In this document: positions 1 to 64,000 of the stretch, piece by piece | How positions within the stretch are numbered: position 1 is the stretch's first letter | How the letters are laid out: the number at the start of each line of letters is the position of its first letter | NCBI GenBank assembly: GCA_024681775.1 | Contig: JAILAF010000022.1 | Span: forward strand, 80-64,079 | Origin: Lachnospiraceae bacterium | Lineage (GTDB): Bacteria > Bacillota > Clostridia > Lachnospirales > Lachnospiraceae | Direction: 5' to 3' | Length of the DNA stretch: 64,000 nt | Made by a program: the position numbers and the translations under genes | The notes under the pieces: generated by a model | What the model was told of the DNA's origin: nothing | The model's input: the letters and a program-made list of their open reading frames with translations, nothing else | The model's database searches: none

Positions 1-4
1 CGTT

Positions 5-775
5 CTATTTTTTCGATGTGGTAAAGAGGATGGCCATCTCTTCCATGGTAGCGCCGTAGGGAACCTCATAGGTGCCCACCCGGAGTTTGCGGCTGTACCC
101 GTGCTTTTCCAGGTAGGTGTCGAATTCGTCCGCGCTCTCCACGAGGCCCGCATCCTTCACTGCCTTCGCCACGGATTCCGAACCCATACCGCTCCTGATG
201 ACAATGGTGACGGTGCCTTCCTTCGGGAGGTCGTCAGGATCCTCGGTGGGGTCTGTGGGAACTTTGTCCGGGTCGTCGGTGGTATCATCCGGATTAACGT
301 TGGGGGTGTCGGTATCCGCATCGTCCGGGGTAGTATCCTCCGGGGTGACACCAGTGTCATCGCCGCCCGTACCTGTGCCGTCCGGGTTGCTACCTGTGTC
401 ATCGCCGTCCGTATCGTCAGCCGGGGCATCGGCATCTGTGCCTTCCGGATCGCCGCTTCCATCAGGTGCGGTAGCATCCGCGTCGGGGCTCTCCGCATCC
501 TGCGCATCCGTACCTGTATCCGTTCCTTCCGCAGGTTCTTCCTCTGCGCCCTCGCCGGCGGCATCCGCCGCGGTCTCCGCGCTCTCCTGCACGTCCACTG
601 CCTGAGTCAGGCTCATGTTTTCCGGATCCACCATGCCCAGCTCCAGGGCCCGTTCCCGGATCTGGAGATCCGTCATCTCCCCGGAGGAGAGGTGATGGGA
701 CAGGATGAGCATGAGGGCGGCCACAAGGATTCCGATCCCCAGGCCTCTTAGATAGTATCTCAGTTTTGTGCTCAA
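5..775 (-). CDS. Membrane-anchored protein with a long acidic linker and a C-terminal YceG/MltG-like small domain
   Basis: TTG start; N-terminal TM (GLGIGILVAALMLIL); D/T/P/G-rich linker; C-terminal VTIVIRSGMGSESVAKAVKDAGLVESADEFDTYL...LRVGTYEVP resembles the YceG N-terminal module; last gene of the fla/che cluster. Confidence 0.7.
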   Translation of the reverse strand: MSTKLRYYLRGLGIGILVAALMLILSHHLSSGEMTDLQIRERALELGMVDPENMSLTQAVDVQESAETAADAAGEGAEEEPAEGTDTGTDAQDAESPDADATAPDGSGDPEGTDADAPADDTDGDDTGSNPDGTGTGGDDTGVTPEDTTPDDADTDTPNVNPDDTTDDPDKVPTDPTEDPDDLPKEGTVTIVIRSGMGSESVAKAVKDAGLVESADEFDTYLEKHGYSRKLRVGTYEVPYGATMEEMAILFTTSKK

Positions 776-1605
776 ATCCCTTTCCCTCCGTGCAATCCGA
801 TGATGAGGTCCACTTCTCCCACGCCCATGCTCAGCTGCTTGGCGATGGAGACGCTGTCCATACCCTCCTCATGCATGACGAGGATCCGGCGATGGAGTTC
901 GAACTGGGGGAGTTCTTCCGCGCCTGCACCCGGGGCGTTTCCGTCTGCGGGAGCCTGGGGTGCACTGTCCGCATTCCGGGCGGGAGCGCCGCCTGCCTCT
1001 GCTTCCGCTGCAGCCGCCCAGTTCAGGGTCCGGACCTTCCTGCCGCCGGGGAGCTCCTCCACTGCGGGAGGGGTGTTTAAGACGCGGCCTGCGTCCACCG
1101 ATTTTCCGGAGAGTCCGGTGAAGGCGGGGGTAATGACTTTTTCCTGCTTCTCGGGTGCGGGGGCGGCGGCTTCTTCCGCGGCGGCCCGTACCTCCTCCGC
1201 CCGTTCCTCCATGACTCTGGCAGCTTCCCCCGCTTCATTCAGGGTCTGCTTTAAGGTCTCCTGCTTGTCATTGAGCATATCGTAGAGGAACATGACCTCT
1301 TTGTGGTTTTTGTTGATCTCATCCAGGACGGTCTCGGAGTACTCGTTCACGGCCATGATCTTCTCGTTGGAGATGCGCTCCAGACTGCGCTCGGTCTTCT
1401 CCCGGGCGTACTCCACGGCCTCGTCCACCACGTCGTCCACATGGCCCCGCAGCGCATCGATCTCGGTGCCGATGCTCTCCTTCACCTGCTTTTCCACCAG
1501 GGCGCGCACGTCCTCCGTGGCCTCTTCGGTGCGCACGGGAATGAGAAAGCCTGCGGCGGTCACCAGGGCTCCTATGATCAGTAATACGATTTCAAGTGCA
1601 GTCAT
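772..1605 (-). CDS. DUF6115/SwrB-like single-pass membrane protein
   Basis: N-terminal TM, coiled-coil body, C-terminal HTH-like GMDSVSIAKQLSMGVGEVDLII; 4-bp overlap with the next gene; position downstream of fliA. Confidence 0.7.
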   Translation of the reverse strand: MTALEIVLLIIGALVTAAGFLIPVRTEEATEDVRALVEKQVKESIGTEIDALRGHVDDVVDEAVEYAREKTERSLERISNEKIMAVNEYSETVLDEINKNHKEVMFLYDMLNDKQETLKQTLNEAGEAARVMEERAEEVRAAAEEAAAPAPEKQEKVITPAFTGLSGKSVDAGRVLNTPPAVEELPGGRKVRTLNWAAAAEAEAGGAPARNADSAPQAPADGNAPGAGAEELPQFELHRRILVMHEEGMDSVSIAKQLSMGVGEVDLIIGLHGGKGI

Positions 1606-1635
1606 TGGTTGTTAAATCCCCCTAACAAAACGACA

Positions 1636-1667
1636 CTGCAGGAAAGCAATGCATTTCTTTCCTGCAG
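1636..1667. repeat. Intergenic inverted repeat (hairpin)
   Basis: ctgcaggaaag-c-aatgcatt-t-ctttcctgcag; 11-bp perfect arms; no clear U-tract. Confidence 0.7.
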
Positions 1668-1669
1668 CA

Positions 1670-1978
1670 CTAGATCTTCAGATCAAATCCGGAGGACTGA
1701 CCCTTGATGATGACCCGGTCCTCGTCCTCCTTCCGCTGGCGGCGGCGCTTGCCCCCGTCTCCGGAATATTCATTGGCGCCCTTCTCGGAAGCATCCTGCC
1801 GCTTGTCGTTCCATCTGCTCTCGTCAGCGTGGACCACTTCGGTGGATTTCGCATCGTTTTCCTTCTGCGTCTCCTGCGCGATGGACAGCTGCTCCGCCTG
1901 GGGGCGATTTTCCTCATTTTGCCTGATAATACTGAAATCCTGCGATCTGGCGATCGGTGTGATCTCTAATCCTGCCAT
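1670..1978 (-). CDS. Small charged hypothetical protein of the flagellar cluster
   Basis: 102-aa ORF with GGAGG RBS; ends in a DLKI motif; co-oriented within the operon. Confidence 0.75.
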   Translation of the reverse strand: MAGLEITPIARSQDFSIIRQNEENRPQAEQLSIAQETQKENDAKSTEVVHADESRWNDKRQDASEKGANEYSGDGGKRRRQRKEDEDRVIIKGQSSGFDLKI

Positions 1979-1994
1979 CTGTACACCTCCCGGA

Positions 1995-3584
1995 TTATAG
2001 AGGAAGCATCTTCACGTCGCCGGCAACTTTGGCGAATTTACAGTAGCGGTAGCTGGACTGGATCGTCATGGACAGATCGCCGATGACGATAGTGGTGCCG
2101 GGATAGACCTCGCCGGTGACCCGGACCTCGGACTTCTTATCGGGATCAAAGATGGCGGAGAGCTCCTTGAGTTCCTCGTTCTTCGCAGTGAGTTCGTTCT
2201 TCTTCACCTCAATGGTGGCCACCATCTGCTTGACGTAGTTCAGCTGGTCCTCGGAGAAACGGGCGCCCTTGGCCTTTTTCTCCATGAAGTTCTGGACGAT
2301 GGGCTGGGCGTTCTTGATGACGGCTACGGTCTCCGCGATCTCCTTCTGGAGCATGGTGTAGCGGGCCTTCAGCTTGGGATTGGTACCCACCTCCACGATG
2401 GTGCTGGCGCCCATCTCCGCACCCAGGGTACGGACCTCCACCAGGGAGTCCGCCTGGACCTTGCCGCCGGTGATGAATCCGTGCTTGCCGGTGACGGTGA
2501 TCTCGGTTCCGGAGGTGACATTGCTGTGGAGGATGGACTCGGTACTGACGTACCCTTCCGCTTCCACGGTGGCATTCTCGATGAATTTCGATACCACATT
2601 GCCGCCGGCGATGAGGATGCCCTTGGACATGCCCTTCATGCCCTTGGAGATGATGATATTGCCGCCTGCCTCGACTCTGGCGCCTTCCACCACACCCTTG
2701 ACGATGACGTCACCCGTGGCCTTCACAACGAAATTGGTGTCGATATTTCCGTTTACCTGGACACTGCCGTTAAAGTCGATGTTGCCGGTGGCGGTGCCCA
2801 CGTTCTCTACTTCATAGACATTGGAGACGAAGACCTGCCCGCCCACCAAAGTGACATGTCCGTCAACATTGGAGATGAGGCTCAAGCGATCCTCGGACAG
2901 GGTGATATTGGCGCCGTGCTCTAAGCGGGCGCGCTTTACCTCTCTGGGCTTTAAGCGGTTGCCCTGGAGGTTCATGCCGTACTCGCCCTCATCCGCGGGG
3001 ATGATCCGGGCCAGGACCTGCCCCTTGGAGCAGGGTCGCACCAGGTTCAGGCTGAAGAAGTCCACGGTGCCGTCTTCCTTCACGTCGGGCTTCGCATCCA
3101 CGTTGGTATCGAAATAGTACTCGATCCGGGCGTCGGTGCCATGGCGGGGCGGCTTGCCGACCGCGATGGGCAGATTAAAGCAATAGTACCCGGCGCTGTT
3201 AAAATGCTGATCGATGATCTTGTCCTGGAGTCCGAAGCGGATATTCCGGAAAGGCATATCGTTTTTGAACTCGGCAGCGCTCATACGCTCTCCGGTATCG
3301 GAGGGCGGGAAAAAGCGGGCGAAGGCTTTCATGTTATCCTCGGAGACATTCAGGACATAGGTCTCCCGGATGGCGGGGCACTCTCCGCTTCCCAGCGGTA
3401 CCACCACTTCCTCGCCCTTATCCGCAGCTTCCTTCAGAACCTTCAGATCGTAGTTCAGATTGTGGGTATCCAGGTAGTTCATGACCTCCTGGATGTTGAT
3501 CCCCTCGCCGCCGTCCACGGGCGCAAAGAACTTGATCCCGTAGCCGTCCGACGTTTTTACGACCTTGAAAAACGCATTTTTCAT
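1995..3584 (-). CDS. fapA: FapA family (DUF342) flagellar assembly protein
   Basis: Start reassigned to MKNAFFKVV (ATG at 3584). Motifs VGKPPRHGTDARIEYYF, GTVDFFSLN, VENVGTATGNIDFNGSVQVNG and beta-helix repeats are typical of DUF342. Confidence 0.9.
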   Translation of the reverse strand: MKNAFFKVVKTSDGYGIKFFAPVDGGEGINIQEVMNYLDTHNLNYDLKVLKEAADKGEEVVVPLGSGECPAIRETYVLNVSEDNMKAFARFFPPSDTGERMSAAEFKNDMPFRNIRFGLQDKIIDQHFNSAGYYCFNLPIAVGKPPRHGTDARIEYYFDTNVDAKPDVKEDGTVDFFSLNLVRPCSKGQVLARIIPADEGEYGMNLQGNRLKPREVKRARLEHGANITLSEDRLSLISNVDGHVTLVGGQVFVSNVYEVENVGTATGNIDFNGSVQVNGNIDTNFVVKATGDVIVKGVVEGARVEAGGNIIISKGMKGMSKGILIAGGNVVSKFIENATVEAEGYVSTESILHSNVTSGTEITVTGKHGFITGGKVQADSLVEVRTLGAEMGASTIVEVGTNPKLKARYTMLQKEIAETVAVIKNAQPIVQNFMEKKAKGARFSEDQLNYVKQMVATIEVKKNELTAKNEELKELSAIFDPDKKSEVRVTGEVYPGTTIVIGDLSMTIQSSYRYCKFAKVAGDVKMLPL

Positions 3585-3612
3585 ACTCCATCCCCCAAAT
3601 ATATAGCTTTTT

Positions 3613-3870
3613 TGCCGCTTTGGCGTAGCCAAACGTGCAGTCGAAGCGAAGCTGCGCAGCCATTTGTGTGCCGCTTTGGCGCAGCCAAACGTGCAGTCGA
3701 AGCGAAGCTTCACTGCGTCACTAATGGCGCAGCCATTTGTGTGCCGCTTTGGCGCAGCCAAACGTGCAGTCGAAGCGAAGCTGCGCAGCCATTTGTGTGC
3801 CGCTTTGGCGTAGCTAAACGTGCAGTCGAAGCGAAGCTTCACTGCGTCACTAATGGCGCAGCCATTTGTG
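3613..3870. repeat. Tandem array of four alternating 56/73-bp hairpin units (two 129-bp super-units)
   Basis: Units 3613-3668, 3669-3741, 3742-3797, 3798-3870 share tgccgctttggcg(t/c)agc(c/t)aaacgtgcagtcgaagcgaagct and gcgcagccatttgtg. The long units carry an extra tcactgcgtcactaatg. Confidence 0.97.
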
Positions 3871-3871
3871 A

Positions 3872-4648
3872 CTAGTCCCCAGTAAATACGTTCATATAAG
3901 GTCCCATGACTTTCTTCATCTTCCCCAGCGCTCTGGTGTGGAGCTGGGAAATGCGGGACTCGGAGACCTCCAGCACATTGGCGATCTCCTTTAGGGTCAG
4001 CTCCTCGTAGTAGTAGAGGGTGATGACCTTCTGTTCCTTCTCGGTCAGGGTCTGCAGAGCCTCACCCAGCTTCGCGGTGAGCTCCTGTTTTTCGATGTTC
4101 TCTTCGGGCCCGACGAAGCGGGCGGTGGTGCTGCTTTCGGAGGCCGCTGCGGAGACATCGCTTCCGGAATCCATAAATTCATCCAATGAAACGAGACCGG
4201 TTATCTTCATGGAAGAGAGCCAGTCTACGTATTCTTCATCGGTTATGCCAAGCTCCTGCGCGATCTCCTCGTCGGTGGCCACATGCCCCTTCTCGGCCTC
4301 GATCTTTTTCATGGCCTCATCGATCTGCTTTTGCTTGTTGCGCACGGTGCGCGGGATCCAGTCCATCTTGCGGATCTGGTCCAGGATGGAGCCGCGGATC
4401 CGGAGGCTGGCGTAGGTTTCGAACTTGACGTTCATCCCCAGGTCGAACTTGTCGATGGCATCGATGAGACCGAAGATCCCGTAGCTGCACAGGTCCTCGT
4501 ACTCCACATTGTGTCCCAGATACATGGACAGACGGCCCGCCACCAGCTTCACAAGGGGAGCATATTCCAGGATCATCTTCTCCCGCAGCTCGGGGGATTT
4601 GGTCTTGTCATAATCCTCTATTAACTTGCGCCTTGCAGCATCATCCAT
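3872..4648 (-). CDS. fliA: FliA/SigD (sigma-28) RNA polymerase sigma factor
   Basis: EDLCSYGIFGLIDAIDKFD, FETYASLRIRGSILDQIRKMDW and ELTLKEIANVLEVSESRISQLH regions. Confidence 0.97.
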   Translation of the reverse strand: MDDAARRKLIEDYDKTKSPELREKMILEYAPLVKLVAGRLSMYLGHNVEYEDLCSYGIFGLIDAIDKFDLGMNVKFETYASLRIRGSILDQIRKMDWIPRTVRNKQKQIDEAMKKIEAEKGHVATDEEIAQELGITDEEYVDWLSSMKITGLVSLDEFMDSGSDVSAAASESSTTARFVGPEENIEKQELTAKLGEALQTLTEKEQKVITLYYYEELTLKEIANVLEVSESRISQLHTRALGKMKKVMGPYMNVFTGD

Positions 4649-4670
4649 GTGCCGGTTACTCCTTTACCCC

Positions 4671-4961
4671 TCACAGTTCTTCGGATGTATCTGAAGGCTC
4701 CCCTTCCCCGGAGGGACCCGCCACGGATTCTTCGGATTCCTTCTCGATGACGTCATCCGGCGGGAGGGCAGCTTCTTCGTTTTCTTTGTCGAACTTGTTG
4801 AGAAACCAAACGATCACAGTACCGATGCAATAAAACACGAAAAGAACAGCAAAAAGACTCCCCAGTTTTCCGGGGATGCTGTAATCCTTCAAAAAGGTGA
4901 TCACCACGGTCACTAACCCGGCGACCAGCATCAAGATCAAAGGTAAGCTTTTGCGGTTCAT
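4671..4961 (-). CDS. Small two-TM hypothetical membrane protein
   Basis: Start MNRKSLPLIL at 4961 with a TGATG overlap with cheD; two hydrophobic helices and an acidic tail. Confidence 0.8.
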   Translation of the reverse strand: MNRKSLPLILMLVAGLVTVVITFLKDYSIPGKLGSLFAVLFVFYCIGTVIVWFLNKFDKENEEAALPPDDVIEKESEESVAGPSGEGEPSDTSEEL

Positions 4962-5449
4962 CAGATGGTCTTTTCTCCCTTTCCTACAGACTTGATCACA
5001 TAATCGCCCGTCTCCGGGTAAAAGACCACGGTGCGGCCGTAATTCAAGCCGCAATCCTCCGAAAGGATTGGAATCTTCAGCTCTGCGAGCTTTTGCTTCA
5101 CGGCTTCCACGTTGCGCTCGCCCACCTGGATGTTGCCGGCCTTGGACTGAAATGCGAACATCATGGCACCGCCGGCGATCTTAGCAACCATTCTCCGGCG
5201 TACGGCGCCCAGGGCTTCCATCTGTTTGACCAGCTCATCGATCCCGGTATCCGCGAACTTTGCCAAGTTCATCTGGGCAAGGTTCACCGCGGTGGAATCG
5301 GGCAACATGATATGGGCCAGTCCGCCGACCTTATTGGTGGTATCCCGAAGTGCGATACCCACACAGGAGCCAAGGCCCAGAGTTGTTATTCCATTGGGAG
5401 GCAGGCAGGTTTTTAAATCTGCCATTCCAACTTTGATTATTTCACTCAT
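4961..5449 (-). CDS. cheD: Chemoreceptor glutamine deamidase CheD
   Basis: TLGLGSCVGIAL, GGLAHIMLP, KFADTG, AKIAGGA motifs; start MSEIIKVG. Confidence 0.97.
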   Translation of the reverse strand: MSEIIKVGMADLKTCLPPNGITTLGLGSCVGIALRDTTNKVGGLAHIMLPDSTAVNLAQMNLAKFADTGIDELVKQMEALGAVRRRMVAKIAGGAMMFAFQSKAGNIQVGERNVEAVKQKLAELKIPILSEDCGLNYGRTVVFYPETGDYVIKSVGKGEKTI

Positions 5450-5477
5450 ATGCACTTCCCTGTCAGTAATCCCAACG

Positions 5478-5517
5478 AGCGCATTTCTTCATCCTAAGAC
5501 GCAGGGATGCGCTTCGC
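5478..5517. repeat. Short intergenic hairpin element between cheC and cheD
   Basis: agcgcat (5478-5484)/atgcgct (5507-5513) arms; contains aagacgcag and gcttcgc, both seen in other intergenic elements. Confidence 0.55.
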
Positions 5518-5557
5518 CGGTCCGGTTATCCTGCAGTTGTCTGGTAGCTGGTAGTCG

Positions 5558-6181
5558 TTAAACAGGCATACCCAATGCGCCAAGGATCTTCTGATAAGAG
5601 TCGATATCGGGCACGAGGATAAAGTATCCGTCGATCTCCACCTCATCAAAGAACTGAGACTGGATCATGAGGATATTGTCTCCGTAGATACCGAACTCCA
5701 CAGCGGGTACGCTGAGGATTGCGCCGGCCATATCAACGGTCAGTGCCGGCGGGGAGGGATAAATGCACAAATTGGTCAGGGTGGACAGGGAGTTCAGGTA
5801 AGCACCGGTAATGATGTTACCGATCTCCTTCATGGCGGAGAGCTCCATCTCGGAGAACTCCTCACTTTCGGGATTGCCCATACCCATCATCACCTTGTTG
5901 ATCAGGTGCTTTGCACTCTTCTGCTCTACCAGGAACAGCATGCTCCCGGTGATATCACCCTCGACGCCGAGGAACACACCTACCATGATCTGTTCCTCGC
6001 CGCCCATGGCCTGGCCGACCTCGTTGAACTCTAGGAGCTCGACCTGGGGGACATGCATGTCCACCTTGGTCCCAAGCATCTGGGACAAGGCGGTCATGGC
6101 ATTCCCGGCACCGATGTTTCCGATTTCCTTCAGAACATCGAAATAGGTCTCTGTTACCTTCTCAAGTGTTAATTCACCCAT
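5558..6181 (-). CDS. cheC: CheY-P phosphatase CheC
   Basis: DVLKEIGNIGAGNAMTALS and SAMKEIGNIITGAYLNSL CheC repeats. Confidence 0.96.
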   Translation of the reverse strand: MGELTLEKVTETYFDVLKEIGNIGAGNAMTALSQMLGTKVDMHVPQVELLEFNEVGQAMGGEEQIMVGVFLGVEGDITGSMLFLVEQKSAKHLINKVMMGMGNPESEEFSEMELSAMKEIGNIITGAYLNSLSTLTNLCIYPSPPALTVDMAGAILSVPAVEFGIYGDNILMIQSQFFDEVEIDGYFILVPDIDSYQKILGALGMPV

Positions 6182-6194
6182 AGGAGATCCTCTT

Positions 6195-6701
6195 TTAATT
6201 GTCTTCCAGGTTGATGACGGACAGGTCCAGCAGGGAGATCAGCTGATCTCCGTTCTTGCCGACGCCGCTGACGTAGATAGGGCGATCGCTTCTGCCGTCA
6301 TGGGATACTTTTTCGATCTGGTCCACAGCGAGCTTTACGACTTCCTTGACCTCGTCGACGATGACGCCGACGCTGCCCTCCTCCGGATCCACTTTCAGGA
6401 TGAGGATACGGCTGTCTCTGGTGATCTCGTCAGCCTCCAGGCCCATCTTCAGGCGCAGGCTCATGACGGGAATGACTTCACCTCTCAGATTGATGACGCC
6501 CTTCAGGTACTCGGGTACCTTGGGGACTCTGGTCACATGCTGCATACGAACGATGTTGTCGATAAAGTTGATATCGATGCCGTATTCCTCATCTCCCAGA
6601 CGGATCACGATATATTGAAGCATTTCGGTAACAATCTTGGTCTCATCGCCGTCTGCGGGCAGATTGGCGAGATTTCCACTGGTATTAGATAACTGTTCCA
6701 T
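6195..6701 (-). CDS. cheW: Chemotaxis coupling protein CheW
   Basis: FRLGDEEYGI-like segment and TRVPKVPEYLKGVINLRGEVIPV. Confidence 0.97.
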   Translation of the reverse strand: MEQLSNTSGNLANLPADGDETKIVTEMLQYIVIRLGDEEYGIDINFIDNIVRMQHVTRVPKVPEYLKGVINLRGEVIPVMSLRLKMGLEADEITRDSRILILKVDPEEGSVGVIVDEVKEVVKLAVDQIEKVSHDGRSDRPIYVSGVGKNGDQLISLLDLSVINLEDN

Positions 6702-6714
6702 GAATTACTCCTCC

Positions 6715-8829
6715 TTATAACAAAGCGTTGACATCCAGGATCAGTGCAACTTCACCGTCGCCGAGGATGGTGGCACCGCTGATGAATTTAGCATGCTTGA
6801 TGTACTTGCCAAGGGACTTGATGACGATCTCCTGCTGGCCCATCAGCTCGTCGATGATGAGGCCGGCCATCTTATCGCCCTTCTTTACGATAACGACTAC
6901 CATTGCGCCGTCGTCGCTTGCTTTGCTTTCATTCTCAAGCACTTTGTTCAGGCGGATCAGAGGGATCACGGTACCGCGGAGGTTGATGACTTCCTCGTTC
7001 TGAACGTACTTGATGTCGGAGTTGTGAATGGTCTCGATGGTCTCGATGGAAGCCAGGGAGATGGCGTATTTCTCGCCGCCCACAACAACCATCAGGGACT
7101 GGATGATGGCCAGGGTCAGAGGCAGGCGGATGGTCCAGGTGGATCCCACGCCCAGCTGGCTCTTGACGCTGACTTCACCGCTGAGGGCTTCGATGTTGGA
7201 ACGGACCACGTCCAGACCAACGCCTCTGCCGGAGATGTCGCTGACCTTCTTGGCGGTGGAGAAGCCGGGCAGGAACAGCAGGTTGATGATCTCCTGCTCG
7301 TTCATGGTAGCTGCCTGCTCGGGAGTGATGATACCGCGCTCGATGGCCTTGCTCTTAACGATCTCGGGATCGATTCCGTTACCGTCATCTCTCACCTGGA
7401 TGATGACGTTATTGCCCTCCTGGAATGCATCCAGGAAAATGGATCCTACGGGAGGCTTACCGCGCTCTGCACGGACCTCTGCGCTCTCCAGACCATGGTC
7501 TGCGGAGTTACGCAGCAGATGCATCAGAGGATCGCCGATCTGGTCCACCACAGTACGGTCCAGCTCGGTGTCTTCACCGGTCATGTACAGCTCCATCTTC
7601 TTATTCAGGGACTTGGAAAGATCTCTGATCATACGAGGGAACTTGCTGACGGTGCTCTCGATGGGCACCATTCGAACCTTCATGACGGACTCATGCAGGT
7701 TGGTGGTAACGCTCTCGAGGTACTCGATCTGCTCGTTGAATGAAGCGGAGTTGGTATTGCCGGAAGCGTTGTTGCCGGTAGATGCGGAAACAAGGCTGTT
7801 CTTTGCAATGATCAGCTCGCTGACCAGGTTCATCAGGCTGTCCAGCTTCTCGATGTCCACACGGATGGTCTTGGTGGCGATGGGCTTGGATGCCTTCTTG
7901 TCGTTGTGTTTTGCGGGTGCTGCGGATGCAGCTGCGGGAGCGGGTGCGGTGGTGGCAGCGGCTGCGGGTGCTGCGGATACGCTTGCCTCCTCTGCAGCGG
8001 GTGCTGCTTCCTCTTCCACATCGGCTGTCTTGATCTTGTCGAAGTCAAGGGGTGCGCCGGTGACCTTGGCGATCTCGGAGACTGCGGATGCGGCTGCGAT
8101 CAGCTCCTCCACGGGAGCGTCGCTGGCAACCACCAGAGTAAAGTCGAGATCGAACTTCTCGTCCTCGATGTCCTGGGTCGGAGGATCGGATACCAGGATC
8201 TCGCCCTTCTCCTCCAGAGCCTTCAGTACCAGGAATGCACGGGCTGCCTTCAGCACGCAGTCCGCATTGATCTCGACGTTCAGACCGTAGACCTTCTTGC
8301 CGGACTTTAAGACTTCCTGCATCACACTGACCTGGCTCTCGTCAAAGGCGATATGGTTCCACTTCTCACCGTCTGCTGCGGAAGCGGCTGCCTCGGGAGC
8401 TGCCTCCTTGGGTGCCTCTGCTGCAGGTGCGGGAGCTGCGCCGCCCTTGGAATTACGGATCTCGTTCAGCTTCTTGATGATGGGCTCGTTGTCATTGGTA
8501 CCCTCATCGGAAGTGTTGCGGATATTATCGGTATACTCCTGGAGTGCATCGAGGCACTGGAACAGAGTGTCGATCATATCGGGCATCACTTTGATGGCGC
8601 CGGTACGGACGTCAGAGAACACGTTCTCCATGTCATGGGTCAGAGCCTGCATTCTCTTGTAGCCCATGGTGCCTGCCATGCCCTTCATGGAATGTGCGGC
8701 ACGGAAGATCTCGTTCACGGTGTCCATATCGTCCGGATTCTGTTCCAGATTCAGGATCTGCGTGTTGAGATTCTGCAAATGCTCGTTTGTTTCGTCGAGA
8801 AAGATCTCAAGATATTGGCTGACATCCAT
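6715..8829 (-). CDS. cheA: Chemotaxis histidine kinase CheA
   Basis: Hpt IFRAAHSMKGMA, P2 domain, HLLRNSADHG, DDGNGID, GRGVGLDVV, C-terminal CheW-like domain. Confidence 0.98.
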   Translation of the reverse strand: MDVSQYLEIFLDETNEHLQNLNTQILNLEQNPDDMDTVNEIFRAAHSMKGMAGTMGYKRMQALTHDMENVFSDVRTGAIKVMPDMIDTLFQCLDALQEYTDNIRNTSDEGTNDNEPIIKKLNEIRNSKGGAAPAPAAEAPKEAAPEAAASAADGEKWNHIAFDESQVSVMQEVLKSGKKVYGLNVEINADCVLKAARAFLVLKALEEKGEILVSDPPTQDIEDEKFDLDFTLVVASDAPVEELIAAASAVSEIAKVTGAPLDFDKIKTADVEEEAAPAAEEASVSAAPAAAATTAPAPAAASAAPAKHNDKKASKPIATKTIRVDIEKLDSLMNLVSELIIAKNSLVSASTGNNASGNTNSASFNEQIEYLESVTTNLHESVMKVRMVPIESTVSKFPRMIRDLSKSLNKKMELYMTGEDTELDRTVVDQIGDPLMHLLRNSADHGLESAEVRAERGKPPVGSIFLDAFQEGNNVIIQVRDDGNGIDPEIVKSKAIERGIITPEQAATMNEQEIINLLFLPGFSTAKKVSDISGRGVGLDVVRSNIEALSGEVSVKSQLGVGSTWTIRLPLTLAIIQSLMVVVGGEKYAISLASIETIETIHNSDIKYVQNEEVINLRGTVIPLIRLNKVLENESKASDDGAMVVVIVKKGDKMAGLIIDELMGQQEIVIKSLGKYIKHAKFISGATILGDGEVALILDVNALL

Positions 8830-8873
8830 AATTCATTCCTCCATTCCATTCCCCGAACACCGGAGAACTGTTA

Positions 8874-9956
8874 TCAGCTGTTTAAACCTACCTGCATGAC
8901 GATCTCGGCAGCGACGTTATCCAGAGGAACCACCTGATCGGAAAGACCCGCCTTGGCCACGGCTTTTGGCATGCCGTAGATGGTGCTGGTCTCTTCGTTC
9001 TGGGAGATGACATGAACCTTTTTGACTTCTTTCAGGTTCTTGATGCCCTCCGTGCCGTCCGCACCCATACCCGTCAGCACCACACACACGATCTTGTCGA
9101 ACTTGGAAGTCCGCAGCGATTCGTACATGTAGTTCGCACAGGGCTTAACGCCCTCACGAATGGGTTCGTCCGTGTAATGAATGGTGTACCCGCCTGCGCC
9201 GGACACGACATTCATATGCATTCCGCCCTTGGCCAGATATACCGTCCCGCATTCGAGGCGGTCGCCTTCCTGGGCCTCCACCACATGCACCTCACTCATG
9301 GAGTTCAGACGCTCCGCCAGGGAAGCGGTGAATCCTTTGGGCATGTGCTGCACCAGTACCACCGGTGCATCCAGATTGGCCGGGAGTCTGGGGATCACGG
9401 ACTGGAGTGCCTTCGGGCCGCCGGTGGAGCTGGCCATGGCCACGATCTTGCGTCCTGCGATCCTGGTAGAGGACTTCTGAAGGATTCCGATGAACTTCTT
9501 GTTCTCTTCCTTCTTCTCGGCGACTCTGGCAGGAGAATCGAATACCGGAGGACGGCTGATGACAACGCCGTGGAGGATCCGCAGGAAGTTCTGCTGGAAG
9601 ACTCCGTCGCGGCAGCTGTTTGCCGAGTCCGGCTTGTGAATGAAGTCCAGGGCTCCCAGTTCCAGCGCGTCCAGAGTGGTCTGTGCGCCTTCCTTGGTAT
9701 CCGTGCTGGCCATCATCACACGAACATGGATGCGATATTTGCGAAGCTCTCCCAGCAGCTGCAGTCCGTTCATCTTGGGCATGTTCACGTCCAGGACCAC
9801 TGCGTCGTACTTGTTTCTGCTGAGGAGATCGAAAGCTTCCAAACCGTTCACGGCCTGGTCTGCCACTTCGAAATCATCATCTGAATCGATTATATCACGG
9901 AGCACTCTTCTCATGAGTGCAGAGTCATCTACAAGTAAGATTTTTTTCTTAATCAT
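8874..9956 (-). CDS. cheB: Chemotaxis methylesterase CheB
   Basis: Receiver domain (LLVDDS, LDVNMP); catalytic SSTGGP, QHMP, LTGMGADG. Confidence 0.97.
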   Translation of the reverse strand: MIKKKILLVDDSALMRRVLRDIIDSDDDFEVADQAVNGLEAFDLLSRNKYDAVVLDVNMPKMNGLQLLGELRKYRIHVRVMMASTDTKEGAQTTLDALELGALDFIHKPDSANSCRDGVFQQNFLRILHGVVISRPPVFDSPARVAEKKEENKKFIGILQKSSTRIAGRKIVAMASSTGGPKALQSVIPRLPANLDAPVVLVQHMPKGFTASLAERLNSMSEVHVVEAQEGDRLECGTVYLAKGGMHMNVVSGAGGYTIHYTDEPIREGVKPCANYMYESLRTSKFDKIVCVVLTGMGADGTEGIKNLKEVKKVHVISQNEETSTIYGMPKAVAKAGLSDQVVPLDNVAAEIVMQVGLNS

Positions 9957-10012
9957 TTATAAACTCCTCCCACAAGTATTCTTCACCGATCCGTTTCTTT
10001 CGGATCCCCTCA

Positions 10013-10732
10013 TCAGCTCCTGCTGCGGTTTTTCCGCTCTTCCTCAAAGATGAACTGGATGATCTCCTCTCTCTGGGCTTCGTTCATATTGACATACTGG
10101 ACCCGGTGCTCGTAGGTGTCGGGACGGTTCTCCAGGGCGCGGACCGCCAGAACCTTGCCCACCACCTCGTAGTGCCGTCTCTCGCCGCCCTTCAGCAGAT
10201 CGTAGCTGCAGTAGAGCATACTGCCGGGCTCATATTTCTGGTTGGACATAAAGCGGAGTCCGCCGCCGGAGATGTCCACGATGACGCTGCGCTTGATGGG
10301 CATGTTGGGCTGCAGGATCATGGGATGGCTTTCTTCCAGAGACTTGATCTCCTCCTCCACCAGGGTGCGGGAGCACATCTCCAGCGCGCAGCTGAAGCGG
10401 TAGTACTCTCTGCGCTGGTACTTCCGCAGATTGCTGGTGAGTTCCACCACCACCAGGTAGAGGTTGTTGCTCTTGTAGCGGTCGATGACCGTGGCAAAGC
10501 ACTGGAACAGACCGGTCTTGGTATAAAAGATCAGGTTGAATTCCGCGTCCACGGGGAGCAGGATGAGCTTCGTCTGCTCCATGGGCATGAGGATCTCCAG
10601 CTGATCATCGGAAAGGATGGCCGAGACCTTGGAAGTATAGACCTTTCCGTCCTTGCCGGCCTTGGATCCCATGGCGTGTTCCACGCTGGTCAGGTCGACT
10701 CTGTCGCTCTCTCTGATAAAGTTCGATAACAT
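10013..10732 (-). CDS. PilZ-domain flagellar brake protein (YcgR/DgrA-like)
   Basis: c-di-GMP motifs QRREYYR and DISGGG, with an N-terminal YcgR-like domain. Confidence 0.93.
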   Translation of the reverse strand: MLSNFIRESDRVDLTSVEHAMGSKAGKDGKVYTSKVSAILSDDQLEILMPMEQTKLILLPVDAEFNLIFYTKTGLFQCFATVIDRYKSNNLYLVVVELTSNLRKYQRREYYRFSCALEMCSRTLVEEEIKSLEESHPMILQPNMPIKRSVIVDISGGGLRFMSNQKYEPGSMLYCSYDLLKGGERRHYEVVGKVLAVRALENRPDTYEHRVQYVNMNEAQREEIIQFIFEEERKNRSRS

Positions 10733-10797
10733 ACGCTTCTCTCTTTCCGCCTTCCACAGTTGTCGTTGGCAGTCGTTCTATTTTTATGACGCTTTCG

Positions 10798-11667
10798 TCA
10801 TTTTCTTCCGAGGATGTGTGAGAAAAATGCAGCCATACCTCTGTTCTGCACCGGCTTCTCCCCTTCTGTCTCCAGGAGCTGCTCCGCGATGCGCTGGTAG
10901 GCCAGGCTGGCCCGGGCTGCGGGATGCTGCAGGGAGACGGGCACCTGCTGCATCACGGCTTTTTGCAGCTGCACGTCGTAGGGCACACTGCCCAGATAGG
11001 TCATGGGGAGCTTCAGGAAGCGCTGCACCACAGAGTTCAGCTTCCGGAACAGGGTCTGTCCCTCTTCCTCCTTCTCCACACGGTTGGCGATCATGCGGAT
11101 CCTGGTCTCCTCCCGGCGGAATCTGGGATGGCGGCTCAGGGCTTTCAGCAGGGAGTAGGAATCGGTGATGCTGGTAGGCTCCGGCGTGGTGATGAGGAGC
11201 ACTTCGCTGCTGGCCACCAGGAATTCCATGACTGCGTCGGAGATCCCTGCGCCGGTGTCCACGATGATGATGTCGGCGATGGAGTCCAGCTCCGTCAGGT
11301 TCCGGATGATGTAATCCAGGTAATCACGGCTCAGGTTGGACATGCCGGCGATGCCGGAGCCGCCCGAAATGAAGCCCACTTCCCCGGGGCCCCAGGTGAT
11401 GATATCCTTGATGTTTTTCCCTTGATAGATGAGATCGTAGAGGTTGTGCTTGGGCACCGCCCCAAACATGATCTCAATGTTTGCCAGTCCGAAATCCGCG
11501 TCCAGGATGATGACGCGCTTTCCCATTTTCTTGAAATGAATGGCAAGATTGATGGCGGTATTGGACTTGCCGACCCCTCCCTTACCGCTGGTAATGGTAA
11601 AAACTCTCGCGAGAGGTCTGGCCTGCTGGCCCGCCTTTATGATCCGAAGAGATTCTGCCTGGTCCAT
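10798..11667 (-). CDS. flhG: MinD/FlhG family flagellar number regulator
   Basis: Start MDQAESLR (11667); deviant Walker A SGKGGVGKS, DADFGLAN, VDTGAG, TTPEPTSITDSY. Confidence 0.95.
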   Translation of the reverse strand: MDQAESLRIIKAGQQARPLARVFTITSGKGGVGKSNTAINLAIHFKKMGKRVIILDADFGLANIEIMFGAVPKHNLYDLIYQGKNIKDIITWGPGEVGFISGGSGIAGMSNLSRDYLDYIIRNLTELDSIADIIIVDTGAGISDAVMEFLVASSEVLLITTPEPTSITDSYSLLKALSRHPRFRREETRIRMIANRVEKEEEGQTLFRKLNSVVQRFLKLPMTYLGSVPYDVQLQKAVMQQVPVSLQHPAARASLAYQRIAEQLLETEGEKPVQNRGMAAFFSHILGRK

Positions 11668-11707
11668 GAAACAACTCCCCCGTTCCTTTCCCGATATGTG
11701 ATACCAA

Positions 11708-11802
11708 AGCATTCAATGCATGCTGCATGTGCGCTCTCTTATTGACTCGCTGCGCTCCTCAATAAGCATCGTTTCGCAGAATAAGTTTTCAACTTATTCT
11801 GC
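11708..11802. repeat. Cluster of intergenic hairpins between flhF and flhG
   Basis: cttattga (11738-45)/tcaataag (11759-66) around gctgcgc; perfect gcagaataagtt-ttc-aacttattctgc (11776-11802); catgc-t-gcatg. Confidence 0.85.
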
Positions 11803-13200
11803 TCCACTCAAGAGCAGCTTTACGGTCTTTTGTGCATTGAAGACTTCGATGTCATCGGGAACATTCTGCCCATAGGTCACATAGGAAATGGGCTTCCCGG
11901 AATAATCCCGGATATTGTACAGATTTCCGAGGCTGGAGGTCTCGTCCAGCTTGGTAAAGATCAGCCGGAAATCGGAAATGCATTTGTAATTGTCCACGAT
12001 CTTCTTCAGATCCTTCAGCTTGGTGGTGGCACTGATCACCAGGAAGTTCTGGGTCTCCAGGCTGTCGGGCAGGCTCTCCAGGTAGCTCTTCTGCTGCTCC
12101 AGGAAGAGCTCGTTCTGGTGGGAATGGCCCGCGGTATCCACGAAGATATAGGAGCAGTCCCGGAAGTCCTCGATGGCTGCGGAGAGCTCCTCAGGGCTGT
12201 AGATCACCCGGAAGGGCACGCCCAGGATGCTGGCGTAGGTCCGGAGCTGATCCGTGGCTGCGATACGGTAGGTGTCGGTGGTAAGAAGCGCCACCTTCTC
12301 CTTGTCATTGACGGAGAGGGAGGAGGCGATCTTGGCGATGGTGGTGGTCTTGCCTACACCGGTGGGCCCGATGAAAAAGATGATCTTGGGCGTGTGATCC
12401 GCGGGGGTGATGCCCTCGGATCTGCCGAAGCGGAGGATCATCTTCTGGTAGATGGAGCTCAGAATGTAGTCCATGCCGGCGTTGGAGGGTCTGCCCTTCT
12501 GGGATTCGTTGATGATCTCGTTGGCCAGGCGCTCATCCACGTCGTTGTCCAGCATGGTGTTGTACAGGAGGCGTAAGAAGCGCTCCACCTCTTTCTCCCG
12601 CAGCTCTTCCGCGGTGGGGGTATGGGGCTCCTCGTCCTTCTGCAGTCCTCTGGCGGCTTCCTCGCCCTTTTCCTGGGCGCCGGTCAGCACTGCCTGATCC
12701 GTATTGAATCGATTCTCCAGCAGAGTCTGGAGGGAATCCAGCTTCTTCTCGATGGTTTCGGTGAGCTCGTGATCTGCTTCCTCCGCAGGCTTACGGCCTG
12801 CGCTGCCGGTCCCGTAGAGAGCCCGGGATGCGGGATCAGCGGATGCGGATGCGGTGCCGGGGGTACCGGATGCCTTGCTCTCCGCGCCGGGCGCAGCACT
12901 CTCCGCCGGGGTCTTTTTCCCCAGGAGGCTTTCCTTACCGCCCTGGGCGGCCTCGTTTTTCTGCCGCTGTCTGGCGTCCTGCTCCTGGGCGATCCTCCGG
13001 AGCTCCCGCAGGGAATCCTGCTGCTTGTCCTCTTCCTCCAGTGCAGCCGTCACTTCCACATGCTTGGAGCGAAGGAATGCGAAGGGGCCCTTGGGCTTTA
13101 CCTTGCGGACGTTCATAATGACAACGCCGTCACCCAGTTCCTTCCTGGCTGCTTCGGTTGCTTCGATCTCGGTTTTTGCCACAAATTTCTTGATGATCAT
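11794..13200 (-). CDS. flhF: SRP-family GTPase FlhF
   Basis: MIIKKF start; GPTGVGKTTTIAK, DTYRIAA, VDTAGHS, TKLDET. Confidence 0.97.
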   Translation of the reverse strand: MIIKKFVAKTEIEATEAARKELGDGVVIMNVRKVKPKGPFAFLRSKHVEVTAALEEEDKQQDSLRELRRIAQEQDARQRQKNEAAQGGKESLLGKKTPAESAAPGAESKASGTPGTASASADPASRALYGTGSAGRKPAEEADHELTETIEKKLDSLQTLLENRFNTDQAVLTGAQEKGEEAARGLQKDEEPHTPTAEELREKEVERFLRLLYNTMLDNDVDERLANEIINESQKGRPSNAGMDYILSSIYQKMILRFGRSEGITPADHTPKIIFFIGPTGVGKTTTIAKIASSLSVNDKEKVALLTTDTYRIAATDQLRTYASILGVPFRVIYSPEELSAAIEDFRDCSYIFVDTAGHSHQNELFLEQQKSYLESLPDSLETQNFLVISATTKLKDLKKIVDNYKCISDFRLIFTKLDETSSLGNLYNIRDYSGKPISYVTYGQNVPDDIEVFNAQKTVKLLLSGAE

Positions 13201-13201
13201 G

Positions 13202-15250
13202 TCAGATAGTTACCATTCCCACAGATTGTAATTCTACGTTGGACTCCACCTCGCTGTATGAAACCACCACGAGATCGCGGTAGTAGTCCTCCGTCAGGCG
13301 CTTGTAATAGATACGAACGATGGGCGATGTGATGACGATGGGCATCTTGCCCAGGTTCTCCAGCTTCTGCATTTCCTTCCCGGTGGAATCGATGATGGCC
13401 CGGGACTTGGCGGGATCCATGTTGAGGAAGGCGCCGTTCTCGGTCTGCTTGACACTTCCCATAATCTCCTGCTCCACCTTTGGATCCAGGGTGACCACGG
13501 AGGTGGTCTCATTGGGCGGGAAGAACTTGGAGGAAATGGCGCGCTTCAATGCCTGCCGCACATATTCCGTCAGGATGTCGGTGTCTCTGGTAGTGGGTGC
13601 GTAGTCCGCCAGGGTCTCCATGATGGTGAGGAGGTCGCGGATGGAAACGCCCTCCCGCAGGAGGTTCTGCAGGACCTTCTCGATCTCGCCCAGACCCAGG
13701 AGCTTGGGCGTGAGCTCCTCCACCAGGCTGGGATTGGTCTCCTTGAGGTTGTTGAGGAGTCCCTGTACGTCCTGTCTGGTCAGCAGCTCGTCGATGTGCT
13801 GGCGGATGATCTCCGTCAGGTGGGTGGCGATGATGGACGGGGGATCCACCACGGTGTAGCCCAGGGTCTCCGCTTTTTCTCGCTGCCCCTCGGTGATCCA
13901 GATGGCAGGAAGATGGAAGGAAGGCTCGAAGGTGGGGATACCGCTGATCTCCTCCTCCACGAATCCGGGATTCATGGCCATGTAATGGTCAAAGAGGATC
14001 TCGCCCTCGCTGACCTGAATGCCTTTGATCTTAATAATGTACTGGTTCGGGTTCAGCTGGATATTGTCCCGCAGACGGATGATGGGAACGATGGTACCCA
14101 GCTCCAGAGCGATCTGACGGCGGATCATGACCACGCGGTCCAGCAGATCGCCGCCCTGGTTCACATCCGCAAGAGGGATGATGCCGTAACCGAACTCCAG
14201 CTCGATGGGATCCACCTGCAGGAGGCTGTTGACGTTCTCGGGCTGACGGATCTCCTCCGCCTCTGCCTCTTCCTCCGTCACTTCCTTCTCCACGGTGGCC
14301 TCACGGATGGTCTTGGCAATGCTGCGTCCCGAGAGGATGAAGGCACCGCCCAGTCCGATGAAGAGGATGGTGTTCAGGTCCGTGGCCAGTCCCAGGAAGC
14401 ACAGCATGATACCGACGATGTAGAGCACCTTCGGAATACTGAAGAGCTGCTTGATCATGGTATTGCCGAAGTCCGCATCCTTGCTGCCTTTGGTCACCAG
14501 GATACCGGTGGCCAGGGAGATCATGAGGGAAGGGATCTGGGATACCAGACCGTCGCCGATGGTGAGGATGGAATAGCGGTTTAATGCGTCTCCCACTGCC
14601 ATGTTTTGGGTCAGGACACCCATGGCGATACCGCCCACCAGGTTGATGGCGGTGATAAGCAGGCCCGCGGCCGCGTCTCCCTTGACGTATTTCACGGCAC
14701 CGTCCATGGAGCCGAAGAAGCTGGACTCTTCCTGGATCTTTTCTCTTCTGCGCTTGGCTTCGGCGTCGTCGATGGCACCGGTATTTAAGTCCGCGTCGAT
14801 GGCCATCTGCTTACCGGGCATGGCGTCCAGGGTGAATCTCGCAGTGACCTCGGACACACGCTCGGAACCTTTGTTGATGACCATGAACTGGATGATGATC
14901 AGGATGATGAAGACGATGACACCGATGATCAGGTTGCCGCCGCCGACGAACTGACCGAAGGTCTCCACCACGTTTCCGGCGTTACCGTCCCTGAGGATGA
15001 GCCTCGTGGAGGAGGTGTTCAGGGCGATACGGAACAGGGTGGTGAAGAGCAGCATGGTAGGGTAGAAGGACATATCCAGCACTTCCTTGCTGAACATGGC
15101 TCCGAAGAGGATGGTCATGGCAATGGAAATGTTGAAGGCAAGAAGGATGTCCAAAACGCCGGCGGGAATGGGCACGATGAAAAGGATGATGGCCAGCATG
15201 ATATAGGCTGCGACAAAGACATCATTTCTTGACATTGCTTTTAATTTCAT
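13202..15250 (-). CDS. flhA: Flagellar export apparatus protein FlhA
   Basis: ERVSEVTARFTLDAMPGKQMAIDADLN, FFGSMDGAVKYVKGDA, GDGLVSQIP. Confidence 0.99.
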   Translation of the reverse strand: MKLKAMSRNDVFVAAYIMLAIILFIVPIPAGVLDILLAFNISIAMTILFGAMFSKEVLDMSFYPTMLLFTTLFRIALNTSSTRLILRDGNAGNVVETFGQFVGGGNLIIGVIVFIILIIIQFMVINKGSERVSEVTARFTLDAMPGKQMAIDADLNTGAIDDAEAKRRREKIQEESSFFGSMDGAVKYVKGDAAAGLLITAINLVGGIAMGVLTQNMAVGDALNRYSILTIGDGLVSQIPSLMISLATGILVTKGSKDADFGNTMIKQLFSIPKVLYIVGIMLCFLGLATDLNTILFIGLGGAFILSGRSIAKTIREATVEKEVTEEEAEAEEIRQPENVNSLLQVDPIELEFGYGIIPLADVNQGGDLLDRVVMIRRQIALELGTIVPIIRLRDNIQLNPNQYIIKIKGIQVSEGEILFDHYMAMNPGFVEEEISGIPTFEPSFHLPAIWITEGQREKAETLGYTVVDPPSIIATHLTEIIRQHIDELLTRQDVQGLLNNLKETNPSLVEELTPKLLGLGEIEKVLQNLLREGVSIRDLLTIMETLADYAPTTRDTDILTEYVRQALKRAISSKFFPPNETTSVVTLDPKVEQEIMGSVKQTENGAFLNMDPAKSRAIIDSTGKEMQKLENLGKMPIVITSPIVRIYYKRLTEDYYRDLVVVSYSEVESNVELQSVGMVTI

Positions 15251-15279
15251 GCTGTCCTCCTTTCATCTGAAATGGGTAA

Positions 15280-16386
15280 CTAAGATACTCTCCCCTGCAG
15301 GCTGTAGACAAAGGCCAGGACCTCCGCCACCGCCTGATACAGCTCCGGCGGCACCATCTCGCCGATCTCCACATTGTGATAGAGCATACGGGCCAGGGGC
15401 TTGTTTTCCACCATGCGGATGTCGTTTTCTCCGGCCACCTGCTTGATCCTCTGGGCCAGATACCCCTCTCCTTTGGCCAGCACGTAGGGTGCTTCCATCT
15501 CTTCGGGGTTGTAACGGATCGCCACTGCATAGTGGGTAGGGTTGGTAATGACCACATCCGCTTTGGGGATGTCAGCCATCATACGTCTTCTGGAAGCCTC
15601 CTGCATGCGCTGCCGGATCTTTCCTTTGATCTGGGGGTCACCTTCGGTATTTTTATACTCGTCCTTGACCTCCTGCTTGGTCATCATCATGTCCTTGTGA
15701 AACTTCCATTTCTGGTAACCGAAATCCGCCGCCGCGACGATGATGAAGAATGCGGAGATGCGGATCCCCAGGTCGGATACCAGCTCTCCCACCAGGCCGA
15801 TGGCCTGCATCAGCGGGATATCGTAAAAGGAAAAGAGGACCATGTAGGAATCGCGTATAAAACTGTAGGAAATATAGAAGATCAGCCCCACCTTTACCAG
15901 GCTCTTGATCAGCTCCACGATGCTGTTCAGGGAGAAGATCCGTTTAAAACCTGACAGAGGGTTCATTTTGCTGAACTTCGGCTGCAGGGGCTTGGCGGTG
16001 GGATTCCACTGAACCTGCACCAGGTTTGACAGGAATGCGACCAGAAAGCCGATGAGCAGGACGGGAAGCAGGATGAGGATGATCTGGTAGATCATGCTGC
16101 GGAAGAGGAAAAACATGTTCGTCGCAGGCATCCTGCCTTCGTAGAACTTCGCATACTCGGAAAGGTCTCCGTAGACATACTTCATGACCCCGATGAACTG
16201 GCTGCCCATGCGGCCGGCCCAGAACTTCAGGATCAGAAACATGGCAAGGAGACACAGGCAGCTGGGGATCTCCTTACTCTTGGCTACCTGCCCTTCCTTC
16301 CGGGCGTCATCTAGTTTTTTCGAGGTAGGTTCTTCGGTCTTGTCATCCCCACCTGCAAAAAACTGGAGGTTAAATTTCCAAAGCAT
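15280..16386 (-). CDS. flhB: Flagellar export protein FlhB
   Basis: Start reassigned to MLWKFNLQFFA (16386, TAATG overlap with fliR); KTEEPT, EGDPQIK, autocleavage NPTH. Confidence 0.97.
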   Translation of the reverse strand: MLWKFNLQFFAGGDDKTEEPTSKKLDDARKEGQVAKSKEIPSCLCLLAMFLILKFWAGRMGSQFIGVMKYVYGDLSEYAKFYEGRMPATNMFFLFRSMIYQIILILLPVLLIGFLVAFLSNLVQVQWNPTAKPLQPKFSKMNPLSGFKRIFSLNSIVELIKSLVKVGLIFYISYSFIRDSYMVLFSFYDIPLMQAIGLVGELVSDLGIRISAFFIIVAAADFGYQKWKFHKDMMMTKQEVKDEYKNTEGDPQIKGKIRQRMQEASRRRMMADIPKADVVITNPTHYAVAIRYNPEEMEAPYVLAKGEGYLAQRIKQVAGENDIRMVENKPLARMLYHNVEIGEMVPPELYQAVAEVLAFVYSLQGRVS

Positions 16387-17168
16387 TACATCATTCCTTC
16401 CACAACGGAGGCCATCAATGTCTTGATCTCCCCGAAGATCAGCTCCGATGCCCGGGGCATCAGGGAGACGGTGAGAAACAATATCCCCAGACCCAGGATC
16501 ACCTTCAGCTGCATACCGATGGAAAACATGTTCATCTGGGGAGAAACCCTGGCGATGATGCCAAGGATCGCATTCAGCATCATGACAGCACAAAAGATCG
16601 GCAGGATGATCTCAAAGCCGATCAGTACGTAGTTCCCGAGGAAGCGGATCATGGATTGTGCGATGTGGTCCCAGTGGAATACCACGGCATTCACCGGGAT
16701 GAGCTTGAAGGAATCCGCCAGGGCCCCCAGCAGGTAGCGGTACATGCCGCTGGCGATGAGGATCATGGAGAATCCGTAATTGTACAATCCGCCGGTGATG
16801 GAGATGTTCATGCGGGTGGCGGGGTCCAGGATCTGGACCATGCTCAGACCGATCTCCATATCCGCGATGGTACCGGCAAAGGTCAGGATGGAGCTGCAGA
16901 TATTGGTGGCAAAGCCCATCAGCAGTCCGCAGATGGCCTCTTTGATCACGATGACGGCGTACTCCACCACCGATTCCGTGATCACGGCGGGGGCGGGGGT
17001 CAGCACCTGATAGAGCAGCATGGAGGTAAAAAAGGACAGGGCGATCCGCACCGGTCGCGGCGTGTTGTTCATGCTGAAAAAGGGCGCCAGATAGATGAAG
17101 CAGCTCACTCTGGTCAGGATCAGCAGAAAATATTCCAGGTCATAAACGGAAAAGGAATAGTTAATCAT
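16386..17168 (-). CDS. fliR: Flagellar export protein FliR
   Basis: Multi-pass membrane protein; PQMNMFSIG motif. Confidence 0.96.
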   Translation of the reverse strand: MINYSFSVYDLEYFLLILTRVSCFIYLAPFFSMNNTPRPVRIALSFFTSMLLYQVLTPAPAVITESVVEYAVIVIKEAICGLLMGFATNICSSILTFAGTIADMEIGLSMVQILDPATRMNISITGGLYNYGFSMILIASGMYRYLLGALADSFKLIPVNAVVFHWDHIAQSMIRFLGNYVLIGFEIILPIFCAVMMLNAILGIIARVSPQMNMFSIGMQLKVILGLGILFLTVSLMPRASELIFGEIKTLMASVVEGMM

Positions 17169-17440
17169 TATTTATGAACATAGTAGCTGAAGGTGTGCCA
17201 GAGCTCCTGTGTGAACTCCACGATGGAGCTCATCATCCAGTTGCCGAGAAACATCAAAGTCAAAAAAATGCCCAAAAGCTTCGGAACGAAGGTCAGGGTC
17301 TGCTCCTGAATGGAGGTGACCGTCTGGAAGATACTGACCAGGAGACCGATAGCCATGGACACCAGCAAAATAGGCAGAGCACATTTCAAAATGACATAGA
17401 GTCCGCTTTGGATCATGTCCGCAACCGCTTCGGTAGTCAT
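17168..17440 (-). CDS. fliQ: Flagellar export protein FliQ
   Basis: Start MTTEAVADM; GLLVSIFQTVTSIQEQTLTFVPK. Confidence 0.97.
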   Translation of the reverse strand: MTTEAVADMIQSGLYVILKCALPILLVSMAIGLLVSIFQTVTSIQEQTLTFVPKLLGIFLTLMFLGNWMMSSIVEFTQELWHTFSYYVHK

Positions 17441-17475
17441 ATGTGCTCTCCTCTCCTGCATATTTCCCCGAAAGG

Positions 17476-17528
17476 GCGGGGATCCCCCGCTCCGGCGGAT
17501 CAGGCCGGGGCGCAGAATTCATTCCGCG
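17476..17528. repeat. GC-rich hairpin cluster between fliP and fliQ
   Basis: gcgggg-atc-ccccgc (17476-90); cgcagaat-tc-attccgcg (17511-28). Confidence 0.55.
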
Positions 17529-17536
17529 AAAAGCGG

Positions 17537-18403
17537 CTAATAGAAGGTCTTCACCAGCTCCCCGATGATCAGTGACCAGCCGTCCGCAAGGACAAACAGC
17601 AAGATCTTGAAGGGCATGGAGATGGTCGTGGGCGGCAGCATCATCATACCCATACTCATGAGGGCCGACGCCACCACCATGTCGATCACGATGAAGGGGA
17701 TGTAGATCATAAAGCCGATCCAGAAGGCGGTCCGCAGCTCGCTGACCATGAAGGCAGGCACCAGGATGGAGTTCGGGATATCATCCAGACTCCCGTTCCA
17801 GTCCCGCTGGGCGATCTCCATAAAGAGGTTCACATCCTTCACCTGGGTCTGGGGATACATGAACTCCCGCAGCGGCTCCATGGCCAGCTTGAGGAATTCC
17901 TCCTGCTCGATCTCATTCTCCTGGAAGGGAATGACAGCCGTGTCATTGATCTTCTGGATGGTGGGCTCCATGATGAAGAAGGTCAGGATCAGTGCCAGAC
18001 CTACCAGTACCTGGTTCGGCGGTGCCGTCTGGGTATTGAGCGCTGCCCTGGTAAAGTGCAACACAATGAGCACCCTGGTAAAGGATGTCATCATGATGAT
18101 CAGGATCGGCGCTATGGAGATGAGGGTCAGGGTGATGAGGATCCGCAACGCACCGTTTAAGGATCCGTTGTCATCGTCGTAGGTCAGGGTGATCCTGTTT
18201 ACCGTATTCAGGGTATTCAGGTCCTCCGGCGTCTCGGCGGTGGCGGGGTCCTCGATCACGGTGGTCACTTCCCTGTCGCCGGTCTCATGCTCGATGGCTT
18301 CGGATGCCTGGACGGGAATTGCCCTTAACCACAATATGCCTACCGTAACCAGCAGGCATATCGCTTTTATGATATTTTTTCCAGTCAGCTTCCGTAGCCG
18401 CAT
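17537..18403 (-). CDS. fliP: Flagellar export protein FliP
   Basis: MMTSFTR, PPNQVL, AFWIGFMIYIPF, MGMMMLPP, KILLFVLADGW. Confidence 0.97.
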   Translation of the reverse strand: MRLRKLTGKNIIKAICLLVTVGILWLRAIPVQASEAIEHETGDREVTTVIEDPATAETPEDLNTLNTVNRITLTYDDDNGSLNGALRILITLTLISIAPILIIMMTSFTRVLIVLHFTRAALNTQTAPPNQVLVGLALILTFFIMEPTIQKINDTAVIPFQENEIEQEEFLKLAMEPLREFMYPQTQVKDVNLFMEIAQRDWNGSLDDIPNSILVPAFMVSELRTAFWIGFMIYIPFIVIDMVVASALMSMGMMMLPPTTISMPFKILLFVLADGWSLIIGELVKTFY

Positions 18404-18810
18404 GAATCGTCATCCTTGTCGCTGTTTCCATCCGCGCTGGAAAGATTATTGCTTTTCGCAGTCTTCGCCTTACCCATGGCCTTCTCAAAGAGTCCGGAAA
18501 AGGACACACCTGTAGAAGGCGCGGAAAGCTCAAGCTCTTCCGCAGGCACATCTCCCAGATAGGTAGACTGTTCCCGCGAAAAGACCACTGCTTTGTAAGT
18601 ACGGCCCACCCGCACGATGGCGATCCATTTATTACCTGCCACGCGCGCGGACTCGACCACTTCGATATTTCTGCCGACTCCCTGCGCTTTCTGATAGTTC
18701 GCGATCCATCTGGTGACGTAAGCCGTGACCGCCAATACCGCCACAAAGATGATGAGAACCGTGATCAGCTGCGCATAGGAATTGCCGCCGGGCTGGGATA
18801 TGAGAAGCAT
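18385..18810 (-). CDS. fliO: Flagellar biogenesis protein FliO/FliZ
   Basis: Single TM followed by the FliO-like segment NIEVVESARVAGNKWIAIVRVG; located between cheY and fliP. Confidence 0.85.
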   Translation of the reverse strand: MLLISQPGGNSYAQLITVLIIFVAVLAVTAYVTRWIANYQKAQGVGRNIEVVESARVAGNKWIAIVRVGRTYKAVVFSREQSTYLGDVPAEELELSAPSTGVSFSGLFEKAMGKAKTAKSNNLSSADGNSDKDDDSCGYGS

Positions 18811-18811
18811 C

Positions 18812-19174
18812 TTAGCCGATGACCTTCTTCACAGCCTCCAAAACGCGGTCTGCCTGGAAAGGCTTAACGATGAAGTCCTTGGCGCCTGCCTGGATGGACT
18901 CGATAACCATTGCCTGCTGACCCATTGCAGAGCACATGATGACCTTAGCACCGGCGTCCGCTGCCTTGATTGCCTTCAGAGCCTGGATACCATCCATCTC
19001 GGGCATGGTGATGTCCATCAGTACCAGATCGGGGCTGACTTCCTTGTACTTCTCTACAGCCTTGGCACCGTTCTCGGCCTCACCTGCAACATTGTAGCCA
19101 TTCTTGCTAAGGATGTCCTTGATCATCATCCTCATGAAAGCTGCATCGTCACAAATCAAGATGTTTTTAGCCAT
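18812..19174 (-). CDS. cheY: Chemotaxis response regulator CheY
   Basis: Single receiver domain: ICDDAAFMR, MDITMP, CSAMGQ, FIVKPF. Confidence 0.97.
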   Translation of the reverse strand: MAKNILICDDAAFMRMMIKDILSKNGYNVAGEAENGAKAVEKYKEVSPDLVLMDITMPEMDGIQALKAIKAADAGAKVIMCSAMGQQAMVIESIQAGAKDFIVKPFQADRVLEAVKKVIG

Positions 19175-19197
19175 AACTTTTTAATCCTCCAATGCTT

Positions 19198-20487
19198 TTA
19201 TTTTATGATCTCTGTTACTCTGATTCCGAAACTTTCTTCGATCACGACGACCTCGCCTCTCGCAACGAACTTGCCGTTGACCAGGACGTCGATGGGCTCA
19301 CCGGCAATGCGGTCGAGCTCTATGATGGTGCCCGGAGCGAAATTCAGGATCTCGGAGATGGACTTCGTGGTCCGTCCGAGCTCTACCGTAACCTCCAGGG
19401 GTACATCCATGATAAGGCCGATGTTCTCGCCGCCCTGTACATTGTTCAGCGCACCGTTGAAGGACTGGAAGGATGCGGGCTGGACATTGACGGGCTGCTG
19501 CATCGGCATGCCGTACATCGGCATCTGCATCGGCATACCCTGCATGGGCATACCCTGCATGGGCATTCCCTGCATCGGCATACCCTGCATGGGCATTCCC
19601 ATGTTGGGATCCATCGTGCCGGGCATGGGCTGCGTCATCTGCGCCGAAGGATCTGCGAAGGCTGTGGGCGCCGGCGCCGGAGCAGGTGTGGGTGCCGGTT
19701 CGGGAGCGGGTGCCGCTCCGCCTGTCTGCTGGTTGATGAAGGTCTCCACCAGCTTCCGGGCAAATTCCACCGGATACAGCTGCATGATGGTGGAGTCCAC
19801 CAGATCATCGCCGATCTGCATCCGGAACTGGATCTTGACGAAGGTTCCTCCCAGGAAGGGTGAGATCTCTGCTCCGGATTTGTACTGTGCCAGATCCAGA
19901 AGGGAGGAATCCGGAGGCGAGATGTCGATCATGGTGGCCAGCATGGTGGACAGGGACGTTGCCGCCGCTCCCATCATCTGGTTCATAGCCTCCGAGATCG
20001 CACTCAGGTGCAGCTCGGAAAGTTCTCCCTCCGTATTGGTACCGTCACCGCCCATCATCAGGTCGGTGATGACCTTCACGTCATGTTCCTTCAGCACCAG
20101 GATATTGGTACCGTCCAGACCCTTGGTGTACTTGATCTGAATGAAGACGCAGGGCTTTTCGTAGTTTTCGAGAATGGACTCCCACTTTGCCAGGGATACG
20201 ATCGGGGTGGTGATGTTTACCTTGCGGTTGACCAGCGAGTAGAGTGTGGTGGCCGAGGAGCCCATACTGATATTGGCTACCTCTCCGATCGCATCCTTCT
20301 CTACATCCGACAGCAGATCGTCTCCGCCGTCAATGGCGGGCGTGTCAATCAGGTATGCATCCTTGGGCGGTTCAGGTTGTGCAGCCATCGCTTCCGTATA
20401 GCTGCTCAGATCGGGCGCCTCATCTCCGGACAGATCCATGCCGCTTAGGAGGGCATTGATCTCGTCCTGGGATAGCATTCCATCCAT
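19198..20487 (-). CDS. fliY: Flagellar switch phosphatase FliY (CheC-like plus FliN domain)
   Basis: LSQDEINALL; DAIGEVANISMG and SAISEAMNQMMG; C-terminal SpoA domain DVPLEVTVELG. Confidence 0.96.
   Translation of the reverse strand: MDGMLSQDEINALLSGMDLSGDEAPDLSSYTEAMAAQPEPPKDAYLIDTPAIDGGDDLLSDVEKDAIGEVANISMGSSATTLYSLVNRKVNITTPIVSLAKWESILENYEKPCVFIQIKYTKGLDGTNILVLKEHDVKVITDLMMGGDGTNTEGELSELHLSAISEAMNQMMGAAATSLSTMLATMIDISPPDSSLLDLAQYKSGAEISPFLGGTFVKIQFRMQIGDDLVDSTIMQLYPVEFARKLVETFINQQTGGAAPAPEPAPTPAPAPAPTAFADPSAQMTQPMPGTMDPNMGMPMQGMPMQGMPMQGMPMQGMPMQMPMYGMPMQQPVNVQPASFQSFNGALNNVQGGENIGLIMDVPLEVTVELGRTTKSISEILNFAPGTIIELDRIAGEPIDVLVNGKFVARGEVVVIEESFGIRVTEIIK
19525..19599 (-). repeat. Five 15-bp in-frame repeats encoding (GMPMQ)5 in FliY
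   Basis: ctgcat(c/g)ggcat(a/t)cc x5 on the plus strand. Confidence 0.95.
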
Positions 20488-20490
20488 CTG

Positions 20491-21471
20491 CTAATCCTCC
20501 TCTCTGATCACTGACGTCACCTGGACGGCGTAGGAGTCGTCCTTGGCTCCCGGCAATGCAGTGAATTTCTTAATATTTCCGACAAAGACATCCATGTCCG
20601 AGTCTACCTTGGAATCGAGTCTGATACAGTCTCCCACCTGGAGATTCAGGAAATCCGAAACGGAGATCCGACTGTTGCCCAGCACCGCACGGATGGGGAT
20701 CACGACACGGCGCAGCATAGCCTCGATATTATCCTTATAATCATCCTCCGAACTATCCTGCATGGTAGAGAACCAGTACTTCGTGTTCAGCTTGTCCATG
20801 ACGTCTTCCAGGGTAATGAAAGGAAGACAGATATTCGTAAACCCTTCCACGTCGCCGATCTTCATGTTCAGGGTGATGATGGCGATCATTTCGCTGGGGG
20901 CGATGATCTGTGCGAACTGTGAGTTCGTCTCCACTCTGGTCAGCACCGGATTCAGATCCACCACGTTTTTCCAGGGCTCCCGCAGGAGCTGGGTGAGCAT
21001 GATCATGATCTTCTGCAGAATGGACATCTCGATCTCGGAGAAATCCCTGTTCCGCTCCAGAGGGGTCCCGGAGCCTCCCAGCATGCGGTCGATCATGGCA
21101 TATCCCAGATTGGTGGCCAGATCGATCATGACCGATCCCTTTAAGGGAGCGAAATCAATGATGCCCAGGATGACCGGATTGGACAGCGCGTTGGAAAACT
21201 CGCTGAAGGTAACGGTCTCGGAACTGGCAACGGAAATGGTGGCATTTTTCCGAAGGAATACGGGCAGGTTGGTGGATACCAGTCGTCCGTAGTGTTCAAA
21301 GATGATCTCCAGGGTCCTCAAATGCTCCTTGGAGAACTTGGTAGGCCGGCCGAAGTCGTAATTCTTGACCTGCTTTTCATCTGCATTGGATATCGTTTCG
21401 ACGTCCAATTCGCCGGTGGAGAGAGCCGCCAGTAGATTGTCTATTTCGTTTTGCGAAAGGACTTCACTCAA
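20491..21471 (-). CDS. fliM: Flagellar motor switch protein FliM
   Basis: TTG start; LSQNEIDNLL, YDFGRPTKFSKE, C-terminal SpoA domain. Confidence 0.97.
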   Translation of the reverse strand: MSEVLSQNEIDNLLAALSTGELDVETISNADEKQVKNYDFGRPTKFSKEHLRTLEIIFEHYGRLVSTNLPVFLRKNATISVASSETVTFSEFSNALSNPVILGIIDFAPLKGSVMIDLATNLGYAMIDRMLGGSGTPLERNRDFSEIEMSILQKIMIMLTQLLREPWKNVVDLNPVLTRVETNSQFAQIIAPSEMIAIITLNMKIGDVEGFTNICLPFITLEDVMDKLNTKYWFSTMQDSSEDDYKDNIEAMLRRVVIPIRAVLGNSRISVSDFLNLQVGDCIRLDSKVDSDMDVFVGNIKKFTALPGAKDDSYAVQVTSVIREED

Positions 21472-21509
21472 AGGGCTATCCTCCCTAGTTTATTTGGCTT
21501 CTCCTTGCC

Positions 21510-22028
21510 TTAGCCGAACTTCGCTTCACTGATGGTCACTTCGTAGATGAAATCGGACTTGTACTTGTCCTGGATGGCCTTCAGGATCTCTGCCCGGAGC
21601 TCATCCCTGTGATTCATGCAAAAGTCCTGGTTGTGGCCGCTGATGACATCGGTGATCAGACCCCGGATGACGCTGAAGTTGCTGGACAGCGCCTCGTGAT
21701 AGGTCTCGTAATCCTCGTGGGTCTTGTTCAGTGAAAGGGAAATATCGCAAACCATGTAGACCTGCTTGCCGCTCTCGTCGGCCATCAGAGGAACCGTCAG
21801 GGAATCTCCCAGCTCCACGACCTCGGTGTCCGCCATGGAAATGGCCGTCGCCTCTTCCTCTTCGGATCCGTCGGTGATGACCTCCAGGCTCATGACGGTG
21901 GCGATGGTGTCCACCAGTGCAGCAGTCCTGGTATTGGTGGACGTGACACTGATCATCATGATGGCGGTGAGCACGATGTTCACCAGGAGCAAAGCCAGTA
22001 TCACTATGGTAAGCAGATTCTTTTTCAT
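21510..22028 (-). CDS. fliL: Flagellar basal body-associated protein FliL
   Basis: N-terminal TM, about 170 aa, between motB and fliM. Confidence 0.85.
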   Translation of the reverse strand: MKKNLLTIVILALLLVNIVLTAIMMISVTSTNTRTAALVDTIATVMSLEVITDGSEEEEATAISMADTEVVELGDSLTVPLMADESGKQVYMVCDISLSLNKTHEDYETYHEALSSNFSVIRGLITDVISGHNQDFCMNHRDELRAEILKAIQDKYKSDFIYEVTISEAKFG

Positions 22029-22070
22029 GGAAATGGCTTCCTTTCGGGGCCTTGATGCAGGCTCGTATTA

Positions 22071-22898
22071 TCAGTTCTGGTTGTAGATACGGATCTCCAC
22101 ACGGCGGTTGCGGCTGCGGCCTTCCGCGGTGGAATTGTCCGCTACGGGGACTCTCTCGCCCATGCCGGAATGCTTCAGAGAGCTGGGGCTTAAGTTCGTG
22201 TTCTGGATGAGGTAATAGAAAACGGAAAGCGCTCTGGCGCTGGACAGTTCCTCATTGTCAGCGTATCTGGCGCTGTGCATGGGCACATTGTCCGTGTGAC
22301 CGTCGATCTCGACCTCACCCTCGGCATAACGCTCCAGGATCACGCCTACGCGGTCCAGAACGTCAAAGCACTCTTCCTTGAGCTCGGCAGAGCCGGAATC
22401 AAAGAGCAGTGCGCCCTTCATGGTAAGCAGCACATACTGGGCAGAGAAGGATACGTCGATCTGATCCGCCATATTGCTCTCTGAGACCGCCTCGCTGATC
22501 AGCTCGGCCAGCTCCTCGTTGGACTGGAGGTTAGCCTGTTCCAGCTCGTCGATCATCTCCTGGATCCCGGCAGGCTCCTGGTCGTACTCTTCGAAGCTGA
22601 CGGCATCCGACTCGGACTCTGCGGTCCGGCCCGTGCTGTTGATATATTCACTCAGCTCATTGAGCTGACTGACTCCGTTACTGATGAGGATACCGTCTCC
22701 GATGGAGGTGGCACCTCCGCTGAAGACGCTGAAGGTACTGTTCATGGAGGCAATGATCTCGTTCAGCTTTGCCTCGTCAATGGTGGACATGGAGAAGAGC
22801 AGCACGAAGAAGCAAAACAGCAGATTCATCAGATCGGAGAATGTCGACATCCAAGCCGGCGAACCGGCCGGGGGGGCATCTTCCTGCTTACGTGCCAC
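22071..22898 (-). CDS. motB: Flagellar stator MotB
   Basis: WMSTFSDLMNLLFCFFVLLFSMS with the conserved Asp; OmpA-like GHTD, LSSARA, NRRVEI. Confidence 0.96.
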   Translation of the reverse strand: MARKQEDAPPAGSPAWMSTFSDLMNLLFCFFVLLFSMSTIDEAKLNEIIASMNSTFSVFSGGATSIGDGILISNGVSQLNELSEYINSTGRTAESESDAVSFEEYDQEPAGIQEMIDELEQANLQSNEELAELISEAVSESNMADQIDVSFSAQYVLLTMKGALLFDSGSAELKEECFDVLDRVGVILERYAEGEVEIDGHTDNVPMHSARYADNEELSSARALSVFYYLIQNTNLSPSSLKHSGMGERVPVADNSTAEGRSRNRRVEIRIYNQN

Positions 22899-22900
22899 GC

Positions 22901-23695
22901 TTACTCACCCCCTTCTCCGTTGTCACTGGATGCGGAAGCGCGATCCTTAGGTGCCAGGAAGGACTTCAGCTTCTCCTCTATGACACGGGGGTTCTCGCCC
23001 GCCTGAATGGAGAGCAGACCCTCGATCAAGATCTCTTTCTGTGTCATCTCAACGGCATTGTCCGCCTTGAGCTTATTGGCCGTAGGGGTGGCTACCCAGT
23101 TGGCCAGCAGGGATCCGTACAGGGTGGTGATCAGAGCCACGGCCATTGCGGGGCCGATGGAGGATGCATCATCCATGTGGTACAGCATGTCGACCAGACC
23201 CACCAGGGTGCCGACCATTCCCCACGCAGGACCCATGGATGCCCATGTTTCCCAGAAACCTGCGATATTCTTGTGGCGGCTCTCGATGCATACCATCTCG
23301 GTCTCCAGGATGCCCCGGACCAGATCGGGATCGGTACCGTCCACCACCAGAAGGATGCCCTTCTTCAGGAAAGGCTCGTCCATATCCGCCGCTGCTTCCT
23401 CCAGGGAAAGCAGGCCTTCCTTACGCGCTACGTTGGACAGCTCGATGATCTTTTTGATCATGTCCGAAGTGTTGGCGGAAGGTGCCTTGAAGATCAGTGT
23501 CAGGGATTTCAGGCCCTGCACGAAATCAGCCATACTGTAAGAAGTCATGGTAGCAAAAATAGAACCACCCAGGGTGATAATGAAGGATGGAACGTCGATA
23601 TACTCGCTAATGCCGGCCACGCCTGCAGAAGACAGGATACCGAAAGCCAGCATTCCGAAACACATTATGAATCCAACGAGTGATGCTATATCCAC
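22901..23695 (-). CDS. motA: Flagellar stator MotA
   Basis: ARKEGLLSLE, GPAWGMVGTLVGL, AVALITTLYG, IQAGENPR. Confidence 0.97.
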   Translation of the reverse strand: MDIASLVGFIMCFGMLAFGILSSAGVAGISEYIDVPSFIITLGGSIFATMTSYSMADFVQGLKSLTLIFKAPSANTSDMIKKIIELSNVARKEGLLSLEEAAADMDEPFLKKGILLVVDGTDPDLVRGILETEMVCIESRHKNIAGFWETWASMGPAWGMVGTLVGLVDMLYHMDDASSIGPAMAVALITTLYGSLLANWVATPTANKLKADNAVEMTQKEILIEGLLSIQAGENPRVIEEKLKSFLAPKDRASASSDNGEGGE

Positions 23696-23724
23696 TGAAA
23701 CTTACCTCGACTTCCTACCGAAGG

Positions 23725-23913
23725 TCAATCGTCGGCTAGGATATCCTTTCTGTACGATTTTACTAAATTTTTCAGGTCTTGTCTACTTTCTTTTACGATT
23801 ATCTTGCGGCCTGTCGTAAGCGTCAAAACCGTGTCCGGCGTTTCTTCCACGAGCTCTAACAGGTGCGGATTTATCAAAATTTTAGAACCGTTAAGTCGTG
23901 TTACTTCGATCAT
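23725..23913 (-). CDS. flbD: Flagellar FlbD/SwrD family protein
   Basis: MIEVTRLNG...INPHLLELVEETPDTVLTLTTG...VKES. Confidence 0.93.
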   Translation of the reverse strand: MIEVTRLNGSKILINPHLLELVEETPDTVLTLTTGRKIIVKESRQDLKNLVKSYRKDILADD

Positions 23914-23987
23914 GGTTTTTCCTTCCCGGGCCCTTCCAAATCACCCCGCCGCGAAAAACGGTTTTTGTGCAATTTGACGATGCCCTG

Positions 23988-24026
23988 AAAAAATACGAAA
24001 CAGGGGGCAGAAAAATCTGCCCCCCC
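23988..24026 (-). terminator. Putative intrinsic terminator after flgE
   Basis: gggggcag-aaaaat-ctgccccc stem followed on the minus strand by tgtttcgtattttttc. Confidence 0.65.
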
Positions 24027-24083
24027 TATGGATGGATCAAAGGTCATTCCTTTGGGCATTATGCCCTCAGGCTAACTATCGGA

Positions 24084-25808
24084 TTATCTCTTCAGATTGG
24101 TCAGCTCCTCCAGCAGGGTATCGGAAACGGTGATGATACGGCTGTTTGCCTGGAAGCCTCTCTGGGTGGTGATCATGTCGGTGAACTCCTGAGACAGATC
24201 CACGTTACTCATCTCCAGAACGCCGGTAGACATGTAGCCGCCGCCGGAAGTGACGTCCACGCCGATACCGTCGAACTCGCCGGAGTTCAGGGTCGCGCTG
24301 TAAAGGTTATCTCCTGCCTTCTCCAGACCGGAGGGATTTGCGAAGCTTGCGGTAGCGATCTGGCCCAGGAGCTTCGTCATGCCGTTGTCGTAGCTTGCGT
24401 AGATCATGCCGTCCTTCTGAACGGAGACGCCGATCATGTCGCCCAGCATACGGCCGCTGCCCAGTCCCTTAGCGTCGCCGCTGGTAGCGGTAACGGTGGA
24501 GGTGCCGTTGTTGTTGTACATGGAGATGGCGGAAAAGTCGATGCTGATGGGGGAGAAGTTCTGGCTCACCGCGGACAGATCGAGGCCTACGTTGGTGCCG
24601 CCGCCGATGCCCACGAACTCACCGGTATTGGGATCGAAGCTCAGGAGCGCGCCGTTTACCAGGCTGCCGTCTGCCTGGAAGCTGGTGACGCCGGTGGTAG
24701 CATCCGTGGTTGCCAGGGTGGTCAGGGAGCCGTCTGCGATGTAATCTCTTATTGCCTTGTAGGTAGCGGGATCGGTGGAGGTATCGGCAGTGCACAGCTT
24801 CAGGAAATCATCGGTGGAGCCTTCTCTTCCGTATGCCTTTGCGATCACATCCAAAGCGTCCTGCACGGTCTTGGTGTCGTCGCCGTTTACGGTGTAGGTG
24901 CCCTTCAGGACTGCGGGATCGGTGAGATCCATACCGTTCAAGCCGGCGATGTCCACATAGTCGATAGTGCCGTCAGCGCTGGTAAGGCGGGTGCCGTTCC
25001 ATGCGTATCCATCGGTATTAAAGGTGACGGTGCTCTCCTTGGGAGCGAAGGTGTTCGGGGTACCGAAGGCATTGGGCGCTGCGGAGATATCCACTTCGTC
25101 GCCGTTGGAATCCAGCAGCTTGGCGAACTCCACGCTGTACTGGCCTTCGGTATCGGTGGTCTTCAGCACCAGTCTTGCGGTGTAGCTGTAGCCCAGTGCG
25201 TCGTAAAGGTTCAGGTTCAGGGTCTTGCCGGAGGTGCTGTTGACATCCGTGTCGTTCTTGTCCAGGATACCGGAGACATAGCCCTGGGTGGTTGCCTCAG
25301 GGGGATAGGTCATGTTGGCCGCGCTCATGATGCGCAGTGCGGACACATTGTCCATCTTGATCTCCATGGTCTCGGGATCTACCTGCCAGCCCATGACATT
25401 GTAACCGGTGGAGGTCATTGCCAGGTTGCCGGCGCCGTCCACGTAGAAGGAACCGTCACGGGTGAAGAAATTATCTCTGCCGTTGCTGACCACGAAGAAA
25501 TTGTCTCCGGTGATCATGATGTCGAAGGGGTTACCGGTGGACTGAGCGGAGCCCTGTCCGGTGATGTTCATGTTGATGGCGCCGGCTTTCACACCGAGGC
25601 CGATCTGCTTTGCGTTGGTACCGCCGACGCCGGTGGTGGCATTTGCGCCGCTGGCGTTCTGGGTGGTCTGGCTCATCAGGTCCGAGAAGGTGATGGAGCT
25701 GGACTTGTAAGCGGTGGTGTTGACGTTTGCAATGTTGTTACCGATGACGTCCATCTTGGTCTGGTGAGTCTTCAGACCTGCAACACCGGAAAATAACGAT
25801 CTCATCAT
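24084..25808 (-). CDS. flgE: Flagellar hook protein FlgE
   Basis: MMRSLFSGVAGLKTHQTKMDVIGNNIANVNT; C-terminal LEMSNVDLSQEFTDMITTQRGFQANSRII. Confidence 0.97.
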   Translation of the reverse strand: MMRSLFSGVAGLKTHQTKMDVIGNNIANVNTTAYKSSSITFSDLMSQTTQNASGANATTGVGGTNAKQIGLGVKAGAINMNITGQGSAQSTGNPFDIMITGDNFFVVSNGRDNFFTRDGSFYVDGAGNLAMTSTGYNVMGWQVDPETMEIKMDNVSALRIMSAANMTYPPEATTQGYVSGILDKNDTDVNSTSGKTLNLNLYDALGYSYTARLVLKTTDTEGQYSVEFAKLLDSNGDEVDISAAPNAFGTPNTFAPKESTVTFNTDGYAWNGTRLTSADGTIDYVDIAGLNGMDLTDPAVLKGTYTVNGDDTKTVQDALDVIAKAYGREGSTDDFLKLCTADTSTDPATYKAIRDYIADGSLTTLATTDATTGVTSFQADGSLVNGALLSFDPNTGEFVGIGGGTNVGLDLSAVSQNFSPISIDFSAISMYNNNGTSTVTATSGDAKGLGSGRMLGDMIGVSVQKDGMIYASYDNGMTKLLGQIATASFANPSGLEKAGDNLYSATLNSGEFDGIGVDVTSGGGYMSTGVLEMSNVDLSQEFTDMITTQRGFQANSRIITVSDTLLEELTNLKR

Positions 25809-25895
25809 AAGGCATTTCCTCCTAAAATTTTCTTAAGAGTGATCCTGGGGGCTCCTTCTGTCCTTCGGGAGTCCAACCCTCCATCCAGGTCCGGG

Positions 25896-26285
25896 TTAAT
25901 TGATCACTGCTCCGTTAATGTTGGTAAATACGTTCTCTCTGGCGTCCGCCGAATCCATGGCGGTGACTACCGTTCTGCTGGGTACGTTCACGATGAATGC
26001 CATGTTGTCGATCAGTACCAGCGATTCTTTGATCCCTTTCTCTGCCGCCTTGCTCGTTCCGTCGCTGAGGCGGTCCAGCTGATCTCCGGTCATCTCCATG
26101 CCCCGGTCGTTCATCCGGAAGGAAGCGTGCTTGGAAAAACGAACGCCTTCCCTGCTGCTCTTCTCCTCCAGGATCCTGCCGAAGACGCCGGCGTCGGTGC
26201 CGGTCTCCTCCCTCGCGGGAGCGGGTCTTCCGTAATTGCCGTTCAGCTGATAAGTGGAAAGGAATGCGCTTCTTTGCAGATCCAT
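25896..26285 (-). CDS. TIGR02530 family flagellar operon protein
   Basis: FSKHASFRM...KESLVL...AFIVNVPSRTVVTAM...VFTNINGAVI; between flgD and flgE. Confidence 0.92.
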   Translation of the reverse strand: MDLQRSAFLSTYQLNGNYGRPAPAREETGTDAGVFGRILEEKSSREGVRFSKHASFRMNDRGMEMTGDQLDRLSDGTSKAAEKGIKESLVLIDNMAFIVNVPSRTVVTAMDSADARENVFTNINGAVIN

Positions 26286-26314
26286 ACTGCTCTCCTTTCC
26301 CGAAGTAAATCCCT

Positions 26315-27052
26315 TTACTCCGCTGTGATCCCTCCGCCGATATCGTCATCGGTCTCGGGAACGGGCTGCGTATCGTCCGAGGTGTCATCGCCTGCCTCGT
26401 CCTCGGTGAGGGCTGCGGCTCTGAGCTCTGCAAGTCTTGCGATGTAAGCCTGAAGCTTATCAACGTTCTCCTGGGTCAGGAAGGACTTTTCGTAATCGGA
26501 CATTGCTTCGAAGATCTCTGCCATGGAGTCGATCTGGGTTCCGTTGCCGGAGATCGAGATGGTCGCGAGAGCGGGAAGCTTGTTGAGGCTGACAGTCAGG
26601 TCATATGCCTTGTCGTACGCCGTCTGGTATCCGGAATCCACTACGGTATCCAGATCCTCCAGGCTGTACAGGTTTTCCTTGATGGAGAGGTAAGGCTTGC
26701 CGCCTTCATATACCACGTAGTCCACCTTGCCCTGTACGTAATTGGTCTCGCCGGTAGCGGATGTGGTCTTGATGTAGACCTCCTGTCCCACCAGACCGTT
26801 GGCTCTCATCAGATCCATGCCGGAAGCCATGTTGTTCAGGGACTCGACCTGGGAGAACTGTGCGTACTGTGCGACATACTCCGTATTGGAGGTGGGCTCC
26901 AAAGGATCCTGATACTGCATTTGTGCCACCAGCAGCTGAAGGAAGGAATCCTTGTCCAGTGTGCCGCCGGATTTGGTATTGCTTAAGGAGGACTGGGAAG
27001 GGGTTTCTACCACTTTGCCGTCCACGATGCTCGCCACAAGTGCCATATCCAT
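26315..27052 (-). CDS. flgD: Hook capping protein FlgD
   Basis: LDKDSFLQLLVAQMQYQDPLEP...QYAQFSQVE. Confidence 0.96.
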   Translation of the reverse strand: MDMALVASIVDGKVVETPSQSSLSNTKSGGTLDKDSFLQLLVAQMQYQDPLEPTSNTEYVAQYAQFSQVESLNNMASGMDLMRANGLVGQEVYIKTTSATGETNYVQGKVDYVVYEGGKPYLSIKENLYSLEDLDTVVDSGYQTAYDKAYDLTVSLNKLPALATISISGNGTQIDSMAEIFEAMSDYEKSFLTQENVDKLQAYIARLAELRAAALTEDEAGDDTSDDTQPVPETDDDIGGGITAE

Positions 27053-27061
27053 GCTCCTTTC

Positions 27062-28642
27062 TTATGCTTTGTAATCCAGTGTATTACCGTTTGCAGCCAT
27101 CATCTCGGCTGCCAGTCTTTCTTCTTCGTCCAGATCCTCCAGGTCCTCATCGCTGAGCTGTCCGTCGATGCGCAGGCGTCTGGTTTTGGATCTTCCGGCT
27201 TCTTCCTGCTGTGACTCTCCGGGGTTGCTCTGGTTTAAGTTCTGGTCGAAGGCTCTGGTCTGTACGGTGACTTCGATGGCTTCCACACGGACGCCCTGCT
27301 CTTCAAAACGCTCTGTCAGCTGGACCATCTGTGCTTCGATCACACTCTTGACCTGCTCGGACTGTGCCACGAAATTGGCTGTGACCACGCCCTCGCGGTT
27401 GGAAATGTGAATCTGCAGGTTGCCGAGACTCTGGGGATGAAGCTGCATCTCCAGGCTGCTGAAGTCTTCCTTCACGTTCGTCCGGATGTAATCCAGGATC
27501 TGTCTCGCGATCTCCTGGGTCTGGGAGTAAGGCGCCGGTTCCGTGACGGGAGCGGTGGTATCGACCTGCGGTTCCAAAACCTGTCTGAAATCCGCTGCCG
27601 CATTTCCGCCTGCGTTCTGCTCCTGGCTCTCGCCCTGTCTGCCGCCCCTCTTGAGGAGTGCTTCGGCTCCCAGGGTCTGTCCCTGATCCGTCATCACCTT
27701 GCCGGTGATCCGTTCACCGTCCTCCGTCACTTCCGTGCGGCTTACGGTGGGAAGATCTTCTTCCTCATCCTTTGCTGCGGTGCTTCTGACAGGTCTGTCA
27801 TCCGCGGGAACCGCTGCGGGAAGGATCTGTGCCTGCGGGAGCACCTCGGTTTCGGCCACTGCCTCATCCGGCTGCTCCGTGAAGCTTTCCTGCATCTGTG
27901 TCAGGACTTCCTGAAGCTCTGCCACATTCAAGCCCTCGATATCAGTGGGCTGCTGCGCCATCTGCTCCAGCTGCGCTCCCAGTTCCTTGAAGATGGGGTA
28001 ATTCACCTCATCCGTGAGAAGCGCCAGGCTGTCTTCCACGCCGGTCGCTTCAAAGAGGAAGCTTGTGAGGGCTTCGGGATCCGTCAGATCCGATACCTCC
28101 AGGTTCATGTCCGTCAGGATCTGAACCAGTTCCTGGGGAGTGCTTTCCAAAAATTGACCTGCCTGATCGAGCAGCTGCGCACCCAGTGAAGTGAGTAACG
28201 CCAATGCCGCATCCATTTCGGCAGGACTCAGAATCCGTTCTGTATTTGCCTCGGACGTTTCTTCCGAAACGTTCGTATCCTTCGCATCCTTGCTCCGGGC
28301 CTCTTCGGCAGGCTTGCCGCTGTCTTGCTTTTCCGTCTTTCCTGTTTCGTCCGTCTTTCCCGTTTCGTCCGTCTTTTCCGTCTTAGCGTTTCCGCTGTCG
28401 GCGCTTCTGTCCGTATCCTTACCGGATCCGTTCACCGCCTTGCTGTCCGAAGCGCTCTCGCTCTTTTTCTCGGCGGGCTTCACGCCTGCGTCCGCATCGC
28501 TCTCTGCGGGTTTCTGGCTGTTCCAGATATCCTTGAAGCTGTCACCGGATCCCGTCACCTGCGGGGTGGGGGGAGCGGACTGGGGAAGATTGACGGTCAG
28601 GCTGCTGAGCAGATCGCCTGCACCCTTGATCGTAATGCCCAT
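27062..28642 (-). CDS. fliK: Hook-length control protein FliK
   Basis: Low-complexity N-terminal region; C-terminal FliK domain MQLHPQSLGNLQI...LTERFEEQGVRVEAIEV. Confidence 0.93.
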   Translation of the reverse strand: MGITIKGAGDLLSSLTVNLPQSAPPTPQVTGSGDSFKDIWNSQKPAESDADAGVKPAEKKSESASDSKAVNGSGKDTDRSADSGNAKTEKTDETGKTDETGKTEKQDSGKPAEEARSKDAKDTNVSEETSEANTERILSPAEMDAALALLTSLGAQLLDQAGQFLESTPQELVQILTDMNLEVSDLTDPEALTSFLFEATGVEDSLALLTDEVNYPIFKELGAQLEQMAQQPTDIEGLNVAELQEVLTQMQESFTEQPDEAVAETEVLPQAQILPAAVPADDRPVRSTAAKDEEEDLPTVSRTEVTEDGERITGKVMTDQGQTLGAEALLKRGGRQGESQEQNAGGNAAADFRQVLEPQVDTTAPVTEPAPYSQTQEIARQILDYIRTNVKEDFSSLEMQLHPQSLGNLQIHISNREGVVTANFVAQSEQVKSVIEAQMVQLTERFEEQGVRVEAIEVTVQTRAFDQNLNQSNPGESQQEEAGRSKTRRLRIDGQLSDEDLEDLDEEERLAAEMMAANGNTLDYKA

Positions 28643-28694
28643 GCAAATCCTCCTTTCGCATAGATTTGGGGGATGTGTCCCCTATACAAATCTT

Positions 28695-28722
28695 TTATCG
28701 GATGATCGCAGGGAAAACTTAA
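28695..28722 (-). promoter_or_regulatory. Putative sigma-28 (FliA/SigD) promoter upstream of fliK
   Basis: Minus strand TTAAG-N15-TCCGATAA, close to the SigD consensus TAAA-N15-GCCGATAA. Confidence 0.65.
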
Positions 28723-29600
28723 GAGTCGGGATCCATTATTTTTGTCAGTCGTGCCGCCACTTCGGAGTCCATGACGCCCATAATTTTGCCCCGGTCGTCG
28801 GCGTTCATGGCGGAGAGGATCCGGGCCGCCAGGTTCATGCCTGCGGTATCGGTCATCTCCTCAAAAATGGCAGCCGCCTGCTTGGGCTTCATGGAGACAA
28901 AGGCGTTGACGTAGTCCGTCACCTCCTTCTCCTCCTCCAGCTGGGCAACGACCTGCTTGTAGAGATACTCCGCCGTGGTGGGATCCATGCCTTCGTACCA
29001 CTTTTTGTATTCCTCGGCCCCCGGGCCGTTCTCGGCGTAGATCACTTCCTCGTAGAATTCCGTCCGGATCCGGGAGAATTCCACCTGTTTGTCCTCGAAT
29101 TCCTTCAGGCGCAGGATCTCCGCCTTCAGGTCCTCGATCTCCTGATCCTTGGCGGAATCGTTCACCTGATACTGCTCCAGACGGCGCTCCAGGTCCGCGA
29201 TCTGGGTCACAGCCTCCTGGAGGCTGGAGTAGCCGCCGTAGCTGTCGGGATCGTTGGTGATGGTGGTGCCGGACTTGGGCAGGATGAGGTTGATGACGGG
29301 CACATCCTTCAAAATGGGCGTCAAAACAGAGCTGCCGAAGCCGCCCACATCCAGCTTGACAATGACCACGATGACAGCCAGCCAGAGCACGACGATGAGC
29401 AGGGTGGCGATCATGGTGATAAAGCCGCCGCCTTCCTTGTCCTCGTCCAGCTCCTCTTCCTGCTTTGCGATCTCTTTGGCACGCTTCTTCGCCTCTTTTT
29501 TGGCGTCAGCCTGCTCTTTTTTCAGTTTTTTCTTCTCTTCTTTGAGCCGCTTTTTTTCTTCTTCGGCGGCTTTTTCTTCCGGCGTCAGTTCCTTAGCCAT
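28719..29600 (-). CDS. YlxF/FlbB-like (MotE/MgtE-N domain) flagellar membrane protein
   Basis: Charged N-terminus, one TM, coiled coil, C-terminal MKPKQAAAIFEEM...LSAMNADDRGKIM repeats; between fliJ and fliK. Confidence 0.85.
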   Translation of the reverse strand: MAKELTPEEKAAEEEKKRLKEEKKKLKKEQADAKKEAKKRAKEIAKQEEELDEDKEGGGFITMIATLLIVVLWLAVIVVIVKLDVGGFGSSVLTPILKDVPVINLILPKSGTTITNDPDSYGGYSSLQEAVTQIADLERRLEQYQVNDSAKDQEIEDLKAEILRLKEFEDKQVEFSRIRTEFYEEVIYAENGPGAEEYKKWYEGMDPTTAEYLYKQVVAQLEEEKEVTDYVNAFVSMKPKQAAAIFEEMTDTAGMNLAARILSAMNADDRGKIMGVMDSEVAARLTKIMDPDS

Positions 29601-29601
29601 T

Positions 29602-30048
29602 TTACTTATCCTTCTGTCCGTAGGTGTAGGTGGTGAGCTCGTCGATCACCTTGCTCTCTGCACGGTTTTCTTCCAGCATGTACTCGTCGAAGGCCTTCTC
29701 CCGGAGCTTCTCGTAGATCTTCCGATCCTTGATGGCGTCCTCCAGCGCCTGGCGCATCCGCTCCAGCGCGCTTTCCGCTCTGCGGACGCGGATCATCTGC
29801 GCGGATATGGCCTGCTCGTTCAGCTGCCTTGCCATGTGGTTGTCATTGATATCACGGAAATCCAGGACCCCGCTGCGCAGCTCCACGGCTTCCCGGTCCA
29901 GGGCCGCCTGCTTTTCGTAGAGCAGCCGTAAGGTCTCTTCCTCCTGGTCCAGTGCCTTGCGGGCGTCGGCGAAATTCTGCCTGGCCTGGGTCTCCATCTT
30001 TTCCTTGATCTCCAGGATGTTCTGGAGACGATAGCGAAATCTGGCCAT
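29602..30048 (-). CDS. fliJ: Flagellar export protein FliJ
   Basis: MARFRYRLQNILEIK; C-terminal EKLREK...ESKVIDE. Confidence 0.95.
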   Translation of the reverse strand: MARFRYRLQNILEIKEKMETQARQNFADARKALDQEEETLRLLYEKQAALDREAVELRSGVLDFRDINDNHMARQLNEQAISAQMIRVRRAESALERMRQALEDAIKDRKIYEKLREKAFDEYMLEENRAESKVIDELTTYTYGQKDK

Positions 30049-30061
30049 CCGGGGTCACCCT

Positions 30062-31402
30062 TTAGCCCTTTCCGTCGTCCTCAAAGAGGCCCTCCAGGAG
30101 GCCGACGCTTTCTTCAAAGGTGAATTTGTCATGGGTTTCCTGACAGAGGAAATCATTCACCGCACCAATCTTGGTAATGGCATAGTCGATGCTGGGGTTG
30201 CTGCCGCTCTTGTAGGCGCCGATGTTGATCAGGTCCTCCGCCTCGTTGTAGGTGGCCAGCACCGTTTTCAGGCGGCTGGCAGCCTTCTTGTGATCCTTGG
30301 AGGCGATGGAGCTCATACAACGGGAAATGCTCTGCAGCACATCGATGGCCGGGTAGTGGTTCTTGTGCCCCAGCTTGCGGTCCAGCATGATATGCCCGTC
30401 CAGGATACTTCTGGCGGTATCGGTGATGGGCTCGTTGAAATCGTCGCCGTCCACCAGCACGGTATACAGACCGGTGATGGAGCCTATATCGGACTTCCCG
30501 GCACGCTCCAGGAGCTTGGGCATCTCGGAGTAAACGCTGGGGGGATAGCCTCTGGTCACGGGAGGCTCGCCGCTGGCGAGACCGATCTCACGCTGCGCCA
30601 TGGAAAAACGGGTCAGGGAATCCATCATCAGGAGCACATCCCTGCCCTGATCCCGGAAGTATTCCGCAATGGCAGTGGCGGTCATGGCAGCCTTTTTCCG
30701 CTCCAGGGCCGGGCGGTCGGAAGTCGCCACCACCACGACACTGCGGGCCATACCTTCCTCGCCCAGGTCGCGTTCTATGAATTCACGCACCTCACGGCCA
30801 CGCTCGCCGATGAGGGCTATGACATTGATGTCAGCTTTTGTATTTCGGGCGAACATGCCCATCAGAGTGGATTTTCCCACACCGGAGCCGGCAAAGATTC
30901 CGATACGCTGACCCTTTCCCAGGGTGATGAGTCCGTCCACCGCCTTCACTCCCAGAGGCAGTACCTCGTCGATGATGGCGCGTTTCATGGGATCCGGAGG
31001 AGCAGCGTCCACAGGGCGCATCTCTCCCTCGATGACGGTGCCGTCCGTGGGGACGCCCAGCGCATTCACAGATTTTCCCAGGAGCTGGTCGCTGACCGGG
31101 ATCAGAAGCGGATCGTTCGTATTTTCTACGATGCTGCCCAGACCGATCCCGTCCGTAACACCGTAAGGCATCAGCAGGGTCCTGCGGTCCTTAAAGCCTA
31201 CCACCTCGGCCATGATGGGCTCCGGCGTCTCCGGCCCCTCGGACTTGGGGATGATATGGCACAGATCTCCCAGCTTCGCATCGGGCCCCAGGGACTCGAT
31301 GGTAAGACCTACCACATTCACCACCTTCCCCATTTTCTTGAAGAGGGTGGCATCCAGTACTCTGCTGTATTTGTTCAGATTGATCTCGGGCATCGAAAGC
31401 AT
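30062..31402 (-). CDS. fliI: Flagellar export ATPase FliI
   Basis: GIFAGSGVGKST, LIGERGREV, MDSLTRF, GEPPVTRGYPPS. Confidence 0.98.
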   Translation of the reverse strand: MLSMPEINLNKYSRVLDATLFKKMGKVVNVVGLTIESLGPDAKLGDLCHIIPKSEGPETPEPIMAEVVGFKDRRTLLMPYGVTDGIGLGSIVENTNDPLLIPVSDQLLGKSVNALGVPTDGTVIEGEMRPVDAAPPDPMKRAIIDEVLPLGVKAVDGLITLGKGQRIGIFAGSGVGKSTLMGMFARNTKADINVIALIGERGREVREFIERDLGEEGMARSVVVVATSDRPALERKKAAMTATAIAEYFRDQGRDVLLMMDSLTRFSMAQREIGLASGEPPVTRGYPPSVYSEMPKLLERAGKSDIGSITGLYTVLVDGDDFNEPITDTARSILDGHIMLDRKLGHKNHYPAIDVLQSISRCMSSIASKDHKKAASRLKTVLATYNEAEDLINIGAYKSGSNPSIDYAITKIGAVNDFLCQETHDKFTFEESVGLLEGLFEDDGKG

Positions 31403-31420
31403 GCGGCGTTTCCTTCTTTG

Positions 31421-32329
31421 TTAAGATCTGCTGTAGGACAAAAGGCGGAGCTTGGCGCCGAGCTCTGCGAGCTCCGTATCGATCCCGCAGTCAAAAATGC
31501 CGCCGTCGGTCTCGATCATGCATTCCCCTTCGCCCAGGGCCATATCCTCCACGATCTCCAGGACCGCGCCGGGCATGGAAATGATGTCCGACAGTTCCTG
31601 CTTTCTGGAGGAGACGTAATCGAAGCTGTCCTTCCCCACATGCACAAAGTAACTGCGGCTGTCCTCCACCCGCTCCAGGGTCCGGCCGATGAGGAAGGCC
31701 AGGATCTCCTTGCGGGATTTTAAGTCCACCCGGAAGATATGACTGTAAATGTCGGTGATGGCATCCACCAGCTTGGGCTCCATCTCCGACAGCATGTCGT
31801 TGTATTCCTGCTGCAGGGCCAGTGCTTCCCCCCGCATGCGCTCCATCTGCTGTTCCAGCTCAGCGTTCGCCCGCTGGGATCCTTCCTGATATCCTTGCTC
31901 TCTGCCCGTCTCCACAGCGGAAGCCTTCAGGCTCTCCGCTTCATTCTGCGCATTGGCAGTGATCTGCGCGGCTTCTGCATTGGCCTGTGCCAGGATCTCC
32001 TCCGCACGGGCATTGGCCTGGGCGATGATGGACTCGGCATCTGCAGCAGCCTGGGCGTTTGCCGCCTCCCGCTCCTGCATGAGCCTTGCCAGGGTCTCCT
32101 CGTCCGGTTCCTCTCCCTCCGCAAAGCCTTCCGGTGCGACAAGGGGGATAGCGTCCGGATCGATCTCTTCCGCCATCAGGCCGGAGACAAAGCCGCCGTT
32201 TGATCCGCCGTTCGCTTTTGCGAGGGCCGCCAGATCCTCAATGCGCTTTGCCACCAGTTCATTGGTGTCGATGACCCGCTTTTCCGCGCCTCCGATATTT
32301 ATGTAAGAGGTTTTCAGTAGATTAGACAA
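31421..32329 (-). CDS. fliH: Flagellar assembly protein FliH
   Basis: Probable TTG start (MSNLLK) with a GGAGG RBS inside the end of fliG; GxxxG repeats GREQGYQEG; C-terminal IETDGGIFDCGI. Confidence 0.9.
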   Translation of the reverse strand: MSNLLKTSYINIGGAEKRVIDTNELVAKRIEDLAALAKANGGSNGGFVSGLMAEEIDPDAIPLVAPEGFAEGEEPDEETLARLMQEREAANAQAAADAESIIAQANARAEEILAQANAEAAQITANAQNEAESLKASAVETGREQGYQEGSQRANAELEQQMERMRGEALALQQEYNDMLSEMEPKLVDAITDIYSHIFRVDLKSRKEILAFLIGRTLERVEDSRSYFVHVGKDSFDYVSSRKQELSDIISMPGAVLEIVEDMALGEGECMIETDGGIFDCGIDTELAELGAKLRLLSYSRS

Positions 32330-33347
32330 TGATCTCGTCTCCTCCGCCTCTGGAAATAACGATCTCGCCCGCATCCTCCAGTCTTCGGATGATGTTGACG
32401 ATCTTCTGCTGTGCTTCCTCCACGTCCTTCATACGGACAGGTCCCATGAAGTCCATGTCCTCCTTGATCATGACAGCCAGACGCTTGGAAAGGTTGCCAA
32501 AGATCGCATTCTGCACCTGCTCGTTGGCACCCTTGAGGGCGATGCCAAGGTCGGAATTGTCCACCTCACGCAGCACACGCTGGATCGCGCGGTCGTCCAG
32601 GAGCAGCACGTCCTCGAAGACGAACATCTTCTTGCGGATCTCGTCTGCCAGCTCGGGCTCTTCGATCTCCAGAGATTCCATGATATGTTTCTCGGTACCG
32701 CGGTCCACGGAGTTGAGGATCTCCACCACGGAGTCCACGCCACCGATGATGGTGTAGTCCTGATTGACCAGGCTGGCCAGCTTGGATTCCAGCACGCGCT
32801 CCACCTCCTTGATGACGTCGGGGCTGGTTCTGTCCATGACGGCGATTCTGCGCGCCACGTCCGCCTGTCTGTCGGGAGGCAGACTGGAAATGATCTGGGC
32901 CGCCTGCTGGGGCGCCAGATAGGAAAGGATCAGGGCGATTGTCTGAGGATGCTCGTCCTGAATGAAGTTGATGAGCTGGGAAGCGTCGGTCTTGCGGACG
33001 AACTCGAAAGGCTTGACCTGCAGGGATGCAGTGAGTCTGCCGATGACATCCAGCGCCTTCTCACTGCCCAGGGACTTCTCCAGCAGCTCTCTGGCGTAGC
33101 CGATACCGCCTTCCGCGATGTATTGCTGTGCCAGACAGACTTCGTAGAATTCATTGATGACCGCTTCTTTGACCTGGGGAGTGACGCTGCGGGTATTGGC
33201 AATCTCCAGGGTGAGGGTCTCGATCTCCTCCTCCTTCAGATGCTTAAAGATCCCGGCAGAGCGCTCCGGTCCCAGAACTATGAGCAATATGGCGGCTTTC
33301 TGTACGCCGTTGATCTCCATCTCGGAAGCTGATCCACCTCTGGCCAT
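32322..33347 (-). CDS. fliG: Flagellar motor switch protein FliG
   Basis: KAAILL, PFEF, EHPQTIALIL, GGVDSV, MFVFED, LGIALKG. Confidence 0.98.
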   Translation of the reverse strand: MARGGSASEMEINGVQKAAILLIVLGPERSAGIFKHLKEEEIETLTLEIANTRSVTPQVKEAVINEFYEVCLAQQYIAEGGIGYARELLEKSLGSEKALDVIGRLTASLQVKPFEFVRKTDASQLINFIQDEHPQTIALILSYLAPQQAAQIISSLPPDRQADVARRIAVMDRTSPDVIKEVERVLESKLASLVNQDYTIIGGVDSVVEILNSVDRGTEKHIMESLEIEEPELADEIRKKMFVFEDVLLLDDRAIQRVLREVDNSDLGIALKGANEQVQNAIFGNLSKRLAVMIKEDMDFMGPVRMKDVEEAQQKIVNIIRRLEDAGEIVISRGGGDEIIV

Positions 33348-33385
33348 GTTCCGTTTCTCCTTCTCACGCTTTGTCTACGTTACGA

Positions 33386-34987
33386 TCAGCCCCACTCGTC
33401 GGCCAGCCAGTTCCGCAGGAGGATGGCTGCAGCTTCGGGGTTCTCGTCCACGAATTTCTCGATCATCTTTCTGGTCTCGGACTTGGTCTCCACATCGATA
33501 TCCTCGATGGTAGGCTCGGGGTTGGACTGGAGCAGATCCTCCACGGAGATCTCCTCCGGCTCCTCCTGGGGCTTCTTGCCGGGGAGCATGTTCCGGAGCA
33601 CCACAAATGCCAGCAGGCCCAGGATCAGCAGGAAGAGCAGGGCGCTTAAGACCGTGGTCCAGCTGATGGCAAGGCCTTCCTTGTCGTAGAAAATGGGGGC
33701 TTCGTAAGCGATGATGGAAATATTGGCTGCCGGGAAGCCGCTGGCGTTGGCCACGGCCACCACCAGATCGTCCGTCACGGTCTGCCGCACCATATCGGAA
33801 TTGTTCAGCTTATACTCTTCCCAGGTGATGCCGTCCAGGAGTCCCTGGAGCTCCACGTCCTCCTGATGGACCGCCTTGTAGGAAATGGCGGCGATGGACA
33901 GGGAAGAATTGTTGTAATTGATGCTGCCTGCGGGAGTCACCTTATACTCGGCACTCTCGTTGGGCGCGTAATCGGTCTCCGTCTCGGTGACGGCGGAGGA
34001 GGAGTTGTCGTAATCACTGGTGACGTAGGTGGTGCCTTCCCCGTTGGAATCGGTGCCGGGGATGCCGCCCACGCCGCTCTCGTTCTCGGACTCGTAGTTC
34101 TCGTTATGGATGATCATACCCTCGGTACGGCCTTCGGGAGCGGAGTATTCCTTGACGGTCTTCTCGTAGTTGGAATAGTCCATGTCCAGATGGCTGGACA
34201 CTTCCACATTGTCGTACTGGTGGGTGCCGATCATGAAGCTCTTGATGGTATTGGCCACCTGGCACTCGGCCTGGGTCTGGAGCTCCAGCATGGAGCTTGC
34301 GATGCCGGCGGTGGAGTACTCATCTCCGCCTGCAAAGAGGAGCTCTGCGTTGTTGTCGACGATGGTGATCTTCGCCGTGGTGTCATTGCCCAGGGCGGTA
34401 GCGACGCATCTGGCCACATAGGCTGCATTGGAAGAGGTGAAGTACCCGTTGGTCTCCAGCTGCACATAGGCGCCGGCTTCCTCCTCCTGTGCGATGAGGG
34501 TGCCGTTTTGCTCGGGGATGGAAAGGGTAATCTTCGCACTCTTGATGGAATCGATGTTCTCCAGCATGCCCTCGATCCTGGACTCCAGGTAGAGCTGCTT
34601 CCGGAAGGCCCGCTCACTGGCGGTGGTGGACAGGGAGGATGCCAGGGCATCGTCCACGGTGAACTCATCCGCGACATAGCCGTCTGCGGCCAGTGCCAGC
34701 TCCGCCTTGGAAAGGGAGCCGGTCTCCACATCGATCTTCAGAGCGTCGGTGGAGATCTGGTAAGGGATGCCGTTGCTTTCCAGGATCTGCACCACCTGAT
34801 TGGACTGGGTGGTATTCTCGCAGGTCATGAGTCTGGTGTAACGGGGTCTGGAGACCACGTACACGATGACACCGAAAACAATGATGGTGAAGATCGTAAG
34901 GCCGATGATGATCCCCTTCTGCCTTCCGGTGAACTTCCCCCACCATTCCCTGATTCGATTGAGGATGTTTTGGATTTGTTCTGGCAT
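33386..34987 (-). CDS. fliF: Flagellar M-ring protein FliF
   Basis: Two TM segments flanking a large extracytoplasmic region; C-terminal ENPEAAAILLRNWL; between fliE and fliG. Confidence 0.93.
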   Translation of the reverse strand: MPEQIQNILNRIREWWGKFTGRQKGIIIGLTIFTIIVFGVIVYVVSRPRYTRLMTCENTTQSNQVVQILESNGIPYQISTDALKIDVETGSLSKAELALAADGYVADEFTVDDALASSLSTTASERAFRKQLYLESRIEGMLENIDSIKSAKITLSIPEQNGTLIAQEEEAGAYVQLETNGYFTSSNAAYVARCVATALGNDTTAKITIVDNNAELLFAGGDEYSTAGIASSMLELQTQAECQVANTIKSFMIGTHQYDNVEVSSHLDMDYSNYEKTVKEYSAPEGRTEGMIIHNENYESENESGVGGIPGTDSNGEGTTYVTSDYDNSSSAVTETETDYAPNESAEYKVTPAGSINYNNSSLSIAAISYKAVHQEDVELQGLLDGITWEEYKLNNSDMVRQTVTDDLVVAVANASGFPAANISIIAYEAPIFYDKEGLAISWTTVLSALLFLLILGLLAFVVLRNMLPGKKPQEEPEEISVEDLLQSNPEPTIEDIDVETKSETRKMIEKFVDENPEAAAILLRNWLADEWG

Positions 34988-35035
34988 GGTCCCTTCCCCT
35001 GCGTTTCGAAATATTTTACTCAGTTCCTAAAGTAT

Positions 35036-35443
35036 GAAAGACCACAGCTTGCTCAGGGCATGAAACATACATCGCGATTTAGCAAATGAGCGATTATGTT
35101 TTATGCACGGAGCAAGCGACACTAAGTTCAGAGTCTGCTTATGTCCATTCAGCTCATTTTCTAAACACGAAAGTCCGCAGCTTGCTTTGGGCATGAAACA
35201 CACATCGCGATTTAGCAAATGAGCGATTATGTTTTATGCACAGAGCAAGCGACACTAAGTTCAGAGTCCGCTTATGTCCATTCAGCTCATTTTCTAAACA
35301 CGAAAGCCCGCAGCTTGCTTTGGGCATGAAACATGCATCGCGATTTAGCAAATGAGCGATCATGTTTTATGCACGGAGCAAGCAACACTAAGTTCAGAAT
35401 CCGCTCAGTTCAAAAATGCAAAACGCTCATTTGCTAAATCGCG
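35036..35443. repeat. 133-bp tandem repeat (about 2.8 copies) with long internal hairpins and a terminal inverted copy of its 20-bp core
   Basis: Copies 35036-35168, 35169-35301, 35302-35405. Core cgcgatttagcaaatgagcg at 35073, 35206 and 35339; its reverse complement at 35424-35443. Confidence 0.97.
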
Positions 35444-35474
35444 TTTTACATTTATGAACTTCGCTGTGCTCAAC

Positions 35475-35810
35475 TTAGATCTGAATCTGCATTAACTCTT
35501 TATATGCCTCCAGCAATTTGTCGCGGATGGCCACGGTGTACTGCAGCGCGGTGGATGCTTTCTCCAGCGCGACGGTCAGGTCGTGGGTGCTGTCGGATTC
35601 GCCCAGGGCAAAGAGGATCTCCTGGTTCTCCGCATCGGACAGATAGGCATTGGTGGTCTGGATGTTGTCCAGGGCCGTGTTCAGGAAGGACTCGAACATA
35701 GTGCCCTCGGCCTTGGAGGAGTCGGCTCCCAGCCCGCGGACCACGCCGTTTGCGGAGGTTTTGTACAGGTCGGTCACGCCCTGCAGTTCTTTTAACAATG
35801 AGACGTCCAT
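35475..35810 (-). CDS. fliE: Hook-basal body protein FliE
   Basis: THDLTVALEKASTALQYTVAIRDKLLEAYKELMQIQI. Confidence 0.95.
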   Translation of the reverse strand: MDVSLLKELQGVTDLYKTSANGVVRGLGADSSKAEGTMFESFLNTALDNIQTTNAYLSDAENQEILFALGESDSTHDLTVALEKASTALQYTVAIRDKLLEAYKELMQIQI

Positions 35811-35853
35811 AGATTATTCCTTTCCCTTCGGATCGATGCCGTTAAGCGGCGGC

Positions 35854-36306
35854 TCAGCTGTTGCCCATGTTCAGACCGCGCTGTGCGATGGACTTGCTGG
35901 CGTTGAAGGCGGTTGCGTTGGCCTCGTACGCACGGCTGGCATCGATGAGGTTGGTCATCTCGGTGATGATGTTGACATTGGGATAGGTCACATAGCCGTT
36001 CTCATCCGCATCCGGATTGGAGGGATCGTAGACCATGTTCATTTCGGTGGCCTTGTCCTCGAAGACTCCCGCCACTTTCACGCCCTTGCCGGCGTAATTC
36101 TTGGTGACGGTGCCCAGCACGGAGCTGAAGGAATCCGCACCGCGGACGCCCTTTTCTTCAAAAACCACCACCTTGCGGCGGTAGGGTGACCCGTCCTGGG
36201 TCCTGGTGGAATTGGCATTCGCCACGTTTTCAGAGATCACATCCATGCGATATCTCTGGGCAGTCAGGCCGGAGGCACTGATGTCAAAAGATGTAAAAAT
36301 TCCCAT
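35854..36306 (-). CDS. flgC: Basal body rod protein FlgC
   Basis: SASGLTAQRYRMDVISENVANA, PYRRK, YPNVN, EMTNLIDASRAYEAN. Confidence 0.98.
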   Translation of the reverse strand: MGIFTSFDISASGLTAQRYRMDVISENVANANSTRTQDGSPYRRKVVVFEEKGVRGADSFSSVLGTVTKNYAGKGVKVAGVFEDKATEMNMVYDPSNPDADENGYVTYPNVNIITEMTNLIDASRAYEANATAFNASKSIAQRGLNMGNS

Positions 36307-36327
36307 AGCGTTTCTCCTTCGATCCCG

Positions 36328-36717
36328 TTACTTCATAACGGACTGCAGATTCTGGAACTCCTGGCTGATGCTGTTCAGCAGTCCCTGGTATTTGAGCTGG
36401 TTCTGTGCCAGATACACGTTCTCGTTCTCGATATCCACGTTGTTGCCATCGGTGCGGTAGGAAAATCCGCCGTAGTCAACGTAGGCTCCCACCTGAAGCC
36501 GGCGGAGGTTTACCTTGGAAACCTTCTCATCCATGGAAACGAACCGGGCGGAGCCCAGCTCTTTGGAGAGAACGGATTCAAAGTCCACATCCTGGCGCTT
36601 GTAGCCGGGAGTGTCCACATTGGCAACATTGTTTGCGATGCACTCATTTCTCAGCCAGGAAGCGTCTGCAGCCCTGGTGAGGACATTGATGTAATCAAAA
36701 GCACCTGTGTTGATCAT
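36328..36717 (-). CDS. flgB: Basal body rod protein FlgB
   Basis: Start MINTGAF (36717); IANNVANVDTPGYKRQDV, RTDGNNVDIE. Confidence 0.97.
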   Translation of the reverse strand: MINTGAFDYINVLTRAADASWLRNECIANNVANVDTPGYKRQDVDFESVLSKELGSARFVSMDEKVSKVNLRRLQVGAYVDYGGFSYRTDGNNVDIENENVYLAQNQLKYQGLLNSISQEFQNLQSVMK

Positions 36718-36764
36718 ATTACCGCCTTTCCGGATCTGCATAGTCTCCCACGCATACATCCTTA

Positions 36765-36792
36765 ATTATACTTATAAATCACCAAAATACAA
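36765..36792 (-). promoter_or_regulatory. Putative sigma-A promoter of the flgB operon
   Basis: Minus strand TTGTAT-N16-TATAAT. Confidence 0.55.
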
Positions 36793-36820
36793 TACCCCTA
36801 GTAGGTATATAACAGGTGAT

Positions 36821-36836
36821 ATACTATATCTTGTGG
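36821..36836. promoter_or_regulatory. NrdR-box-like palindrome upstream of flgB
   Basis: ataCtAtATcTtGtgg matches 13/16 of acaCwAtATaTwGtgt, including all core positions. Confidence 0.4.
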
Positions 36837-36900
36837 TCTTTCGAAAAATTTAAGAAAACCTTTCTGCATGTTTCACAATGGAAACCCGGAGCATTTTGGG

Positions 36901-36948
36901 AAAAATAAAAAGGATCTACTTTCGCTTTCGCTTCCGTAAATCCTTTTT
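36901..36948 (-). terminator. codY terminator hairpin with a GCGAAAGC-containing loop
   Basis: Minus strand aaaaaggatttac-ggaagcgaaagcgaaa-gtagatcctttttattttt. Confidence 0.75.
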
Positions 36949-36984
36949 CGCAGGGCGCCTGCCCTTCAAATCCGTTTTATTTTG

Positions 36985-37773
36985 TTACTTCAGGTTCTGC
37001 TGTCTCTTCAGCTCCTCGATCTCGGAGAAGACCACATCGTTCAGAACCTTGATGTAAGTGCCCTTCATGCCGGAGGACCGGGACTCGATGACGCCCGCAC
37101 TCTCGAACTTCCGCAGGGCGTTCACGATGACCGAGCGGGTGATCCCCACGCGATCCGCGATCTTGCTTGCGACCAGCACACCCTCCATGCCGTCCAGCTC
37201 GTCGAAGATGTGGACGATGGCCTCCATCTCCGAGAAGGAAAGGGTAGAGATGGCGGATTTTACCACCGCGATCTTGCGGCTCTCTTCCGCACTCTCCTCA
37301 CTGACGGCTCTCAGCATTTCCAGACCCACCACGGTGGTCCCGTACTCGCAGAGGATGATGTCGTCGATGTCATACTGCTCGTCCACCTTGTAGATGAAGA
37401 GGGTCCCAAGCCGCTCCCCGGCGATCTCGATGGGAGTGATGATGGCCCGGAAATGGTCGGTATCGGTCTTCTCGAATCCCAGGGTCCCCAGGTTCACATT
37501 TTCCTTCGTGGAAAGAATCCCCAGGAGCCGTTCGTTGAGCATGGGATCAATGAACCCGCCCACCTTCTGGTCCAGCAGCTCCGTGATGGGAGGAACGCCC
37601 TCCAGGAATCCCACTCCCAGGACCTTGCCTTTGCGGCTGATCACCAGAACATTGGACCCCAGGATGTCCCGCATCACCTTGCAGATGTCATTGAACACCA
37701 CCTTGCTGGAATTGTTGTTATGTAAGAGTTTGCCGATCTTTCTGGTCTTATCCAGAAGCTGTACACTGCTCAT
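36985..37773 (-). CDS. codY: GTP/BCAA-sensing global regulator CodY
   Basis: LLDKTRKI, GERLGTL, AISTLSFSE, wHTH ASKIADRVGITRSVIVNALRKFESAGVIESRSSGMKGTYIK. Confidence 0.98.
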   Translation of the reverse strand: MSSVQLLDKTRKIGKLLHNNNSSKVVFNDICKVMRDILGSNVLVISRKGKVLGVGFLEGVPPITELLDQKVGGFIDPMLNERLLGILSTKENVNLGTLGFEKTDTDHFRAIITPIEIAGERLGTLFIYKVDEQYDIDDIILCEYGTTVVGLEMLRAVSEESAEESRKIAVVKSAISTLSFSEMEAIVHIFDELDGMEGVLVASKIADRVGITRSVIVNALRKFESAGVIESRSSGMKGTYIKVLNDVVFSEIEELKRQQNLK

Positions 37774-37808
37774 AGTACCTCCCCGGTCATTCCGTCACAC
37801 CCAGGAAG

Positions 37809-37837
37809 AGTATAGCATAGAAAAATACAGCAATCAA
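37809..37837 (-). promoter_or_regulatory. Sigma-A promoter of codY
   Basis: TTGATT-N17-TATACT with an extended TGn motif. Confidence 0.75.
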
Positions 37838-37841
37838 TTAA

Positions 37842-37856
37842 AATTGACTGAAAATT
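37842..37856. promoter_or_regulatory. CodY box upstream of codY
   Basis: aattgactgaaaatt, 13/15 to AATTTTCWGAAAATT, 4 bp from the -35. Confidence 0.6.
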
Positions 37857-39934
37857 TAATCAACTTTTTCGGTAGTATTAGAAATTATGTGTCCACATTC
37901 TTTATTTGCGCACACCATTCGGTTTCCTTTTTCCACCATGTAGGAGCCGCACTCAGGGCAGCGTTCCTTCACGGGGCGGTTCCAGGACATGAAGTCGCAG
38001 TCCGGGAATCCCATGCAGCCGAAGTATCTGCGGCCTTTCTTGGACATGCGGATCACCACATCCTTTCCGCACTTGGGGCAGGGCACGCCGATACGCTCGT
38101 AGAAGGTCTTGGTATTGCGGCACTCGGGAAAATTGGGGCATGCCAGGAACTTGCCGTGGGGGCCGTACTTCACCACCATGTGAACGCCGCAGTTCTCACA
38201 GATCTCCTCGGAGACCTCGTCCTCGATCTTCACGTGCTCCAGCTCCTTCTCGGCAGCTTTCACGGCTTCGTCCAGATCGGGATAGAAATTGGCGATAACG
38301 GTCTTCCACTTTACGGTTCCCTCTTCCACGCTGTCCAGCAGGGTCTCCATATTGGCGGTAAAACGCAGGTCCACAATACTGGGGAAGGCCTGGTTCATCA
38401 TATCGTTCACCGCGTTGCCCAGCTCGGTGACAAAGAGATTTTTCTGCTCCTTGATCACATATCTGCGCTGCACCAGGTTGGTGATGGTGGGGGCGTAGGT
38501 GGAAGGTCTGCCGATGCCCTGTGCCTCCATCTCATGGACCAGCGCCGCCTCGGTATAGTGTGCGGGGGGCTGGGTGAAGTGCTGCTTCGGATCCAGGGTA
38601 AGGAGCTTTAACTTGCTCTTCTCGGAAATGGCAGCCTGGAGAGAATTGCTCTCCTCCTCTTCCTCGGTTTCGGTATAGACACTGCGGAAGCCGTCAAAGG
38701 TCACCCGCGCTGCGGACAAGGTAAAGATCTCCTCTCCCGCCTGGATGCGGACGGAGGTGGTCTCGTATTTTGCCTCTGCCATCTGGCTCGCCATGAAGCG
38801 CTTCCAGATCAGGGTGTAGAGGCGGTAGAGATCTCTGGGGAGCTGATCCTTCAGAGAGGAAGGGGTACGGTTCACGTCGGTGGGACGGATGGCCTCGTGT
38901 GCATCCTGGATCTTCTGTCCGGTCTTGCCGGCGGTCTCGGTGCTGCCCAGGTATTCCTTGCCGTAATTGGCATCGATGTATTTCTCCGCCTGCGTTCTTG
39001 CTTCGTCGGAGACACGGGTGGAATCGGTACGCAGGTAGGAAATGAGACCGACGGTGCCCTCGCCGCTGATCTCCACGCCTTCATAGAGCTGCTGTGCCAG
39101 GCGCATGGTCTTCTGGGTGGCGAAGTTCAGGGTCTTGCTGGCTTCCTGCTGCATGGTGGAGGTGGTGAAAGGCAGGGGGGACTTTCTGGTGCGCTCTCCC
39201 TTTTTCACTTCCTTCACGGTGAAGGCCTTCTTCTGAATGCTCTTCACCAGGTCTTCCACCTGCTTTTTGTTCTTCAGGTCCTGCTTGCCGGATGCGTTAC
39301 CGTAGTATTTTGCGGTAATGGGACGTTTCTGACCGTCCACCTCCAGGGAGGCGTCCAGGGTCCAGTACTCTTCGGGGACAAAGGCGTCGATCTCCTTCTC
39401 CCGGTCACAGACCATGCGAAGGGTTGCGGACTGTACACGGCCTGCGGATAGTTTGCCCTTGATCTTGGCCCAAAGGACGGGGGAAATGCGGTATCCCACC
39501 ATGCGGTCCAGAATACGGCGGGTCTGCTGTGCATTCACCAGATCCATATCGATCTCTCTGGGATGCTTTAAGGATTCCTTCACCGCTTTGCCGGTGATCT
39601 CGTTAAAGGTAATGCGGTAGGTGGGCTTCTCGTTCAGCTTCAGGGCGTAGTACAGATGCCAGGAGATTGCCTCTCCCTCACGGTCAGGGTCGGTTGCGAG
39701 GTAGACTTTTTCCGCCTTCTTCACTTCCTTGCGCAGATTGGAAAGCACGTCTCCCTTGCCGCGGATGGTGATGTACTTGGGCTCGTAATCGTTCTCCACG
39801 TCGATGCCCATGGTGCTCTTCGGCAGATCACGGACGTGGCCGTTGCTTGCCACGACCTGATAATTGTTTCCCAGAAATTTCTTAATGGTCTTCACCTTTG
39901 CAGGCGACTCCACGATCACCAGATATTTTGCCAT
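37856..39934 (-). CDS. topA: DNA topoisomerase I (type IA)
   Basis: VIVESPAK, ATDPDREGEAI, SAGRVQS, catalytic ISYLRTDS, two C-terminal zinc ribbons. Confidence 0.98.
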   Translation of the reverse strand: MAKYLVIVESPAKVKTIKKFLGNNYQVVASNGHVRDLPKSTMGIDVENDYEPKYITIRGKGDVLSNLRKEVKKAEKVYLATDPDREGEAISWHLYYALKLNEKPTYRITFNEITGKAVKESLKHPREIDMDLVNAQQTRRILDRMVGYRISPVLWAKIKGKLSAGRVQSATLRMVCDREKEIDAFVPEEYWTLDASLEVDGQKRPITAKYYGNASGKQDLKNKKQVEDLVKSIQKKAFTVKEVKKGERTRKSPLPFTTSTMQQEASKTLNFATQKTMRLAQQLYEGVEISGEGTVGLISYLRTDSTRVSDEARTQAEKYIDANYGKEYLGSTETAGKTGQKIQDAHEAIRPTDVNRTPSSLKDQLPRDLYRLYTLIWKRFMASQMAEAKYETTSVRIQAGEEIFTLSAARVTFDGFRSVYTETEEEEESNSLQAAISEKSKLKLLTLDPKQHFTQPPAHYTEAALVHEMEAQGIGRPSTYAPTITNLVQRRYVIKEQKNLFVTELGNAVNDMMNQAFPSIVDLRFTANMETLLDSVEEGTVKWKTVIANFYPDLDEAVKAAEKELEHVKIEDEVSEEICENCGVHMVVKYGPHGKFLACPNFPECRNTKTFYERIGVPCPKCGKDVVIRMSKKGRRYFGCMGFPDCDFMSWNRPVKERCPECGSYMVEKGNRMVCANKECGHIISNTTEKVD

Positions 39935-40023
39935 TCCCTGTTCCTCCGGGTGTGCCCGTTTCCGGGTTGTTCAAAAGTGCATATATCATTGATGACACGA
40001 ATTGCTCCGTTTCTTCGAAACTC

Positions 40024-40337
40024 TCGCAATTCTGCGAACATTCGGAATCCGCGAATTTACTGCGTAAATTGCTTCTTCCTCATGTTCGGGCGGGTCATAA
40101 ACCCTCAAAGCGATTCATGCAAGCATGATCGCATTTCGGTTTTTGCCCCTATCATCATATAGTAGAAATTGTTACATCGAGACAAGACTATACAACAAAA
40201 TTTTTTAGGATGCAAGTGCGGATTCATAATGCGTATCGCTCGGCGATACGCCCGCGCGAGCGCAGTGTTGCGCAGCGACAATTCACCATTCTGCGCGAGT
40301 CGCATCCATGCGGAGCAGTTATTTTTTGCATTTATGC
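40024..40337. repeat. Mosaic of short hairpins between tRNA-Glu and topA
   Basis: aatttac-tgc-gtaaatt (40054-70), gcgattcatgc-aa-gcatgatcgc (40110-32), gcgtatcgc-tcg-gcgatacgc (40231-51), tgttgc-gca-gcgaca (40266-80), ttattttttgcat-tt-atgcaaaaaaataa. Confidence 0.75.
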
Positions 40338-40367
40338 AAAAAAATAACCCGTACCTTTCGGTACGGG
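40338..40367 (-). terminator. tRNA-Glu terminator
   Basis: cccgtacc-gaaa-ggtacggg followed by ttattttttt on the minus strand. Confidence 0.9.
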
Positions 40368-40371
40368 CTCG

Positions 40372-40443
40372 CAGCTGGTAGGGGAATCGAACCCCTGTTT
40401 CCGCCGTGAGAGGGCGGCGTCTTAACCGCTTGACCAACCAGCC
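40372..40443 (-). tRNA. tRNA-Glu (anticodon CTC), CCA not encoded
   Basis: GGCTGGT/ACCAGCT acceptor stem; D-arm GGTCAAGCGGTTAAGAC; anticodon arm CCGCC-CT-CTC-AC-GGCGG; T-loop GGTTCGATTCC; 72 nt. Confidence 0.97.
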
Positions 40444-40485
40444 ACAACAAGTCGCATTTTTTAACGTCCTGCACGCGACTTGCTT

Positions 40486-40514
40486 ATATTACTATAGCAG
40501 TATAAAAATTGCAA
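40486..40514 (-). promoter_or_regulatory. Sigma-A promoter of tRNA-Glu
   Basis: TTGCAA-N17-TAATAT with an AT-rich upstream region. Confidence 0.7.
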
Positions 40515-40563
40515 GCACTTTTTCAATTTCTTTTTCCGTTTTCTTTCGAAAGCAGGAAAACCC

Positions 40564-43500
40564 TTATTCCGTGCCGAAAATATCGAAGATGCTGATCTGG
40601 TTCGACTCGGGCAGTTCCCCCAGGATCCCCAGACGGTGCAGGGTGTCCGCCACAGTCTGGGACACTTTGCAGCGCTCCTTGAAATCGTCCCTGGAAGTGA
40701 AGGGGCCCTTTTTTGCACCCTCCACGATGGAATCCGCCGCAGTCTCTCCCAGACCTTCCACACTGAGGAGGGAAGGCATGAGCTTCCCGTCCACGATCTG
40801 GAAATGGCGGGACTTGACCTTGAACAGATCAATGGGCACAAAGTCGAATCCCCGGGCATACATCTCCTGCACGATCCGCATGTCGCCCAGCTGCAGCTCC
40901 TCCTTGTTGGAAAGAGGCTCCAGCCCGGATCCCTTGTCCGCATCCCGGCGCATCTTGTAGCGCTTCAGCTCGCTCTCCAGATGGGCTTTTCCCTGGCACA
41001 TGAGTTCGTAGGAAAAGGCCTTGGCGCGAATGCTGAAGTAGGCCGCATAGTAGGCCAGCGGGTAGTGGATCTTGCAATAGGCGATACGCCAGGCCATCAT
41101 GACATAGGCTGCGGCGTGGGCCTTCGGGAACATGTACTTGATCTTCTGGCAGGACCAGATGTACCAGTCGGGCACGTTATGCGCCAGCATGTCTTCCTTC
41201 CAGGCGGGCCAGTTCTTGGCATCGCCCTTCGCCACCTTCCCCTTACGGACGGCCTCCATGATATTGAAGGACTTGGAGGGATCCAGGCCCATACCGATGA
41301 GGTAGGTCATGATGTCGTCTCTGGTACAGATGGCAGTGGAAATGGTGGCCTTGCCGGATTTGATCAGGGTCTCCGCATTGCCCAGCCACACGTCGGTGCC
41401 GTGGGCCAGACCGGAGATCCGGACCAGGTCGGAAAATGCCTTGGGCTGTGCGTCGATGAGCATCTGCATTGCAAAATCGGTACCGAACTCGGGGATCCCC
41501 AGAGCACCCAGTTTCGTGCCGCCGATATCGTCCGGGGTAATGCCCAGCGCATCGGTATTCTGGAAGAGGCTCATGACATCCTGACCGTCCAGGGGGATGT
41601 CCTTGACGGGATCCAGCCCCGTCAGGTCCTGGAGCATACGGATCATGGTGGGATCATCGTGTCCCAGAATGTCCAGCTTCAGCAGGTTGTGATCGATGCT
41701 GTGATAATCGAAATGGGTGGTGACGATGTCCGTGGACATGTCATTGGCGGGGTGCTGCACCGGGGTGAAGGAGTTGATGTCCTGCCCCAGAGGAAGCACG
41801 ATGATACCGCCGGGATGCTGGCCGGTGCTGCGGCGAACGCCCTCACAGCCCTTGGCGATCCGAGCCACCTCGCCCCTGCGCTTTACGATCTTTTTCTCAT
41901 CGAAATAATGCTTCACGAAGCCGATGGCGGTCTTCTCCGCCACGGTACCCACGGTGCCCGCGCGGAAGGTCTGGCCGGATCCAAAGATGACCTCGGTGTA
42001 TTTGTGCGCCTTGGACTGGTACTCGCCGGAGAAGTTCAGGTCGATATCCGGCTCCTTGTCTCCCTCGAATCCCAGGAAGGTCTCGAAGGGAATATCAAAG
42101 CCGTCCTTGTGCAGCGGCTCGCCACAGACGGGGCACACCTTGTCCGGCATATCCACGCCCGCCTTACCCGCGTAGGCCTTCACTTCGTCGCTGTCGAAAT
42201 CCACGTAATGGCATTTGCTGCAGTAATAGTGAGGGCTTAAGGGATTGACCTCGGTGATCCCTGCCATGGTAGCCACGAAGGAGCTTCCGACGGAGCCTCT
42301 GGATCCTACCAGGTAGCCGTCCTCCACGGACTTCCACACCAGCTTCTGGGCGATGATGTACATCACGGCGAATCCGTTGGTGATGATGGAATGCAGCTCC
42401 CGCTCCAGTCGCTCCACCACGATGGGCGGCAGGTCGGGGCCGTAGATCTCATGGGCTCTGTTATAGCAGATCTCCGTCAGGGTCTTGTCCGAGTCAGGGA
42501 TCACGGGAGGACATTTGTCCGGGCGCACCGGCGAAATGGTCTCGCACATGTCGGCGATCATGTTGGTGTTGGTGACCACCACTTCCATGGCCTTCTCACT
42601 GCCCAGGTAGGCAAATTCCTCCAGCATCTCCTCGGTGGTGCGGAAATAGAGGGGTGCCTGGACCTCTCCTTCCTTGTTGCCCTTGCCCACCATGAGGATG
42701 CGGCGGTAGATCTCATCCTGGGGCTCCTTGAAATGTACGTCACCGGTGGCCACCACGGGTCTGCCGAATTCTTTCCCCAGCTCCACGATCCTGCGGTTGG
42801 CATTCCTCAGATCGTCCTCGTTTTCGATGGAGGAGATCTTCTCATTCTCAATGAGGAAGGCGGCGTTGCCGATGGGCTGCACCTCCAGATAATCATAGAA
42901 CTGCACGTATCTGGCGATCTGCTCGTCGGTATTTCCTTCCACCACGGCGCGGTACACCTCTCCGTTCACACCGCTGCTCCCCACGATGAGGCCTTCCCGC
43001 AGCGCGTTCACGCGGCTCTTGGGGACCTTGGGGAAACGGTTGAAATAGGTGAGGTGGGACTCGGTGATCAGGTGGTAGAGGTGCACTCTTCCCAGTTCGT
43101 TTTTTGCAAAGATCACTGCGCGATGCGGGATCTTTTTGGCGATGGCGGAAGGGGTCTTGCCGGCCTTCTCGTTGATCTGTGACAGCTGTGTCATTCCTTC
43201 CTTCCGAAGCTGGTCCAGAAAGCGCACAAAGATCCAGGCGGTACACTCCGCATCGTCCACTGCTCTGTGGTGATGACCCAGGTCGATGTTCAGCGCCTTG
43301 GCCACAGCGTCCAGGGTGTATTTTGCATGTCCCGGGAGCTGGACTCTGGCCAGGGGCAGGGTGTCCACATAGGTGGGCTGCTGGGGATAGCCGAAGCGCT
43401 TGCAATGCTCCTTCAGGATGTTCACGTCGAACTCGGCATTGTGGGCCACCAGGACGCAGCCCTCACTGAAGGCCAGAAACTCCCGCACCGCCACGGTGGC

Positions 43501-45210
43501 ATCCGGCGCGTCCTTCACATCCTCATCCCGGATGGAAGTGAGGGCCGTCACCGCGTAGGGGATGGGCCTGCCGGGGTTGACGAAGGTGGAAAAACGGTCC
43601 ACCACCTTGCCGCCGGAGACCTTGACCGCACCGAACTCGATGAAGGTATCCGTGGTCACGGAAAGGCCGGTGGTCTCCACGTCAAAAACGACAAAGTCGT
43701 CATCCAGACTCTGCCCTCTGTCGTCGGAGACGATCTCCAGCAGATCGTCCACCAGATAGACCTCCGCGCCGTACAGGATCTTGAAAAAGTCCTGCCTATC
43801 GGGGCTGGGATCTCCCGCTTCCTTGCGTTTTTTCTTCTCGTCCTTCCAGAGGTCCTCCCACACATGGTTGGCCTCGGTGAAGCCCTGCACCACGCCGTTA
43901 TCGGTGATGGCAACGGCGCGATGGCCGAATTTCAGGGCGGTCTTCACCAGGTCCGAAGCATCGGAAACGCCGTCCATGTCGCTCATCTTGGTATGAAGGT
44001 TCAGCTCCACACGCTTATGAACCGCCATATCCCTGCGGGGCGTGCGGGGATCGACACTCTTCTGGATGCCCTTCACGGATCCGATGCTGAGCTCATGGTC
44101 GAAGGTGTCCATCTGGGGCGCACCGGTCAGCCGGACAAAGGCACCGGGCTTGATATCTCCCATGAGCTCCTTCACCTTATCCGTGGGAACGAAAATCTTC
44201 ACGCGGAAAGTATCGGTGAAATCGGTGATATCGAACATGAGGATGGTGCGCTCGTTTTTGATGTCCCGGGAATCCACGGCCATGATCTGGCCCTGGACCG
44301 TCACGATGCCGATCTCACCCACGATATCCTCCATGGGCGTGGCATCTCCCGTGACCTCGCGGCCGTAGATCACGTCAGGATTATCGGAATACTTGATGGC
44401 GCCGTCCTCCCGCCTGCCGCCGCCGGAGCGTCTGCCGCCGGAAAAGGCATAATCCGTCCTGGCGCGGTTTGCGGTGGAGCGGAGCTCTTTGGGCTTCGCC
44501 TCCGAAACGGAACCGGCGTTCGCTAGCTGCTTCGGCACCGTGTTTTTCGGTTCCTGCGCGCCCTCCGCTTCTTTCGCTTCTTTCGTGTCCTTCACGGCCA
44601 CGGCACCCAAAAGTTCCTCGCCACGGTCCTGTCCGTAGACACGTCTGGTGATCTCATCCACTCTCTGCTGCAGTCTGGGATCGACGTTGTCCTCCTTCTC
44701 GGACACCGCCTCGTGATAGACCACTCTGGCCTCCGCCTTGATGCCGCAGCGCTCCTGGAGGATCTTGTTCAAAATGGAGACCAGCTCGGATTCCTTCTTC
44801 CGGTTCAGGAAGGTGTCCTCCGCGTCGATCTGCAGCACGTCCTCCTCGGGGCAGGTCAGCTCCGCCTTCCGCAGCATCTGGTACATGAGGAAATTGTAAG
44901 CCTCGATCTCGGCATAAATGCTCTCCAGATACAGGTCCAGCAGATCCTTTACCTTATATGCTTCCGAAAGCATGAAATGCTCATGGATCCGGACAGAAAC
45001 GGGGGAGACCTTCTTCACGAAGCGGGCGATCTCCTCCTCGGCGGCCCAGATCTCCTCCTTGGGGATCAGATGGTCGCTGCACAGATACAGGCGCAGATTG
45101 CTCCTGCTCTTGTCCATGGTGATGCGCTCCACCTGGGTCCCGTCAAAATACAGTCTGGTCCTTTTCTTCATATCCAGATCGGAAAAAATATCAAAAAACG
45201 CCTTGCTCAT
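40564..45210 (-). CDS. polC: DNA polymerase III PolC-type alpha subunit
   Basis: PHP ELNLHTKMSDMDG; embedded exonuclease VVFDVETTG/HHRAVDDA; GSRGSVGSS; PDIDLNFSG; KIKYMFPKAHAAAY. Confidence 0.98.
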   Translation of the reverse strand: MSKAFFDIFSDLDMKKRTRLYFDGTQVERITMDKSRSNLRLYLCSDHLIPKEEIWAAEEEIARFVKKVSPVSVRIHEHFMLSEAYKVKDLLDLYLESIYAEIEAYNFLMYQMLRKAELTCPEEDVLQIDAEDTFLNRKKESELVSILNKILQERCGIKAEARVVYHEAVSEKEDNVDPRLQQRVDEITRRVYGQDRGEELLGAVAVKDTKEAKEAEGAQEPKNTVPKQLANAGSVSEAKPKELRSTANRARTDYAFSGGRRSGGGRREDGAIKYSDNPDVIYGREVTGDATPMEDIVGEIGIVTVQGQIMAVDSRDIKNERTILMFDITDFTDTFRVKIFVPTDKVKELMGDIKPGAFVRLTGAPQMDTFDHELSIGSVKGIQKSVDPRTPRRDMAVHKRVELNLHTKMSDMDGVSDASDLVKTALKFGHRAVAITDNGVVQGFTEANHVWEDLWKDEKKKRKEAGDPSPDRQDFFKILYGAEVYLVDDLLEIVSDDRGQSLDDDFVVFDVETTGLSVTTDTFIEFGAVKVSGGKVVDRFSTFVNPGRPIPYAVTALTSIRDEDVKDAPDATVAVREFLAFSEGCVLVAHNAEFDVNILKEHCKRFGYPQQPTYVDTLPLARVQLPGHAKYTLDAVAKALNIDLGHHHRAVDDAECTAWIFVRFLDQLRKEGMTQLSQINEKAGKTPSAIAKKIPHRAVIFAKNELGRVHLYHLITESHLTYFNRFPKVPKSRVNALREGLIVGSSGVNGEVYRAVVEGNTDEQIARYVQFYDYLEVQPIGNAAFLIENEKISSIENEDDLRNANRRIVELGKEFGRPVVATGDVHFKEPQDEIYRRILMVGKGNKEGEVQAPLYFRTTEEMLEEFAYLGSEKAMEVVVTNTNMIADMCETISPVRPDKCPPVIPDSDKTLTEICYNRAHEIYGPDLPPIVVERLERELHSIITNGFAVMYIIAQKLVWKSVEDGYLVGSRGSVGSSFVATMAGITEVNPLSPHYYCSKCHYVDFDSDEVKAYAGKAGVDMPDKVCPVCGEPLHKDGFDIPFETFLGFEGDKEPDIDLNFSGEYQSKAHKYTEVIFGSGQTFRAGTVGTVAEKTAIGFVKHYFDEKKIVKRRGEVARIAKGCEGVRRSTGQHPGGIIVLPLGQDINSFTPVQHPANDMSTDIVTTHFDYHSIDHNLLKLDILGHDDPTMIRMLQDLTGLDPVKDIPLDGQDVMSLFQNTDALGITPDDIGGTKLGALGIPEFGTDFAMQMLIDAQPKAFSDLVRISGLAHGTDVWLGNAETLIKSGKATISTAICTRDDIMTYLIGMGLDPSKSFNIMEAVRKGKVAKGDAKNWPAWKEDMLAHNVPDWYIWSCQKIKYMFPKAHAAAYVMMAWRIAYCKIHYPLAYYAAYFSIRAKAFSYELMCQGKAHLESELKRYKMRRDADKGSGLEPLSNKEELQLGDMRIVQEMYARGFDFVPIDLFKVKSRHFQIVDGKLMPSLLSVEGLGETAADSIVEGAKKGPFTSRDDFKERCKVSQTVADTLHRLGILGELPESNQISIFDIFGTE

Positions 45211-45213
45211 CTC

Positions 45214-46275
45214 TTACTCCAAATTCCAATGATCCAGCTCCTGCTTCAGTGCCGCCAGGAGCTCGCCCTCCGGCACCTTGCGGAGGATCTCCCCTCTGCG
45301 GATCAGGAGTCCTTCTCCCTTGCCGCCGCAGATGCCCAGATCCGCTTCTTTCGCTTCCCCGGGTCCGTTGACCACACAGCCCATCACGGCCACCTTGATA
45401 TCCAGGGGATAATCCTTCACAAGCTCCTCCACCTGTGTGGCCAGGGAGATGAGGTCGATCTGTGTACGGCCGCAGGTGGGACAGCTCACCACCTCGATGC
45501 CGCCCTTGCGCAGACCCAGCGTCCGCAGGATCAAGCGCGCCGCACCGATCTCCTCGCAGGGGTCCCCGGTCAGGGAGACGCGGATGGTATCGCCGATGCC
45601 CTGATGCAGGATGAGTCCCAGTCCGATGGCGGACTTGATGCTGCCGCTGCGGACAGTGCCGGACTCGGTGATGCCCACGTGCAGGGGATGATCCGTCTGC
45701 TGTGCCAGCAGTTCGTGGGCCTTTACGCACATCATCACATCCGAGGACTTGATGCTTATGACAAGGTTGTCATATCCCATATCCTCGATCATGGCGACCT
45801 TGTCCAGAGCGCTCTCCACCAGGCCCTCCGCCGTGACGCCGCCGTATTTTTCCACCAGGTGCTTCTCCAGAGAGCCGGAATTCACCCCCACACGGATGGG
45901 AATCTCCCGCTCCTTCGCCACATCCACCACCTGCTTTACCTTGCCCGCATCGCCGATATTCCCCGGGTTGATGCGGATCTTGTCCGCGCCGTTCTCCATG
46001 GCGAGGATGGCCATGCGGTGATCGAAATGGATGTCCGCCACCAGGGGGATATGGATCTGCTTCCGGATTTCTCCGATGGCCTTCGCCGCCTCCTCATCCG
46101 GAACCGTGCAGCGCACGATCTCACATCCTGCCCGCTCCAGGGCAAGGATCTGGGCTACCGTGGCCTGCACGTCCTGTGTCTTTGTATTGGTCATGGACTG
46201 GATCAGGATGGGATTCCCGCCGCCGATCACCCGGTCTCCGATCCGGACTGTCCTGGATAGATTTCTGTCTGTCAT
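45214..46275 (-). CDS. ispG: 4-hydroxy-3-methylbut-2-enyl diphosphate synthase IspG
   Basis: IQSMTNT, PLVADIHFD, RINPGNIG, GDTIRVSLT, SCPTCGR, AVMGCVVNGPGE. Confidence 0.98.
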   Translation of the reverse strand: MTDRNLSRTVRIGDRVIGGGNPILIQSMTNTKTQDVQATVAQILALERAGCEIVRCTVPDEEAAKAIGEIRKQIHIPLVADIHFDHRMAILAMENGADKIRINPGNIGDAGKVKQVVDVAKEREIPIRVGVNSGSLEKHLVEKYGGVTAEGLVESALDKVAMIEDMGYDNLVISIKSSDVMMCVKAHELLAQQTDHPLHVGITESGTVRSGSIKSAIGLGLILHQGIGDTIRVSLTGDPCEEIGAARLILRTLGLRKGGIEVVSCPTCGRTQIDLISLATQVEELVKDYPLDIKVAVMGCVVNGPGEAKEADLGICGGKGEGLLIRRGEILRKVPEGELLAALKQELDHWNLE

Positions 46276-46320
46276 ACTGCCTCCTTTGTCTTTCGCAGGG
46301 TACGAAAGGCAATTTTTATT

Positions 46321-46369
46321 CTACCACATCTAGATGGGGAATCGCATTACATACCACTAGTTATAGTGA
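46321..46369. promoter_or_regulatory. Tandem NrdR-box-like sites overlapping the ispG-polC promoter
   Basis: ctaCcAcATcTaGatg (46321-36) and ccaCtAgtTaTaGtga (46354-69), 33 bp apart. Box 1 overlaps the extended -10 TGgTAGAAT on the minus strand. Confidence 0.45.
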
Positions 46370-46557
46370 AAAATCGGAAATTCGAACAAAGTTTCGGGGC
46401 GAAAAATTGTGCATCTTTCATGGTTGACTTTTGCGACAGGCCGATTTTAGATAGAACTATCGATGCGGGAGATCCTCTTCTCCCGGTCCCCCCACTGAAC
46501 GAAACAGTCGCCGATGAATCATGAAAACCCATGTGCGCATGGGTGGAAAGGTTTCAA

Positions 46558-47823
46558 ATGTTTACTCTGTATGAAAAAGAAATATCCCGGGAGGAACGCC
46601 TTAGCGCCCTCTGGCTCTGCTCTATCCCCTGGATCGGGGGCGCCACCGTTTACAGACTGCTGGCAGAGTACGGGAGCTGTGCCGCCATCTATCATGAGAT
46701 GGAATCCAGAAAGGATGTGCTCCCTGTCAAAACCTATCGCACGCTGCTGGCGCAGAAGGAAGCGGTCCGCCCGGAGGATCTGGCGGAGCGGATGGAACGC
46801 ACCGGAATGCGCTTTCTCCTGCCGGGAGATCCGGACTATCCGGAACAGCTCCTGAACATCCCGGATCCCACCTACGGACTCTTTTTGCTGGGAAACCTGC
46901 CCCCGGCGGACCGACCCTCCGTGGCCGTCATCGGCGCCAGAGGGTGCTCCCCCTACGGAGCGGAAGTGGCAAAGGAGCTGGGCTCTGCTCTGGGCGCTGC
47001 GGGGATCAGTGTCATCAGCGGCATGGCGGTGGGGGTGGACGGACTGGCCCAGATGGCAGCCCTGGACGCGGGAGGCTACTCCTGCGCCGTTCTGGGATCC
47101 GGAGCGGATGTCTGTTACCCTCGTTCCAACCGAAGGCTCTACGAGGCTCTGCGGGAACGGGGCGGGATCCTCTCCACCTATGGACCGGGAACCCCTGCGG
47201 TGGCGGGTCATTTCCCGCCACGGAACCGCATTGTCAGCGGATTGTGTGACTTTCTCGTGGTGGTAGAGGCCAGACAGCAAAGCGGCACTCTCATCACCGT
47301 GGATATGGCACTGGAGCAGGGGCGGGAGATCTACGCTGTCCCCGGCCGCATCACGGACCGGCTCAGCGACGGCTGCAACGGACTCCTGGGACAGGGAGCG
47401 CAGGTGTACCTCTCCCCCGAGATCCTGATCCGGGAGTTGCTGGAGTATTCTGAGGGACGCACCGAGGGGGGCGCGGCAACGGGCAAGGCAACTCTGCTCT
47501 CAAATGCGCAGTCCGATCCAATGCATCTGCACGAGCTCGCAGCCAATGTCGGTGCTCGCATCCCGGCAGCGATCGATGAAAAATCCCGCCGCCGCAAAAG
47601 CTTCTCCGGCAGGGAATCCGCTAATCCTTACCCGAAAGGAACTGACCTGCATGTCATTTTTTCCATGCTGGACTTTACGCCCCAAACCCCGGAGGAACTG
47701 GCGCAGCGCCTGGAGGAAGCCGGTACGTCCCTTCCTCCCGAGACCATCCGCCTGAGCCTCATGAGTCTCCTGCTGGAAGGCACCGCCGCACAGGTATCAC
47801 AAAATTCATTTCGCAAAGCATGA
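46558..47823 (+). CDS. dprA: DNA-processing protein DprA/Smf
   Basis: Probable start MFTLYE (46558); VAVIGAR, VISGMAVGVDG, FPPRNRIVSG, SGTLITVDMALEQGREIYAVPG; C-terminal winged helix. Confidence 0.96.
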   Translation: MFTLYEKEISREERLSALWLCSIPWIGGATVYRLLAEYGSCAAIYHEMESRKDVLPVKTYRTLLAQKEAVRPEDLAERMERTGMRFLLPGDPDYPEQLLNIPDPTYGLFLLGNLPPADRPSVAVIGARGCSPYGAEVAKELGSALGAAGISVISGMAVGVDGLAQMAALDAGGYSCAVLGSGADVCYPRSNRRLYEALRERGGILSTYGPGTPAVAGHFPPRNRIVSGLCDFLVVVEARQQSGTLITVDMALEQGREIYAVPGRITDRLSDGCNGLLGQGAQVYLSPEILIRELLEYSEGRTEGGAATGKATLLSNAQSDPMHLHELAANVGARIPAAIDEKSRRRKSFSGRESANPYPKGTDLHVIFSMLDFTPQTPEELAQRLEEAGTSLPPETIRLSLMSLLLEGTAAQVSQNSFRKA

Positions 47824-47878
47824 TCATTTGAGAGAAATCTCATCCGCAATTTCTCATGTCACGGAGGAAGGAAAATCC

Positions 47879-49411
47879 ATGTACAGTTCGATCCAAACAT
47901 CCGCCCTTCTGGGCGTTGAAGCACTGCCTGTCCGCGTGGAGGTGGACATCTCCACGGGGCTCCCCGGCTTTACCATGGTGGGGAGCTTATGTCAGGAAGT
48001 CCGTGAATCCAAAGACCGGATCCAGGCCGCCATGAAAAACTGCGGGCTGGAGCTCCCGGCCTCCAAGATCACGGTGAACCTCTCTCCCGCCGACATCCAC
48101 AAGGACGGCACGGCCTATGATCTGCCCATTCTGATAGGGATCTTAAGCTGCCTCTCCTTCTTCCCACAGGAAGCGACCGAAGGGGTGCTCTTTCTGGGAG
48201 AGCTTGGACTGGGGGGCGAGGTAAAGAGCGTCCGGGGTGTCCTCCCCATTGTGCGAAAAGCCAGGGACTGGGGCATAAGCACCTGCATCGTTCCCGGGGC
48301 AAACGAACGGGAAGCTGCCGTGGTGCCGGGGATCCGGATCCGTTCCGCCACGCACATCAGGCAGGTGCTGGAATACCTGCAGACCGGGGCGGAGGATGCA
48401 CTGCCCGCGGCGAAGCCGGTGTCCGATGAGGAGGCCTGCGCGCCCGTTTCCGTCCCGGATTTTGCCGAAGTCTGCGGCCAGGAAAACGCAAAGCGGGCAG
48501 CCATAATCTCCGCTGCGGGATTCCACTCACTCCTCATGACAGGACCGCCGGGGGTTGGAAAGTCGCTGATCGCCAAGCGGATCCCCGGGATCCTGCCACC
48601 CTTAAATCTGGAGGAAAGTCTGGAAGTCACCTCGGTGCATTCCGTGGCGGGCCTCCTGCCCCCGGGTGTCCCTCTGATCCGGAACCGCATCTTCCAGGCG
48701 CCGCACCATTCTCTCTCCCTGCCCGCCCTCATCGGCGGGGGTGTCTCCCCCAGACCCGGCGCCATCTCTCTGGCCCACCGCTCCGTCCTTTTCCTGGATG
48801 AGCTGCCGGAATTCCAGAGAAACACCCTGGACAGCCTCCGGCAGCCTCTGGAGGATCACCGAATCCACATCGCAAGGGCCCGCTACAGCATCACCTATCC
48901 GGCGGATTTTCTCCTGATCTGTGCCATGAATCCCTGTCCCTGCGGCTACTATCCGGACCGGAACAAATGCAGGTGCTCCGAGACCCAGATCCGGCATTAC
49001 CTGGGCAAAGTCTCCGGTCCCATTCTGGACAGGATCGACCTGTGCGTGGAGCTGAAAGGGGTGGACCTGCGGGATATCCGAAAGCCTGCGGAAGGACTCT
49101 CTTCCGCGGAAATGCGCTCAGCTGTGGAGCGGGCCAGAAGCATGCAGCGGGAACGATACGCCGGGACCGGGATCCGCTTCAATTCCGACCTGTCCCCGGG
49201 GGAGATCGAGCGTTTCTGCGGTCTGGGACCGGGAGAGCAAGCCTATCTGGAGAGTGTCTATGACAAGATCGGCCTCAGCGCCAGGAGCTATCACCGCGTC
49301 CTGCGGGTGGCCCGGACCATCGCTGACCTGGAGGGGAGCGAGGCCATCGCCAGAAACCATCTCCTGGAAGCCATCTACTATCGCCCGGATCTGTCCTATT
49401 GGAAAGGGTAA
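47879..49411 (+). CDS. comM: YifB/ComM family Mg-chelatase-like AAA+ ATPase
   Basis: Start MYSSIQT after GGAGG; ITVNLSPADIHKDG, GPPGVGKS, PRPGAISLAHRSVLFLDELPEF, AMNPCPCG, SGPILDRID. Confidence 0.93.
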   Translation: MYSSIQTSALLGVEALPVRVEVDISTGLPGFTMVGSLCQEVRESKDRIQAAMKNCGLELPASKITVNLSPADIHKDGTAYDLPILIGILSCLSFFPQEATEGVLFLGELGLGGEVKSVRGVLPIVRKARDWGISTCIVPGANEREAAVVPGIRIRSATHIRQVLEYLQTGAEDALPAAKPVSDEEACAPVSVPDFAEVCGQENAKRAAIISAAGFHSLLMTGPPGVGKSLIAKRIPGILPPLNLEESLEVTSVHSVAGLLPPGVPLIRNRIFQAPHHSLSLPALIGGGVSPRPGAISLAHRSVLFLDELPEFQRNTLDSLRQPLEDHRIHIARARYSITYPADFLLICAMNPCPCGYYPDRNKCRCSETQIRHYLGKVSGPILDRIDLCVELKGVDLRDIRKPAEGLSSAEMRSAVERARSMQRERYAGTGIRFNSDLSPGEIERFCGLGPGEQAYLESVYDKIGLSARSYHRVLRVARTIADLEGSEAIARNHLLEAIYYRPDLSYWKG

Positions 49412-49449
49412 GCAGGTAGGAATGAGACGTTCCGCAAACAGAAAAACCA

Positions 49450-49458
49450 TGATATAAT
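49450..49458 (+). promoter_or_regulatory. Extended -10 promoter element downstream of comM
   Basis: Perfect TGaTATAAT in an otherwise unannotated intergenic region. Confidence 0.5.
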
Positions 49459-49516
49459 CCTGATCAAAGATGGATCCTCATGGTAACGGGGTCCCTGAAG
49501 CGGCCCTCTCGAAACA

Positions 49517-49636
49517 GTGACAACCAATGAGAAAGGGCCCGAGGAGGTACGGGAATTAAATCAGGAGATCCGCAAGCATTCCGACGGTCTCATTGATGAG
49601 ATCCTTCCCGGCAAGGAGAATGAAGCAAGGAAATAA
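49517..49636 (+). CDS. Candidate 39-aa small protein
   Basis: GTG-TTNEKGPEEVRELNQEIRKHSDGLIDEILPGKENEARK-TAA; below the ORF-track cutoff; no clear SD. Confidence 0.35.
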   Translation: MTTNEKGPEEVRELNQEIRKHSDGLIDEILPGKENEARK

Positions 49637-49664
49637 GTCTTTCCCGGCAATCAACAGGGAATAG

Positions 49665-49700
49665 AAAAAACAGGCAGCCCGGAAATCCGGACTGCCTGTT
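49665..49700. terminator. Terminator hairpin downstream of pilT, possibly bidirectional
   Basis: aacaggcag-c-ccgg-aaat-ccgg-a-ctgcctgtt with a T6 tract on the minus strand. Confidence 0.85.
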
Positions 49701-49721
49701 CTATTTCATAGAAAACGGTGA

Positions 49722-50777
49722 TCAGATCTTCAGCATCATGCCGTCGGGATCCTGAGCGAAATTGATGGCCTGCTCACGATCGATGGTGCCGTCGAAGTAC
49801 AGCTGCAGGATTGCCTCGTCCATGGTGATCATGCCCATCTTACGGTTGGTCTGCATGACGCTCTGGAGCTGGTGAGACTTACCCTCACGGATCAGGTTAC
49901 GCACAGCGTGATTTGCGTGCATGACCTCGAATGCAGCCACACGGCCTCTGCCGTCCATGGTAGGGATCAGCTGCTGGGAAATGACAGCCTCCAGCACGTT
50001 TGCCAGCTGCACGCGGATCTGCTGCTGCTGATGAGGCGGGAATACGTCGATGACACGGTCCACGGTGCTGGCTGCGCCGATGGTGTGCAGAGTGGACAGG
50101 ACGAGGTGTCCGGTCTCTGCTGCGGTGATGGCAACGCTGATGGTCTCGAAGTCACGCATCTCACCCACGAGGATGACATCGGGGTCCTCACGGAGGGCCG
50201 CACGAAGTGCGTTCGCGTAATTGTCGGAATCCAGTCCGATCTCACGCTGGTTGACCATGGACATCTTGTGCTGATGCAGATACTCGATCGGGTCCTCCAG
50301 GGTGATGACATGGGCATCACGGGAGTTGTTGATCTTGTCGATGATGGCTGCCAGGGTCGTGGATTTACCGGAACCGGTAGGACCGGTGACCAGCACCAGA
50401 CCACGCTTGCGGTTGTACAGATCCACAACGGAACTGGGAACGCCCAGCTTCTCCGGAGGGGGAACCACCGTGCCCACCAGACGGAAGGCCATGGCAGCGG
50501 AACCTCTCTGTTTGAAGATGTTCACACGATAACGACCCAAATTGGGAATGGAGAACGACATATCGTATTCTCCGCGCTCCTCAAAGCGTGCACGCTGGGT
50601 ATCGGTGGTGATATGCATCACAACATCCAGCGTATCCGCGGGCATCATTCTCTGATACTCTTCCATGGTGATCAGATTGCCGTTGACACGCATTTTGGGA
50701 GGAATTCCAACGGTGATATGCACATCGCTGGCGCCGGCATCTTTTGCTTTTCTAAGGACTTCTTCGATATCAAGCAT
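49722..50777 (-). CDS. pilT: Type IV pilus retraction ATPase PilT
   Basis: ASDVHI, GPTGSGKSTT, TLEDPIEY, NQREIG, ALREDPDVILVGEMRD, ETGHLVLSTLHT. Confidence 0.97.
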   Translation of the reverse strand: MLDIEEVLRKAKDAGASDVHITVGIPPKMRVNGNLITMEEYQRMMPADTLDVVMHITTDTQRARFEERGEYDMSFSIPNLGRYRVNIFKQRGSAAMAFRLVGTVVPPPEKLGVPSSVVDLYNRKRGLVLVTGPTGSGKSTTLAAIIDKINNSRDAHVITLEDPIEYLHQHKMSMVNQREIGLDSDNYANALRAALREDPDVILVGEMRDFETISVAITAAETGHLVLSTLHTIGAASTVDRVIDVFPPHQQQQIRVQLANVLEAVISQQLIPTMDGRGRVAAFEVMHANHAVRNLIREGKSHQLQSVMQTNRKMGMITMDEAILQLYFDGTIDREQAINFAQDPDGMMLKI

Positions 50778-51882
50778 TGTTCGTTTCTCCTTCTCCGGTT
50801 TTTTTGTTTGGATCTACATTCATGATGTACCGATTGTCCAGGGTCTTCATGATATCTTTCACCCACATGTCACTGTAGGCGTAAAGCGAAAGGTCCAGTA
50901 CCTTGTCATCCCGGAAGCAGAGCACGGTGGGCTTTAAGATGTTCTCCGTGTTCTCCGAGAGGATCAGGGCTTTCTCCCCTGTATTCAGGATCACGCTGAC
51001 CCCGGTAAAGAGGATTCGGATGGAATCGATAAGCGCCTGTACCACGTCCTTATCGTACAGGTCGGGATGATCCATGAAATGCTTGATGCAGGCAAGCTCG
51101 GACTCGCTCTCACCGCTGAGGCTCATGCCCGTCATCTCGTCATATTTGTTTGCCACGATCAGAACCTTGGCTCCGAGGATGGTCTTTCGCGATTTGATGT
51201 CCACACCGTTGCTGTAGTCGATGCGGTTCCGCAGGGCCTGGGTGCAGATGCGCTTCAGCGCGGGGCCCTCTCCGGAAAATGCCTGTTCGATGAGATCCAG
51301 CCCGTCGAACATGAGCTTGTTGTACGCTTCCTCATCTCCCGCCTCCGGCTTCCGTCCGTAAATGACGGGATTGTCGGAATTGATCTTACCGATGTCGTGA
51401 AGCAGCGCCGCGTTGACGGTGGTGAGCTGATCATCCAGTGCCACGTTCATACGGTGGGTGATCATGGCACAGAGGATCGCGGTGTTAAACATATGCCTGC
51501 AGACGAAATCGTCCCGGCTCCGCAGATTCTGATAGATGGTGACCTTGTCCTCCAGATGGCCGTACGCCCGCAGGATCTGGCTGGCGATGGTGGGCAGGTT
51601 CTTGTAGCGCTTTGTGGAAATGATCCGCTCCATCTCGTCCTGGAGCGTGGAAACCATCTTGATCTCGAAGCGTTCGAACTCCATATCCTCTTCGGACATG
51701 GGCGGAAGCGGTTCGGCAGGCTCCAGGATGTAGATCCCCAGGAGACCGAAGTTCTTAACGCTGTCGATGGCGCCCTTGGTGAGTTTGGAATTCCGCTCGA
51801 ACAAAAGCACGCCCGACTTGCTATAGATCGGTCTGGCCAGCCTCATACCCTCTTTCAAATCTTCCCATTTGACAAATTGCAT
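50770..51882 (-). CDS. Degenerate HD-GYP-like protein
   Basis: Start MQFVKWEDLKEGMRLARPIY (N-terminus typical of clostridial HD-GYP proteins); ALLHDIGK intact; HHE and GYP motifs absent and the AD motif reads AN (VANKYDEM); 8-bp overlap with pilT. Confidence 0.85.
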   Translation of the reverse strand: MQFVKWEDLKEGMRLARPIYSKSGVLLFERNSKLTKGAIDSVKNFGLLGIYILEPAEPLPPMSEEDMEFERFEIKMVSTLQDEMERIISTKRYKNLPTIASQILRAYGHLEDKVTIYQNLRSRDDFVCRHMFNTAILCAMITHRMNVALDDQLTTVNAALLHDIGKINSDNPVIYGRKPEAGDEEAYNKLMFDGLDLIEQAFSGEGPALKRICTQALRNRIDYSNGVDIKSRKTILGAKVLIVANKYDEMTGMSLSGESESELACIKHFMDHPDLYDKDVVQALIDSIRILFTGVSVILNTGEKALILSENTENILKPTVLCFRDDKVLDLSLYAYSDMWVKDIMKTLDNRYIMNVDPNKKTGEGETNNA

Positions 51883-51920
51883 AGAGCCCCCTCTTTGCAA
51901 TACATAAAATTCCAAAAAAT

Positions 51921-51950
51921 ATTATAAAGGAATTATCACAAAATCACAAA
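51921..51950 (-). promoter_or_regulatory. Sigma-A promoter of the HD-pilT unit with a tandem 8-bp repeat
   Basis: TTGTGA-N17-TATAAT; atcacaaa x2 at 51935-51950 overlaps the -35. Confidence 0.65.
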
Positions 51951-51985
51951 TAAAATCTAAAAAAATCGGAAAAACTTGTGAGGGT

Positions 51986-53128
51986 TCAGACAAAATCCCG
52001 GAGGACGTAGTTCTCCAGATCCATGCCTTTCTCCGTAAAACGCAGGAAACTCCGCCCGTTTTCGTCCTTTTCCGTGATCAAAAGCCCTTCTTTTTCATGC
52101 CGGGCGATGGTCTCCCCGTAGGCCTCCCGCAGGCCGGTCCCGAACTCCTCCGCAAAATCCTCCGCGCAGATCCCCCGGGTCAGCCGAAGACCCAGGATCA
52201 TCCGCTCGCTCATCCGCTCGTTTTTCGTCAGTATCTGCTCCTCTAAACGGGTCCCCGCAGGGTCTGCCAGATACGCCGCCATATCCTCTGTATGGCGGTA
52301 TCTGCATCCACCGAAATAGGAAGAGGCGCCCAGCCCCAGTCCCAGATAGGGCACTCCCGTCCAGTAGCCCAGATTGTGCCTGCATTCGTACCCGGGGACC
52401 GCGTAATTGGACACCTCGTACCGCCGAAGGCCCATTTCCCCCAGGAATCGCCCCGTCTCCTCATACATCTCCCGGTCCGCATCCTCCCCCGGAAGGGTGA
52501 GGGCTCCGCGCTGCACCAGATCGTAAAGCGGCGTCCCCTCCTCCAGGATGAGACTGTAGGCGGACACATGCACCGGGGCGGGATCCAGAGACCCCACCAG
52601 TTCCAGCGTTTTCCGATAGTCCTCCGCAGTCTGCCCCGGCAGAGCGCTCATGATATCCAGATTGCAATTGGTAAAGCCTGCAGCCGCAGCAGCTTCCCAG
52701 GTCTCCAGGAACTGCTCCTTCGAGTGGATCCTGCCGATGCGCCGCAGCTCCTCGTCCAGCCCAGACTGGAGGCCGATGCTCAGGCGGTTTACACCCATCT
52801 CCCGGTAAAAATCCAGTTTTTCCCCTGTGACGGTACCGGGATTGCATTCCACCGTGATCTCGCAGTCCTCCGCCAGCCGGAATCCCGCCCGCAGGGCAGC
52901 AAAGACCGGCTCCAGCTCCCGAGGCTCCAGAAGAGAGGGGGTCCCACCCCCGAAAAAAACGGAGGAGACCGTCATCTTCCGGCACTCCTCCGCATGCATT
53001 TCCGTTTCCTGCGCAAGAGCCCTGACATAGTCCTGCCTGGATCTCCCGTCCCCAAAGGACAGGAAATCACAGTACAGACATTTCCGCACGCAAAACGGGA
53101 TATGAAAATACAGTTCCACAGATTCCAT
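51986..53128 (-). CDS. hemW: Radical SAM heme chaperone HemW (HemN-like)
   Basis: LYFHIPFCVRKCLYCDF, FFGGGTPS, TVECNPG, NRLSIGLQS, YEVSNYA, HNLGYW. Confidence 0.95.
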   Translation of the reverse strand: MESVELYFHIPFCVRKCLYCDFLSFGDGRSRQDYVRALAQETEMHAEECRKMTVSSVFFGGGTPSLLEPRELEPVFAALRAGFRLAEDCEITVECNPGTVTGEKLDFYREMGVNRLSIGLQSGLDEELRRIGRIHSKEQFLETWEAAAAAGFTNCNLDIMSALPGQTAEDYRKTLELVGSLDPAPVHVSAYSLILEEGTPLYDLVQRGALTLPGEDADREMYEETGRFLGEMGLRRYEVSNYAVPGYECRHNLGYWTGVPYLGLGLGASSYFGGCRYRHTEDMAAYLADPAGTRLEEQILTKNERMSERMILGLRLTRGICAEDFAEEFGTGLREAYGETIARHEKEGLLITEKDENGRSFLRFTEKGMDLENYVLRDFV

Positions 53129-53153
53129 CTTCTGCGATTTTTCCTCACTCAGA

Positions 53154-54962
53154 TCATTTGTCCTCGTCCAGCTTCAGCACACTCATAAAAGCAGCCTGAG
53201 GGATCTCCACATTGCCGATCTGGCGCATGCGCTTCTTGCCCTCCTTCTGCTTTTCCAGAAGCTTCTTCTTACGGGTGATATCACCGCCGTAGCACTTGGC
53301 AAGCACATCCTTCCGCATGGCCTTCACTGTCTCCCGGGCGATGATCTTGCCGCCCACAGCCGCCTGAATGGGGATCTCAAAAAGGTGCCTGGGGATCTCT
53401 TCCTTCAGGCGCTCGCACATCCTTCTGCCGCGCTCGTAGGCGGAGTCCGCATGGACGATGAAGGAAAGAGCGTCCACCTCCTCGTGGTTGATGAGAATGT
53501 CCAGCTTCACCAGACTGGAGCGCTCATAGCCCTTCAGTTCATAGTCGAAGGAAGCGTAGCCCCGGGATCTGGACTTTAACGCATCGAAGAAATCATAGAT
53601 GATCTCATTTAAGGGCAGCTCGTATTTTAACAGCGCGCGCCCCGCCTCGATATACTCCATGCTCACGTACTTGCCCCGCCGCTCCTGGCAGAGCTCCATA
53701 ATGGATCCCACAAAGTCCTTGGTCACCATGATCTCAGCGTTCACAATGGGCTCCTCCATGTAATCGATCATGGTGGGATCCGGCAGGTTGGAGGGGTTGG
53801 TGAGGCTCATGCTCTCGCCGTTGGTGCAGTAGACATGATACACAACGCCGGGGGCGGTGGTCACCAGGTCCAGATTGTATTCCCGCTCCAGGCGCTCCTG
53901 GATGATCTCCAGATGGAGCAGTCCCAGGAATCCGCAGCGGAAGCCGAAGCCCAGGGCCACGGAGGTCTCAGGCTCGTAGTTCAGGGAAGCATCGTTCAGC
54001 TTTAATTTTTCCAGCGCATCTCTCAGGTCCGGATACTTGGCGCCGTCTGCGGGATACATGCCGCAATAGACCATGGACTGGACCTTCTTGTAGCCCGGCA
54101 GGGCTTCAGCGCAGGGGCGCTCCTCCTCGGTGACGGTGTCGCCCACAGCGGTCTCTCCCAGGTTCTTGATGGAAGCGGTGATGTAGCCCACCATGCCTGC
54201 GGAAAGCTCTTCGCAGGGGATCATCTGGCCGGGGCCGAAATACCCTACCTCCACCACATCCTCCACAGCGCCGGTGGCCATCATGCGGATCTTCGTTCCG
54301 CGGCGCACGGTACCTTCCATGATGCGGCAAAAAACGATGACTCCGCGGTAGGAATCGTAGAGGGAGTCAAAGATCAGCGCCTTTAAAGGGGCATTGGGGT
54401 CCCCCTTGGGTGCAGGGATCTTGTGTACGATGGCCTCCAGCACCTCGTCGATGCCGATGCCGTTTTTCGCAGAGATCAGGGGAGCGTCCTGAGCCTCGAT
54501 GCCGATGACATCCTCGATCTCGTCAATGACCCGCTGGGGCTCAGCGCTGGGCAGATCGATCTTGTTGATAACAGGGAACACATCCAGATCGTGATCCAGT
54601 GCCAGATACACATTGGCCAGGGTCTGGGCTTCGATCCCCTGAGCGGCATCCACCACCAGAATGGCACCGTCGCAGGCGGCGAGGCTCCTGCTCACCTCAT
54701 AGTTAAAATCCACATGCCCCGGGGTGTCGATGAGGTTAAAGACATACTCCTCCCCGTCCTTCGCCTTGTAAATGGTGCGGACCGCCTGGGCCTTGATGGT
54801 GATGCCTCTCTCCCGCTCCAGGTCCATATTGTCCAGGACCTGCTCCTGCATCTCCCGGCTGGTGAGCAGACCGGTGCTCTCGATGATCCGGTCCGCCAGG
54901 GTGGATTTCCCGTGGTCGATGTGCGCCACGATGCAAAAATTTCTGATTTTACTCTGATCCAT
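53154..54962 (-). CDS. lepA: Translation elongation factor 4 (LepA)
   Basis: Start [10 protein letters not shown] (54962); [41 protein letters not shown]. Confidence 0.98.
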
Positions 54963-54996
54963 AAAAGTCTTTCCGTTTCTATCTCTTAGTGCTATA

Positions 54997-55064
54997 ATCT
55001 CTGACGGTCGACCCCCTGCAGATTTGCAAAACGGGTCCTTCCGGCAGGGGACTCCCGCAGAGAT
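54997..55064 (-). promoter_or_regulatory. 68-nt stem-loop in the lepA 5' leader
   Basis: Nested arms atctctg/cagagat, cgg/ccg, cccctgc/gcagggg, starting just downstream of a TATACT -10 (55072-77). Confidence 0.55.
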
Positions 55065-55147
55065 ATCAGCAAGTATACATTCTAACATGAACGTGGCGAA
55101 TCCGAAAGCAAAATCATGAAGTTTTGCGTTTTTCCGAAAAGAATCTC

Positions 55148-55176
55148 TTGACAATCAAAAAGAAAGTGTATAGATT
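55148..55176 (+). promoter_or_regulatory. Sigma-A promoter of rpsT
   Basis: TTGACA-N17-TAGATT. Confidence 0.75.
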
Positions 55177-55255
55177 AATAGAGTATGTGTGCACCGGCTC
55201 CGTGTCGGCGGGTGTACATGCGGCTAACCATTTTGTAAGGATGGAGGTGTAAACT

Positions 55256-55519
55256 TTGGCTAACATTAAATCCGCTAAGAAGAGAGTTCTCGTCAGCAGA
55301 GCAAATGCAGAGAGAAATAAGTCGATCCGCTCCGGCGTGAAGACCGCTATGAAGAAGGTCTATTCCGCAGTTGAGGCCGGCGATAAGGCTGCAGCTACCG
55401 CTGAGCTTGCGAATGCTACCAAAGTGATCGAGATGGCTTGCACCAAGGGCGTTTACCACAAGAACAACGCAGCCCGTAAGCTTTCCCAGATTGCCAAAGC
55501 AGTAAACACGCTCGCTTAA
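55256..55519 (+). CDS. rpsT: 30S ribosomal protein S20
   Basis: TTG start after GGAGGT; MANIKSAKKR...HKNNAARKLS. Confidence 0.98.
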   Translation: MANIKSAKKRVLVSRANAERNKSIRSGVKTAMKKVYSAVEAGDKAAATAELANATKVIEMACTKGVYHKNNAARKLSQIAKAVNTLA

Positions 55520-55539
55520 TCTCTATACATAAACATTCT

Positions 55540-55574
55540 TAACGCCCCTTACCGTCATGAGGGGCGTTATTTTT
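55540..55574 (+). terminator. rpsT terminator
   Basis: taacgcccct / aggggcgtta stem followed by ttttt. Confidence 0.88.
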
Positions 55575-55585
55575 GTTCGCAACGA

Positions 55586-55658
55586 GCCAAAGATCCGACA
55601 TTCATGCTTGCATGAATGTCGGATCTTTGGCGACTGCGGTAAACCGAAAGACGCAGTC
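55586..55658. repeat. Perfect 46-bp palindrome plus an adjacent hairpin
   Basis: gccaaagatccgacattcatgc-tt-gcatgaatgtcggatctttggc (55586-55631); gactgcg...cgcagtc (55632-55658). Confidence 0.95.
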
Positions 55659-55676
55659 TTGAGGTTTGCGAAAAGG

Positions 55677-55730
55677 GAAAAAAATCCCGAACCCTCTCCC
55701 ATTGCGGAAGGGTCCGGGATCTTCTTTTTT
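55677..55730. terminator. Terminator hairpin of the Zn-ribbon gene
   Basis: A-tract, atcccgaaccct...agggtccgggat imperfect stem, T-tract. Confidence 0.7.
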
Positions 55731-55770
55731 CGGGGATGGAGCAGATCGGTGACGGAACCGGCCGCGCCGC

Positions 55771-56958
55771 CTAATTCTGCTTCGGCGGCAGGGGCTTTTT
55801 GTCCAGCCGCTTGGTAATGAAGCGGTCCGAGGACAGGTTTACCTTCACGGAACTGTCTGCCACATAGGTCATGGCCGTGGTTGTGTTGCCGCTCATTCTC
55901 TGACGCAGGTTCGTTCCCGCAAAGATACCGCCGGCGATAAAGAAACCGATGATGGCTGCGGGAATGCTGTTCATAGCAAAATACAGGATCAGAGCCAGGA
56001 CGATACCTGCCAGGGCGGAGCACAGGAGCACCTTCGTCTTGTCCACGGGGGTGTCGCCCACGATCTTGCCGGTCTGACCGTTGATGTAGAAAGGATAGTG
56101 CTGGTCGTGGTAGATGTAATCATACTTCCAGACGGGCATCAGGCCAAACTGCACATCCCTGGACTTCACATCCGTGCGGCGGTTCACCGCATTGTTCTCC
56201 TGATAATTGCACTCGGGGCCCTTGGAAATGGAGTCGTTCAAAATGGTGTTGGCACTGGACTCCATCAGCTTTTTCGCCCGCTCCTCCAGCGCTGTGGAGG
56301 ACTGGTTGTACTGCTCCGCATAGAAGCCGCTCAGCAGTCTGCTGTCATAGGCTACCGTATCGTCATAGTGAAAGGGCGCCAGCAGGTCCATGGTGCTGTC
56401 CGGCATCGCGTCGGAAGCATCCACGGGAAGCTTGCGGAAGTTCACGCCCAGATTTCTGTGGACGTCGTAGTCGGAACGCTCCGCATACTCGAACTTCTCA
56501 TCCTTCCAGGTTTTCACATGGGTGCAGACACCGTCAAAAATGAGCTCCGTGTCATAATCATAGAACCAGAAGGGCACATACCATCCCTGCATGCCGTCCA
56601 GCTTGGCATCGGACACCAGGTCCTTCGGGACGAATTTCATCTTGCCGAAGCGCTCCCGGATCTTCGTCTTTACCTCTTCCATGCCCACACGGAAGGGTGC
56701 GATCATCCTGGGCTGATAAGCACCTTCCAGACGCTCGTCCAGGATCAGATAGTTGTCACAGAACGGGCACTTCAGCGCGGAAGTGAACTTCTCCAGAGGC
56801 AGCTCGCCTCCGCAGTTCGGACACAACAACAGATTGGCCGATTCCGAAGGAATGTAAGGTTCCTCGCAATCCGTTCCTTCACAGGAAGGACAGAACATCG
56901 TTCCCTTCTCGGGACTGTAGACAGCGTTACCGCCGCAGTTCTTACAACGATAGATCAT
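55771..56958 (-). CDS. Double zinc-ribbon (TFIIB-like) membrane protein
   Basis: Start MIYRCKNCGG (56958); CKNC/CPSC and CPNC/CPFC; WYVPFW; LMPVW...INGQTGKIVG; two C-terminal TM helices. Confidence 0.85.
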   Translation of the reverse strand: MIYRCKNCGGNAVYSPEKGTMFCPSCEGTDCEEPYIPSESANLLLCPNCGGELPLEKFTSALKCPFCDNYLILDERLEGAYQPRMIAPFRVGMEEVKTKIRERFGKMKFVPKDLVSDAKLDGMQGWYVPFWFYDYDTELIFDGVCTHVKTWKDEKFEYAERSDYDVHRNLGVNFRKLPVDASDAMPDSTMDLLAPFHYDDTVAYDSRLLSGFYAEQYNQSSTALEERAKKLMESSANTILNDSISKGPECNYQENNAVNRRTDVKSRDVQFGLMPVWKYDYIYHDQHYPFYINGQTGKIVGDTPVDKTKVLLCSALAGIVLALILYFAMNSIPAAIIGFFIAGGIFAGTNLRQRMSGNTTTAMTYVADSSVKVNLSSDRFITKRLDKKPLPPKQN

Positions 56959-57057
56959 AAGCCTTGCCCCTTTCGTAACAAAATATTTAATCATATTTTA
57001 ACAAATCGGAAACGCCAAAACAATGGGCAATCTGAGCACAGGGGGAGCTGACACGGG

Positions 57058-57086
57058 TTGTTTATTGAATATCAGGTTGATATAAT
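57058..57086 (+). promoter_or_regulatory. Sigma-A promoter of the solute-binding protein gene
   Basis: TTGTTT-N17-TATAAT with extended TGn. Confidence 0.75.
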
Positions 57087-57116
57087 AGAGTCACTATTTG
57101 ATACGGAGGAAACTGA

Positions 57117-58349
57117 ATGAGGTTAAGACGCGTTCTTTCGAGTATTCTTACCCTGTCCATAGGCATATCGGTCCTCTCCGGCTGCGGAAGCGTTCAGAGC
57201 CAGGTCGATGCCACCCATACCAAAAGCTTAACGCTGGCGCTCCGTGACGGCACTTATTCGGATGTCATCCGATCCTGTCTGCCCGCTTTCGAAGAGCAGA
57301 CCGGGATCACTTGCGAAGTCGTTAATTTCTCCGAGGATGATCTGCACAATCTCCTTTTGGATGAGGGGGGCAGGAGTTCGCAATATGATCTGTGCATGGC
57401 GGATGCCTCCTGGACCGCACAGCTCTATGCCGAAGGGGTCGTCGCGGATCTGTCCGAGCTGGGATACAGCATCGACAATGATATCATCCCCGCCACAACC
57501 GCCATCTCCTACTATGGCGACCATCTCTATCTGGTACCCTATTTCGGCAATGTGACCGTGCTCCTCTACAACAAGGATCTGATCAAAAGCAGCGGCGTGG
57601 ATCTGAATTCAGACTCCTCCCTGGCAGATGTGATGGAAGTCGCCAAATACGCCGAGAGCATCGGAAAGGCCGGATTCCTTTACAGAGGCGACACCGAGAA
57701 CAATCTGGTGGTGGATTTCCTGCCGATATTGCTGGCCTACGGCGGCTGGGTCGTGGATGAGAACAACCGCCCTACCGTCAACACGCCGGTATTTGTGGAA
57801 GCCATGAACGCTTATCTGAATCTCATCGCCACCGGAGAAGCAATGGACAAATCCACGCTCATCGCATCCATTGAGAACGGGGAAGGCGCCATGGCCATCG
57901 GATGGCCCGGCTGGTACACTCCCACGGAGTTGTCTCCGGCGAACTACTGCTCCATCTCCGGCAAGCTGGATGAAAATTCCATCTCCTATAATGCCAATGT
58001 CTACGGCATTTGGATGCTGGGCATCTGTGGAGACAGTTCCAAAAAGGAAGCCGCCGCACAGCTCCTGACCTACCTGATGGATAAAAACGTTCAGAAAGAA
58101 ACCATCGCCATCGGCGGCGTCCCCTGCAGATATTCCAGTCTCCGTGATGAGGCAGTGCTGGCCCAGTACCCGCAATACGATGCCATCTGTGATGCGTTAC
58201 AGGGCGGAACCTATCGTCCCACGCTGGAAAAATGGCCGGAATTCTACACCATTCTGGGAAATGCAATGCGCCAGATCATAGACGGCGAGATCAGCGTGGA
58301 GAACGGCCTGAATCAGGCACAAAAAGAGCTGGAGAACACCATCCGATAA
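57117..58349 (+). CDS. ABC-type extracellular sugar-binding lipoprotein
   Basis: Signal peptide with lipobox LSGC; YLVPYFGNVTVLLYNKDL; GEGAMAIGWP; GIWMLGI; no permease genes adjacent. Confidence 0.88.
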   Translation: MRLRRVLSSILTLSIGISVLSGCGSVQSQVDATHTKSLTLALRDGTYSDVIRSCLPAFEEQTGITCEVVNFSEDDLHNLLLDEGGRSSQYDLCMADASWTAQLYAEGVVADLSELGYSIDNDIIPATTAISYYGDHLYLVPYFGNVTVLLYNKDLIKSSGVDLNSDSSLADVMEVAKYAESIGKAGFLYRGDTENNLVVDFLPILLAYGGWVVDENNRPTVNTPVFVEAMNAYLNLIATGEAMDKSTLIASIENGEGAMAIGWPGWYTPTELSPANYCSISGKLDENSISYNANVYGIWMLGICGDSSKKEAAAQLLTYLMDKNVQKETIAIGGVPCRYSSLRDEAVLAQYPQYDAICDALQGGTYRPTLEKWPEFYTILGNAMRQIIDGEISVENGLNQAQKELENTIR

Positions 58350-58366
58350 AGCGATAACCCTTAAGA

Positions 58367-58407
58367 CATGAAAAAAGCTTCCGGTTTTCACCGGAAGCTT
58401 TTTCATG
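58367..58407. terminator. Bidirectional terminator between the SBP gene and tpiA
   Basis: aaaaagcttccgg-ttttca-ccggaagcttttt between convergent genes. Confidence 0.92.
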
Positions 58408-58417
58408 TAGCAGAATC

Positions 58418-59167
58418 TTACTGATAGTTGACGATCTTGCCGAAGTCGGGCTTCAGGCTCGCACCGCCTACCAGGCCGCCGTCGATGTCGGACTGTGCGA
58501 ACAGCTCGGCTGCGTTGCCTGCGTTGACGGATCCGCCGTACTGGATACGAACGGATGCTGCGGTAGCATCATCATAAATCTCTGCGATGCAGTCGCGGAT
58601 ACCCTTGCAAACCTCCTGTGCCTGCTCGGTGGTAGCGGTCTTGCCGGTACCGATAGCCCAGATAGGCTCGTAAGCGATCACCATGGAAGCAACCTGATCA
58701 GCGGAAACGCCCACCAGATCGGACTTGATCTGGAAACGGATCCAGTCCATGGTCACGCCCATCTCTCTCTGCTCCAGGCTCTCACCGCAGCAAAGGATGG
58801 GGGTCAGTCCTGCTTCGAAGGCCTTCTTGACCTTCTTGTTCAGCAGTGCATCGTCCTCCTTGAAGTAATCTCTTCTCTCGGAGTGGCCCAGGATGACGTA
58901 CTGAACGCCTGCATCCTTCAGCATTGCAGCGGAGATCTCTCCGGTGAATGCACCCTTCTCCTCGAAATACATATTCTCAGCGCCTACGGCAACATTGGTG
59001 CCCTTCACAGCTTCCACAACGGGAATGATGTCGATGGCGGGTACACAGTAGACTACATCAACGGAATCGCTCTGTACGAGGGGCTTCAGCTCCTCGGCAA
59101 GCTTCACTGCCTCGCTGGGAGTCATGTTCATCTTCCAGTTGCCGGCTACGATCTTTCTTCTTGCCAT
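58418..59167 (-). CDS. tpiA: Triosephosphate isomerase
   Basis: Start [14 protein letters not shown] (59167); [31 protein letters not shown]. Confidence 0.98.
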
Positions 59168-59194
59168 ATTTTTTCTCCTATTTTTCTCGATATC

Positions 59195-59324
59195 TACGGA
59201 TTTCTTCGCTTCGCTTTCGAAATCCGTACGTTTTCGCAATATCTGTTCCGCCTTCGGCGGGATATTGCTCAAACGTTTCGTTCGCCAAAGACGCAGTATC
59301 TTCTGCTAGCAGAGATACTGCGTC
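59195..59324. repeat. Three consecutive hairpins between pgk and tpiA
   Basis: tacggatttc/gaaatccgta around ttcgcttcgc; gcaatatc..ccgcc-ttc-ggcgg-gatattgc; gacgcagtatc(t)tctgc-ta-gcagagatactgcgtc. Confidence 0.9.
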
Positions 59325-59344
59325 CTCGGCTCACTTTATATCGC

Positions 59345-60568
59345 TCATTTATCATCTGCTGCAGCTACGCCAGGAAGAACCTTGCCCTCAAGGAACTCCA
59401 GGGAAGCGCCGCCACCGGTGGAAATGTGGCTCATCTTGTCGCCGAAGCCCAGCTGGTTGACAGCTGCTGCAGAGTCGCCGCCGCCGATGATGGTGGTGGC
59501 ATCAGTCTCTGCCAGGGCCTTGGCCACTGCGATGGTACCTGCAGCCAGAGTGGGATTCTCGAAGACGCCCATAGGTCCGTTCCAGACTACGGTCTTGGCA
59601 GACTTGACAGCCTCAGCATAGAGAGCCTGGGTTTTAGGTCCGATGTCGCAGCCCTCACGGTCTGCAGGCATCTTGTCGGCATCATAGACCTCGGTCTCAA
59701 CAGGGGCATCGATGGGATCAGGGAAAGCAGCGATGGTGACGGAGTCAACGGGAAGCAGCAGCTTCTTGCCCAGCTTCTGCGCCTTATCCATCATCTCCTT
59801 GCAGTAGTCAAGCTTCTCATTGTCTACCAGGGAGTTACCGATCTCCATTCCCTGTGCCTTCAGGAAGGTATATGCCATACCGCCGCCGATGATCAGGGTG
59901 TCGCACTTCTCCAGCAGGTTGTTGATCACGTTCAGCTTGTCTGCAACCTTAGCGCCGCCCAGGATGGCAACGAAAGGACGAACGGGATTCTCAACCGCAT
60001 TGCCCAGGAAGTTGATCTCCTTCTGCATCAGGTAGCCGACCACATTCTCGCCGCCCTTTGCGGTGATGAACTTGGTAACGCCTTCCACGGAAGCGTGTGC
60101 TCTGTGGGAGGAACCGAATGCGTCGCAAACATACAGGTCAGCCAGATCAGCCAGCTCCTTGGAGAACTCCTCGCCGTTCTTGGTCTCCTCAGCGCCGCGG
60201 AAACGGGTATTCTGCAGCAGGACCACATCGCCTTCCTTCATAGCCTCGACAGCCTTGGTAGCTGCTTCGCCGGTCACGTTGTAATCAGCGACGAAGACGA
60301 CTTCCTTGCCCAGCTTCTCGCTGAGTCTCTTTGCAACGGGTGCCAGGGACTCGCCCTCGTTGGGGCCGTTCTTCACCTTGCCCAGGTGAGAGCAAAGGAT
60401 CACCTTGCCGCCGTCATCGATCAGCTTCTGAATGGTGGGCAGAGCTGCAACGATTCTGGTCTCATCGGTGATCTCACCGTTCTTCAGAGGTACATTGAAA
60501 TCGCAGCGGACGAGAACTCTCTTGCCCTTTGCGTTGATGTCATCTACAGACTTTTTGTTTAATCCCAT
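59345..60568 (-). CDS. pgk: Phosphoglycerate kinase
   Basis: [54 protein letters not shown]. Confidence 0.98.
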
Positions 60569-60596
60569 AATGATCTCCTTATGTATTTTCTAACTT

Positions 60597-60626
60597 AAAA
60601 AGGGTCCGGTCCTCGGACCGGACCCT
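60597..60626 (-). terminator. Terminator/attenuating hairpin between gap and pgk
   Basis: agggtccggtcc-tc-ggaccggaccct followed by tttt on the minus strand. Confidence 0.8.
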
Positions 60627-60648
60627 CATAGGTCTGTGATCAGTCAGA

Positions 60649-61662
60649 TCAGCCAAGCTCAGAGAAGTACTTAATGGTACGAACCATCTGAGAGGTGTAG
60701 CTGTTCTCGTTGTCATACCAGGAAACAACCTGAACCAGGCTGTTGCCGTCGTCCATCTTGCTGACCATGGTCTGGGTAGCATCGAAGATGGAGCCGTAGG
60801 TGGAACCAACGATGTCGGAAGAAACGATCTCATCCTCGTTGTAATCGAAGGACTCGGTCTTTGCAGCCTTCATAGCAGCGTTGATGCCTTCCTTGGTAAC
60901 CTCACCCTTCACAACTGCAACCAGGATGGTGGTGGAGCCGGTAGGGGTAGGAACGCGCTGTGCGGAGCCGATGAGCTTGCCGTTCAGCTCGGGGATAACC
61001 AGGCCGATAGCCTTTGCAGCGCCGGTGCTGTTGGGAACGATGTTGATCGCACCTGCACGGCTTCTGCGCAGATCACCCTTTCTCTGAGGACCGTCAAGGA
61101 TCATCTGGTCGCCGGTGTAAGCATGGATGGTGCTCATGATACCGCTCTTGATGGTAGCCAGATCGTTCAGAGCCTTAGCCATGGGAGCCAGGCAGTTGGT
61201 GGTGCAGCTTGCTGCGGAGATGATCTTGTCTTCCTTGGTCAGCGTGGTGTGGTTAACATTGTATACGATGGTAGGCAGATCGTTGCCGGCCGGTGCGGAG
61301 ATAACAACCTTCTTAGCGCCTGCATTGATGTGCGCCTGAGCCTTCTCCTTGGAGGTGTAGAAACCGGAGCACTCCAGCACTACATCCACGCCAAGCTCGC
61401 CCCAGGGGCAATTGTTGGCATCCGGCTCTTTGTAGATCTTCAGAGTCTTGCCGTCAACCGTGATGGAATCTTCACCTGCGCTTACCTTGTCAGCCAGAGC
61501 ATACTTACCCTGAGAAGAGTCATACTTAAGCAGGTGAGCCAGCATCTTGGGGCTGGTCAGATCGTTGATCGCTACAACTTCATAACCCTCAGCTCCGAAC
61601 ATCTGGCGGAATGCGAGACGGCCGATACGGCCAAAACCATTGATTGCTACTTTTACTGCCAT
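60649..61662 (-). CDS. gap: Type I glyceraldehyde-3-phosphate dehydrogenase
   Basis: [44 protein letters not shown]. Confidence 0.98.
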
Positions 61663-61693
61663 TGTCAAATTCCTCCATAATTAAAGATATAAG

Positions 61694-61748
61694 TGTGAAA
61701 CCTTTTCACATCGCTTGACATTATAGCGGAAATAAGTCTTTATTTCAA
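61694..61748 (-). promoter_or_regulatory. gap sigma-A promoter with a downstream palindromic operator
   Basis: TTGAAA-N17-TATAAT (61748-61720); TGTGAAA-cct-TTTCACA at 61694-61710. Confidence 0.75.
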
Positions 61749-61895
61749 GATGAAAATGTACGAAAATCTGATAAAATACGCCCTCGGTTTACCATAAGTT
61801 GTTAATAAATTCCGTTATCGAACTCATATCCGGTTCAGACAACGGCTCCCACGTTGATCGTTATGCTCTTTCAGAGAACCGTTACCCGCCCATCA

Positions 61896-61958
61896 TGAAG
61901 ACAAAAGAACCGTCCCCTTGTCCTCACTGAAGACAGAAGGACCGTCCCCCTGTCCTCA
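61896..61958. repeat. Pair of 31-bp REP-like hairpin repeats (period 32)
   Basis: tgaagacaaaagaaccgtccccttgtcctca and tgaagacagaaggaccgtccccctgtcctca; stems GACAA/TTGTC and GACAG/CTGTC. Confidence 0.9.
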
Positions 61959-63311
61959 TTAAAGCTGCTTCATGATGAGATCAACAGCGGTCTCCATAGC
62001 CCTGTCACAGCCCTTTCGAAAATCCGAAAGGGTGACTGCCACTCTGACATCCGGCGAGAAACCTTTATTGTATATGTCTTCTCCGTTCTGCGCGAGGCAG
62101 CGTCTGGTACAGATGCGGTAGCTGCCGCCGCTTTCAAGCGGCACTATGTACGGCTGGCCGGAGGTTCCCGCCGTGTTGCTCCCGACAAAAAGCGCATTGG
62201 TGTGCATTTTCATGACGTCTACAAAATCTTCCGCAGCGGATCCCGTATCGCTGTTCATAAGCACCGCGACCGGGCCTTCCAGTTTCCCGGGAGCATTGTT
62301 CTGCACGTTGTCGCTCTCTCTCTGAAAGCAGATATGCCTGCACATCCGGTAGGATTTCAGACTCCTCTCGTCCCAGTGCATCTCCTCCGCATTCTCCGGC
62401 GATACCTTTTTGAAGTCTTCCCTAAACAAGCCCCACGCCTTATATGTAGGCTCATAGATCTGCGTCTCGGCGAGACAGCTCTCGAACTGCCCGGAGATAA
62501 ACAGGGCAGCGACCGCATCCGCATTATTGCTGTTCCCGCCCTCGTTTCCGCGGACATCGATGATATAGCCTTTTGCTCCGCGCAGCCCATCAAACTTCCC
62601 ATAGATCTTTCCGGGAACCGAATCGTCCATAAAGGTGGTGATCGTGATCATCGCGATGCCGTTCTCCGTGAGCCTGATCCTGACGGATTCCTCATCAAGG
62701 ATCATCTCCCCGGGAATGGTCTGGGGTACCGGCAGGCCGGAAGCATACCATTTTATCCCCGAAGCGTCGGTTCTCCGAAAGCCTGCGTCGAACAGTTTTC
62801 CGTCCTTTTCAAATGTCAGAAGCACTTCACTGCCGGCCTTTCCGTATAAAAGCTCGATCACTGCCGCCTTCGCGCAGGCTTCCTCATTCCCATGCCAGAT
62901 ATAAGGGTAGCATTTTTCGCGGATATGATCCCGGATATCCACGCCGTCAAACTTCTTCAGCACACTGAACATCGGGATCGTGTCTTTATACTCTTCCGCG
63001 ACACTTAATACCACATACTCTTCTTCGATCTTCACAAGATAAAGCGGGAGCATCGAATAGTATTCCGCGCTCTGCCGGACATCCGCCGGAAAGCTGATCC
63101 CGGTATGCCCGTCACCGAGCAGATTTAAAAAGCGTGCAAGCTCCCGATAGTATTCGTATACATCCGAAGCCTCAAGCACCCGCGGGAGCGCTTTTTTATA
63201 CTCCCCGTCCCAATCGACACTCACCCTGTCCCAGAACGCGAAATTATACTCTGCATCCTTCCAGATCTTTGACAGCTCGTAGATTTTCTGTTCGTCCGAA
63301 ATCGTTCTCAT
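61959..63311 (-). CDS. S41 family peptidase without a signal peptide
   Basis: Start MRTISDEQ (63311); IIDVRGNEGG, TGSAAEDF (catalytic Ser region), VGSNTAG, GFSPDV. Confidence 0.88.
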   Translation of the reverse strand: MRTISDEQKIYELSKIWKDAEYNFAFWDRVSVDWDGEYKKALPRVLEASDVYEYYRELARFLNLLGDGHTGISFPADVRQSAEYYSMLPLYLVKIEEEYVVLSVAEEYKDTIPMFSVLKKFDGVDIRDHIREKCYPYIWHGNEEACAKAAVIELLYGKAGSEVLLTFEKDGKLFDAGFRRTDASGIKWYASGLPVPQTIPGEMILDEESVRIRLTENGIAMITITTFMDDSVPGKIYGKFDGLRGAKGYIIDVRGNEGGNSNNADAVAALFISGQFESCLAETQIYEPTYKAWGLFREDFKKVSPENAEEMHWDERSLKSYRMCRHICFQRESDNVQNNAPGKLEGPVAVLMNSDTGSAAEDFVDVMKMHTNALFVGSNTAGTSGQPYIVPLESGGSYRICTRRCLAQNGEDIYNKGFSPDVRVAVTLSDFRKGCDRAMETAVDLIMKQL

Positions 63312-63313
63312 AT

Positions 63314-63577
63314 TCAGGCCTCCACCAGTTCCTTCCATACTGCTTCAAACACCTGATCCGTATCAAAATCCGGTGCAAAACGCCCCGCGATATCACAGAT
63401 CAGCTGCACCCTTATCTCATCCTCTTCCACCTCATCCGCAATCTGCGGAACGTCCTTGCCTCTGCGAAGCTTTCTGCAGATTTGATCGATCAAATGGCGT
63501 TCTGATCCTTTCTCTATTCCTTTCTCTATTCCTTTCTCTATTCCTTTTTCCATAAAGATCTCTGCAAATCCTTCCAT
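63314..63577 (-). CDS. Candidate intragenic small protein (Rpn-S-like, 87 aa)
   Basis: Perfect SD AGGAGGT (63591-63585), 7-nt spacer, in-frame ATG at 63577 (MEGFAEIFMEKG...). Confidence 0.6.
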   Translation of the reverse strand: MEGFAEIFMEKGIEKGIEKGIEKGSERHLIDQICRKLRRGKDVPQIADEVEEDEIRVQLICDIAGRFAPDFDTDQVFEAVWKELVEA

Positions 63578-64000
63578 TGTTTTTACCTCCTCCGCGACCT
63601 GTGGTCTGCTTTCTATATCTACGTACTTTTTTACTGCTTCCGTCTTTCCCGCATTTACACTTTCGATATACTCAAATACACTGTTTTCAGGAACCTCACT
63701 GCCCAGGCGGACGAACACGACACTCATCAGGTCATAGTTTTCCGCTGCATCCGGCGTATCCCCGATCAGATCCCGTTTCTTTAACTCTATGAGACTCACG
63801 CTGTTCTGCAGTACTTTCGGCACATCCCGTACCATCACCCAGATGCTGTAACACTTCTCCAACGCCCCATAGTCCGTCACATGGGTACTGTAGGAAAGCT
63901 GCGAGCACAATTCCCTTGCCACATAATATACCGCCCTCTTTTCCGGCGGATATGACTTCTTCGCACCCTTATCCGTCACATAGTAGCGGTTCTGGATCTC
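63314..64000 (-). CDS. Rpn/YhgA-like PD-(D/E)XK nuclease family protein (5' end outside the window)
   Basis: Frame open to the window edge: EIQNRYY...RAVYYVARELCSQL, CYSIWV, YDLMSVVFVRL; C-terminal (EKGI)n repeats. Confidence 0.85.
   Translation of the reverse strand, partial: EIQNRYYVTDKGAKKSYPPEKRAVYYVARELCSQLSYSTHVTDYGALEKCYSIWVMVRDVPKVLQNSVSLIELKKRDLIGDTPDAAENYDLMSVVFVRLGSEVPENSVFEYIESVNAGKTEAVKKYVDIESRPQVAEEVKTMEGFAEIFMEKGIEKGIEKGIEKGSERHLIDQICRKLRRGKDVPQIADEVEEDEIRVQLICDIAGRFAPDFDTDQVFEAVWKELVEA
63506..63553 (-). repeat. 12-bp tandem repeat encoding (I/M)EKG x4
   Basis: tcctttctctat x3 plus tcctttttccat. Confidence 0.95.

What the first reader, a model, noticed from the sequence alone, without database searches (positions are those of the whole stretch)
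3613..3870. 56/73-bp alternating array built from GC-GNA-GC DNA minihairpins between fliA and fapA
Seen: each unit has three GC-GNA-GC heptamers on the plus strand: tttgGC-GTA/GCA-GCcaaa, GC-GAA-GC and GC-GCA-GC. In the first hairpin the loop varies only at N (GTA vs GCA). The 17-bp insert of the long units completes extra stems (gcagt.gaag/cttc.actgc; aatggc-GCA-gccatt). Known: d(GCGNAGC) minihairpins are exceptionally stable in single-stranded DNA and much less so in RNA. The GNA loops lie on the non-mRNA strand. Inference: the array is selected or propagated at the ssDNA level, like REP/BIME elements of HUH (Y1) transposases, and has amplified inside a motility operon.
Basis: partly seen in the sequence, partly recalled or inferred. 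Interest (0 to 1): 0.72.

Follow-up and report, generated by a model that had tools for sequence, protein, structure and literature searches.

The report
Strain-specific hairpin repeat between fliA and fapA
A 258-base stretch made of four copies of a small hairpin-forming module sits between two flagellar genes of an uncultured rumen Lachnospiraceae bacterium. It looks like a recent local duplication found in one strain lineage only, not a mobile REP-like element, so it is a modest curiosity.

Summary
Positions 3613-3870 are four head-to-tail units of 56/73/56/73 bp, that is 2 x 129 bp differing at 3 positions. They fill the spacer between the stop codon of fliA/sigD (3872-4648, minus strand) and the start of fapA (1995-3584, minus strand), inside a long flagellar/chemotaxis operon. 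Every unit carries three GCGNAGC heptamers on the + strand, which is the template strand.

The REP/BIME/HUH interpretation finds no support:
- The core occurs nowhere else in the 64-kb window or in about 1 Mb of related Lachnospiraceae loci.
- It is absent from 185,579 species-representative genomes, JGI metagenome contigs, viral contigs, plasmids and phages.
- No Y1/RAYT gene lies in the window, and all hairpins point the same way.

Close relatives show how it arose. The nearest strain has an empty 21-nt spacer. A slightly more distant strain has one long-type unit at the same junction. In 83 related loci the spacer has a median of about 30 nt.

My best reading is a lineage-specific tandem amplification of a locus-specific palindromic module, co-transcribed within the operon. 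Any effect on the mRNA is unproven. The rest of this genome could not be searched, so a dispersed family is not fully excluded. Interest is low to moderate.

The parts
3613..3668 (+). Unit 1, short type (56 bp); loop of hairpin C is GTA
3669..3741 (+). Unit 2, long type (73 bp); loop of hairpin C is GCA
3742..3797 (+). Unit 3, short type (56 bp); loop of hairpin C is GCA
3798..3870 (+). Unit 4, long type (73 bp). Loop of hairpin C is GTA, plus C>T at 3815. This unit abuts the fliA stop codon.
3675..3689 (.). Hairpin C (TTTGGC-GNA-GCCAAA). Copies at 3619-3633, 3675-3689, 3748-3762 and 3804-3818; the last has a G.T pair on the + strand and an A.C mismatch on the mRNA strand.
3693..3716 (.). Hairpin B (GCAGT-c-GAAGC GAA GCTTC ACTGC), complete only in the long units. 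Second copy at 3822-3845.
3719..3741 (.). Hairpin A (CAC-t-AATGGC GCA GCCATT-t-GTG), complete only in the long units. The second copy at 3848-3870 extends to 3846-3872 and so overlaps the last base of the fliA stop codon.
   Evidence: (I11, I18)
3710..3726 (+). 17-nt segment present in long units and absent from short units (second copy 3839-3855). Its loss joins half of hairpin B to half of hairpin A and creates the palindrome GCTGCGCAGC (3651-3660, 3780-3789).
   Evidence: I14
3585..3612 (-). Unique tail of the spacer with the fapA ribosome-binding site GGGGGATGGAG (3586-3596), outside the array
3872..4648 (-). fliA/sigD-type flagellar sigma factor; stop codon TAG at 3874-3872
1995..3584 (-). 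fapA (FapA_N + FapA), true start ATG at 3584-3582. The mechanical ORF runs on in frame through the array to GTG 3842, which is an annotation trap.

Best explanation
This is a non-coding tandem amplification, specific to one strain lineage, of a small palindromic module in the fliA-fapA spacer of the fla/che operon of an uncultured ruminant-gut Lachnospiraceae bacterium.

The module has three short hairpins, A, B and C, and starts at the fliA stop codon. A sister lineage carries one copy of it. The closest strain carries none.

In the window lineage I infer this sequence of events:
1. The right arm of hairpin C was completed, plausibly by a template switch.
2. The unit was duplicated.
3. One copy lost 17 nt between the loop of A and the loop of B, giving the 56-bp form.
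4. The 129-bp pair was duplicated again by slipped-strand mispairing or unequal recombination.
5. Three C/T changes have accumulated since.

Stable hairpins, on either strand of the DNA, probably favoured these slippage events.

The array has no promoter or terminator, so it should be transcribed as part of the operon mRNA. There it would form about eight to ten stem-loops between the fliA stop codon and the unchanged fapA ribosome-binding site. Any effect is most likely modest and at the RNA level: a longer, structured spacer that could slow exonucleases or shift the fliA:fapA ratio, in the way REP, BOX or MIRU elements do inside operons.

Shown: the anatomy, the allele series, the absence of other copies in the sequence searched, and the absence of a transposase in the window.
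Inferred: the order of events, the slippage mechanism, transcription of the array, and any RNA effect.
For: - Anatomy.
- Allele series at the same site:
  - L003 (FliA 100%, FapA 98.6% identical) has a 21-nt spacer with no unit.
  - The same empty allele appears in a sheep-gut DNA contig and an RNA contig.
  - L004 (FliA 98%, FapA 90%) has one long-type unit with the identical left junction (GAC TAG TCACAAATGG) and lacks the right arm of hairpin C.
  - The window has four units.
- In 83 related Lachnospiraceae loci the spacer has a median of about 30 nt and a maximum of about 130 nt. None contains the unit.
- No other copy of the core:
  - window
  - GTDB species representatives
  - JGI metagenome contigs, where the only 2 hits are chance matches in coding sequence
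  - viral contigs
  - plasmids and phages
  - proteins translated from the array in two frames
- In the metagenomes that hold the strain, array unitigs have the same depth as the flanks (4.4 against 4.9) and no foreign flanks.
- No promoter or terminator lies in the array, and there is no Rfam match.
- The surrounding genes form one co-directional fla/che operon.
- Non-coding arrays of this size are rare in about 1 Mb of related loci.
Against: - The species is not among the GTDB representatives (best FliA identity 84%), and only about 64 kb of this genome is available. Dispersed copies elsewhere in the genome cannot be excluded.
- The closest strain is empty while a more distant one is filled. 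This needs either loss of the module or exchange of the spacer by recombination. The filled and empty alleles also differ in the last two fliA codons and show no clean target duplication, so the origin of the module is unexplained.
- All hairpin loops are GNA on one strand. For two independent hairpins this has a chance of about 1 in 128 (post hoc), and a purely neutral account does not predict it.
- No RNA data exist for the array allele.
Confidence: 0.62

Rival explanations
1. The array is a selected RNA element of the operon mRNA. The stack of stem-loops stabilises the upstream fliA segment or protects or processes the downstream fapA segment, and the number of units tunes the fliA:fapA ratio.
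For: - It lies within a co-transcribed spacer, with no terminator or promoter.
- Both strands fold well; the mRNA strand gives -119.4 kcal/mol, z = -2.9.
- The fapA ribosome-binding site is kept outside the array.
- REP/BIME elements are reported to affect mRNA stability in operons (PMC3184786).
- Some relatives also carry a hairpin or terminator after fliA (L011, L035, L049).
Against: - Nearest strains have none or one unit, and 83 relatives manage with about 30 nt.
- The loops on the mRNA strand are UGC/UAC/UUC triloops, with no known stable RNA loop motif.
- The one stem substitution gives an A.C mismatch on the mRNA strand.
- The z-score of the mRNA strand is the weakest of the four folds.
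- There is no covariation to test and no RNA data for this allele.
Confidence: 0.17
2. The units are REP/BIME- or MITE-like elements recognised as single-stranded DNA hairpins by an HUH (Y1/RAYT/IS200-type) enzyme, and are spread or amplified by it.
For: - Three GNA triloops closed by C-G lie on the same strand.
- d(GCGNAGC) is exceptionally stable as DNA (PMC13037366).
- C>T at 3815 keeps a G.T pair on the + strand only.
- The alternation of two unit sizes superficially recalls BIME arrays.
- The rest of the genome is unseen.
Against: - No other copy was found anywhere searchable.
- There is no Y1/RAYT or any other transposase among about 55 ORFs of the window.
- There is no unpaired GTAG/CGTC tag, and all hairpins are in direct rather than alternating orientation.
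- There is no GNA bias in other hairpins of the window.
- The + strand has negative GC skew. It is therefore probably the leading-strand template, not the lagging-strand template that IS200/IS605-type enzymes use (the enzyme preference is from my own knowledge).
- Array depth equals flank depth in metagenomes.
Confidence: 0.07
3. The array is a cluster of operator sites in double-stranded DNA. Six copies of the palindrome TGGCG(C/T)AGCCA (hairpins A and C) would bind a dimeric regulator in front of fapA.
For: - Perfect odd-spaced palindromes with a shared 11-bp core recur six times in 258 bp.
- Palindromes with 3-nt centres are typical of dimer binding sites (general knowledge).
Against: - There is no promoter to regulate here.
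- The sites are absent from the nearest strains.
- The motif is not enriched elsewhere in the window.
- No candidate regulator was identified.
Confidence: 0.05
4. The array is an assembly artefact of a metagenome-assembled genome.
For: The window comes from a metagenomic contig. Repeats of this kind are hard to assemble, and the number of units is not verified.
Against: Unitigs from four independent runs reproduce the short-to-long and long-short-long junctions and the array-to-fliA junction. L004 from another assembly carries the same unit at the same place.
Confidence: 0.03

Closest known systems
MIRU-type intercistronic tandem repeats (Mycobacterium; Supply et al. 1997, as summarised in PMC3184786)
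   Same: - Units of 40-100 bp repeated head to tail in spacers between genes of one operon.
- Co-transcribed with the operon.
- Size classes that differ by internal deletions (this point is from my own knowledge).
- Ends touching the neighbouring genes; here the module overlaps the fliA stop codon.
- Filled and empty sites, and copy number differing between strains.
   Different: MIRUs occur at about 40-50 loci per genome and carry small coupled ORFs. Here only one locus is known and there is no start codon or ribosome-binding site inside the array. No sequence relation was tested, and the organisms are unrelated.
REP/BIME elements with RAYT (TnpA-REP) transposases (PMC2817692, PMC3733652)
   Same: Short G+C-rich palindromes in an operon spacer, clustered, with two alternating spacings. 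They could act as mRNA stem-loops.
   Different: REPs number more than 100 per genome, carry an unpaired GTAG or CGTC tag, alternate in orientation within BIMEs, and flank a RAYT gene. None of these features was found here.
BOX elements of Streptococcus pneumoniae (PMC3184786)
   Same: A modular, hairpin-forming, transcribed intergenic element in a Gram-positive bacterium, with a variable number of an internal module (the variable module number is from my own knowledge).
   Different: BOX is dispersed in more than 100 copies (from my own knowledge) and has defined boxA and boxC ends. Here there is a single locus with no terminal modules.
d(GCGNAGC) mini-hairpins at single-strand replication origins and phage N4 promoters (PMC13037366)
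   Same: The identical heptamer motif, with GAA, GCA and GTA loops closed by C-G.
   Different: The known cases lie in single-stranded phage or plasmid origins, or in hairpin promoters used by a virion RNA polymerase. Here the motif lies in a chromosomal operon spacer with no replication or phage context.
Hairpins created by template switching during replication (PMC8794818)
   Same: Perfect stems appear abruptly between close relatives. L004 has TTTGGCTAC + ATCA, where the window has TTTGGCTAC + GCCAAA.
   Different: That mechanism explains the birth of stems but not the tandem amplification. The direction of change here is not established.

Membership tests
REP/BIME (RAYT-associated) | High copy number, dispersed in intergenic regions (usually more than 100 per genome; PMC2817692) | tested here: inconclusive
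   No further copies in the 64-kb window, in about 1 Mb of related loci, in GTDB representatives, or in JGI metagenomes. Array depth equals flank depth and there are no foreign flanks in the metagenomes that hold the strain. However, the rest of this genome is unavailable and the species is not among the representatives.
REP/BIME (RAYT-associated) | Unpaired GTAG or CGTC tag at one end of each palindrome (PMC3733652) | tested here: not met
   GTAG occurs only across the loop and 3' arm of hairpin C in units 1 and 4, and is GCAG in units 2 and 3. CGTC occurs only in long units and is partly inside a stem.
REP/BIME (RAYT-associated) | BIME architecture: REPs in alternating orientation | tested here: not met
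   All hairpins have their GNA loop on the + strand, so they are in direct orientation.
REP/BIME (RAYT-associated) | A Y1/RAYT transposase gene flanked by copies | tested here: not met
   Pfam scans of about 55 ORFs covering the window found flagellar, chemotaxis and housekeeping genes only, and no Y1_Tnp or other transposase. The rest of the genome is not testable.
MIRU-like intercistronic tandem repeat (VNTR) | Tandem units of 40-100 bp in a spacer between co-transcribed genes | tested here: met
   Units of 56 and 73 bp lie between fliA and fapA inside the fla/che operon.
MIRU-like intercistronic tandem repeat (VNTR) | Copy number differs between strains; filled and empty sites exist | tested here: met
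   0 units in L003, X5 and X21; 1 unit in L004; 4 units in the window, X1 and X4.
MIRU-like intercistronic tandem repeat (VNTR) | The same unit present at tens of loci in the genome | tested here: inconclusive
   Only one locus was found in everything searchable. The genome itself is not available.
MIRU-like intercistronic tandem repeat (VNTR) | Small ORFs in the units that overlap the stop and start codons of the neighbouring genes | tested here: not met
   The array is open in the fapA frame from GTG 3842, but no ribosome-binding site precedes it, and it is not in frame with the fliA stop codon.
d(GCGNAGC) mini-hairpin motif | Heptamer GCGNAGC (GNA loop closed by C-G) | tested here: met
   12 copies on the + strand within the array.
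d(GCGNAGC) mini-hairpin motif | Forms as single-stranded DNA in the cell | not testable with these tools
   Nearest-neighbour folding does not distinguish the strands: -77.0 against -76.1 kcal/mol as DNA.
Intrinsic terminator | G+C-rich stem followed by a U run on the transcribed strand | tested here: not met
   No such site on the minus (mRNA) strand. There is one weak + strand match, within the number expected by chance.
Any Rfam RNA family | Covariance-model match | tested here: not met
   Only four chance-level matches outside the array, with E-values from 0.6 upward.
CRISPR array | Identical repeats separated by unique spacers | tested here: not met
   The units abut with no unique spacers. 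The only protein-level resemblance is a chance match to a translated CRISPR-like repeat (P0122).

The most novel reading that the evidence does not exclude
The GNA-triloop hairpins on the template strand are functional single-stranded-DNA elements. The module would be the founder, or a member, of an undescribed REP-like or mini-hairpin repeat family in rumen Lachnospiraceae. It would be amplified because an HUH enzyme, a primase or the replisome handles these unusually stable DNA hairpins. The second hairpin array in the same operon (35036-35405) could be a parallel case.
Probability: 0.06. Interest if true: 0.65.

Novelty: new member of a known kind. Interest (0 to 1): 0.25.

Why it matters
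If the reading is right, the locus is a clean natural series of 0, 1 and 4 units. It shows how a structured spacer is born and expands inside a tightly packed operon, next to the flagellar sigma factor gene. It could serve as a strain marker for this rumen lineage. It also offers a small test case for asking whether unusually stable DNA mini-hairpins promote tandem duplication. It does not reveal a new mobile element or a new regulatory principle. A practical point: the array is open in the fapA reading frame, so gene callers may give FapA a false 86-residue N-terminal extension.

Tried and rejected
**Searches for further copies**
- 34-nt core pattern (33 specified bases) against 185,579 species-representative genomes: no hit.
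- 20-nt core against JGI metagenome contigs: two chance hits inside unrelated coding sequence.
- 20-nt core against viral contigs: none.
- blastn of the array against plasmids and phages: none.
- Translating the array and searching protein collections, to catch miscalled ORFs over similar arrays:
  - Minus frame: no hit among 5.8 billion clusters.
  - Plus frame: five weak hits, all repeat proteins or translated repeats with no real relation.

**Rejected or uninformative analyses**
- Rfam: nothing.
- Promoter and terminator scan: nothing in the array.
- Remote similarity between the L004 spacer and the 55-nt spacer of the relatives with about 85% FliA identity: not above shuffles, p = 0.47.
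- Target-site duplication between filled and empty alleles: none convincing. TACA flanks the L004 insert, but the empty allele holds 13 other bases there.
- RNA evidence: the two metatranscriptome runs hold only the empty allele or fliA fragments.

**Look-ups that failed**
- Exact-protein look-ups for the window's own FliA and FliE: not on record.

**Tests with no resolving power**
- Copy number from depth is not resolvable. No 31-mer is shared by all four units, and unitigs of shared words are too short to be laid.

Full report
**1. What is there**

Reading 3300-4200 shows four abutting units on the + strand:
- 3613-3668 (56 bp)
- 3669-3741 (73 bp)
- 3742-3797 (56 bp)
- 3798-3870 (73 bp)

Tandem Repeats Finder reports this as period 129, 2.0 copies, 97% matches. 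The 40-nt core occurs four times with at most two mismatches and never in shuffles.

The long unit holds three hairpins:
- C: TTTGGC-GNA-GCCAAA
- B: GCAGT-c-GAAGC-GAA-GCTTC-ACTGC
- A: CAC-t-AATGGC-GCA-GCCATT-t-GTG

The short unit lacks 17 nt (3710-3726 in unit 2). That removes one arm each of B and A and leaves the palindrome GCTGCGCAGC.

GCGNAGC occurs 12 times on the + strand of the array. The two 129-bp copies differ at three positions, all C/T on the + strand:
- Two are the middle base of the loop of hairpin C (T, C, C, T in units 1 to 4).
- One is 3815 in the 3' arm of hairpin C of unit 4.

**2. Context**

All genes here are on the minus strand.
- 3872-4648 is a FliA/WhiG (SigD-type) sigma factor.
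- 1995-3584 is FapA; its true start is the ATG at 3584-3582, preceded by GGGGGATGGAG.

Pfam scans of about 55 ORFs show that the window is a classical Firmicute fla/che operon. The gene order is codY, flgB, flgC, fliE, fliF, fliG, fliH, fliI, fliJ, fliK, flgD, flgE, motA, motB, fliL, fliM, fliY, cheY, fliO, fliP, fliR, flhB, flhA, flhF, a MinD/ParA-like ATPase, a PilZ protein, cheB, cheA, cheW, cheC, cheD, fliA, fapA. It is followed by housekeeping genes (topA, polC, ispG, lepA, gap, tpi and others). There is no transposase and no HUH/Y1 protein.

The array occupies most of a 287-nt spacer between the fliA stop codon and the fapA start. It has no promoter-like or terminator-like site on the mRNA strand and no Rfam match. 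The + strand has negative GC skew. Replication therefore probably runs in the direction of transcription, and the + strand would be the leading-strand template. This is an inference from a weak skew.

**3. Organism and relatives**

FliA homologues are named Lachnospiraceae or Acetatifactor. The runs that hold the sequence are ruminant gut metagenomes. The best species representative in GTDB has only 84% FliA identity, so this species is not represented there.

Three alleles of the spacer exist in close relatives:
- **Empty.** L003 (FliA 100%, FapA 98.6% identical) has a 21-nt spacer with no unit, and fliA ends ...TES* instead of ...TGD*. The same allele appears in a sheep-gut DNA contig (the joint 3585>3882) and in a sheep-gut metatranscriptome contig that runs from fliA into the spacer.
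- **One unit.** L004 (FliA 98%, FapA 90%) has hairpins A and B and the left arm of C right after GAC TAG. This is the same left junction as in the window. It is followed by ATCATGGGGGGATGGAGT ATG.
- **Four units.** This is the window. Pieces of the array are confirmed in unitigs of runs X1, X4, X22 and X24, all from one study.

In 83 related loci the spacer has a median of about 30 nt and a maximum of about 130 nt, and none contains the unit. My count started one codon upstream of the ATG, so the printed values are 3 nt too short.

Non-coding tandem arrays of this size are rare in about 1 Mb of related loci. Almost all arrays with a period of 30 or more there have periods divisible by three and lie in a low-complexity gene.

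**4. Is it a dispersed element?**

Every search I could run says no:
- No other copy in the window.
- None in the related loci.
- None in 185,579 representative genomes.
- Only two chance 20-mers in JGI metagenome contigs.
- None in viral contigs, plasmids or phages.
- No protein in the large collections that looks like a translation of a similar array.

In the metagenomes that hold the strain, array unitigs have the depth of the flanks (4.4 against 4.9 in X4) and never continue into foreign sequence.

There are two limits. The rest of this genome is not available.

**5. The GNA loops**

An RNA analogue measured in the same review, r(GCGAAAGC), melts at 39 C (PMC13037366).

All hairpins of the array have GNA loops closed by C-G on the + strand. 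However, A and C share the core GGCGCAGCC and are probably copies of each other, so at most two hairpins are independent. The chance of two same-strand GNA loops is about 1/8 x 1/16 = 1/128, and this figure is post hoc.

Outside the array, triloop hairpins show no bias: 11 GNA and 12 TNC out of 108. Nearest-neighbour folding gives the two strands equal stability. The one exception is unit 4, whose C>T keeps a G.T (or G.U) pair on the + strand and gives A.C on the mRNA strand. That is a single observation.

If the skew inference holds, the GNA strand is the leading-strand template and the sequence of the nascent lagging strand. It is not the lagging-strand template that IS200/IS605-type enzymes prefer (the enzyme preference is from my own knowledge). 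Stable hairpins in nascent strands could still favour slippage.

**6. Most likely history and mechanism**

The single-unit allele is of the long type. The long unit is therefore probably the older form, and the short unit is a 17-nt deletion derivative.

L004 has TTTGGCTAC followed by unrelated bases, where the window has TTTGGCTAC-GCCAAA. This is the signature expected of a template switch that completes a palindrome (compare PMC8794818), although the direction of change is not established.

A duplication, the 17-nt deletion and a second duplication of the 129-bp pair would give the present array. The T, C, C, T pattern at the loop position does not fit a simple x-y-x-y duplication. It needs a further mutation or a conversion event.

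The closest strain (L003) is empty while the more distant L004 is filled. The spacer was therefore either lost in L003 or exchanged by recombination. The last two fliA codons differ between filled and empty alleles, and no target duplication is seen. The ultimate origin of the module is unknown.

**7. Function**

Nothing shows a function. The array should be transcribed with the operon, and the empty-allele RNA contig crosses the fliA stop codon. On the mRNA it would form a chain of stem-loops that starts at the stop codon and ends 16 nt before the fapA ribosome-binding site. REP/BIME elements are reported to affect mRNA stability in operons, and BOX elements to modulate gene expression (PMC3184786). 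A similar modest effect is possible. The absence of the array from the nearest strains argues that it is dispensable.

**8. Comparison with known systems**

It works most like an intercistronic tandem repeat of the MIRU kind. These have units of 40-100 bp inside operons, are co-transcribed, have ends touching the neighbouring genes, and show filled and empty sites (PMC3184786). It is not a member of that family: only one locus is known and there are no coupled ORFs.

It fails the defining tests of REP/BIME, namely tag, orientation and RAYT, with copy number inconclusive. It is not a terminator, a CRISPR array or a known RNA family.

**9. Verdict**

The feature is real and was correctly described. 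Its best explanation is a local, recent amplification of a hairpin module in one strain lineage. The analogy with HUH-mobilised REP/BIME elements is not supported. Interest is low to moderate.

Noticed in passing
window 35036-35405 (plus 35405-35470): A second, unrelated non-coding tandem array lies in the same operon, between fliE (35475-35810, -) and fliF (33386-34987, -). It has a 133-bp period, 2.8 copies and 94% matches. Each unit forms a long imperfect hairpin of about 25 bp with a 14-nt loop (UCAUUUGCUAAAUC on the mRNA). Next to fliE there is a fourth, differently built hairpin whose loop is the reverse complement of that 14-mer. The mRNA strand folds at z = -4.8. No copy occurs elsewhere in the window or in the related loci. 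Pieces of it occur in runs X1 and X4, and with differences in X5, the strain that lacks the fliA-fapA array.
   Followed up: partly
window 3585-3842, minus strand: The array contains no stop codon in the fapA reading frame. The mechanical ORF therefore starts at GTG 3842 and gives a 615-aa 'FapA' with a false 86-residue N-terminal extension. A 244-aa + strand ORF (3141-3875) also runs through the whole array.
   Followed up: yes
loci L011, L035, L036, L049, L072 (spacer after fliA): Several other Lachnospiraceae have their own unrelated inserts in the fliA-fapA spacer. L011 has a terminator-like hairpin with a T run. L035, L036 and L049 have palindromes. L072 has a short tandem repeat (GAGGAACCGATCT-like, four copies). 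This spacer seems prone to gaining structured sequence.
   Followed up: no
window 19498-19600: A 15-nt repeat (CTGCATCGGCATACC, about 7 copies, 82% matches) lies inside the fliY-like gene (19198-20487, -). It would encode a pentapeptide repeat between the CheC-like and FliN domains.
   Followed up: no
window 63506-63547 and 61896-61958: A perfect 12-nt repeat (TCCTTTCTCTAT, 3.5 copies) lies inside an ORF with no Pfam match (63314-63979, -). A 32-nt direct repeat (2 copies) lies in the spacer between the S41 peptidase gene and gap.
   Followed up: no
window 4671-5054 (-) and 1670-1978 (-): Two small conserved ORFs without a Pfam match flank the region. One is a predicted membrane protein between cheD and fliA, called as 96-97 aa in relatives. 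The other is a roughly 100-aa charged protein just after fapA, called as 104 aa in relatives.
   Followed up: no

Follow-up and report, generated by a model that had tools for sequence, protein, structure and literature searches.

Three hairpin-rich spacers in the window, a 64,000-nt stretch of Lachnospiraceae bacterium DNA (GCA_024681775.1 JAILAF010000022.1:80-64079), are copies of Clostridiales-1 RNA (Rfam RF01699), an RNA motif catalogued by Weinberg et al. 2010 (Genome Biol 11:R31, PMC2864571). Clostridiales-1 is a structured element with four stems that is common in Lachnospiraceae and measures 129-168 nt in the window copies. In this lineage it behaves as a discrete dispersed repeat with its stem P1 as the boundary: like a small mobile element, it is acquired, lost and duplicated. 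The original prediction had assigned spacers at 3.6, 5.5, 11.7, 36.9, 40.0-40.3, 55.6 and 59.2 kb to one undescribed family of REP-like hairpins with GNA triloops; it merged three unrelated things, namely Clostridiales-1 copies, local insertions and the codY terminator, and the element itself is already in Rfam. A joint reading, with Clostridiales-1 as a mobile-like co-transcribed module beside unrelated local insertions and that terminator, is probably correct. The closest proteins and contigs come from Lachnospiraceae MAGs of ruminants, indicating a ruminant-gut organism, with some MAG labels probably being binning errors.

The three copies and their neighboring features are as follows.

39990..40157, minus strand: Clostridiales-1 RNA copy 1 (RF01699, 122.7 bits, E 1.7e-27, model positions 1-166)
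40157..40185, minus strand: putative copy 1 promoter, TTGTCT-17 nt-CTATAT, read from the sequence
40346..40443, minus strand: tRNA-Glu(CUC) and its terminator, upstream of the copy 1 locus
55540..55575, plus strand: rpsT intrinsic terminator, from a terminator scan, kept in relatives L139 and L140
55578..55706, plus strand: degenerate Clostridiales-1 unit, copy 3 (RF01699, 39.1 bits, E 4.7e-5, below the gathering score)
59188..59343, minus strand: Clostridiales-1 RNA copy 2 (RF01699, 72 bits)

Copy 1 is full length with stems P1-P4, its GCA loop at 40061-63 capping P3 and its GAA loop at 40014-16 capping P4. The topA start codon follows 55 nt downstream, with no terminator found in between. 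The putative promoter abuts P1 and has the same sequence in relative L144; a consensus promoter scan gave no call at this position. Copy 2 occupies the pgk-tpiA intercistronic spacer, beginning 1 nt past the pgk stop (TGA) and ending 20 nt before the tpiA ATG, and its unconstrained MFE fold takes the four-stem shape P1-P4 (z -11.3). Copy 3 lies directly downstream of the rpsT terminator and folds with z -8.5; it keeps P1 and P2, the latter a perfect 22-bp stem capped by CUUG, while P3 is reduced and P4 is unrecognisable. Against the curated gathering score of 48 bits, copies 1 and 2 score above and copy 3, a degenerate variant of the catalogued element, below. The window copies share with it the four stems, the conserved loops, the taxon and the habitat (gut Clostridiales/Lachnospiraceae).

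The copies are very divergent from each other. The conserved unpaired nucleotides of P3 and P4 (AUGAG..GAAG / CGGA..CGAA and GGGAG / CGGAG) appear in exact pattern in copy 1, are kept in copy 2 as UGAG, CGAA and some more, and are largely missing from copy 3. P1 (6-8 bp) makes both ends of the element, where a MITE would have terminal inverted repeats, but its sequence varies by copy with pairing maintained. At the 5′ edge, a (T)ATGAT(A) sequence that doubles as the 5′ strand of P1 is conserved, except that copy 2 begins GCGATAT instead. Modules had been predicted to be shared and shuffled among all the spacers, which holds inside the Clostridiales-1 copies only. There, the 16-mer ATTCATGCAAGCATGA common to 40.1 and 55.6 kb is the apical, CUUG-capped tip of P2 in copies 1 and 3, and AAAGACGCAGT is common to copies 2 and 3; k-mer sharing among spacers gave nothing notable outside the RF01699 copies.

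The fold is supported by covariation. Homologues were collected by a genome scan with a P3-core pattern, a biased sample, so that all counts hold among the matches listed. Across 59 such homologues, all from other genomes, pairing holds in 94.1% of cells; shuffles give 72.6% and slid controls 29-43%. Double-sided changes number 350 against 94 expected and affect 24 of 29 pairs, and the covariation score is 0.546 (0.156 in shuffles, at most 0.10 in slid controls); P1 and the base of P2, poorly aligned by MAFFT, are left out of this test. On the Rfam RNA strand, which is the strand modelled here, G-U pairs outnumber A-C pairs by 27 to 11. Because of the covariation and this G-U excess, selection on the modelled strand is favored, most simply as RNA, though it may also act on ssDNA. 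Metatranscriptome contigs from rumen cover the element, but they carry no strand information and could include DNA carry-over.

All four Clostridiales-1 sites in the region differ between the window and its close relatives, being full, truncated, tandemly duplicated or empty. First, the pgk-tpiA site holds a full copy in the window and only a 3′ remnant in L139 (78-nt spacer); it is empty in L140, L141 and L143 (37-nt spacer, no Rfam match) and looks alike in L142 by alignment, and metagenome contigs join pgk to tpiA via about 38 unrelated nt. Second, the site 5′ of a 395-aa gene (55771-56958) is empty in the window and filled by a full copy (121 bits) in L139. Third, the rpsT 3′ site holds one unit in the window, two tandem units in L139 and none in L140 (91-nt spacer). 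Fourth, the topA 5′ site is full in the window, keeps only the first 72 nt after a 109-nt deletion in L144, and has no copy in L145. The filled/empty comparison proposed in the original prediction thus does separate close relatives at Clostridiales-1 sites, and the claim of a mobile element at gene ends survives for this element, which stands at gene boundaries in filled, empty, truncated and duplicated states; it does not extend to the other spacers.

Multiple copies also occur beyond this region. In the isolate genome of Muricomes intestini DSM 29489, two copies are 98% identical, unlinked and set in unrelated flanks. Tandem head-to-tail arrays occur at about 25 of about 85 loci among the matches listed, and the P4 segment reaches a depth of up to 186x in metagenome X1 versus 6.8x for the flanks. 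At the one clean pair of sites, the empty state (window) reads ATATGAT|TAAATATTTTG and the filled state (L139) ATATGAT[element]TATATAATCTG, with no target-site duplication in this single pair. Neither a transposase nor a target-site duplication nor a fixed target sequence was found for Clostridiales-1, and no mobilising gene was seen among the window gene calls and their homologues in relatives, a search that covered part of the window ORFs. Recombinational gain and loss, or differential loss of old copies, could also act in place of mobility.

We considered whether the copies are instead vertically inherited RNA genes or cis-regulatory leaders that differ by deletions and local duplications. 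At two of the four polymorphic sites the difference is plainly a deletion (one of 99 nt between GATAT repeats in L139, one of 109 nt in L144), the window's three copies are old and have diverged, the strong covariation implies a selected RNA function, and the Rfam entry type is sRNA gene. However, the more distant relatives used as an outgroup (L140-143 and L145) are empty at all four sites, which argues for several gains in a shallow clade. In addition, where L139 carries its full copy the window has a cleanly empty site between collinear flanks, the Muricomes copies are nearly identical though unlinked, arrays are common, and the neighbor genes are unrelated. Purely vertical descent is accordingly unlikely, and gain, loss and duplication of a mobile-like element is preferred.

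The spacers outside the Clostridiales-1 copies were resolved into the following features, of which only the codY terminator has an assigned strand.

3613..3870: tandem palindromic hairpin array in the sigD/fliA-fapA spacer (TRF periods 56 and 129)
5456..5557: cheC-cheD spacer, expanded in the window and in L134, with divergent right halves
11713..11793: flhF-flhG spacer with two hairpins on repeated AATAAG/CTTATT, the motif beginning within the flhF stop region
36901..36948, minus strand: codY intrinsic terminator, a 13-bp stem, a loop with GCGAAAGCGAAAG and then a T run
40234..40302: hairpin-bearing G+C-rich segment of 69 nt, absent from L144 by alignment

The GNA loops listed in the original prediction are all present: GCGCAGC at 11749-55 (-), GCA at 40061-63 (-), 40272-74 (+) and 55653-55 (+), GAA at 11788-90 (-) and 59253-55 (-), GCGAAAGC at 36924-31 (-), and GCGAAGC, the heptamer of d(GCGAAGC)-type GNA mini-hairpins, at 5511-17 (-) and 59208-14 (-). 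Outside RF01699 and the 3.6 kb array, such mini-hairpins occur at chance frequency. When C-GNA-G triloops with stems of at least 5 bp were counted in 4652 nt of intergenic DNA, 11 were observed against 0.2 ± 0.4 in dinucleotide shuffles, and none of 300 shuffles reached 11. The predicted intergenic excess therefore exists, but it has two sources: seven of the hairpins lie inside the 3613-3870 array, where three distinct hairpins are repeated with loops on the plus strand, and the other four lie inside the three Clostridiales-1 copies, capping P3 and P4. With these four regions removed, the excess is gone, with 8 versus 6.1 expected (stems of at least 2 bp), 2 versus 1.5 (at least 3 bp) and 0 versus 0.4 (at least 4 bp). 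A GNA triloop is thus not supported as a family signature.

The 3.6 kb array alternates 73- and 56-nt units (A, B, A, B), contains all five occurrences of TGGCGNAGCCA, carries its GNA loops antisense to the genes, and folds with z -3.6 and -3.3. Its spacer is 288 nt long in the window. In L134 it measures about 85 nt, with one unit and another, different hairpin, and in L138 about 64 nt, without a palindrome; a strain variant of the array is found in runs X2 and X4. The cheC-cheD spacer is about 100 nt in the window versus about 15 nt in L138 (z -1.6 and -1.3), and the flhF-flhG spacer is 81 nt, against about 28 nt (L134) and about 35 nt (L138) in the relatives (z -1.5 and -1.3), both folds being at chance level. 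The fold of the 40234..40302 segment is likewise at the level of shuffles (z -1.1 and -1.3), and the segment has single-copy depth in metagenome X1. At 36.9 kb, a G+C-containing stem and T-run directly follow the stop codon and are conserved in L144 with small changes; this site is the codY terminator. Permissive Rfam searches gave no match at any of these five sites, the array and the flhF-flhG spacer included, and their sequences turn up neither elsewhere in the window nor in the fetched loci, about 1.1 Mb in total. As local insertions or expansions specific to the lineage, the array and the segments at 5.5, 11.7 and 40.27 kb form no family; local duplication, slippage or template switching is their most likely origin.

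The idea of a single undescribed REP-like ssDNA-hairpin family with C-GNA-G loops, moved to gene ends and terminators by an HUH/Y1 transposase encoded elsewhere, is largely refuted and very improbable. It draws on the overall excess of C-GNA-G hairpins, on the expansion of every spacer relative to close relatives, which we confirmed, and on the perfect short palindromes of the 3.6 kb array with GNA loops on one strand. However, that excess disappears with three RF01699 copies and one tandem array, only three of the seven spacers belong together, and the others share no sequence and do not recur in 1.1 Mb of related loci, three of them folding at chance level and one being a conserved terminator. 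Relative to transcription, the GNA loops of the array and of RF01699 lie on opposite strands, and no RAYT or IS200-like gene was seen in the window. Where short ssDNA hairpins had been proposed, the element found is a four-stem fold of 130-170 nt that covaries on the RNA strand.

The genomic context of Clostridiales-1 points to a transcribed module. Among the matches listed, 16 of 57 copies have a long ORF upstream whose stop codon starts -7 to +4 nt from P1, and the upstream ORFs abutting the element are housekeeping genes. Copies often lie at such a stop codon or adjoin a -10-like box. Among the matches listed, just 2 of 56 arrays have a terminator behind them, and because an own terminator is so rare, the element is probably co-transcribed as a 5′-UTR or intercistronic module. 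The downstream gene is co-oriented at 34 of 54 loci among the matches listed, a weak bias given crude ORF calls, and downstream genes are diverse housekeeping genes (uvrB, pfk, ruvB, serS, rnc, trpD, fliM and others). A ligand- or protein-sensing, riboswitch-like cis-regulator of particular genes such as topA or tpiA, to which the highly conserved purine-rich internal loops (UGAG/CGAA and GAA/GGA), the same-sense position close upstream of genes at many loci and a 3′ hairpin able to pair with the P2 base in some copies would fit, is the least likely reading of all, as the downstream genes have no function in common, about one third of copies among the matches listed are not co-oriented, presence varies between near-identical operons, and the motif was scored as not cis-regulatory by Weinberg et al. 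2010 (PMC2864571).

Compared with REP/BIME sequences and their RAYTs in Enterobacteria and Pseudomonas, Clostridiales-1 is likewise multi-copy, intergenic, near gene ends, co-transcribed, clustered and foldable. REPs, however, are imperfectly palindromic, measure about 35 nt and have both a consensus for each family and a cognate RAYT, whereas Clostridiales-1 has 130-170 nt, four stems, conserved unpaired nucleotides and no RAYT seen. No short palindrome with a REP-type consensus recurs in the window and about 1.1 Mb, and the short hairpins of the non-RF01699 spacers share no consensus there and have single-copy depth in metagenome X1.

A likeness in behavior is also offered by MITE-type structured intergenic repeats such as BOX and RUP in Streptococcus pneumoniae, Correia/NEMIS in Neisseria, ERIC in enterobacteria, bcr1 in the Bacillus cereus group and MIRU in Mycobacterium. 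Like Clostridiales-1, these are 100-200 nt long, have dispersed and tandem copies, predicted RNA folds and strain-dependent presence, and lie in transcribed spacers, sometimes overlapping stop or start codons or creating promoters. Clostridiales-1 shows their presence/absence at orthologous sites and their near-identical unlinked copies. It differs in having no sequence relationship to them, no target-site duplication in the single pair available, and a fold and loop nucleotides conserved across many genera, far more than is usual for MITEs. IS200/IS605-derived PATEs and their TnpB omega-RNA scaffolds are also hairpin-bearing, non-autonomous and inserted without duplication by a short conserved motif, to which the (T)ATGAT-like 5′ edge may correspond. 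Unlike in the IS200/IS605 arrangement, the ends of Clostridiales-1 pair as P1, and no tnpA or tnpB was found adjoining its copies.

Insertion polymorphism, stop-codon adjacency, the lack of terminators and truncated or variant units are not mentioned in Weinberg et al. 2010 or in the literature searched. Because terminators seldom follow it and its stems covary on the modelled strand, the likeliest reading is that Clostridiales-1 works, or at the very least is tolerated, as an RNA module transcribed along with its neighbors in 5′ UTRs and between cistrons. It would then be a cassette for RNA stability, RNA processing or protein binding and not a free-standing trans-acting sRNA, and machinery encoded elsewhere would spread it as DNA.

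The original prediction proposed one undescribed REP-like family of GNA-triloop hairpins across seven spacers of the window, and all loops and coordinates named in it were found in the sequence. Triloop hairpins were counted on both strands of 4652 nt of intergenic sequence, defined by a codon-model gene map. C-GNA-G hairpins with stems of at least 5 bp number 11, versus 0.2 ± 0.4 in dinucleotide-preserving shuffles, and 11 was reached in 0 of 300 shuffles. This excess exists overall but is not window-wide, as two sources supply all of it: seven of the loops come from one tandem array at 3613-3870, and four from structured elements at 40.0, 55.6 and 59.2 kb. With these four regions masked, the excess is gone at every stem length (8 vs 6.1, 2 vs 1.5 and 0 vs 0.4). 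The structured elements are copies of Clostridiales-1, a catalogued four-stem RNA motif in which P1 closes the junction of P2, P3 and P4.

Clostridiales-1 (Rfam RF01699) copies in the window
39990-40157, - strand: copy 1, on the 5′ side of topA; 122.7 bits (gathering score 48)
59188-59343, - strand: copy 2, in the pgk-tpiA spacer; 72 bits
55578-55706, + strand: copy 3, behind rpsT; 39.1 bits, E 4.7e-5, under the gathering score

The GCA and GAA loops at 40061-63, 40014-16, 59253-55, 59208-14 and 55653-55 are terminal loops of P3 or P4 in this motif, and GNA loops do not serve as a family signature. As its core was already in Rfam, the family is not undescribed, and a new REP-like family as written does not hold. 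Sharing of modules between spacers is real within Clostridiales-1 copies: 11- to 13-mers common to spacers trace to the 16-mer ATTCATGCAAGCATGA (40.1 and 55.6 kb), which is the CUUG-capped tip of P2, and to AAAGACGCAGT (55.6 and 59.3 kb). What sharing remains comes from a word resembling an RBS and from an unrelated 14-mer. The 14-mer GGAAATAAGTCTTT is common to two long spacers at 49412-49721 (310 nt) and 61669-61958 (290 nt), the latter also holding two copies of a 32-nt direct repeat at 61896-61958.

Copies 1 and 2 lie sense to topA and to pgk-tpiA, respectively, without a terminator, and copy 3 is positioned after the rpsT terminator. Unconstrained folding of copy 2 returns the four-stem shape (z -11.3); in copy 3 a perfect 22-bp P2 dominates the fold (z -8.5). 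An nhmmer profile detects copy 1 only, copies 2 and 3 needing the covariance model. Permissive searching against Rfam covered 3.4-12 kb and 34.9-40.6 kb and gave no additional copy and no other credible family.

The predicted single family does not extend to the other spacers (3.6, 5.5, 11.7, 36.9 and 40.27 kb), which have no RF01699 match even in permissive search and do not recur elsewhere in the window or across the ~1.1 Mb of loci that were fetched. Folding of those at 5.5, 11.7 and 40.27 kb is no better than that of shuffles (z -1.1 to -1.6). The 3.6 kb array alternates 73- and 56-nt units with the perfect palindromes TTTGGC-GYA-GCCAAA, AATGGC-GCA-GCCATT and GAAGC-GAA-GCTTC, its GNA loops being on the + strand, antisense to sigD and fapA. 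At this site a relative with ~90% nucleotide identity (L134) has one unit and a different hairpin, a variant also seen in two runs (X2 and X4), and another relative (L138) has neither; a 22-mer from the array had zero matches in viral contigs. The 11.7 kb spacer is 81 nt versus ~28 and ~35 nt in relatives. The hairpins here are built on repeats of AATAAG/CTTATT that begin in the stop region of flhF, and they probably arose by local inverted duplication. The 5.5 kb spacer is ~100 nt in the window and L134, with divergent right halves, and ~15 nt in L138. The 40.27 kb spacer is a 69-nt segment missing from L144, a contig of the closest relative, and the 36.9 kb spacer is the codY terminator, which L144 keeps.

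The window has a G+C content of ~55% and carries most genes on the - strand. A flagellar and chemotaxis gene cluster at 5-36 kb is followed by codY, topA, tRNA-Glu, polC, ispG, then lepA, rpsT, a solute-binding protein gene, tpiA, pgk and gap. Among public sequences, the nearest come from ruminant guts, as MAGs of Lachnospiraceae and as metagenome contigs; exact-sequence look-up of the window's TpiA and RpsT matched no record. An apparent gap at 4671-4950 (-), between cheD and sigD, is coding, since the codon model missed a small membrane-protein gene there, which is kept in L134. Other repeats are seven copies of a 15-nt unit at 19498-19600, encoding a Met/Pro/Gly-rich repeat within a flagellar switch gene, and 3.5 copies of a 12-nt unit at 63506-63547, close to the window end. 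The 487-nt fliE-fliF spacer contains, at 35036-35453, a 133-nt tandem repeat in three copies with an inverted partial copy; in L144 this spacer is 105 nt, with just a 42-nt seed of the unit. The 133-nt repeat matches no Rfam family and does not recur among the other loci.

Since 2010, catalogs have carried Clostridiales-1 as an orphan ‘sRNA’, one with a very high frequency in gut metagenomes. It was graded as a likely RNA that is not cis-regulatory (PMC2864571), and full-text literature searches found no later functional work on it. Homologues were sampled by a P3 core pattern scan over 185,579 species genomes, which yielded at least 119 loci, most of them from Lachnospiraceae among the matches listed; a profile search across the fetched loci gave 120 matches, again among those listed. 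The same pattern matched 14 times in viral contigs, and these matches are taken as chance because Rfam finds no Clostridiales-1 in any of them. Unannotated copies occur once in plasmid collections, on Butyrivibrio fibrisolvens pNP243, and in phage collections in five human-faecal contigs filed as ‘Bacteriophage sp.’. Copies in two bins labeled Prevotella (L039 and L084) are near-identical to Enterocloster copies, so these labels most likely reflect binning contamination rather than true hosts. Bins labeled Bacteroidales (L053) and Treponemataceae (L028 and L097) carry other variants.

The stems of Clostridiales-1 are kept by compensatory change. Among 59 aligned full-length homologues, pairing in the P2 tip, P3 and P4 is 94.1%, compared with 72.6% in column shuffles and 29-43% when partners are slid by 1-3 columns, and double-sided changes number 350 versus 94 expected. 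One pair is CG in 21 homologues, GC in 19, AU in 10 and UA in 9, and is broken in none. The MAFFT alignment was faulty at P1 and P2, and RNAalifold gave only the P2 tip, P3 and P4; the Rfam model was adequate. On the modeled strand, 27 G-U pairs were counted versus 11 A-C pairs, an excess that modestly favors this (RNA) strand as the selected one and is also compatible with a single-stranded DNA form.

Tandem units of ~90-110 nt at four loci (L042, L105, L117 and L128) consist of the P3 core (AUGAG..GAAG-hairpin-CGGA..CGAA) without P2 or P4, and the existence of such P3-only units suggests that the family has its functional core in P3. By reasoning alone, the purine-rich internal loops fit neither a K-turn, given loop sizes of 4x3 and 3x3, nor a loop E, given their sequences. 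A CsrA sponge, prompted by two CGGA motifs, was dropped because the GGA motifs are located in internal loops. Right behind P1, many copies from several genera have an extra hairpin, GGNGUCAAAA-loop-UUUUGACNCC, carried for example by L037, L087, L021, L015, L099, L078 and pNP243 (L146:2603-2627). It lies outside the Rfam model and is not in the window copies; it resembles the P2 base and could pair with the P2 5′ strand.

Copies lie at gene boundaries. Among the matches listed, the stop codon of a long same-strand upstream ORF begins -7 to +4 nt from the first P1 base in 16 of 57 copies, compared with only 4 stop-codon starts in the 33 positions preceding this zone. The upstream genes concerned are ordinary, groEL, ruvA, rpsO, upp and purH among them. 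At the 5′ edge, (T)ATGAT(A) is conserved and follows A+T-rich sequence, and a good TATAAT lies 3-5 nt upstream in perhaps a third of copies. A common σ70 promoter ahead of all copies is not supported, as no -35 is conserved and conservation is limited to the (T)ATGAT edge with its A+T-rich flank. Among the arrays listed, an intrinsic terminator follows within 90 nt in only 2 of 56, and 25-150 nt further downstream there is usually the start of a same-strand ORF. The downstream genes have no functional relation (uvrB, pfk, ruvB, serS, rnc, trpD, fliM and others). Between co-directional genes, 23 copies are sense and 12 antisense, a weak bias from crude ORF calls. Rumen metatranscriptome contigs, which are without strand information, span copy 1 at 90-95% identity, and the neighboring 40142-40345 has essentially zero depth in them.

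Clostridiales-1 also multiplies. Among the matches listed, ~25 of ~85 loci have head-to-tail arrays of two or three same-strand units at 145-170 nt spacing, too tight for each unit to have its own promoter or terminator. Two copies in the isolate Muricomes intestini DSM 29489 are 98% identical and have unrelated flanks, the likeness beginning exactly at P1, and an Enterocloster MAG has ~97% identical copies at two different loci. In one metagenome run (X1), the P4 segment of copy 1 has a depth of 186 versus 6.8 for its flanks, and contigs break at the segment edges.

Filled and empty sites were compared in orthologous contigs fetched via homologues of FapA, TpiA and TopA. L139 and L144 belong to one MAG, Lachnospiraceae Tb.RUG.395, whose TpiA and TopA are 99% and 97% identical to the window proteins; L140-143 and L145 are more distant.

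Occupancy of four sites in the window and its relatives
pgk-tpiA spacer: window, 177 nt with full copy 2; L139, 78 nt with the 3′ part only; L140-143, 37 nt, element absent
5′ of the 395-aa gene at 55771-56958: window, empty 122-nt spacer; L139, full copy (121 bits); L140-143, element absent
convergent spacer behind rpsT: window, one degenerate unit (copy 3); L139, two tandem units; L140, none (91 nt)
5′ of topA: window, full copy 1; L144, first 72 nt, identical, with 109 nt deleted; L145 (TopA 74%), none

In the pgk-tpiA spacer of L139, 99 nt were lost between GATAT repeats, and in metagenome contigs from other community members pgk is linked to tpiA by ~38 unrelated nt. The L139 copy 5′ of the 395-aa gene has flanks collinear with the window, its insertion point being just past TATGAT. 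The tandem duplication of the copy 3 unit (L139:13549-13895 versus window 55520-55770) is a copy-number variation despite 99% TpiA identity. Since the distant relatives are empty at all four sites, the simplest reading of these alignments would be several gains, then decay, within a shallow clade.

P1 bounds Clostridiales-1 as a discrete unit, and at gene boundaries this unit is gained and lost, cut short and multiplied in tandem. The original prediction of a mobile element at gene ends stands to this extent, but not in its novelty, its family unity or the role of GNA loops. The gene calls of the window and the compared loci showed no transposase, no duplication of a target and no fixed target sequence. 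We give an even chance to the reading that Clostridiales-1 is a Lachnospiraceae non-autonomous mobile element with a selected RNA fold, a portable 5′-UTR or intercistronic cassette that lands at stop codons and beside promoter -10 boxes, builds head-to-tail arrays and turns over between close strains. Whether mobile or not, Clostridiales-1 is probably co-transcribed with adjacent genes in most cases, and probably acts or persists as an RNA module of 5′ UTRs and intercistronic spacers. There it may process or stabilize mRNA, or bind protein via the conserved purine-rich P3/P4 loops.

These results provide a testable lead on an RNA family found abundantly in gut bacteria of humans and ruminants, whose function has been unassigned for 16 years: it behaves as a discrete unit that can be inserted at gene boundaries, is probably co-transcribed in most cases instead of standing alone, and varies among close relatives. 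If confirmed, the family would be reclassed from ‘sRNA gene’ to ‘mobile structured RNA cassette’, and its abundance in gut metagenomes would be explained. Strains could then be told apart by their filled and empty sites, which would also provide natural experiments on mRNA stability or translation in Lachnospiraceae. If the mobile-cassette reading is true, Clostridiales-1 would give rise to differences in expression between strains of abundant gut bacteria.

Follow-up and report, generated by a model that had tools for sequence, protein, structure and literature searches.

The spacer between the flagellar genes fliE and fliF of an uncultured rumen Lachnospiraceae bacterium carries an array of long hairpins, which is a local and recent tandem amplification of one module of about 133 bp. 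The copy number and architecture of this array vary between strains, and the array changes much faster than the genes that flank it. There is a somewhat better than even chance that it arose by slippage or recombination from a hairpin module, possibly one derived from the RNA family Clostridiales-1 (RF01699), and that it is co-transcribed with the operon and non-essential. The array was found in the window, i.e., the whole stretch of 64,000 nucleotides of DNA that was analysed; the sequence is also present in sheep, goat and bovine gut metagenomes, and among GTDB genomes a sheep-rumen MAG is the nearest (85% FlgC identity).

The array lies within a motility operon that is encoded entirely on the minus strand in the order flgB-flgC-fliE-[array]-fliF-fliG. 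The upstream gene is fliE (35475..35810; 111 aa; Pfam PF02049 FliE, E 3e-23), whose product is 99% identical to the protein cluster P0001, named FliE by one source, and the downstream gene is fliF (33386..34987; 533 aa; Pfam YscJ_FliF, E 4e-34, and YscJ_FliF_C). Also on the minus strand are topA (37856-39934), codY (36985-37773; Pfam CodY), flgB (36328-36759; Pfam FlgB), flgC (35854-36306; Pfam FlgC) and fliG (32322-33347; Pfam FliG). The order codY-flgB-flgC-fliE-fliF is known from the fla/che region of Bacillus subtilis, and the array therefore lies inside a long motility operon, as one of its spacers. The location between fliE and fliF given in the original prediction was correct, but the strand had been missed; with the flagellar genes encoded on the minus strand, the relevant RNA would be the reverse complement of the sequence described there.

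The whole untranslated spacer, as defined by open reading frame coordinates and composition, spans 487 bp (34988..35474, minus strand) and has a GC content of about 0.42-0.44, as compared with about 0.58 in the flanking genes. Tandem Repeats Finder detected in it a repeat at 35036-35405 with a period of 133, 2.8 copies, 94% matches and 0 indels, and the repeat search placed the in-register copies at 35036, 35169 and 35302; together with the folds, these results confirmed the predicted 133-bp tandem array with hairpins of about 70 nt. Unit 1 (35036..35168, minus strand; 133 bp) is proximal to fliF and carries a hairpin at 35047-35117. Unit 2 (35169..35301, minus strand; 133 bp; hairpin 35180-35250) is 95% identical to unit 1, with 7 differences in 133 positions. 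Unit 3 (35302..35405, minus strand; hairpin 35313-35383), which is proximal to fliE and thus the first in the transcript, matches unit 1 over about 104 nt and is without the 15-nt segment GCTTATGTCCATTCA; its identity over the full 133 nt is only 78% because the final 30 nt or so continue into another hairpin, the cap. Each module consists of a leader, a quasi-palindromic hairpin of about 71 nt and a trailer, and the arms of the hairpin are 23 nt long and 87% complementary (35047-35069/35095-35117, and likewise at +133 and +266).

The apex of the hairpin is a 25-mer, CATCGCGATTTAGCAAATGAGCGAT, which occurs three times on the plus strand and once inverted at 35422-35446 with 3 mismatches, as against 0 expected in 100 shuffles. 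Within it, the 20-nt core CGCGATTTAGCAAATGAGCG recurs in inverted orientation at 35424..35443 (minus strand), where all 20 of 20 nucleotides match 35073-35092, 35206-35225 and 35339-35358 on the opposite strand, exactly as predicted. This inverted core belongs to the cap (35408..35459, minus strand), a fourth hairpin with arms at 35408-35426/35441-35459 and a loop at 35427-35440, which was recognised from inverted repeats and folds. The cap is the first hairpin past the fliE stop on the sense strand, and its core is oriented opposite to that of the three units; its loop is perfectly complementary to the unit loops. In the spacer between the hairpins, the repeat search and motif positions revealed a degenerate core-like segment, GCTCATTTTCTAAA (35152..35165, minus strand), which is 13/14 complementary to the core loop and recurs at 35285-35298, with related copies at 35019-35031 and 35404-35416. 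The unit boundaries are marked by GCTCA (TGAGC on the sense strand) at 35152, 35285 and 35403, and the boundary at 35018, before the fliF flank, reads ACTCA (TGAGT on the sense strand). That flank (34988..35035, minus strand) is unique sequence with a ribosome-binding site, reading ...CAGGGGAAGGGACC ATG on the sense strand, and it also adjoins the single unit of a goat-gut strain (X8).

The 487-nt spacer folds far better than shuffled sequences, with z = -7.4 for the plus strand and -4.5 for the minus strand. An assembly artefact was ruled out, since contigs with a unit-to-unit junction were found in four gut metagenomes from two studies and short contigs of the metagenome X1 matched the copy-specific variants exactly, including those of unit 2. 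A CRISPR array was rejected as well: the entire 133-bp unit, including the segment between the hairpins, recurs at 95% identity, and unique spacers are lacking. The likeness of the apex ATTTAGCAAAT to a CodY box amounted to 6/15 by eye and was rejected, and that of GTTGAGC to the integron attC consensus GTTRRRY was discarded, given that neither a cassette structure nor a partner site is present.

The fliE-fliF spacer was 11-83 bp long in 75 of the 80 related genomes (one of these values being an overlapping gene estimate); two others had 105-106 bp and the remaining three 201-222 bp. The predicted addition of roughly 430 bp to a normally short spacer agreed well with the 430-460 bp estimated here. 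No record of the exact FliE protein was found, and conspecific variants were drawn from the eight contigs of the FliE cluster P0001 (99% identical), in which the fliE DNA is 87-94% identical to that of the window. While the window carries the cap and three units in 487 bp, the strains L083 and L085 have a 105-bp remnant with only the 5' half of one hairpin and no core. L086 has no cap; one unit, which like that of L089 is 93% identical to unit 1, is followed by a second hairpin with different arms (CGGTTCACGAAAGC/GCTTTCGTGAACCG) and the core in sense orientation. L087 starts with the cap, like the window. In L089, one unit directly after the stop codon is followed by a cap-like hairpin, whose apex has given way to about 80 nt of different hairpin sequence. 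The goat-gut run X8 has the cap and exactly one unit, joined to the fliF-proximal flank. In the bovine metatranscriptome X21, fliE is followed by 5 nt and one unit with no cap, and in the metatranscriptome X9 the order is fliE, cap, one unit, about 60 nt and a sense-oriented core. Contigs of both metatranscriptomes thus join fliE to the cap or hairpin, in data that carry no strand information, derive from relatives and may include DNA.

In a sister species (FliE cluster P0002, 85% protein identity), strains with 99-100% identical fliE DNA have a spacer of 50, 233/234 or 258 bp. Of the long allele, the 50-bp allele has retained an internal fragment of 22 nt, and the ATTTGA and CACG direct repeats at its boundaries mark it as a double-deletion derivative. 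The 233- and 258-bp alleles differ in how many 12-nt repeats they contain; in L091 (3511-3560) and L095 (1177-1250), a run of CAGCATCACAGT-like 12-nt repeats lies just upstream of the fliF ribosome-binding site, and their number differs between the two by a 24-nt indel. In addition, the 222-bp fliE-fliF spacer of another relative (L007 4844-5067) contains several hairpins and its own direct repeat of about 50 nt (90% identical), which was recognised neither by Rfam nor by the four-copy Clostridiales-1 model described below. The variability in copy number proposed in the original prediction was borne out between close strains by these comparisons of assembled contigs; in a contingency locus (copy-number phase variation), repeat number would also vary within a clonal population and change expression. 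The fliE-fliF junction of this Lachnospiraceae clade is a hot spot, with spacers of 105-487 bp at 87-100% fliE nucleotide identity. Such spacer differences could change the dosage of flagellar genes between strains; the flagellins of gut Lachnospiraceae are known immune targets.

The single-unit alleles preserve a trace of how the array may have formed. A module present in one copy is flanked on both sides by the same 5-mer, TGAGC/TGAGT, which is the signature of a first duplication mediated by microhomology and followed by unequal exchange. An origin of the array by slippage or unequal exchange at microhomologies is thus suggested by the junctions. The first duplication would have occurred by slipped-strand mispairing or unequal exchange between the TGAGC/TGAGT microhomologies, a second step of homologous unequal exchange would have produced three copies, and the short alleles would represent deletions between other direct repeats of 4-7 nt. 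Further TGAGC motifs are present within the core and in the outer stem, so that the assignment of unit boundaries is less clean and a fixed insertion target is conceivable. The locus resembles known microhomology tandem duplication and quasi-palindrome template switching in that the units are bounded by 5 nt, the deletion alleles are bounded by 4-7 nt and the arms change in concert; unlike an element family, however, these are processes, which explain an origin and assign no function. The age of the amplification can be judged from one mutation. On the sense strand, an A·C mismatch (G·U on the plus strand) is common to all three window units at a pair that is A-U in L086 and L089, which indicates that the amplification is younger than that mutation.

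The inverted cores had also been proposed to mediate inversion, and recombination between the cap and unit cores might in principle constitute an invertible, phase-variable switch that toggles fliF and the downstream genes. The exact inverted 20-nt repeats, which extend to 41-51 nt at 76-80% complementarity and lie 23-289 bp apart, would suit such a switch. However, no inversion joint was found in the contigs of any of the 12 runs compared with the locus, no recombinase gene is adjacent, the segment that would be flipped is itself nearly palindromic and devoid of a promoter, and the observed architectures are accounted for by duplication and deletion. The predicted inversion product was thus not seen, and a switch of this kind appears extremely unlikely.

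The array element exists at the fliE-fliF locus only. The original prediction had likened the cluster to a MITE/REPIN-type unit, a reading that called for dispersed copies of the core. Sensitive blastn detected no other copy within the 64-kb window, and the exact 20-nt core had 0 matches among 185,579 GTDB species genomes (one genome per species) and 0 matches in viral contigs; blastn against plasmids and phages likewise gave no match to the array. When one unit was used as query at 80% likeness in the four metagenomes that hold the strain, foreign flanks were absent from every contig, and the only sequence running off the query was the cap. The only matches to the core in JGI metagenomes were two exact 20-mers (L001 2188-2207 and L002 705-724), both inside the orfB gene of an IS3-family transposase on unrelated contigs, where the 20-mer encodes RDLANER. 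As they lie at the homologous position, they were counted as one event, and they were judged to be a chance match rather than a real second locus.

These results bear on the possibility that a non-autonomous mobile element (MITE-, REPIN- or PATE-like) was inserted at a TGAGC target and then multiplied. The cap differs from L083 by a 65-nt indel with TGAGC at both ends and has inverted termini, and TGAGC recurs at the module junctions, as would be expected of such an insertion. Against it stand the lack of any other copy in the window, in the 185,579 GTDB genomes and in viral contigs, plasmids and phages, and the lack of foreign flanks in the metagenomes holding the strain. Moreover, the direct repeats that flank the sister-species alleles (ATTTGA, CACG) differ in length and sequence, which points to slippage or recombination and away from a transposase. 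MITEs have terminal inverted repeats with target-site duplications of fixed length at multiple loci, whereas the cap is confined to a single locus and its flanking repeats vary. REP, BIME and REPIN elements occur in many dispersed copies per genome, and a REP is a GC-rich palindrome of about 20-40 nt with a conserved 5' tetranucleotide and an associated RAYT transposase; the present element is not dispersed, its hairpin is 71 nt long and the region has a GC content of about 0.42. A mobile element is therefore considered very unlikely at this locus, and amplification in place is preferred.

The hairpin is real, but its covariation is no better than that of shuffled controls. The alignment consisted of the three window units and the single units of the conspecific contigs L086 and L089 (5 variants, 29 pairs). 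Of the 29 pairs, 24 were invariant, one showed a wobble, one an A-U to G-C swap and three deviated only by unpaired cells, of which the whole table contained 7. The A-T to G-C swap between copies 1 and 3 reported in the original prediction is thus real; the structure-selected covariation that had been read from it was not supported, as only 1 of 29 pairs was compensated and equal covariation was reached in 98 of 500 shuffles. The lone compensatory pair would be explained as well by templated correction within a quasi-palindrome as by selection. The assignment of a strand from G-U pairs was uninformative in this alignment, since one wobble favours each strand.

If the array were a structure-selected functional RNA, i.e., a cis-regulator or small RNA controlling expression downstream of fliE, the hairpin, with its conserved 14-nt loop, would be recognised by a protein or by a loop complementary to it, as in kissing between cap and unit. 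The perfect complementarity of the cap loop to the unit loops would fit this, and so would the 19-20-nt apex, which is identical in three stem contexts (main hairpin, cap and second L086 hairpin), the compensated pair and the strong folding z-scores. However, the apex is found in both orientations on one strand, an arrangement incompatible with a strand-specific RNA signal, and strains of the same species are without it. The covariation is not significant, and neither a match to an Rfam family nor an own promoter or terminator was found. With the gathering threshold for the whole window and E <= 10 for the locus, Rfam reported no family over the array and only spurious microRNA-like hairpin matches, and the scan of 34988-35474 revealed no sigma-70-like promoter and no intrinsic (Rho-independent) terminator on either strand. 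An intrinsic terminator or attenuator was therefore dismissed, a GC-rich stem with a U tract being absent. The array contains two ORFs on the sense strand (63 and 69 aa), but these were rejected as a protein product, as they have no Pfam match and are missing in conspecific strains. There is no evidence for an independent small RNA or protein product from the array, and we regard a structure-selected functional RNA as quite improbable. A literature search on fliE/fliF stem-loops and Lachnospiraceae palindromic repeats returned nothing relevant.

The amplified module is probably related to a named RNA family that the original prediction had missed, even though it occupies the exact site of the array in relatives. 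Clostridiales-1 was described as 'probably an RNA, probably not cis-regulatory', with unknown function (Weinberg et al. 2010, PMC2864571). Canonical RF01699 copies were detected in sister species, in the fliE-fliF spacers of L093 (113.5 bits), L013 (102 bits), L091 (99 bits), L095 (95 bits) and L003 (93 bits), where the Rfam gathering threshold is 48 bits, and all of them lie on the sense strand and start at the fliE stop codon. By blastn, the sister-species spacer matches 39998-40135 of the window, which is inside one of the only two RF01699 matches that the window contains at the gathering threshold (39990-40157 and 59188-59343). The array is thus positionally homologous to the RF01699 members of relatives.

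By the family's own model, however, the array is not a member of Clostridiales-1. RF01699 gave no match at 34900-35600 even at E <= 10, and so the array stays below the gathering threshold; the architecture of the family, in which a closing stem encloses three hairpins, with an apical loop of GCUUGC and the conserved internal loops UGAGCA.../CGGAAUGCGAA, is not found in it. Our own Clostridiales-1 model R1, which was built from four canonical copies, recovered 7 of 7 known copies in 722 kb and nothing else significant, and its best match on the spacer with filters off was of the cap to hairpin 1 (9.4 bits, E 0.016). In local alignment, the main hairpin resembled hairpin 1 of the window's own RF01699 copy with z = 4.5, better than 199 of 200 shuffles, a similarity that is marginal once the roughly 30 comparisons made are counted. 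By eye, the stretch past the cap, UGAGC/GGAUUCUGAAC...UUAGUG, resembles the internal-loop strands of hairpin 2 with the apex deleted, and the fliE stop codon lies within a hexamer, CUAAGU, that is able to pair with ACUUAG. The alignment restricted to hairpin 1 was heterogeneous, with 5 consensus pairs.

Because the array fails the RF01699 model and the similarity of its modules is marginal, its descent is argued mainly from position. The array occupies the place of a Clostridiales-1 element and probably descends from one, and the window hairpins are probably rearranged, diverged hairpin modules of such an element. The family, like the array, consists of AT-rich multi-hairpin modules in spacers between co-directional genes, and it too shows a pattern of the same apex on different stems. 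Unlike the family, the array is one hairpin triplicated in tandem with an inverted apex, lacking the three-hairpin closing-stem architecture, and its apex loop is UCAUUUGCUAAAUC, whereas the conserved loop of the family is GCUUGC.

Several features of Clostridiales-1 were observed beyond the array. Most RF01699 copies in the present data, including those at the fliE site, abut a stop codon on the sense strand. Of the two window copies (both minus strand; 123 bits for 39990-40157 and 72 bits for 59188-59343), the latter starts 1 nt past the TGA that closes the co-directional ORF upstream (59345-60568), and about 20 nt separate its end from the ATG of the next gene (about 59166); the former lies between a tRNA with its terminator and the start of topA. 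A perfect palindrome with 22-bp arms, GCCAAAGATCCGACATTCATGC / GCATGAATGTCGGATCTTTGGC, was found at 55586-55631 (minus strand); its apex CAUGCAAGCAUG and trailing UCGUUGCGAAC resemble a solitary hairpin 1 of Clostridiales-1, a terminator-like hairpin follows, and the match to model R1 is weak (20.6 bits, E 0.079). The sister-species strains L091 and L093 are 95-100% identical per 100 nt over 3 kb and only 79/100 identical in the 100-nt stretch that includes, at 3336-3400 of both contigs, hairpin 1 of their Clostridiales-1 copy and its 5' closing strand, with at least 7 stem changes compensated by our own count from the alignment. Judged from this alignment, the difference looks like module replacement, perhaps by gene conversion from another copy, rather than drift by point mutation. 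In a relative with 79% FliE identity, the fliE-fliF spacer is 20 bp and the flgC-fliE spacer is a hairpin-rich 189-219 bp (L100 1311-1501 and L105 304-494). This spacer holds a sub-threshold Clostridiales-1 copy in L100 (28.5 bits), and between L100 and L105, the fliE genes of which are 98% identical, the outer stem of the first hairpin differs wholly on both arms and remains fully paired, with the apex conserved. In the present data, Clostridiales-1 is thus found directly past stop codons between co-directional genes and with replacement at the level of single hairpins between near-identical strains, and the link to the hot spot offers a concrete and testable setting for the role of an orphan motif.

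With respect to function, co-transcription of the array with the operon is plausible, and the array would then form part of the operon mRNA. The four stable hairpins would most likely act like the intra-operon structures of the REP, ERIC and Correia type, and an effect on mRNA stability or on fliF expression may be suggested by this analogy. The hairpins would serve as barriers or processing sites for RNases, and the long structured gap would uncouple fliF from fliE. The number of units would modestly tune the ratio of the upstream rod-gene message to the downstream fliF message, and it would not be required for flagellar assembly. Since conspecific strains without a complete hairpin exist, the array is dispensable, and any effect on expression is non-essential. 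The strains lacking the hairpin show that the structure is not needed, which fits the view that it has no function at all equally well.

That view is the main rival: the array may be a pure by-product, i.e., neutral junk from hairpin-stimulated replication slippage in an unconstrained spacer, with no measurable effect on expression or fitness. It would account for the 105-bp remnant of the conspecific L083 and L085, for the 50-, 233- or 258-bp alleles of sister-species strains with 99-100% identical fliE, for covariation not above shuffled controls and for the lack of promoter or terminator signals. On the other hand, hairpin-rich elements persist at the fliE-fliF spacer in several species, and, to judge from REP and ERIC elements, a structured untranslated gap of 487 nt in an operon mRNA would probably have some influence on RNA decay or polarity. 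We hold the by-product view to be possible but unlikely, and retain a co-transcribed, non-essential array as the preferred reading.

The analogies that guide this reading are partial. REP, BIME and REPIN elements of Enterobacteria and Pseudomonas resemble the array in forming hairpin palindromes in transcribed operon spacers, in tandem and in alternating orientation, with copy numbers that differ between strains. REP elements act as 3'-exonuclease barriers and affect the expression of upstream genes; they are about 35 nt long and GC-rich, occur in hundreds of dispersed copies and are linked to RAYT transposases, whereas the array hairpin is 71 nt, AT-rich and confined to a single locus. The ERIC/IRU and Correia (CREE) elements are closer in size, at about 100-155 bp as compared with the 133-bp unit. 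They are imperfect palindromes that are co-transcribed within operons, where their hairpins alter mRNA stability or processing. Unlike the array, which is not dispersed and has variable flanking microhomologies, these families are MITE-like and dispersed, and their members have defined terminal repeats and target duplications.

By itself, the array is an ordinary locally amplified intergenic palindrome, and its novelty is modest: it occupies one locus, a hot spot of the flagellar operon, and is probably a diverged and amplified relative of an orphan family of hairpin RNAs. A wider reading is that Clostridiales-1-type clusters, including the diverged array, constitute a class of intra-operon RNA modules abutting stop codons, whose rapid modular turnover serves as a strain-level rheostat. 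The turnover would comprise tandem amplification, microhomology deletion and wholesale swapping of hairpins between copies, and what is tuned would be the stoichiometry of the genes in a long operon, for example fla/che of gut Lachnospiraceae. This reading is improbable on the present evidence; if true, it would for the first time place an orphan RNA family, described in 2010, in a functional context.

A second tandem-repeat spacer was observed in the same motility cluster at 3585-3871 of the window (minus strand), with the gene for a sigma factor of the SigD/FliA type (3872-4648) on one side and a FapA gene (start about 3584) on the other. It is unrelated in sequence to the fliE-fliF array, belongs to no Rfam family and has a fold z of only -2.3. 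Its repeat has a period of 129 in 2.0 copies with 97% matches, and a nested 56-nt period with small GC-rich hairpins lies within it.
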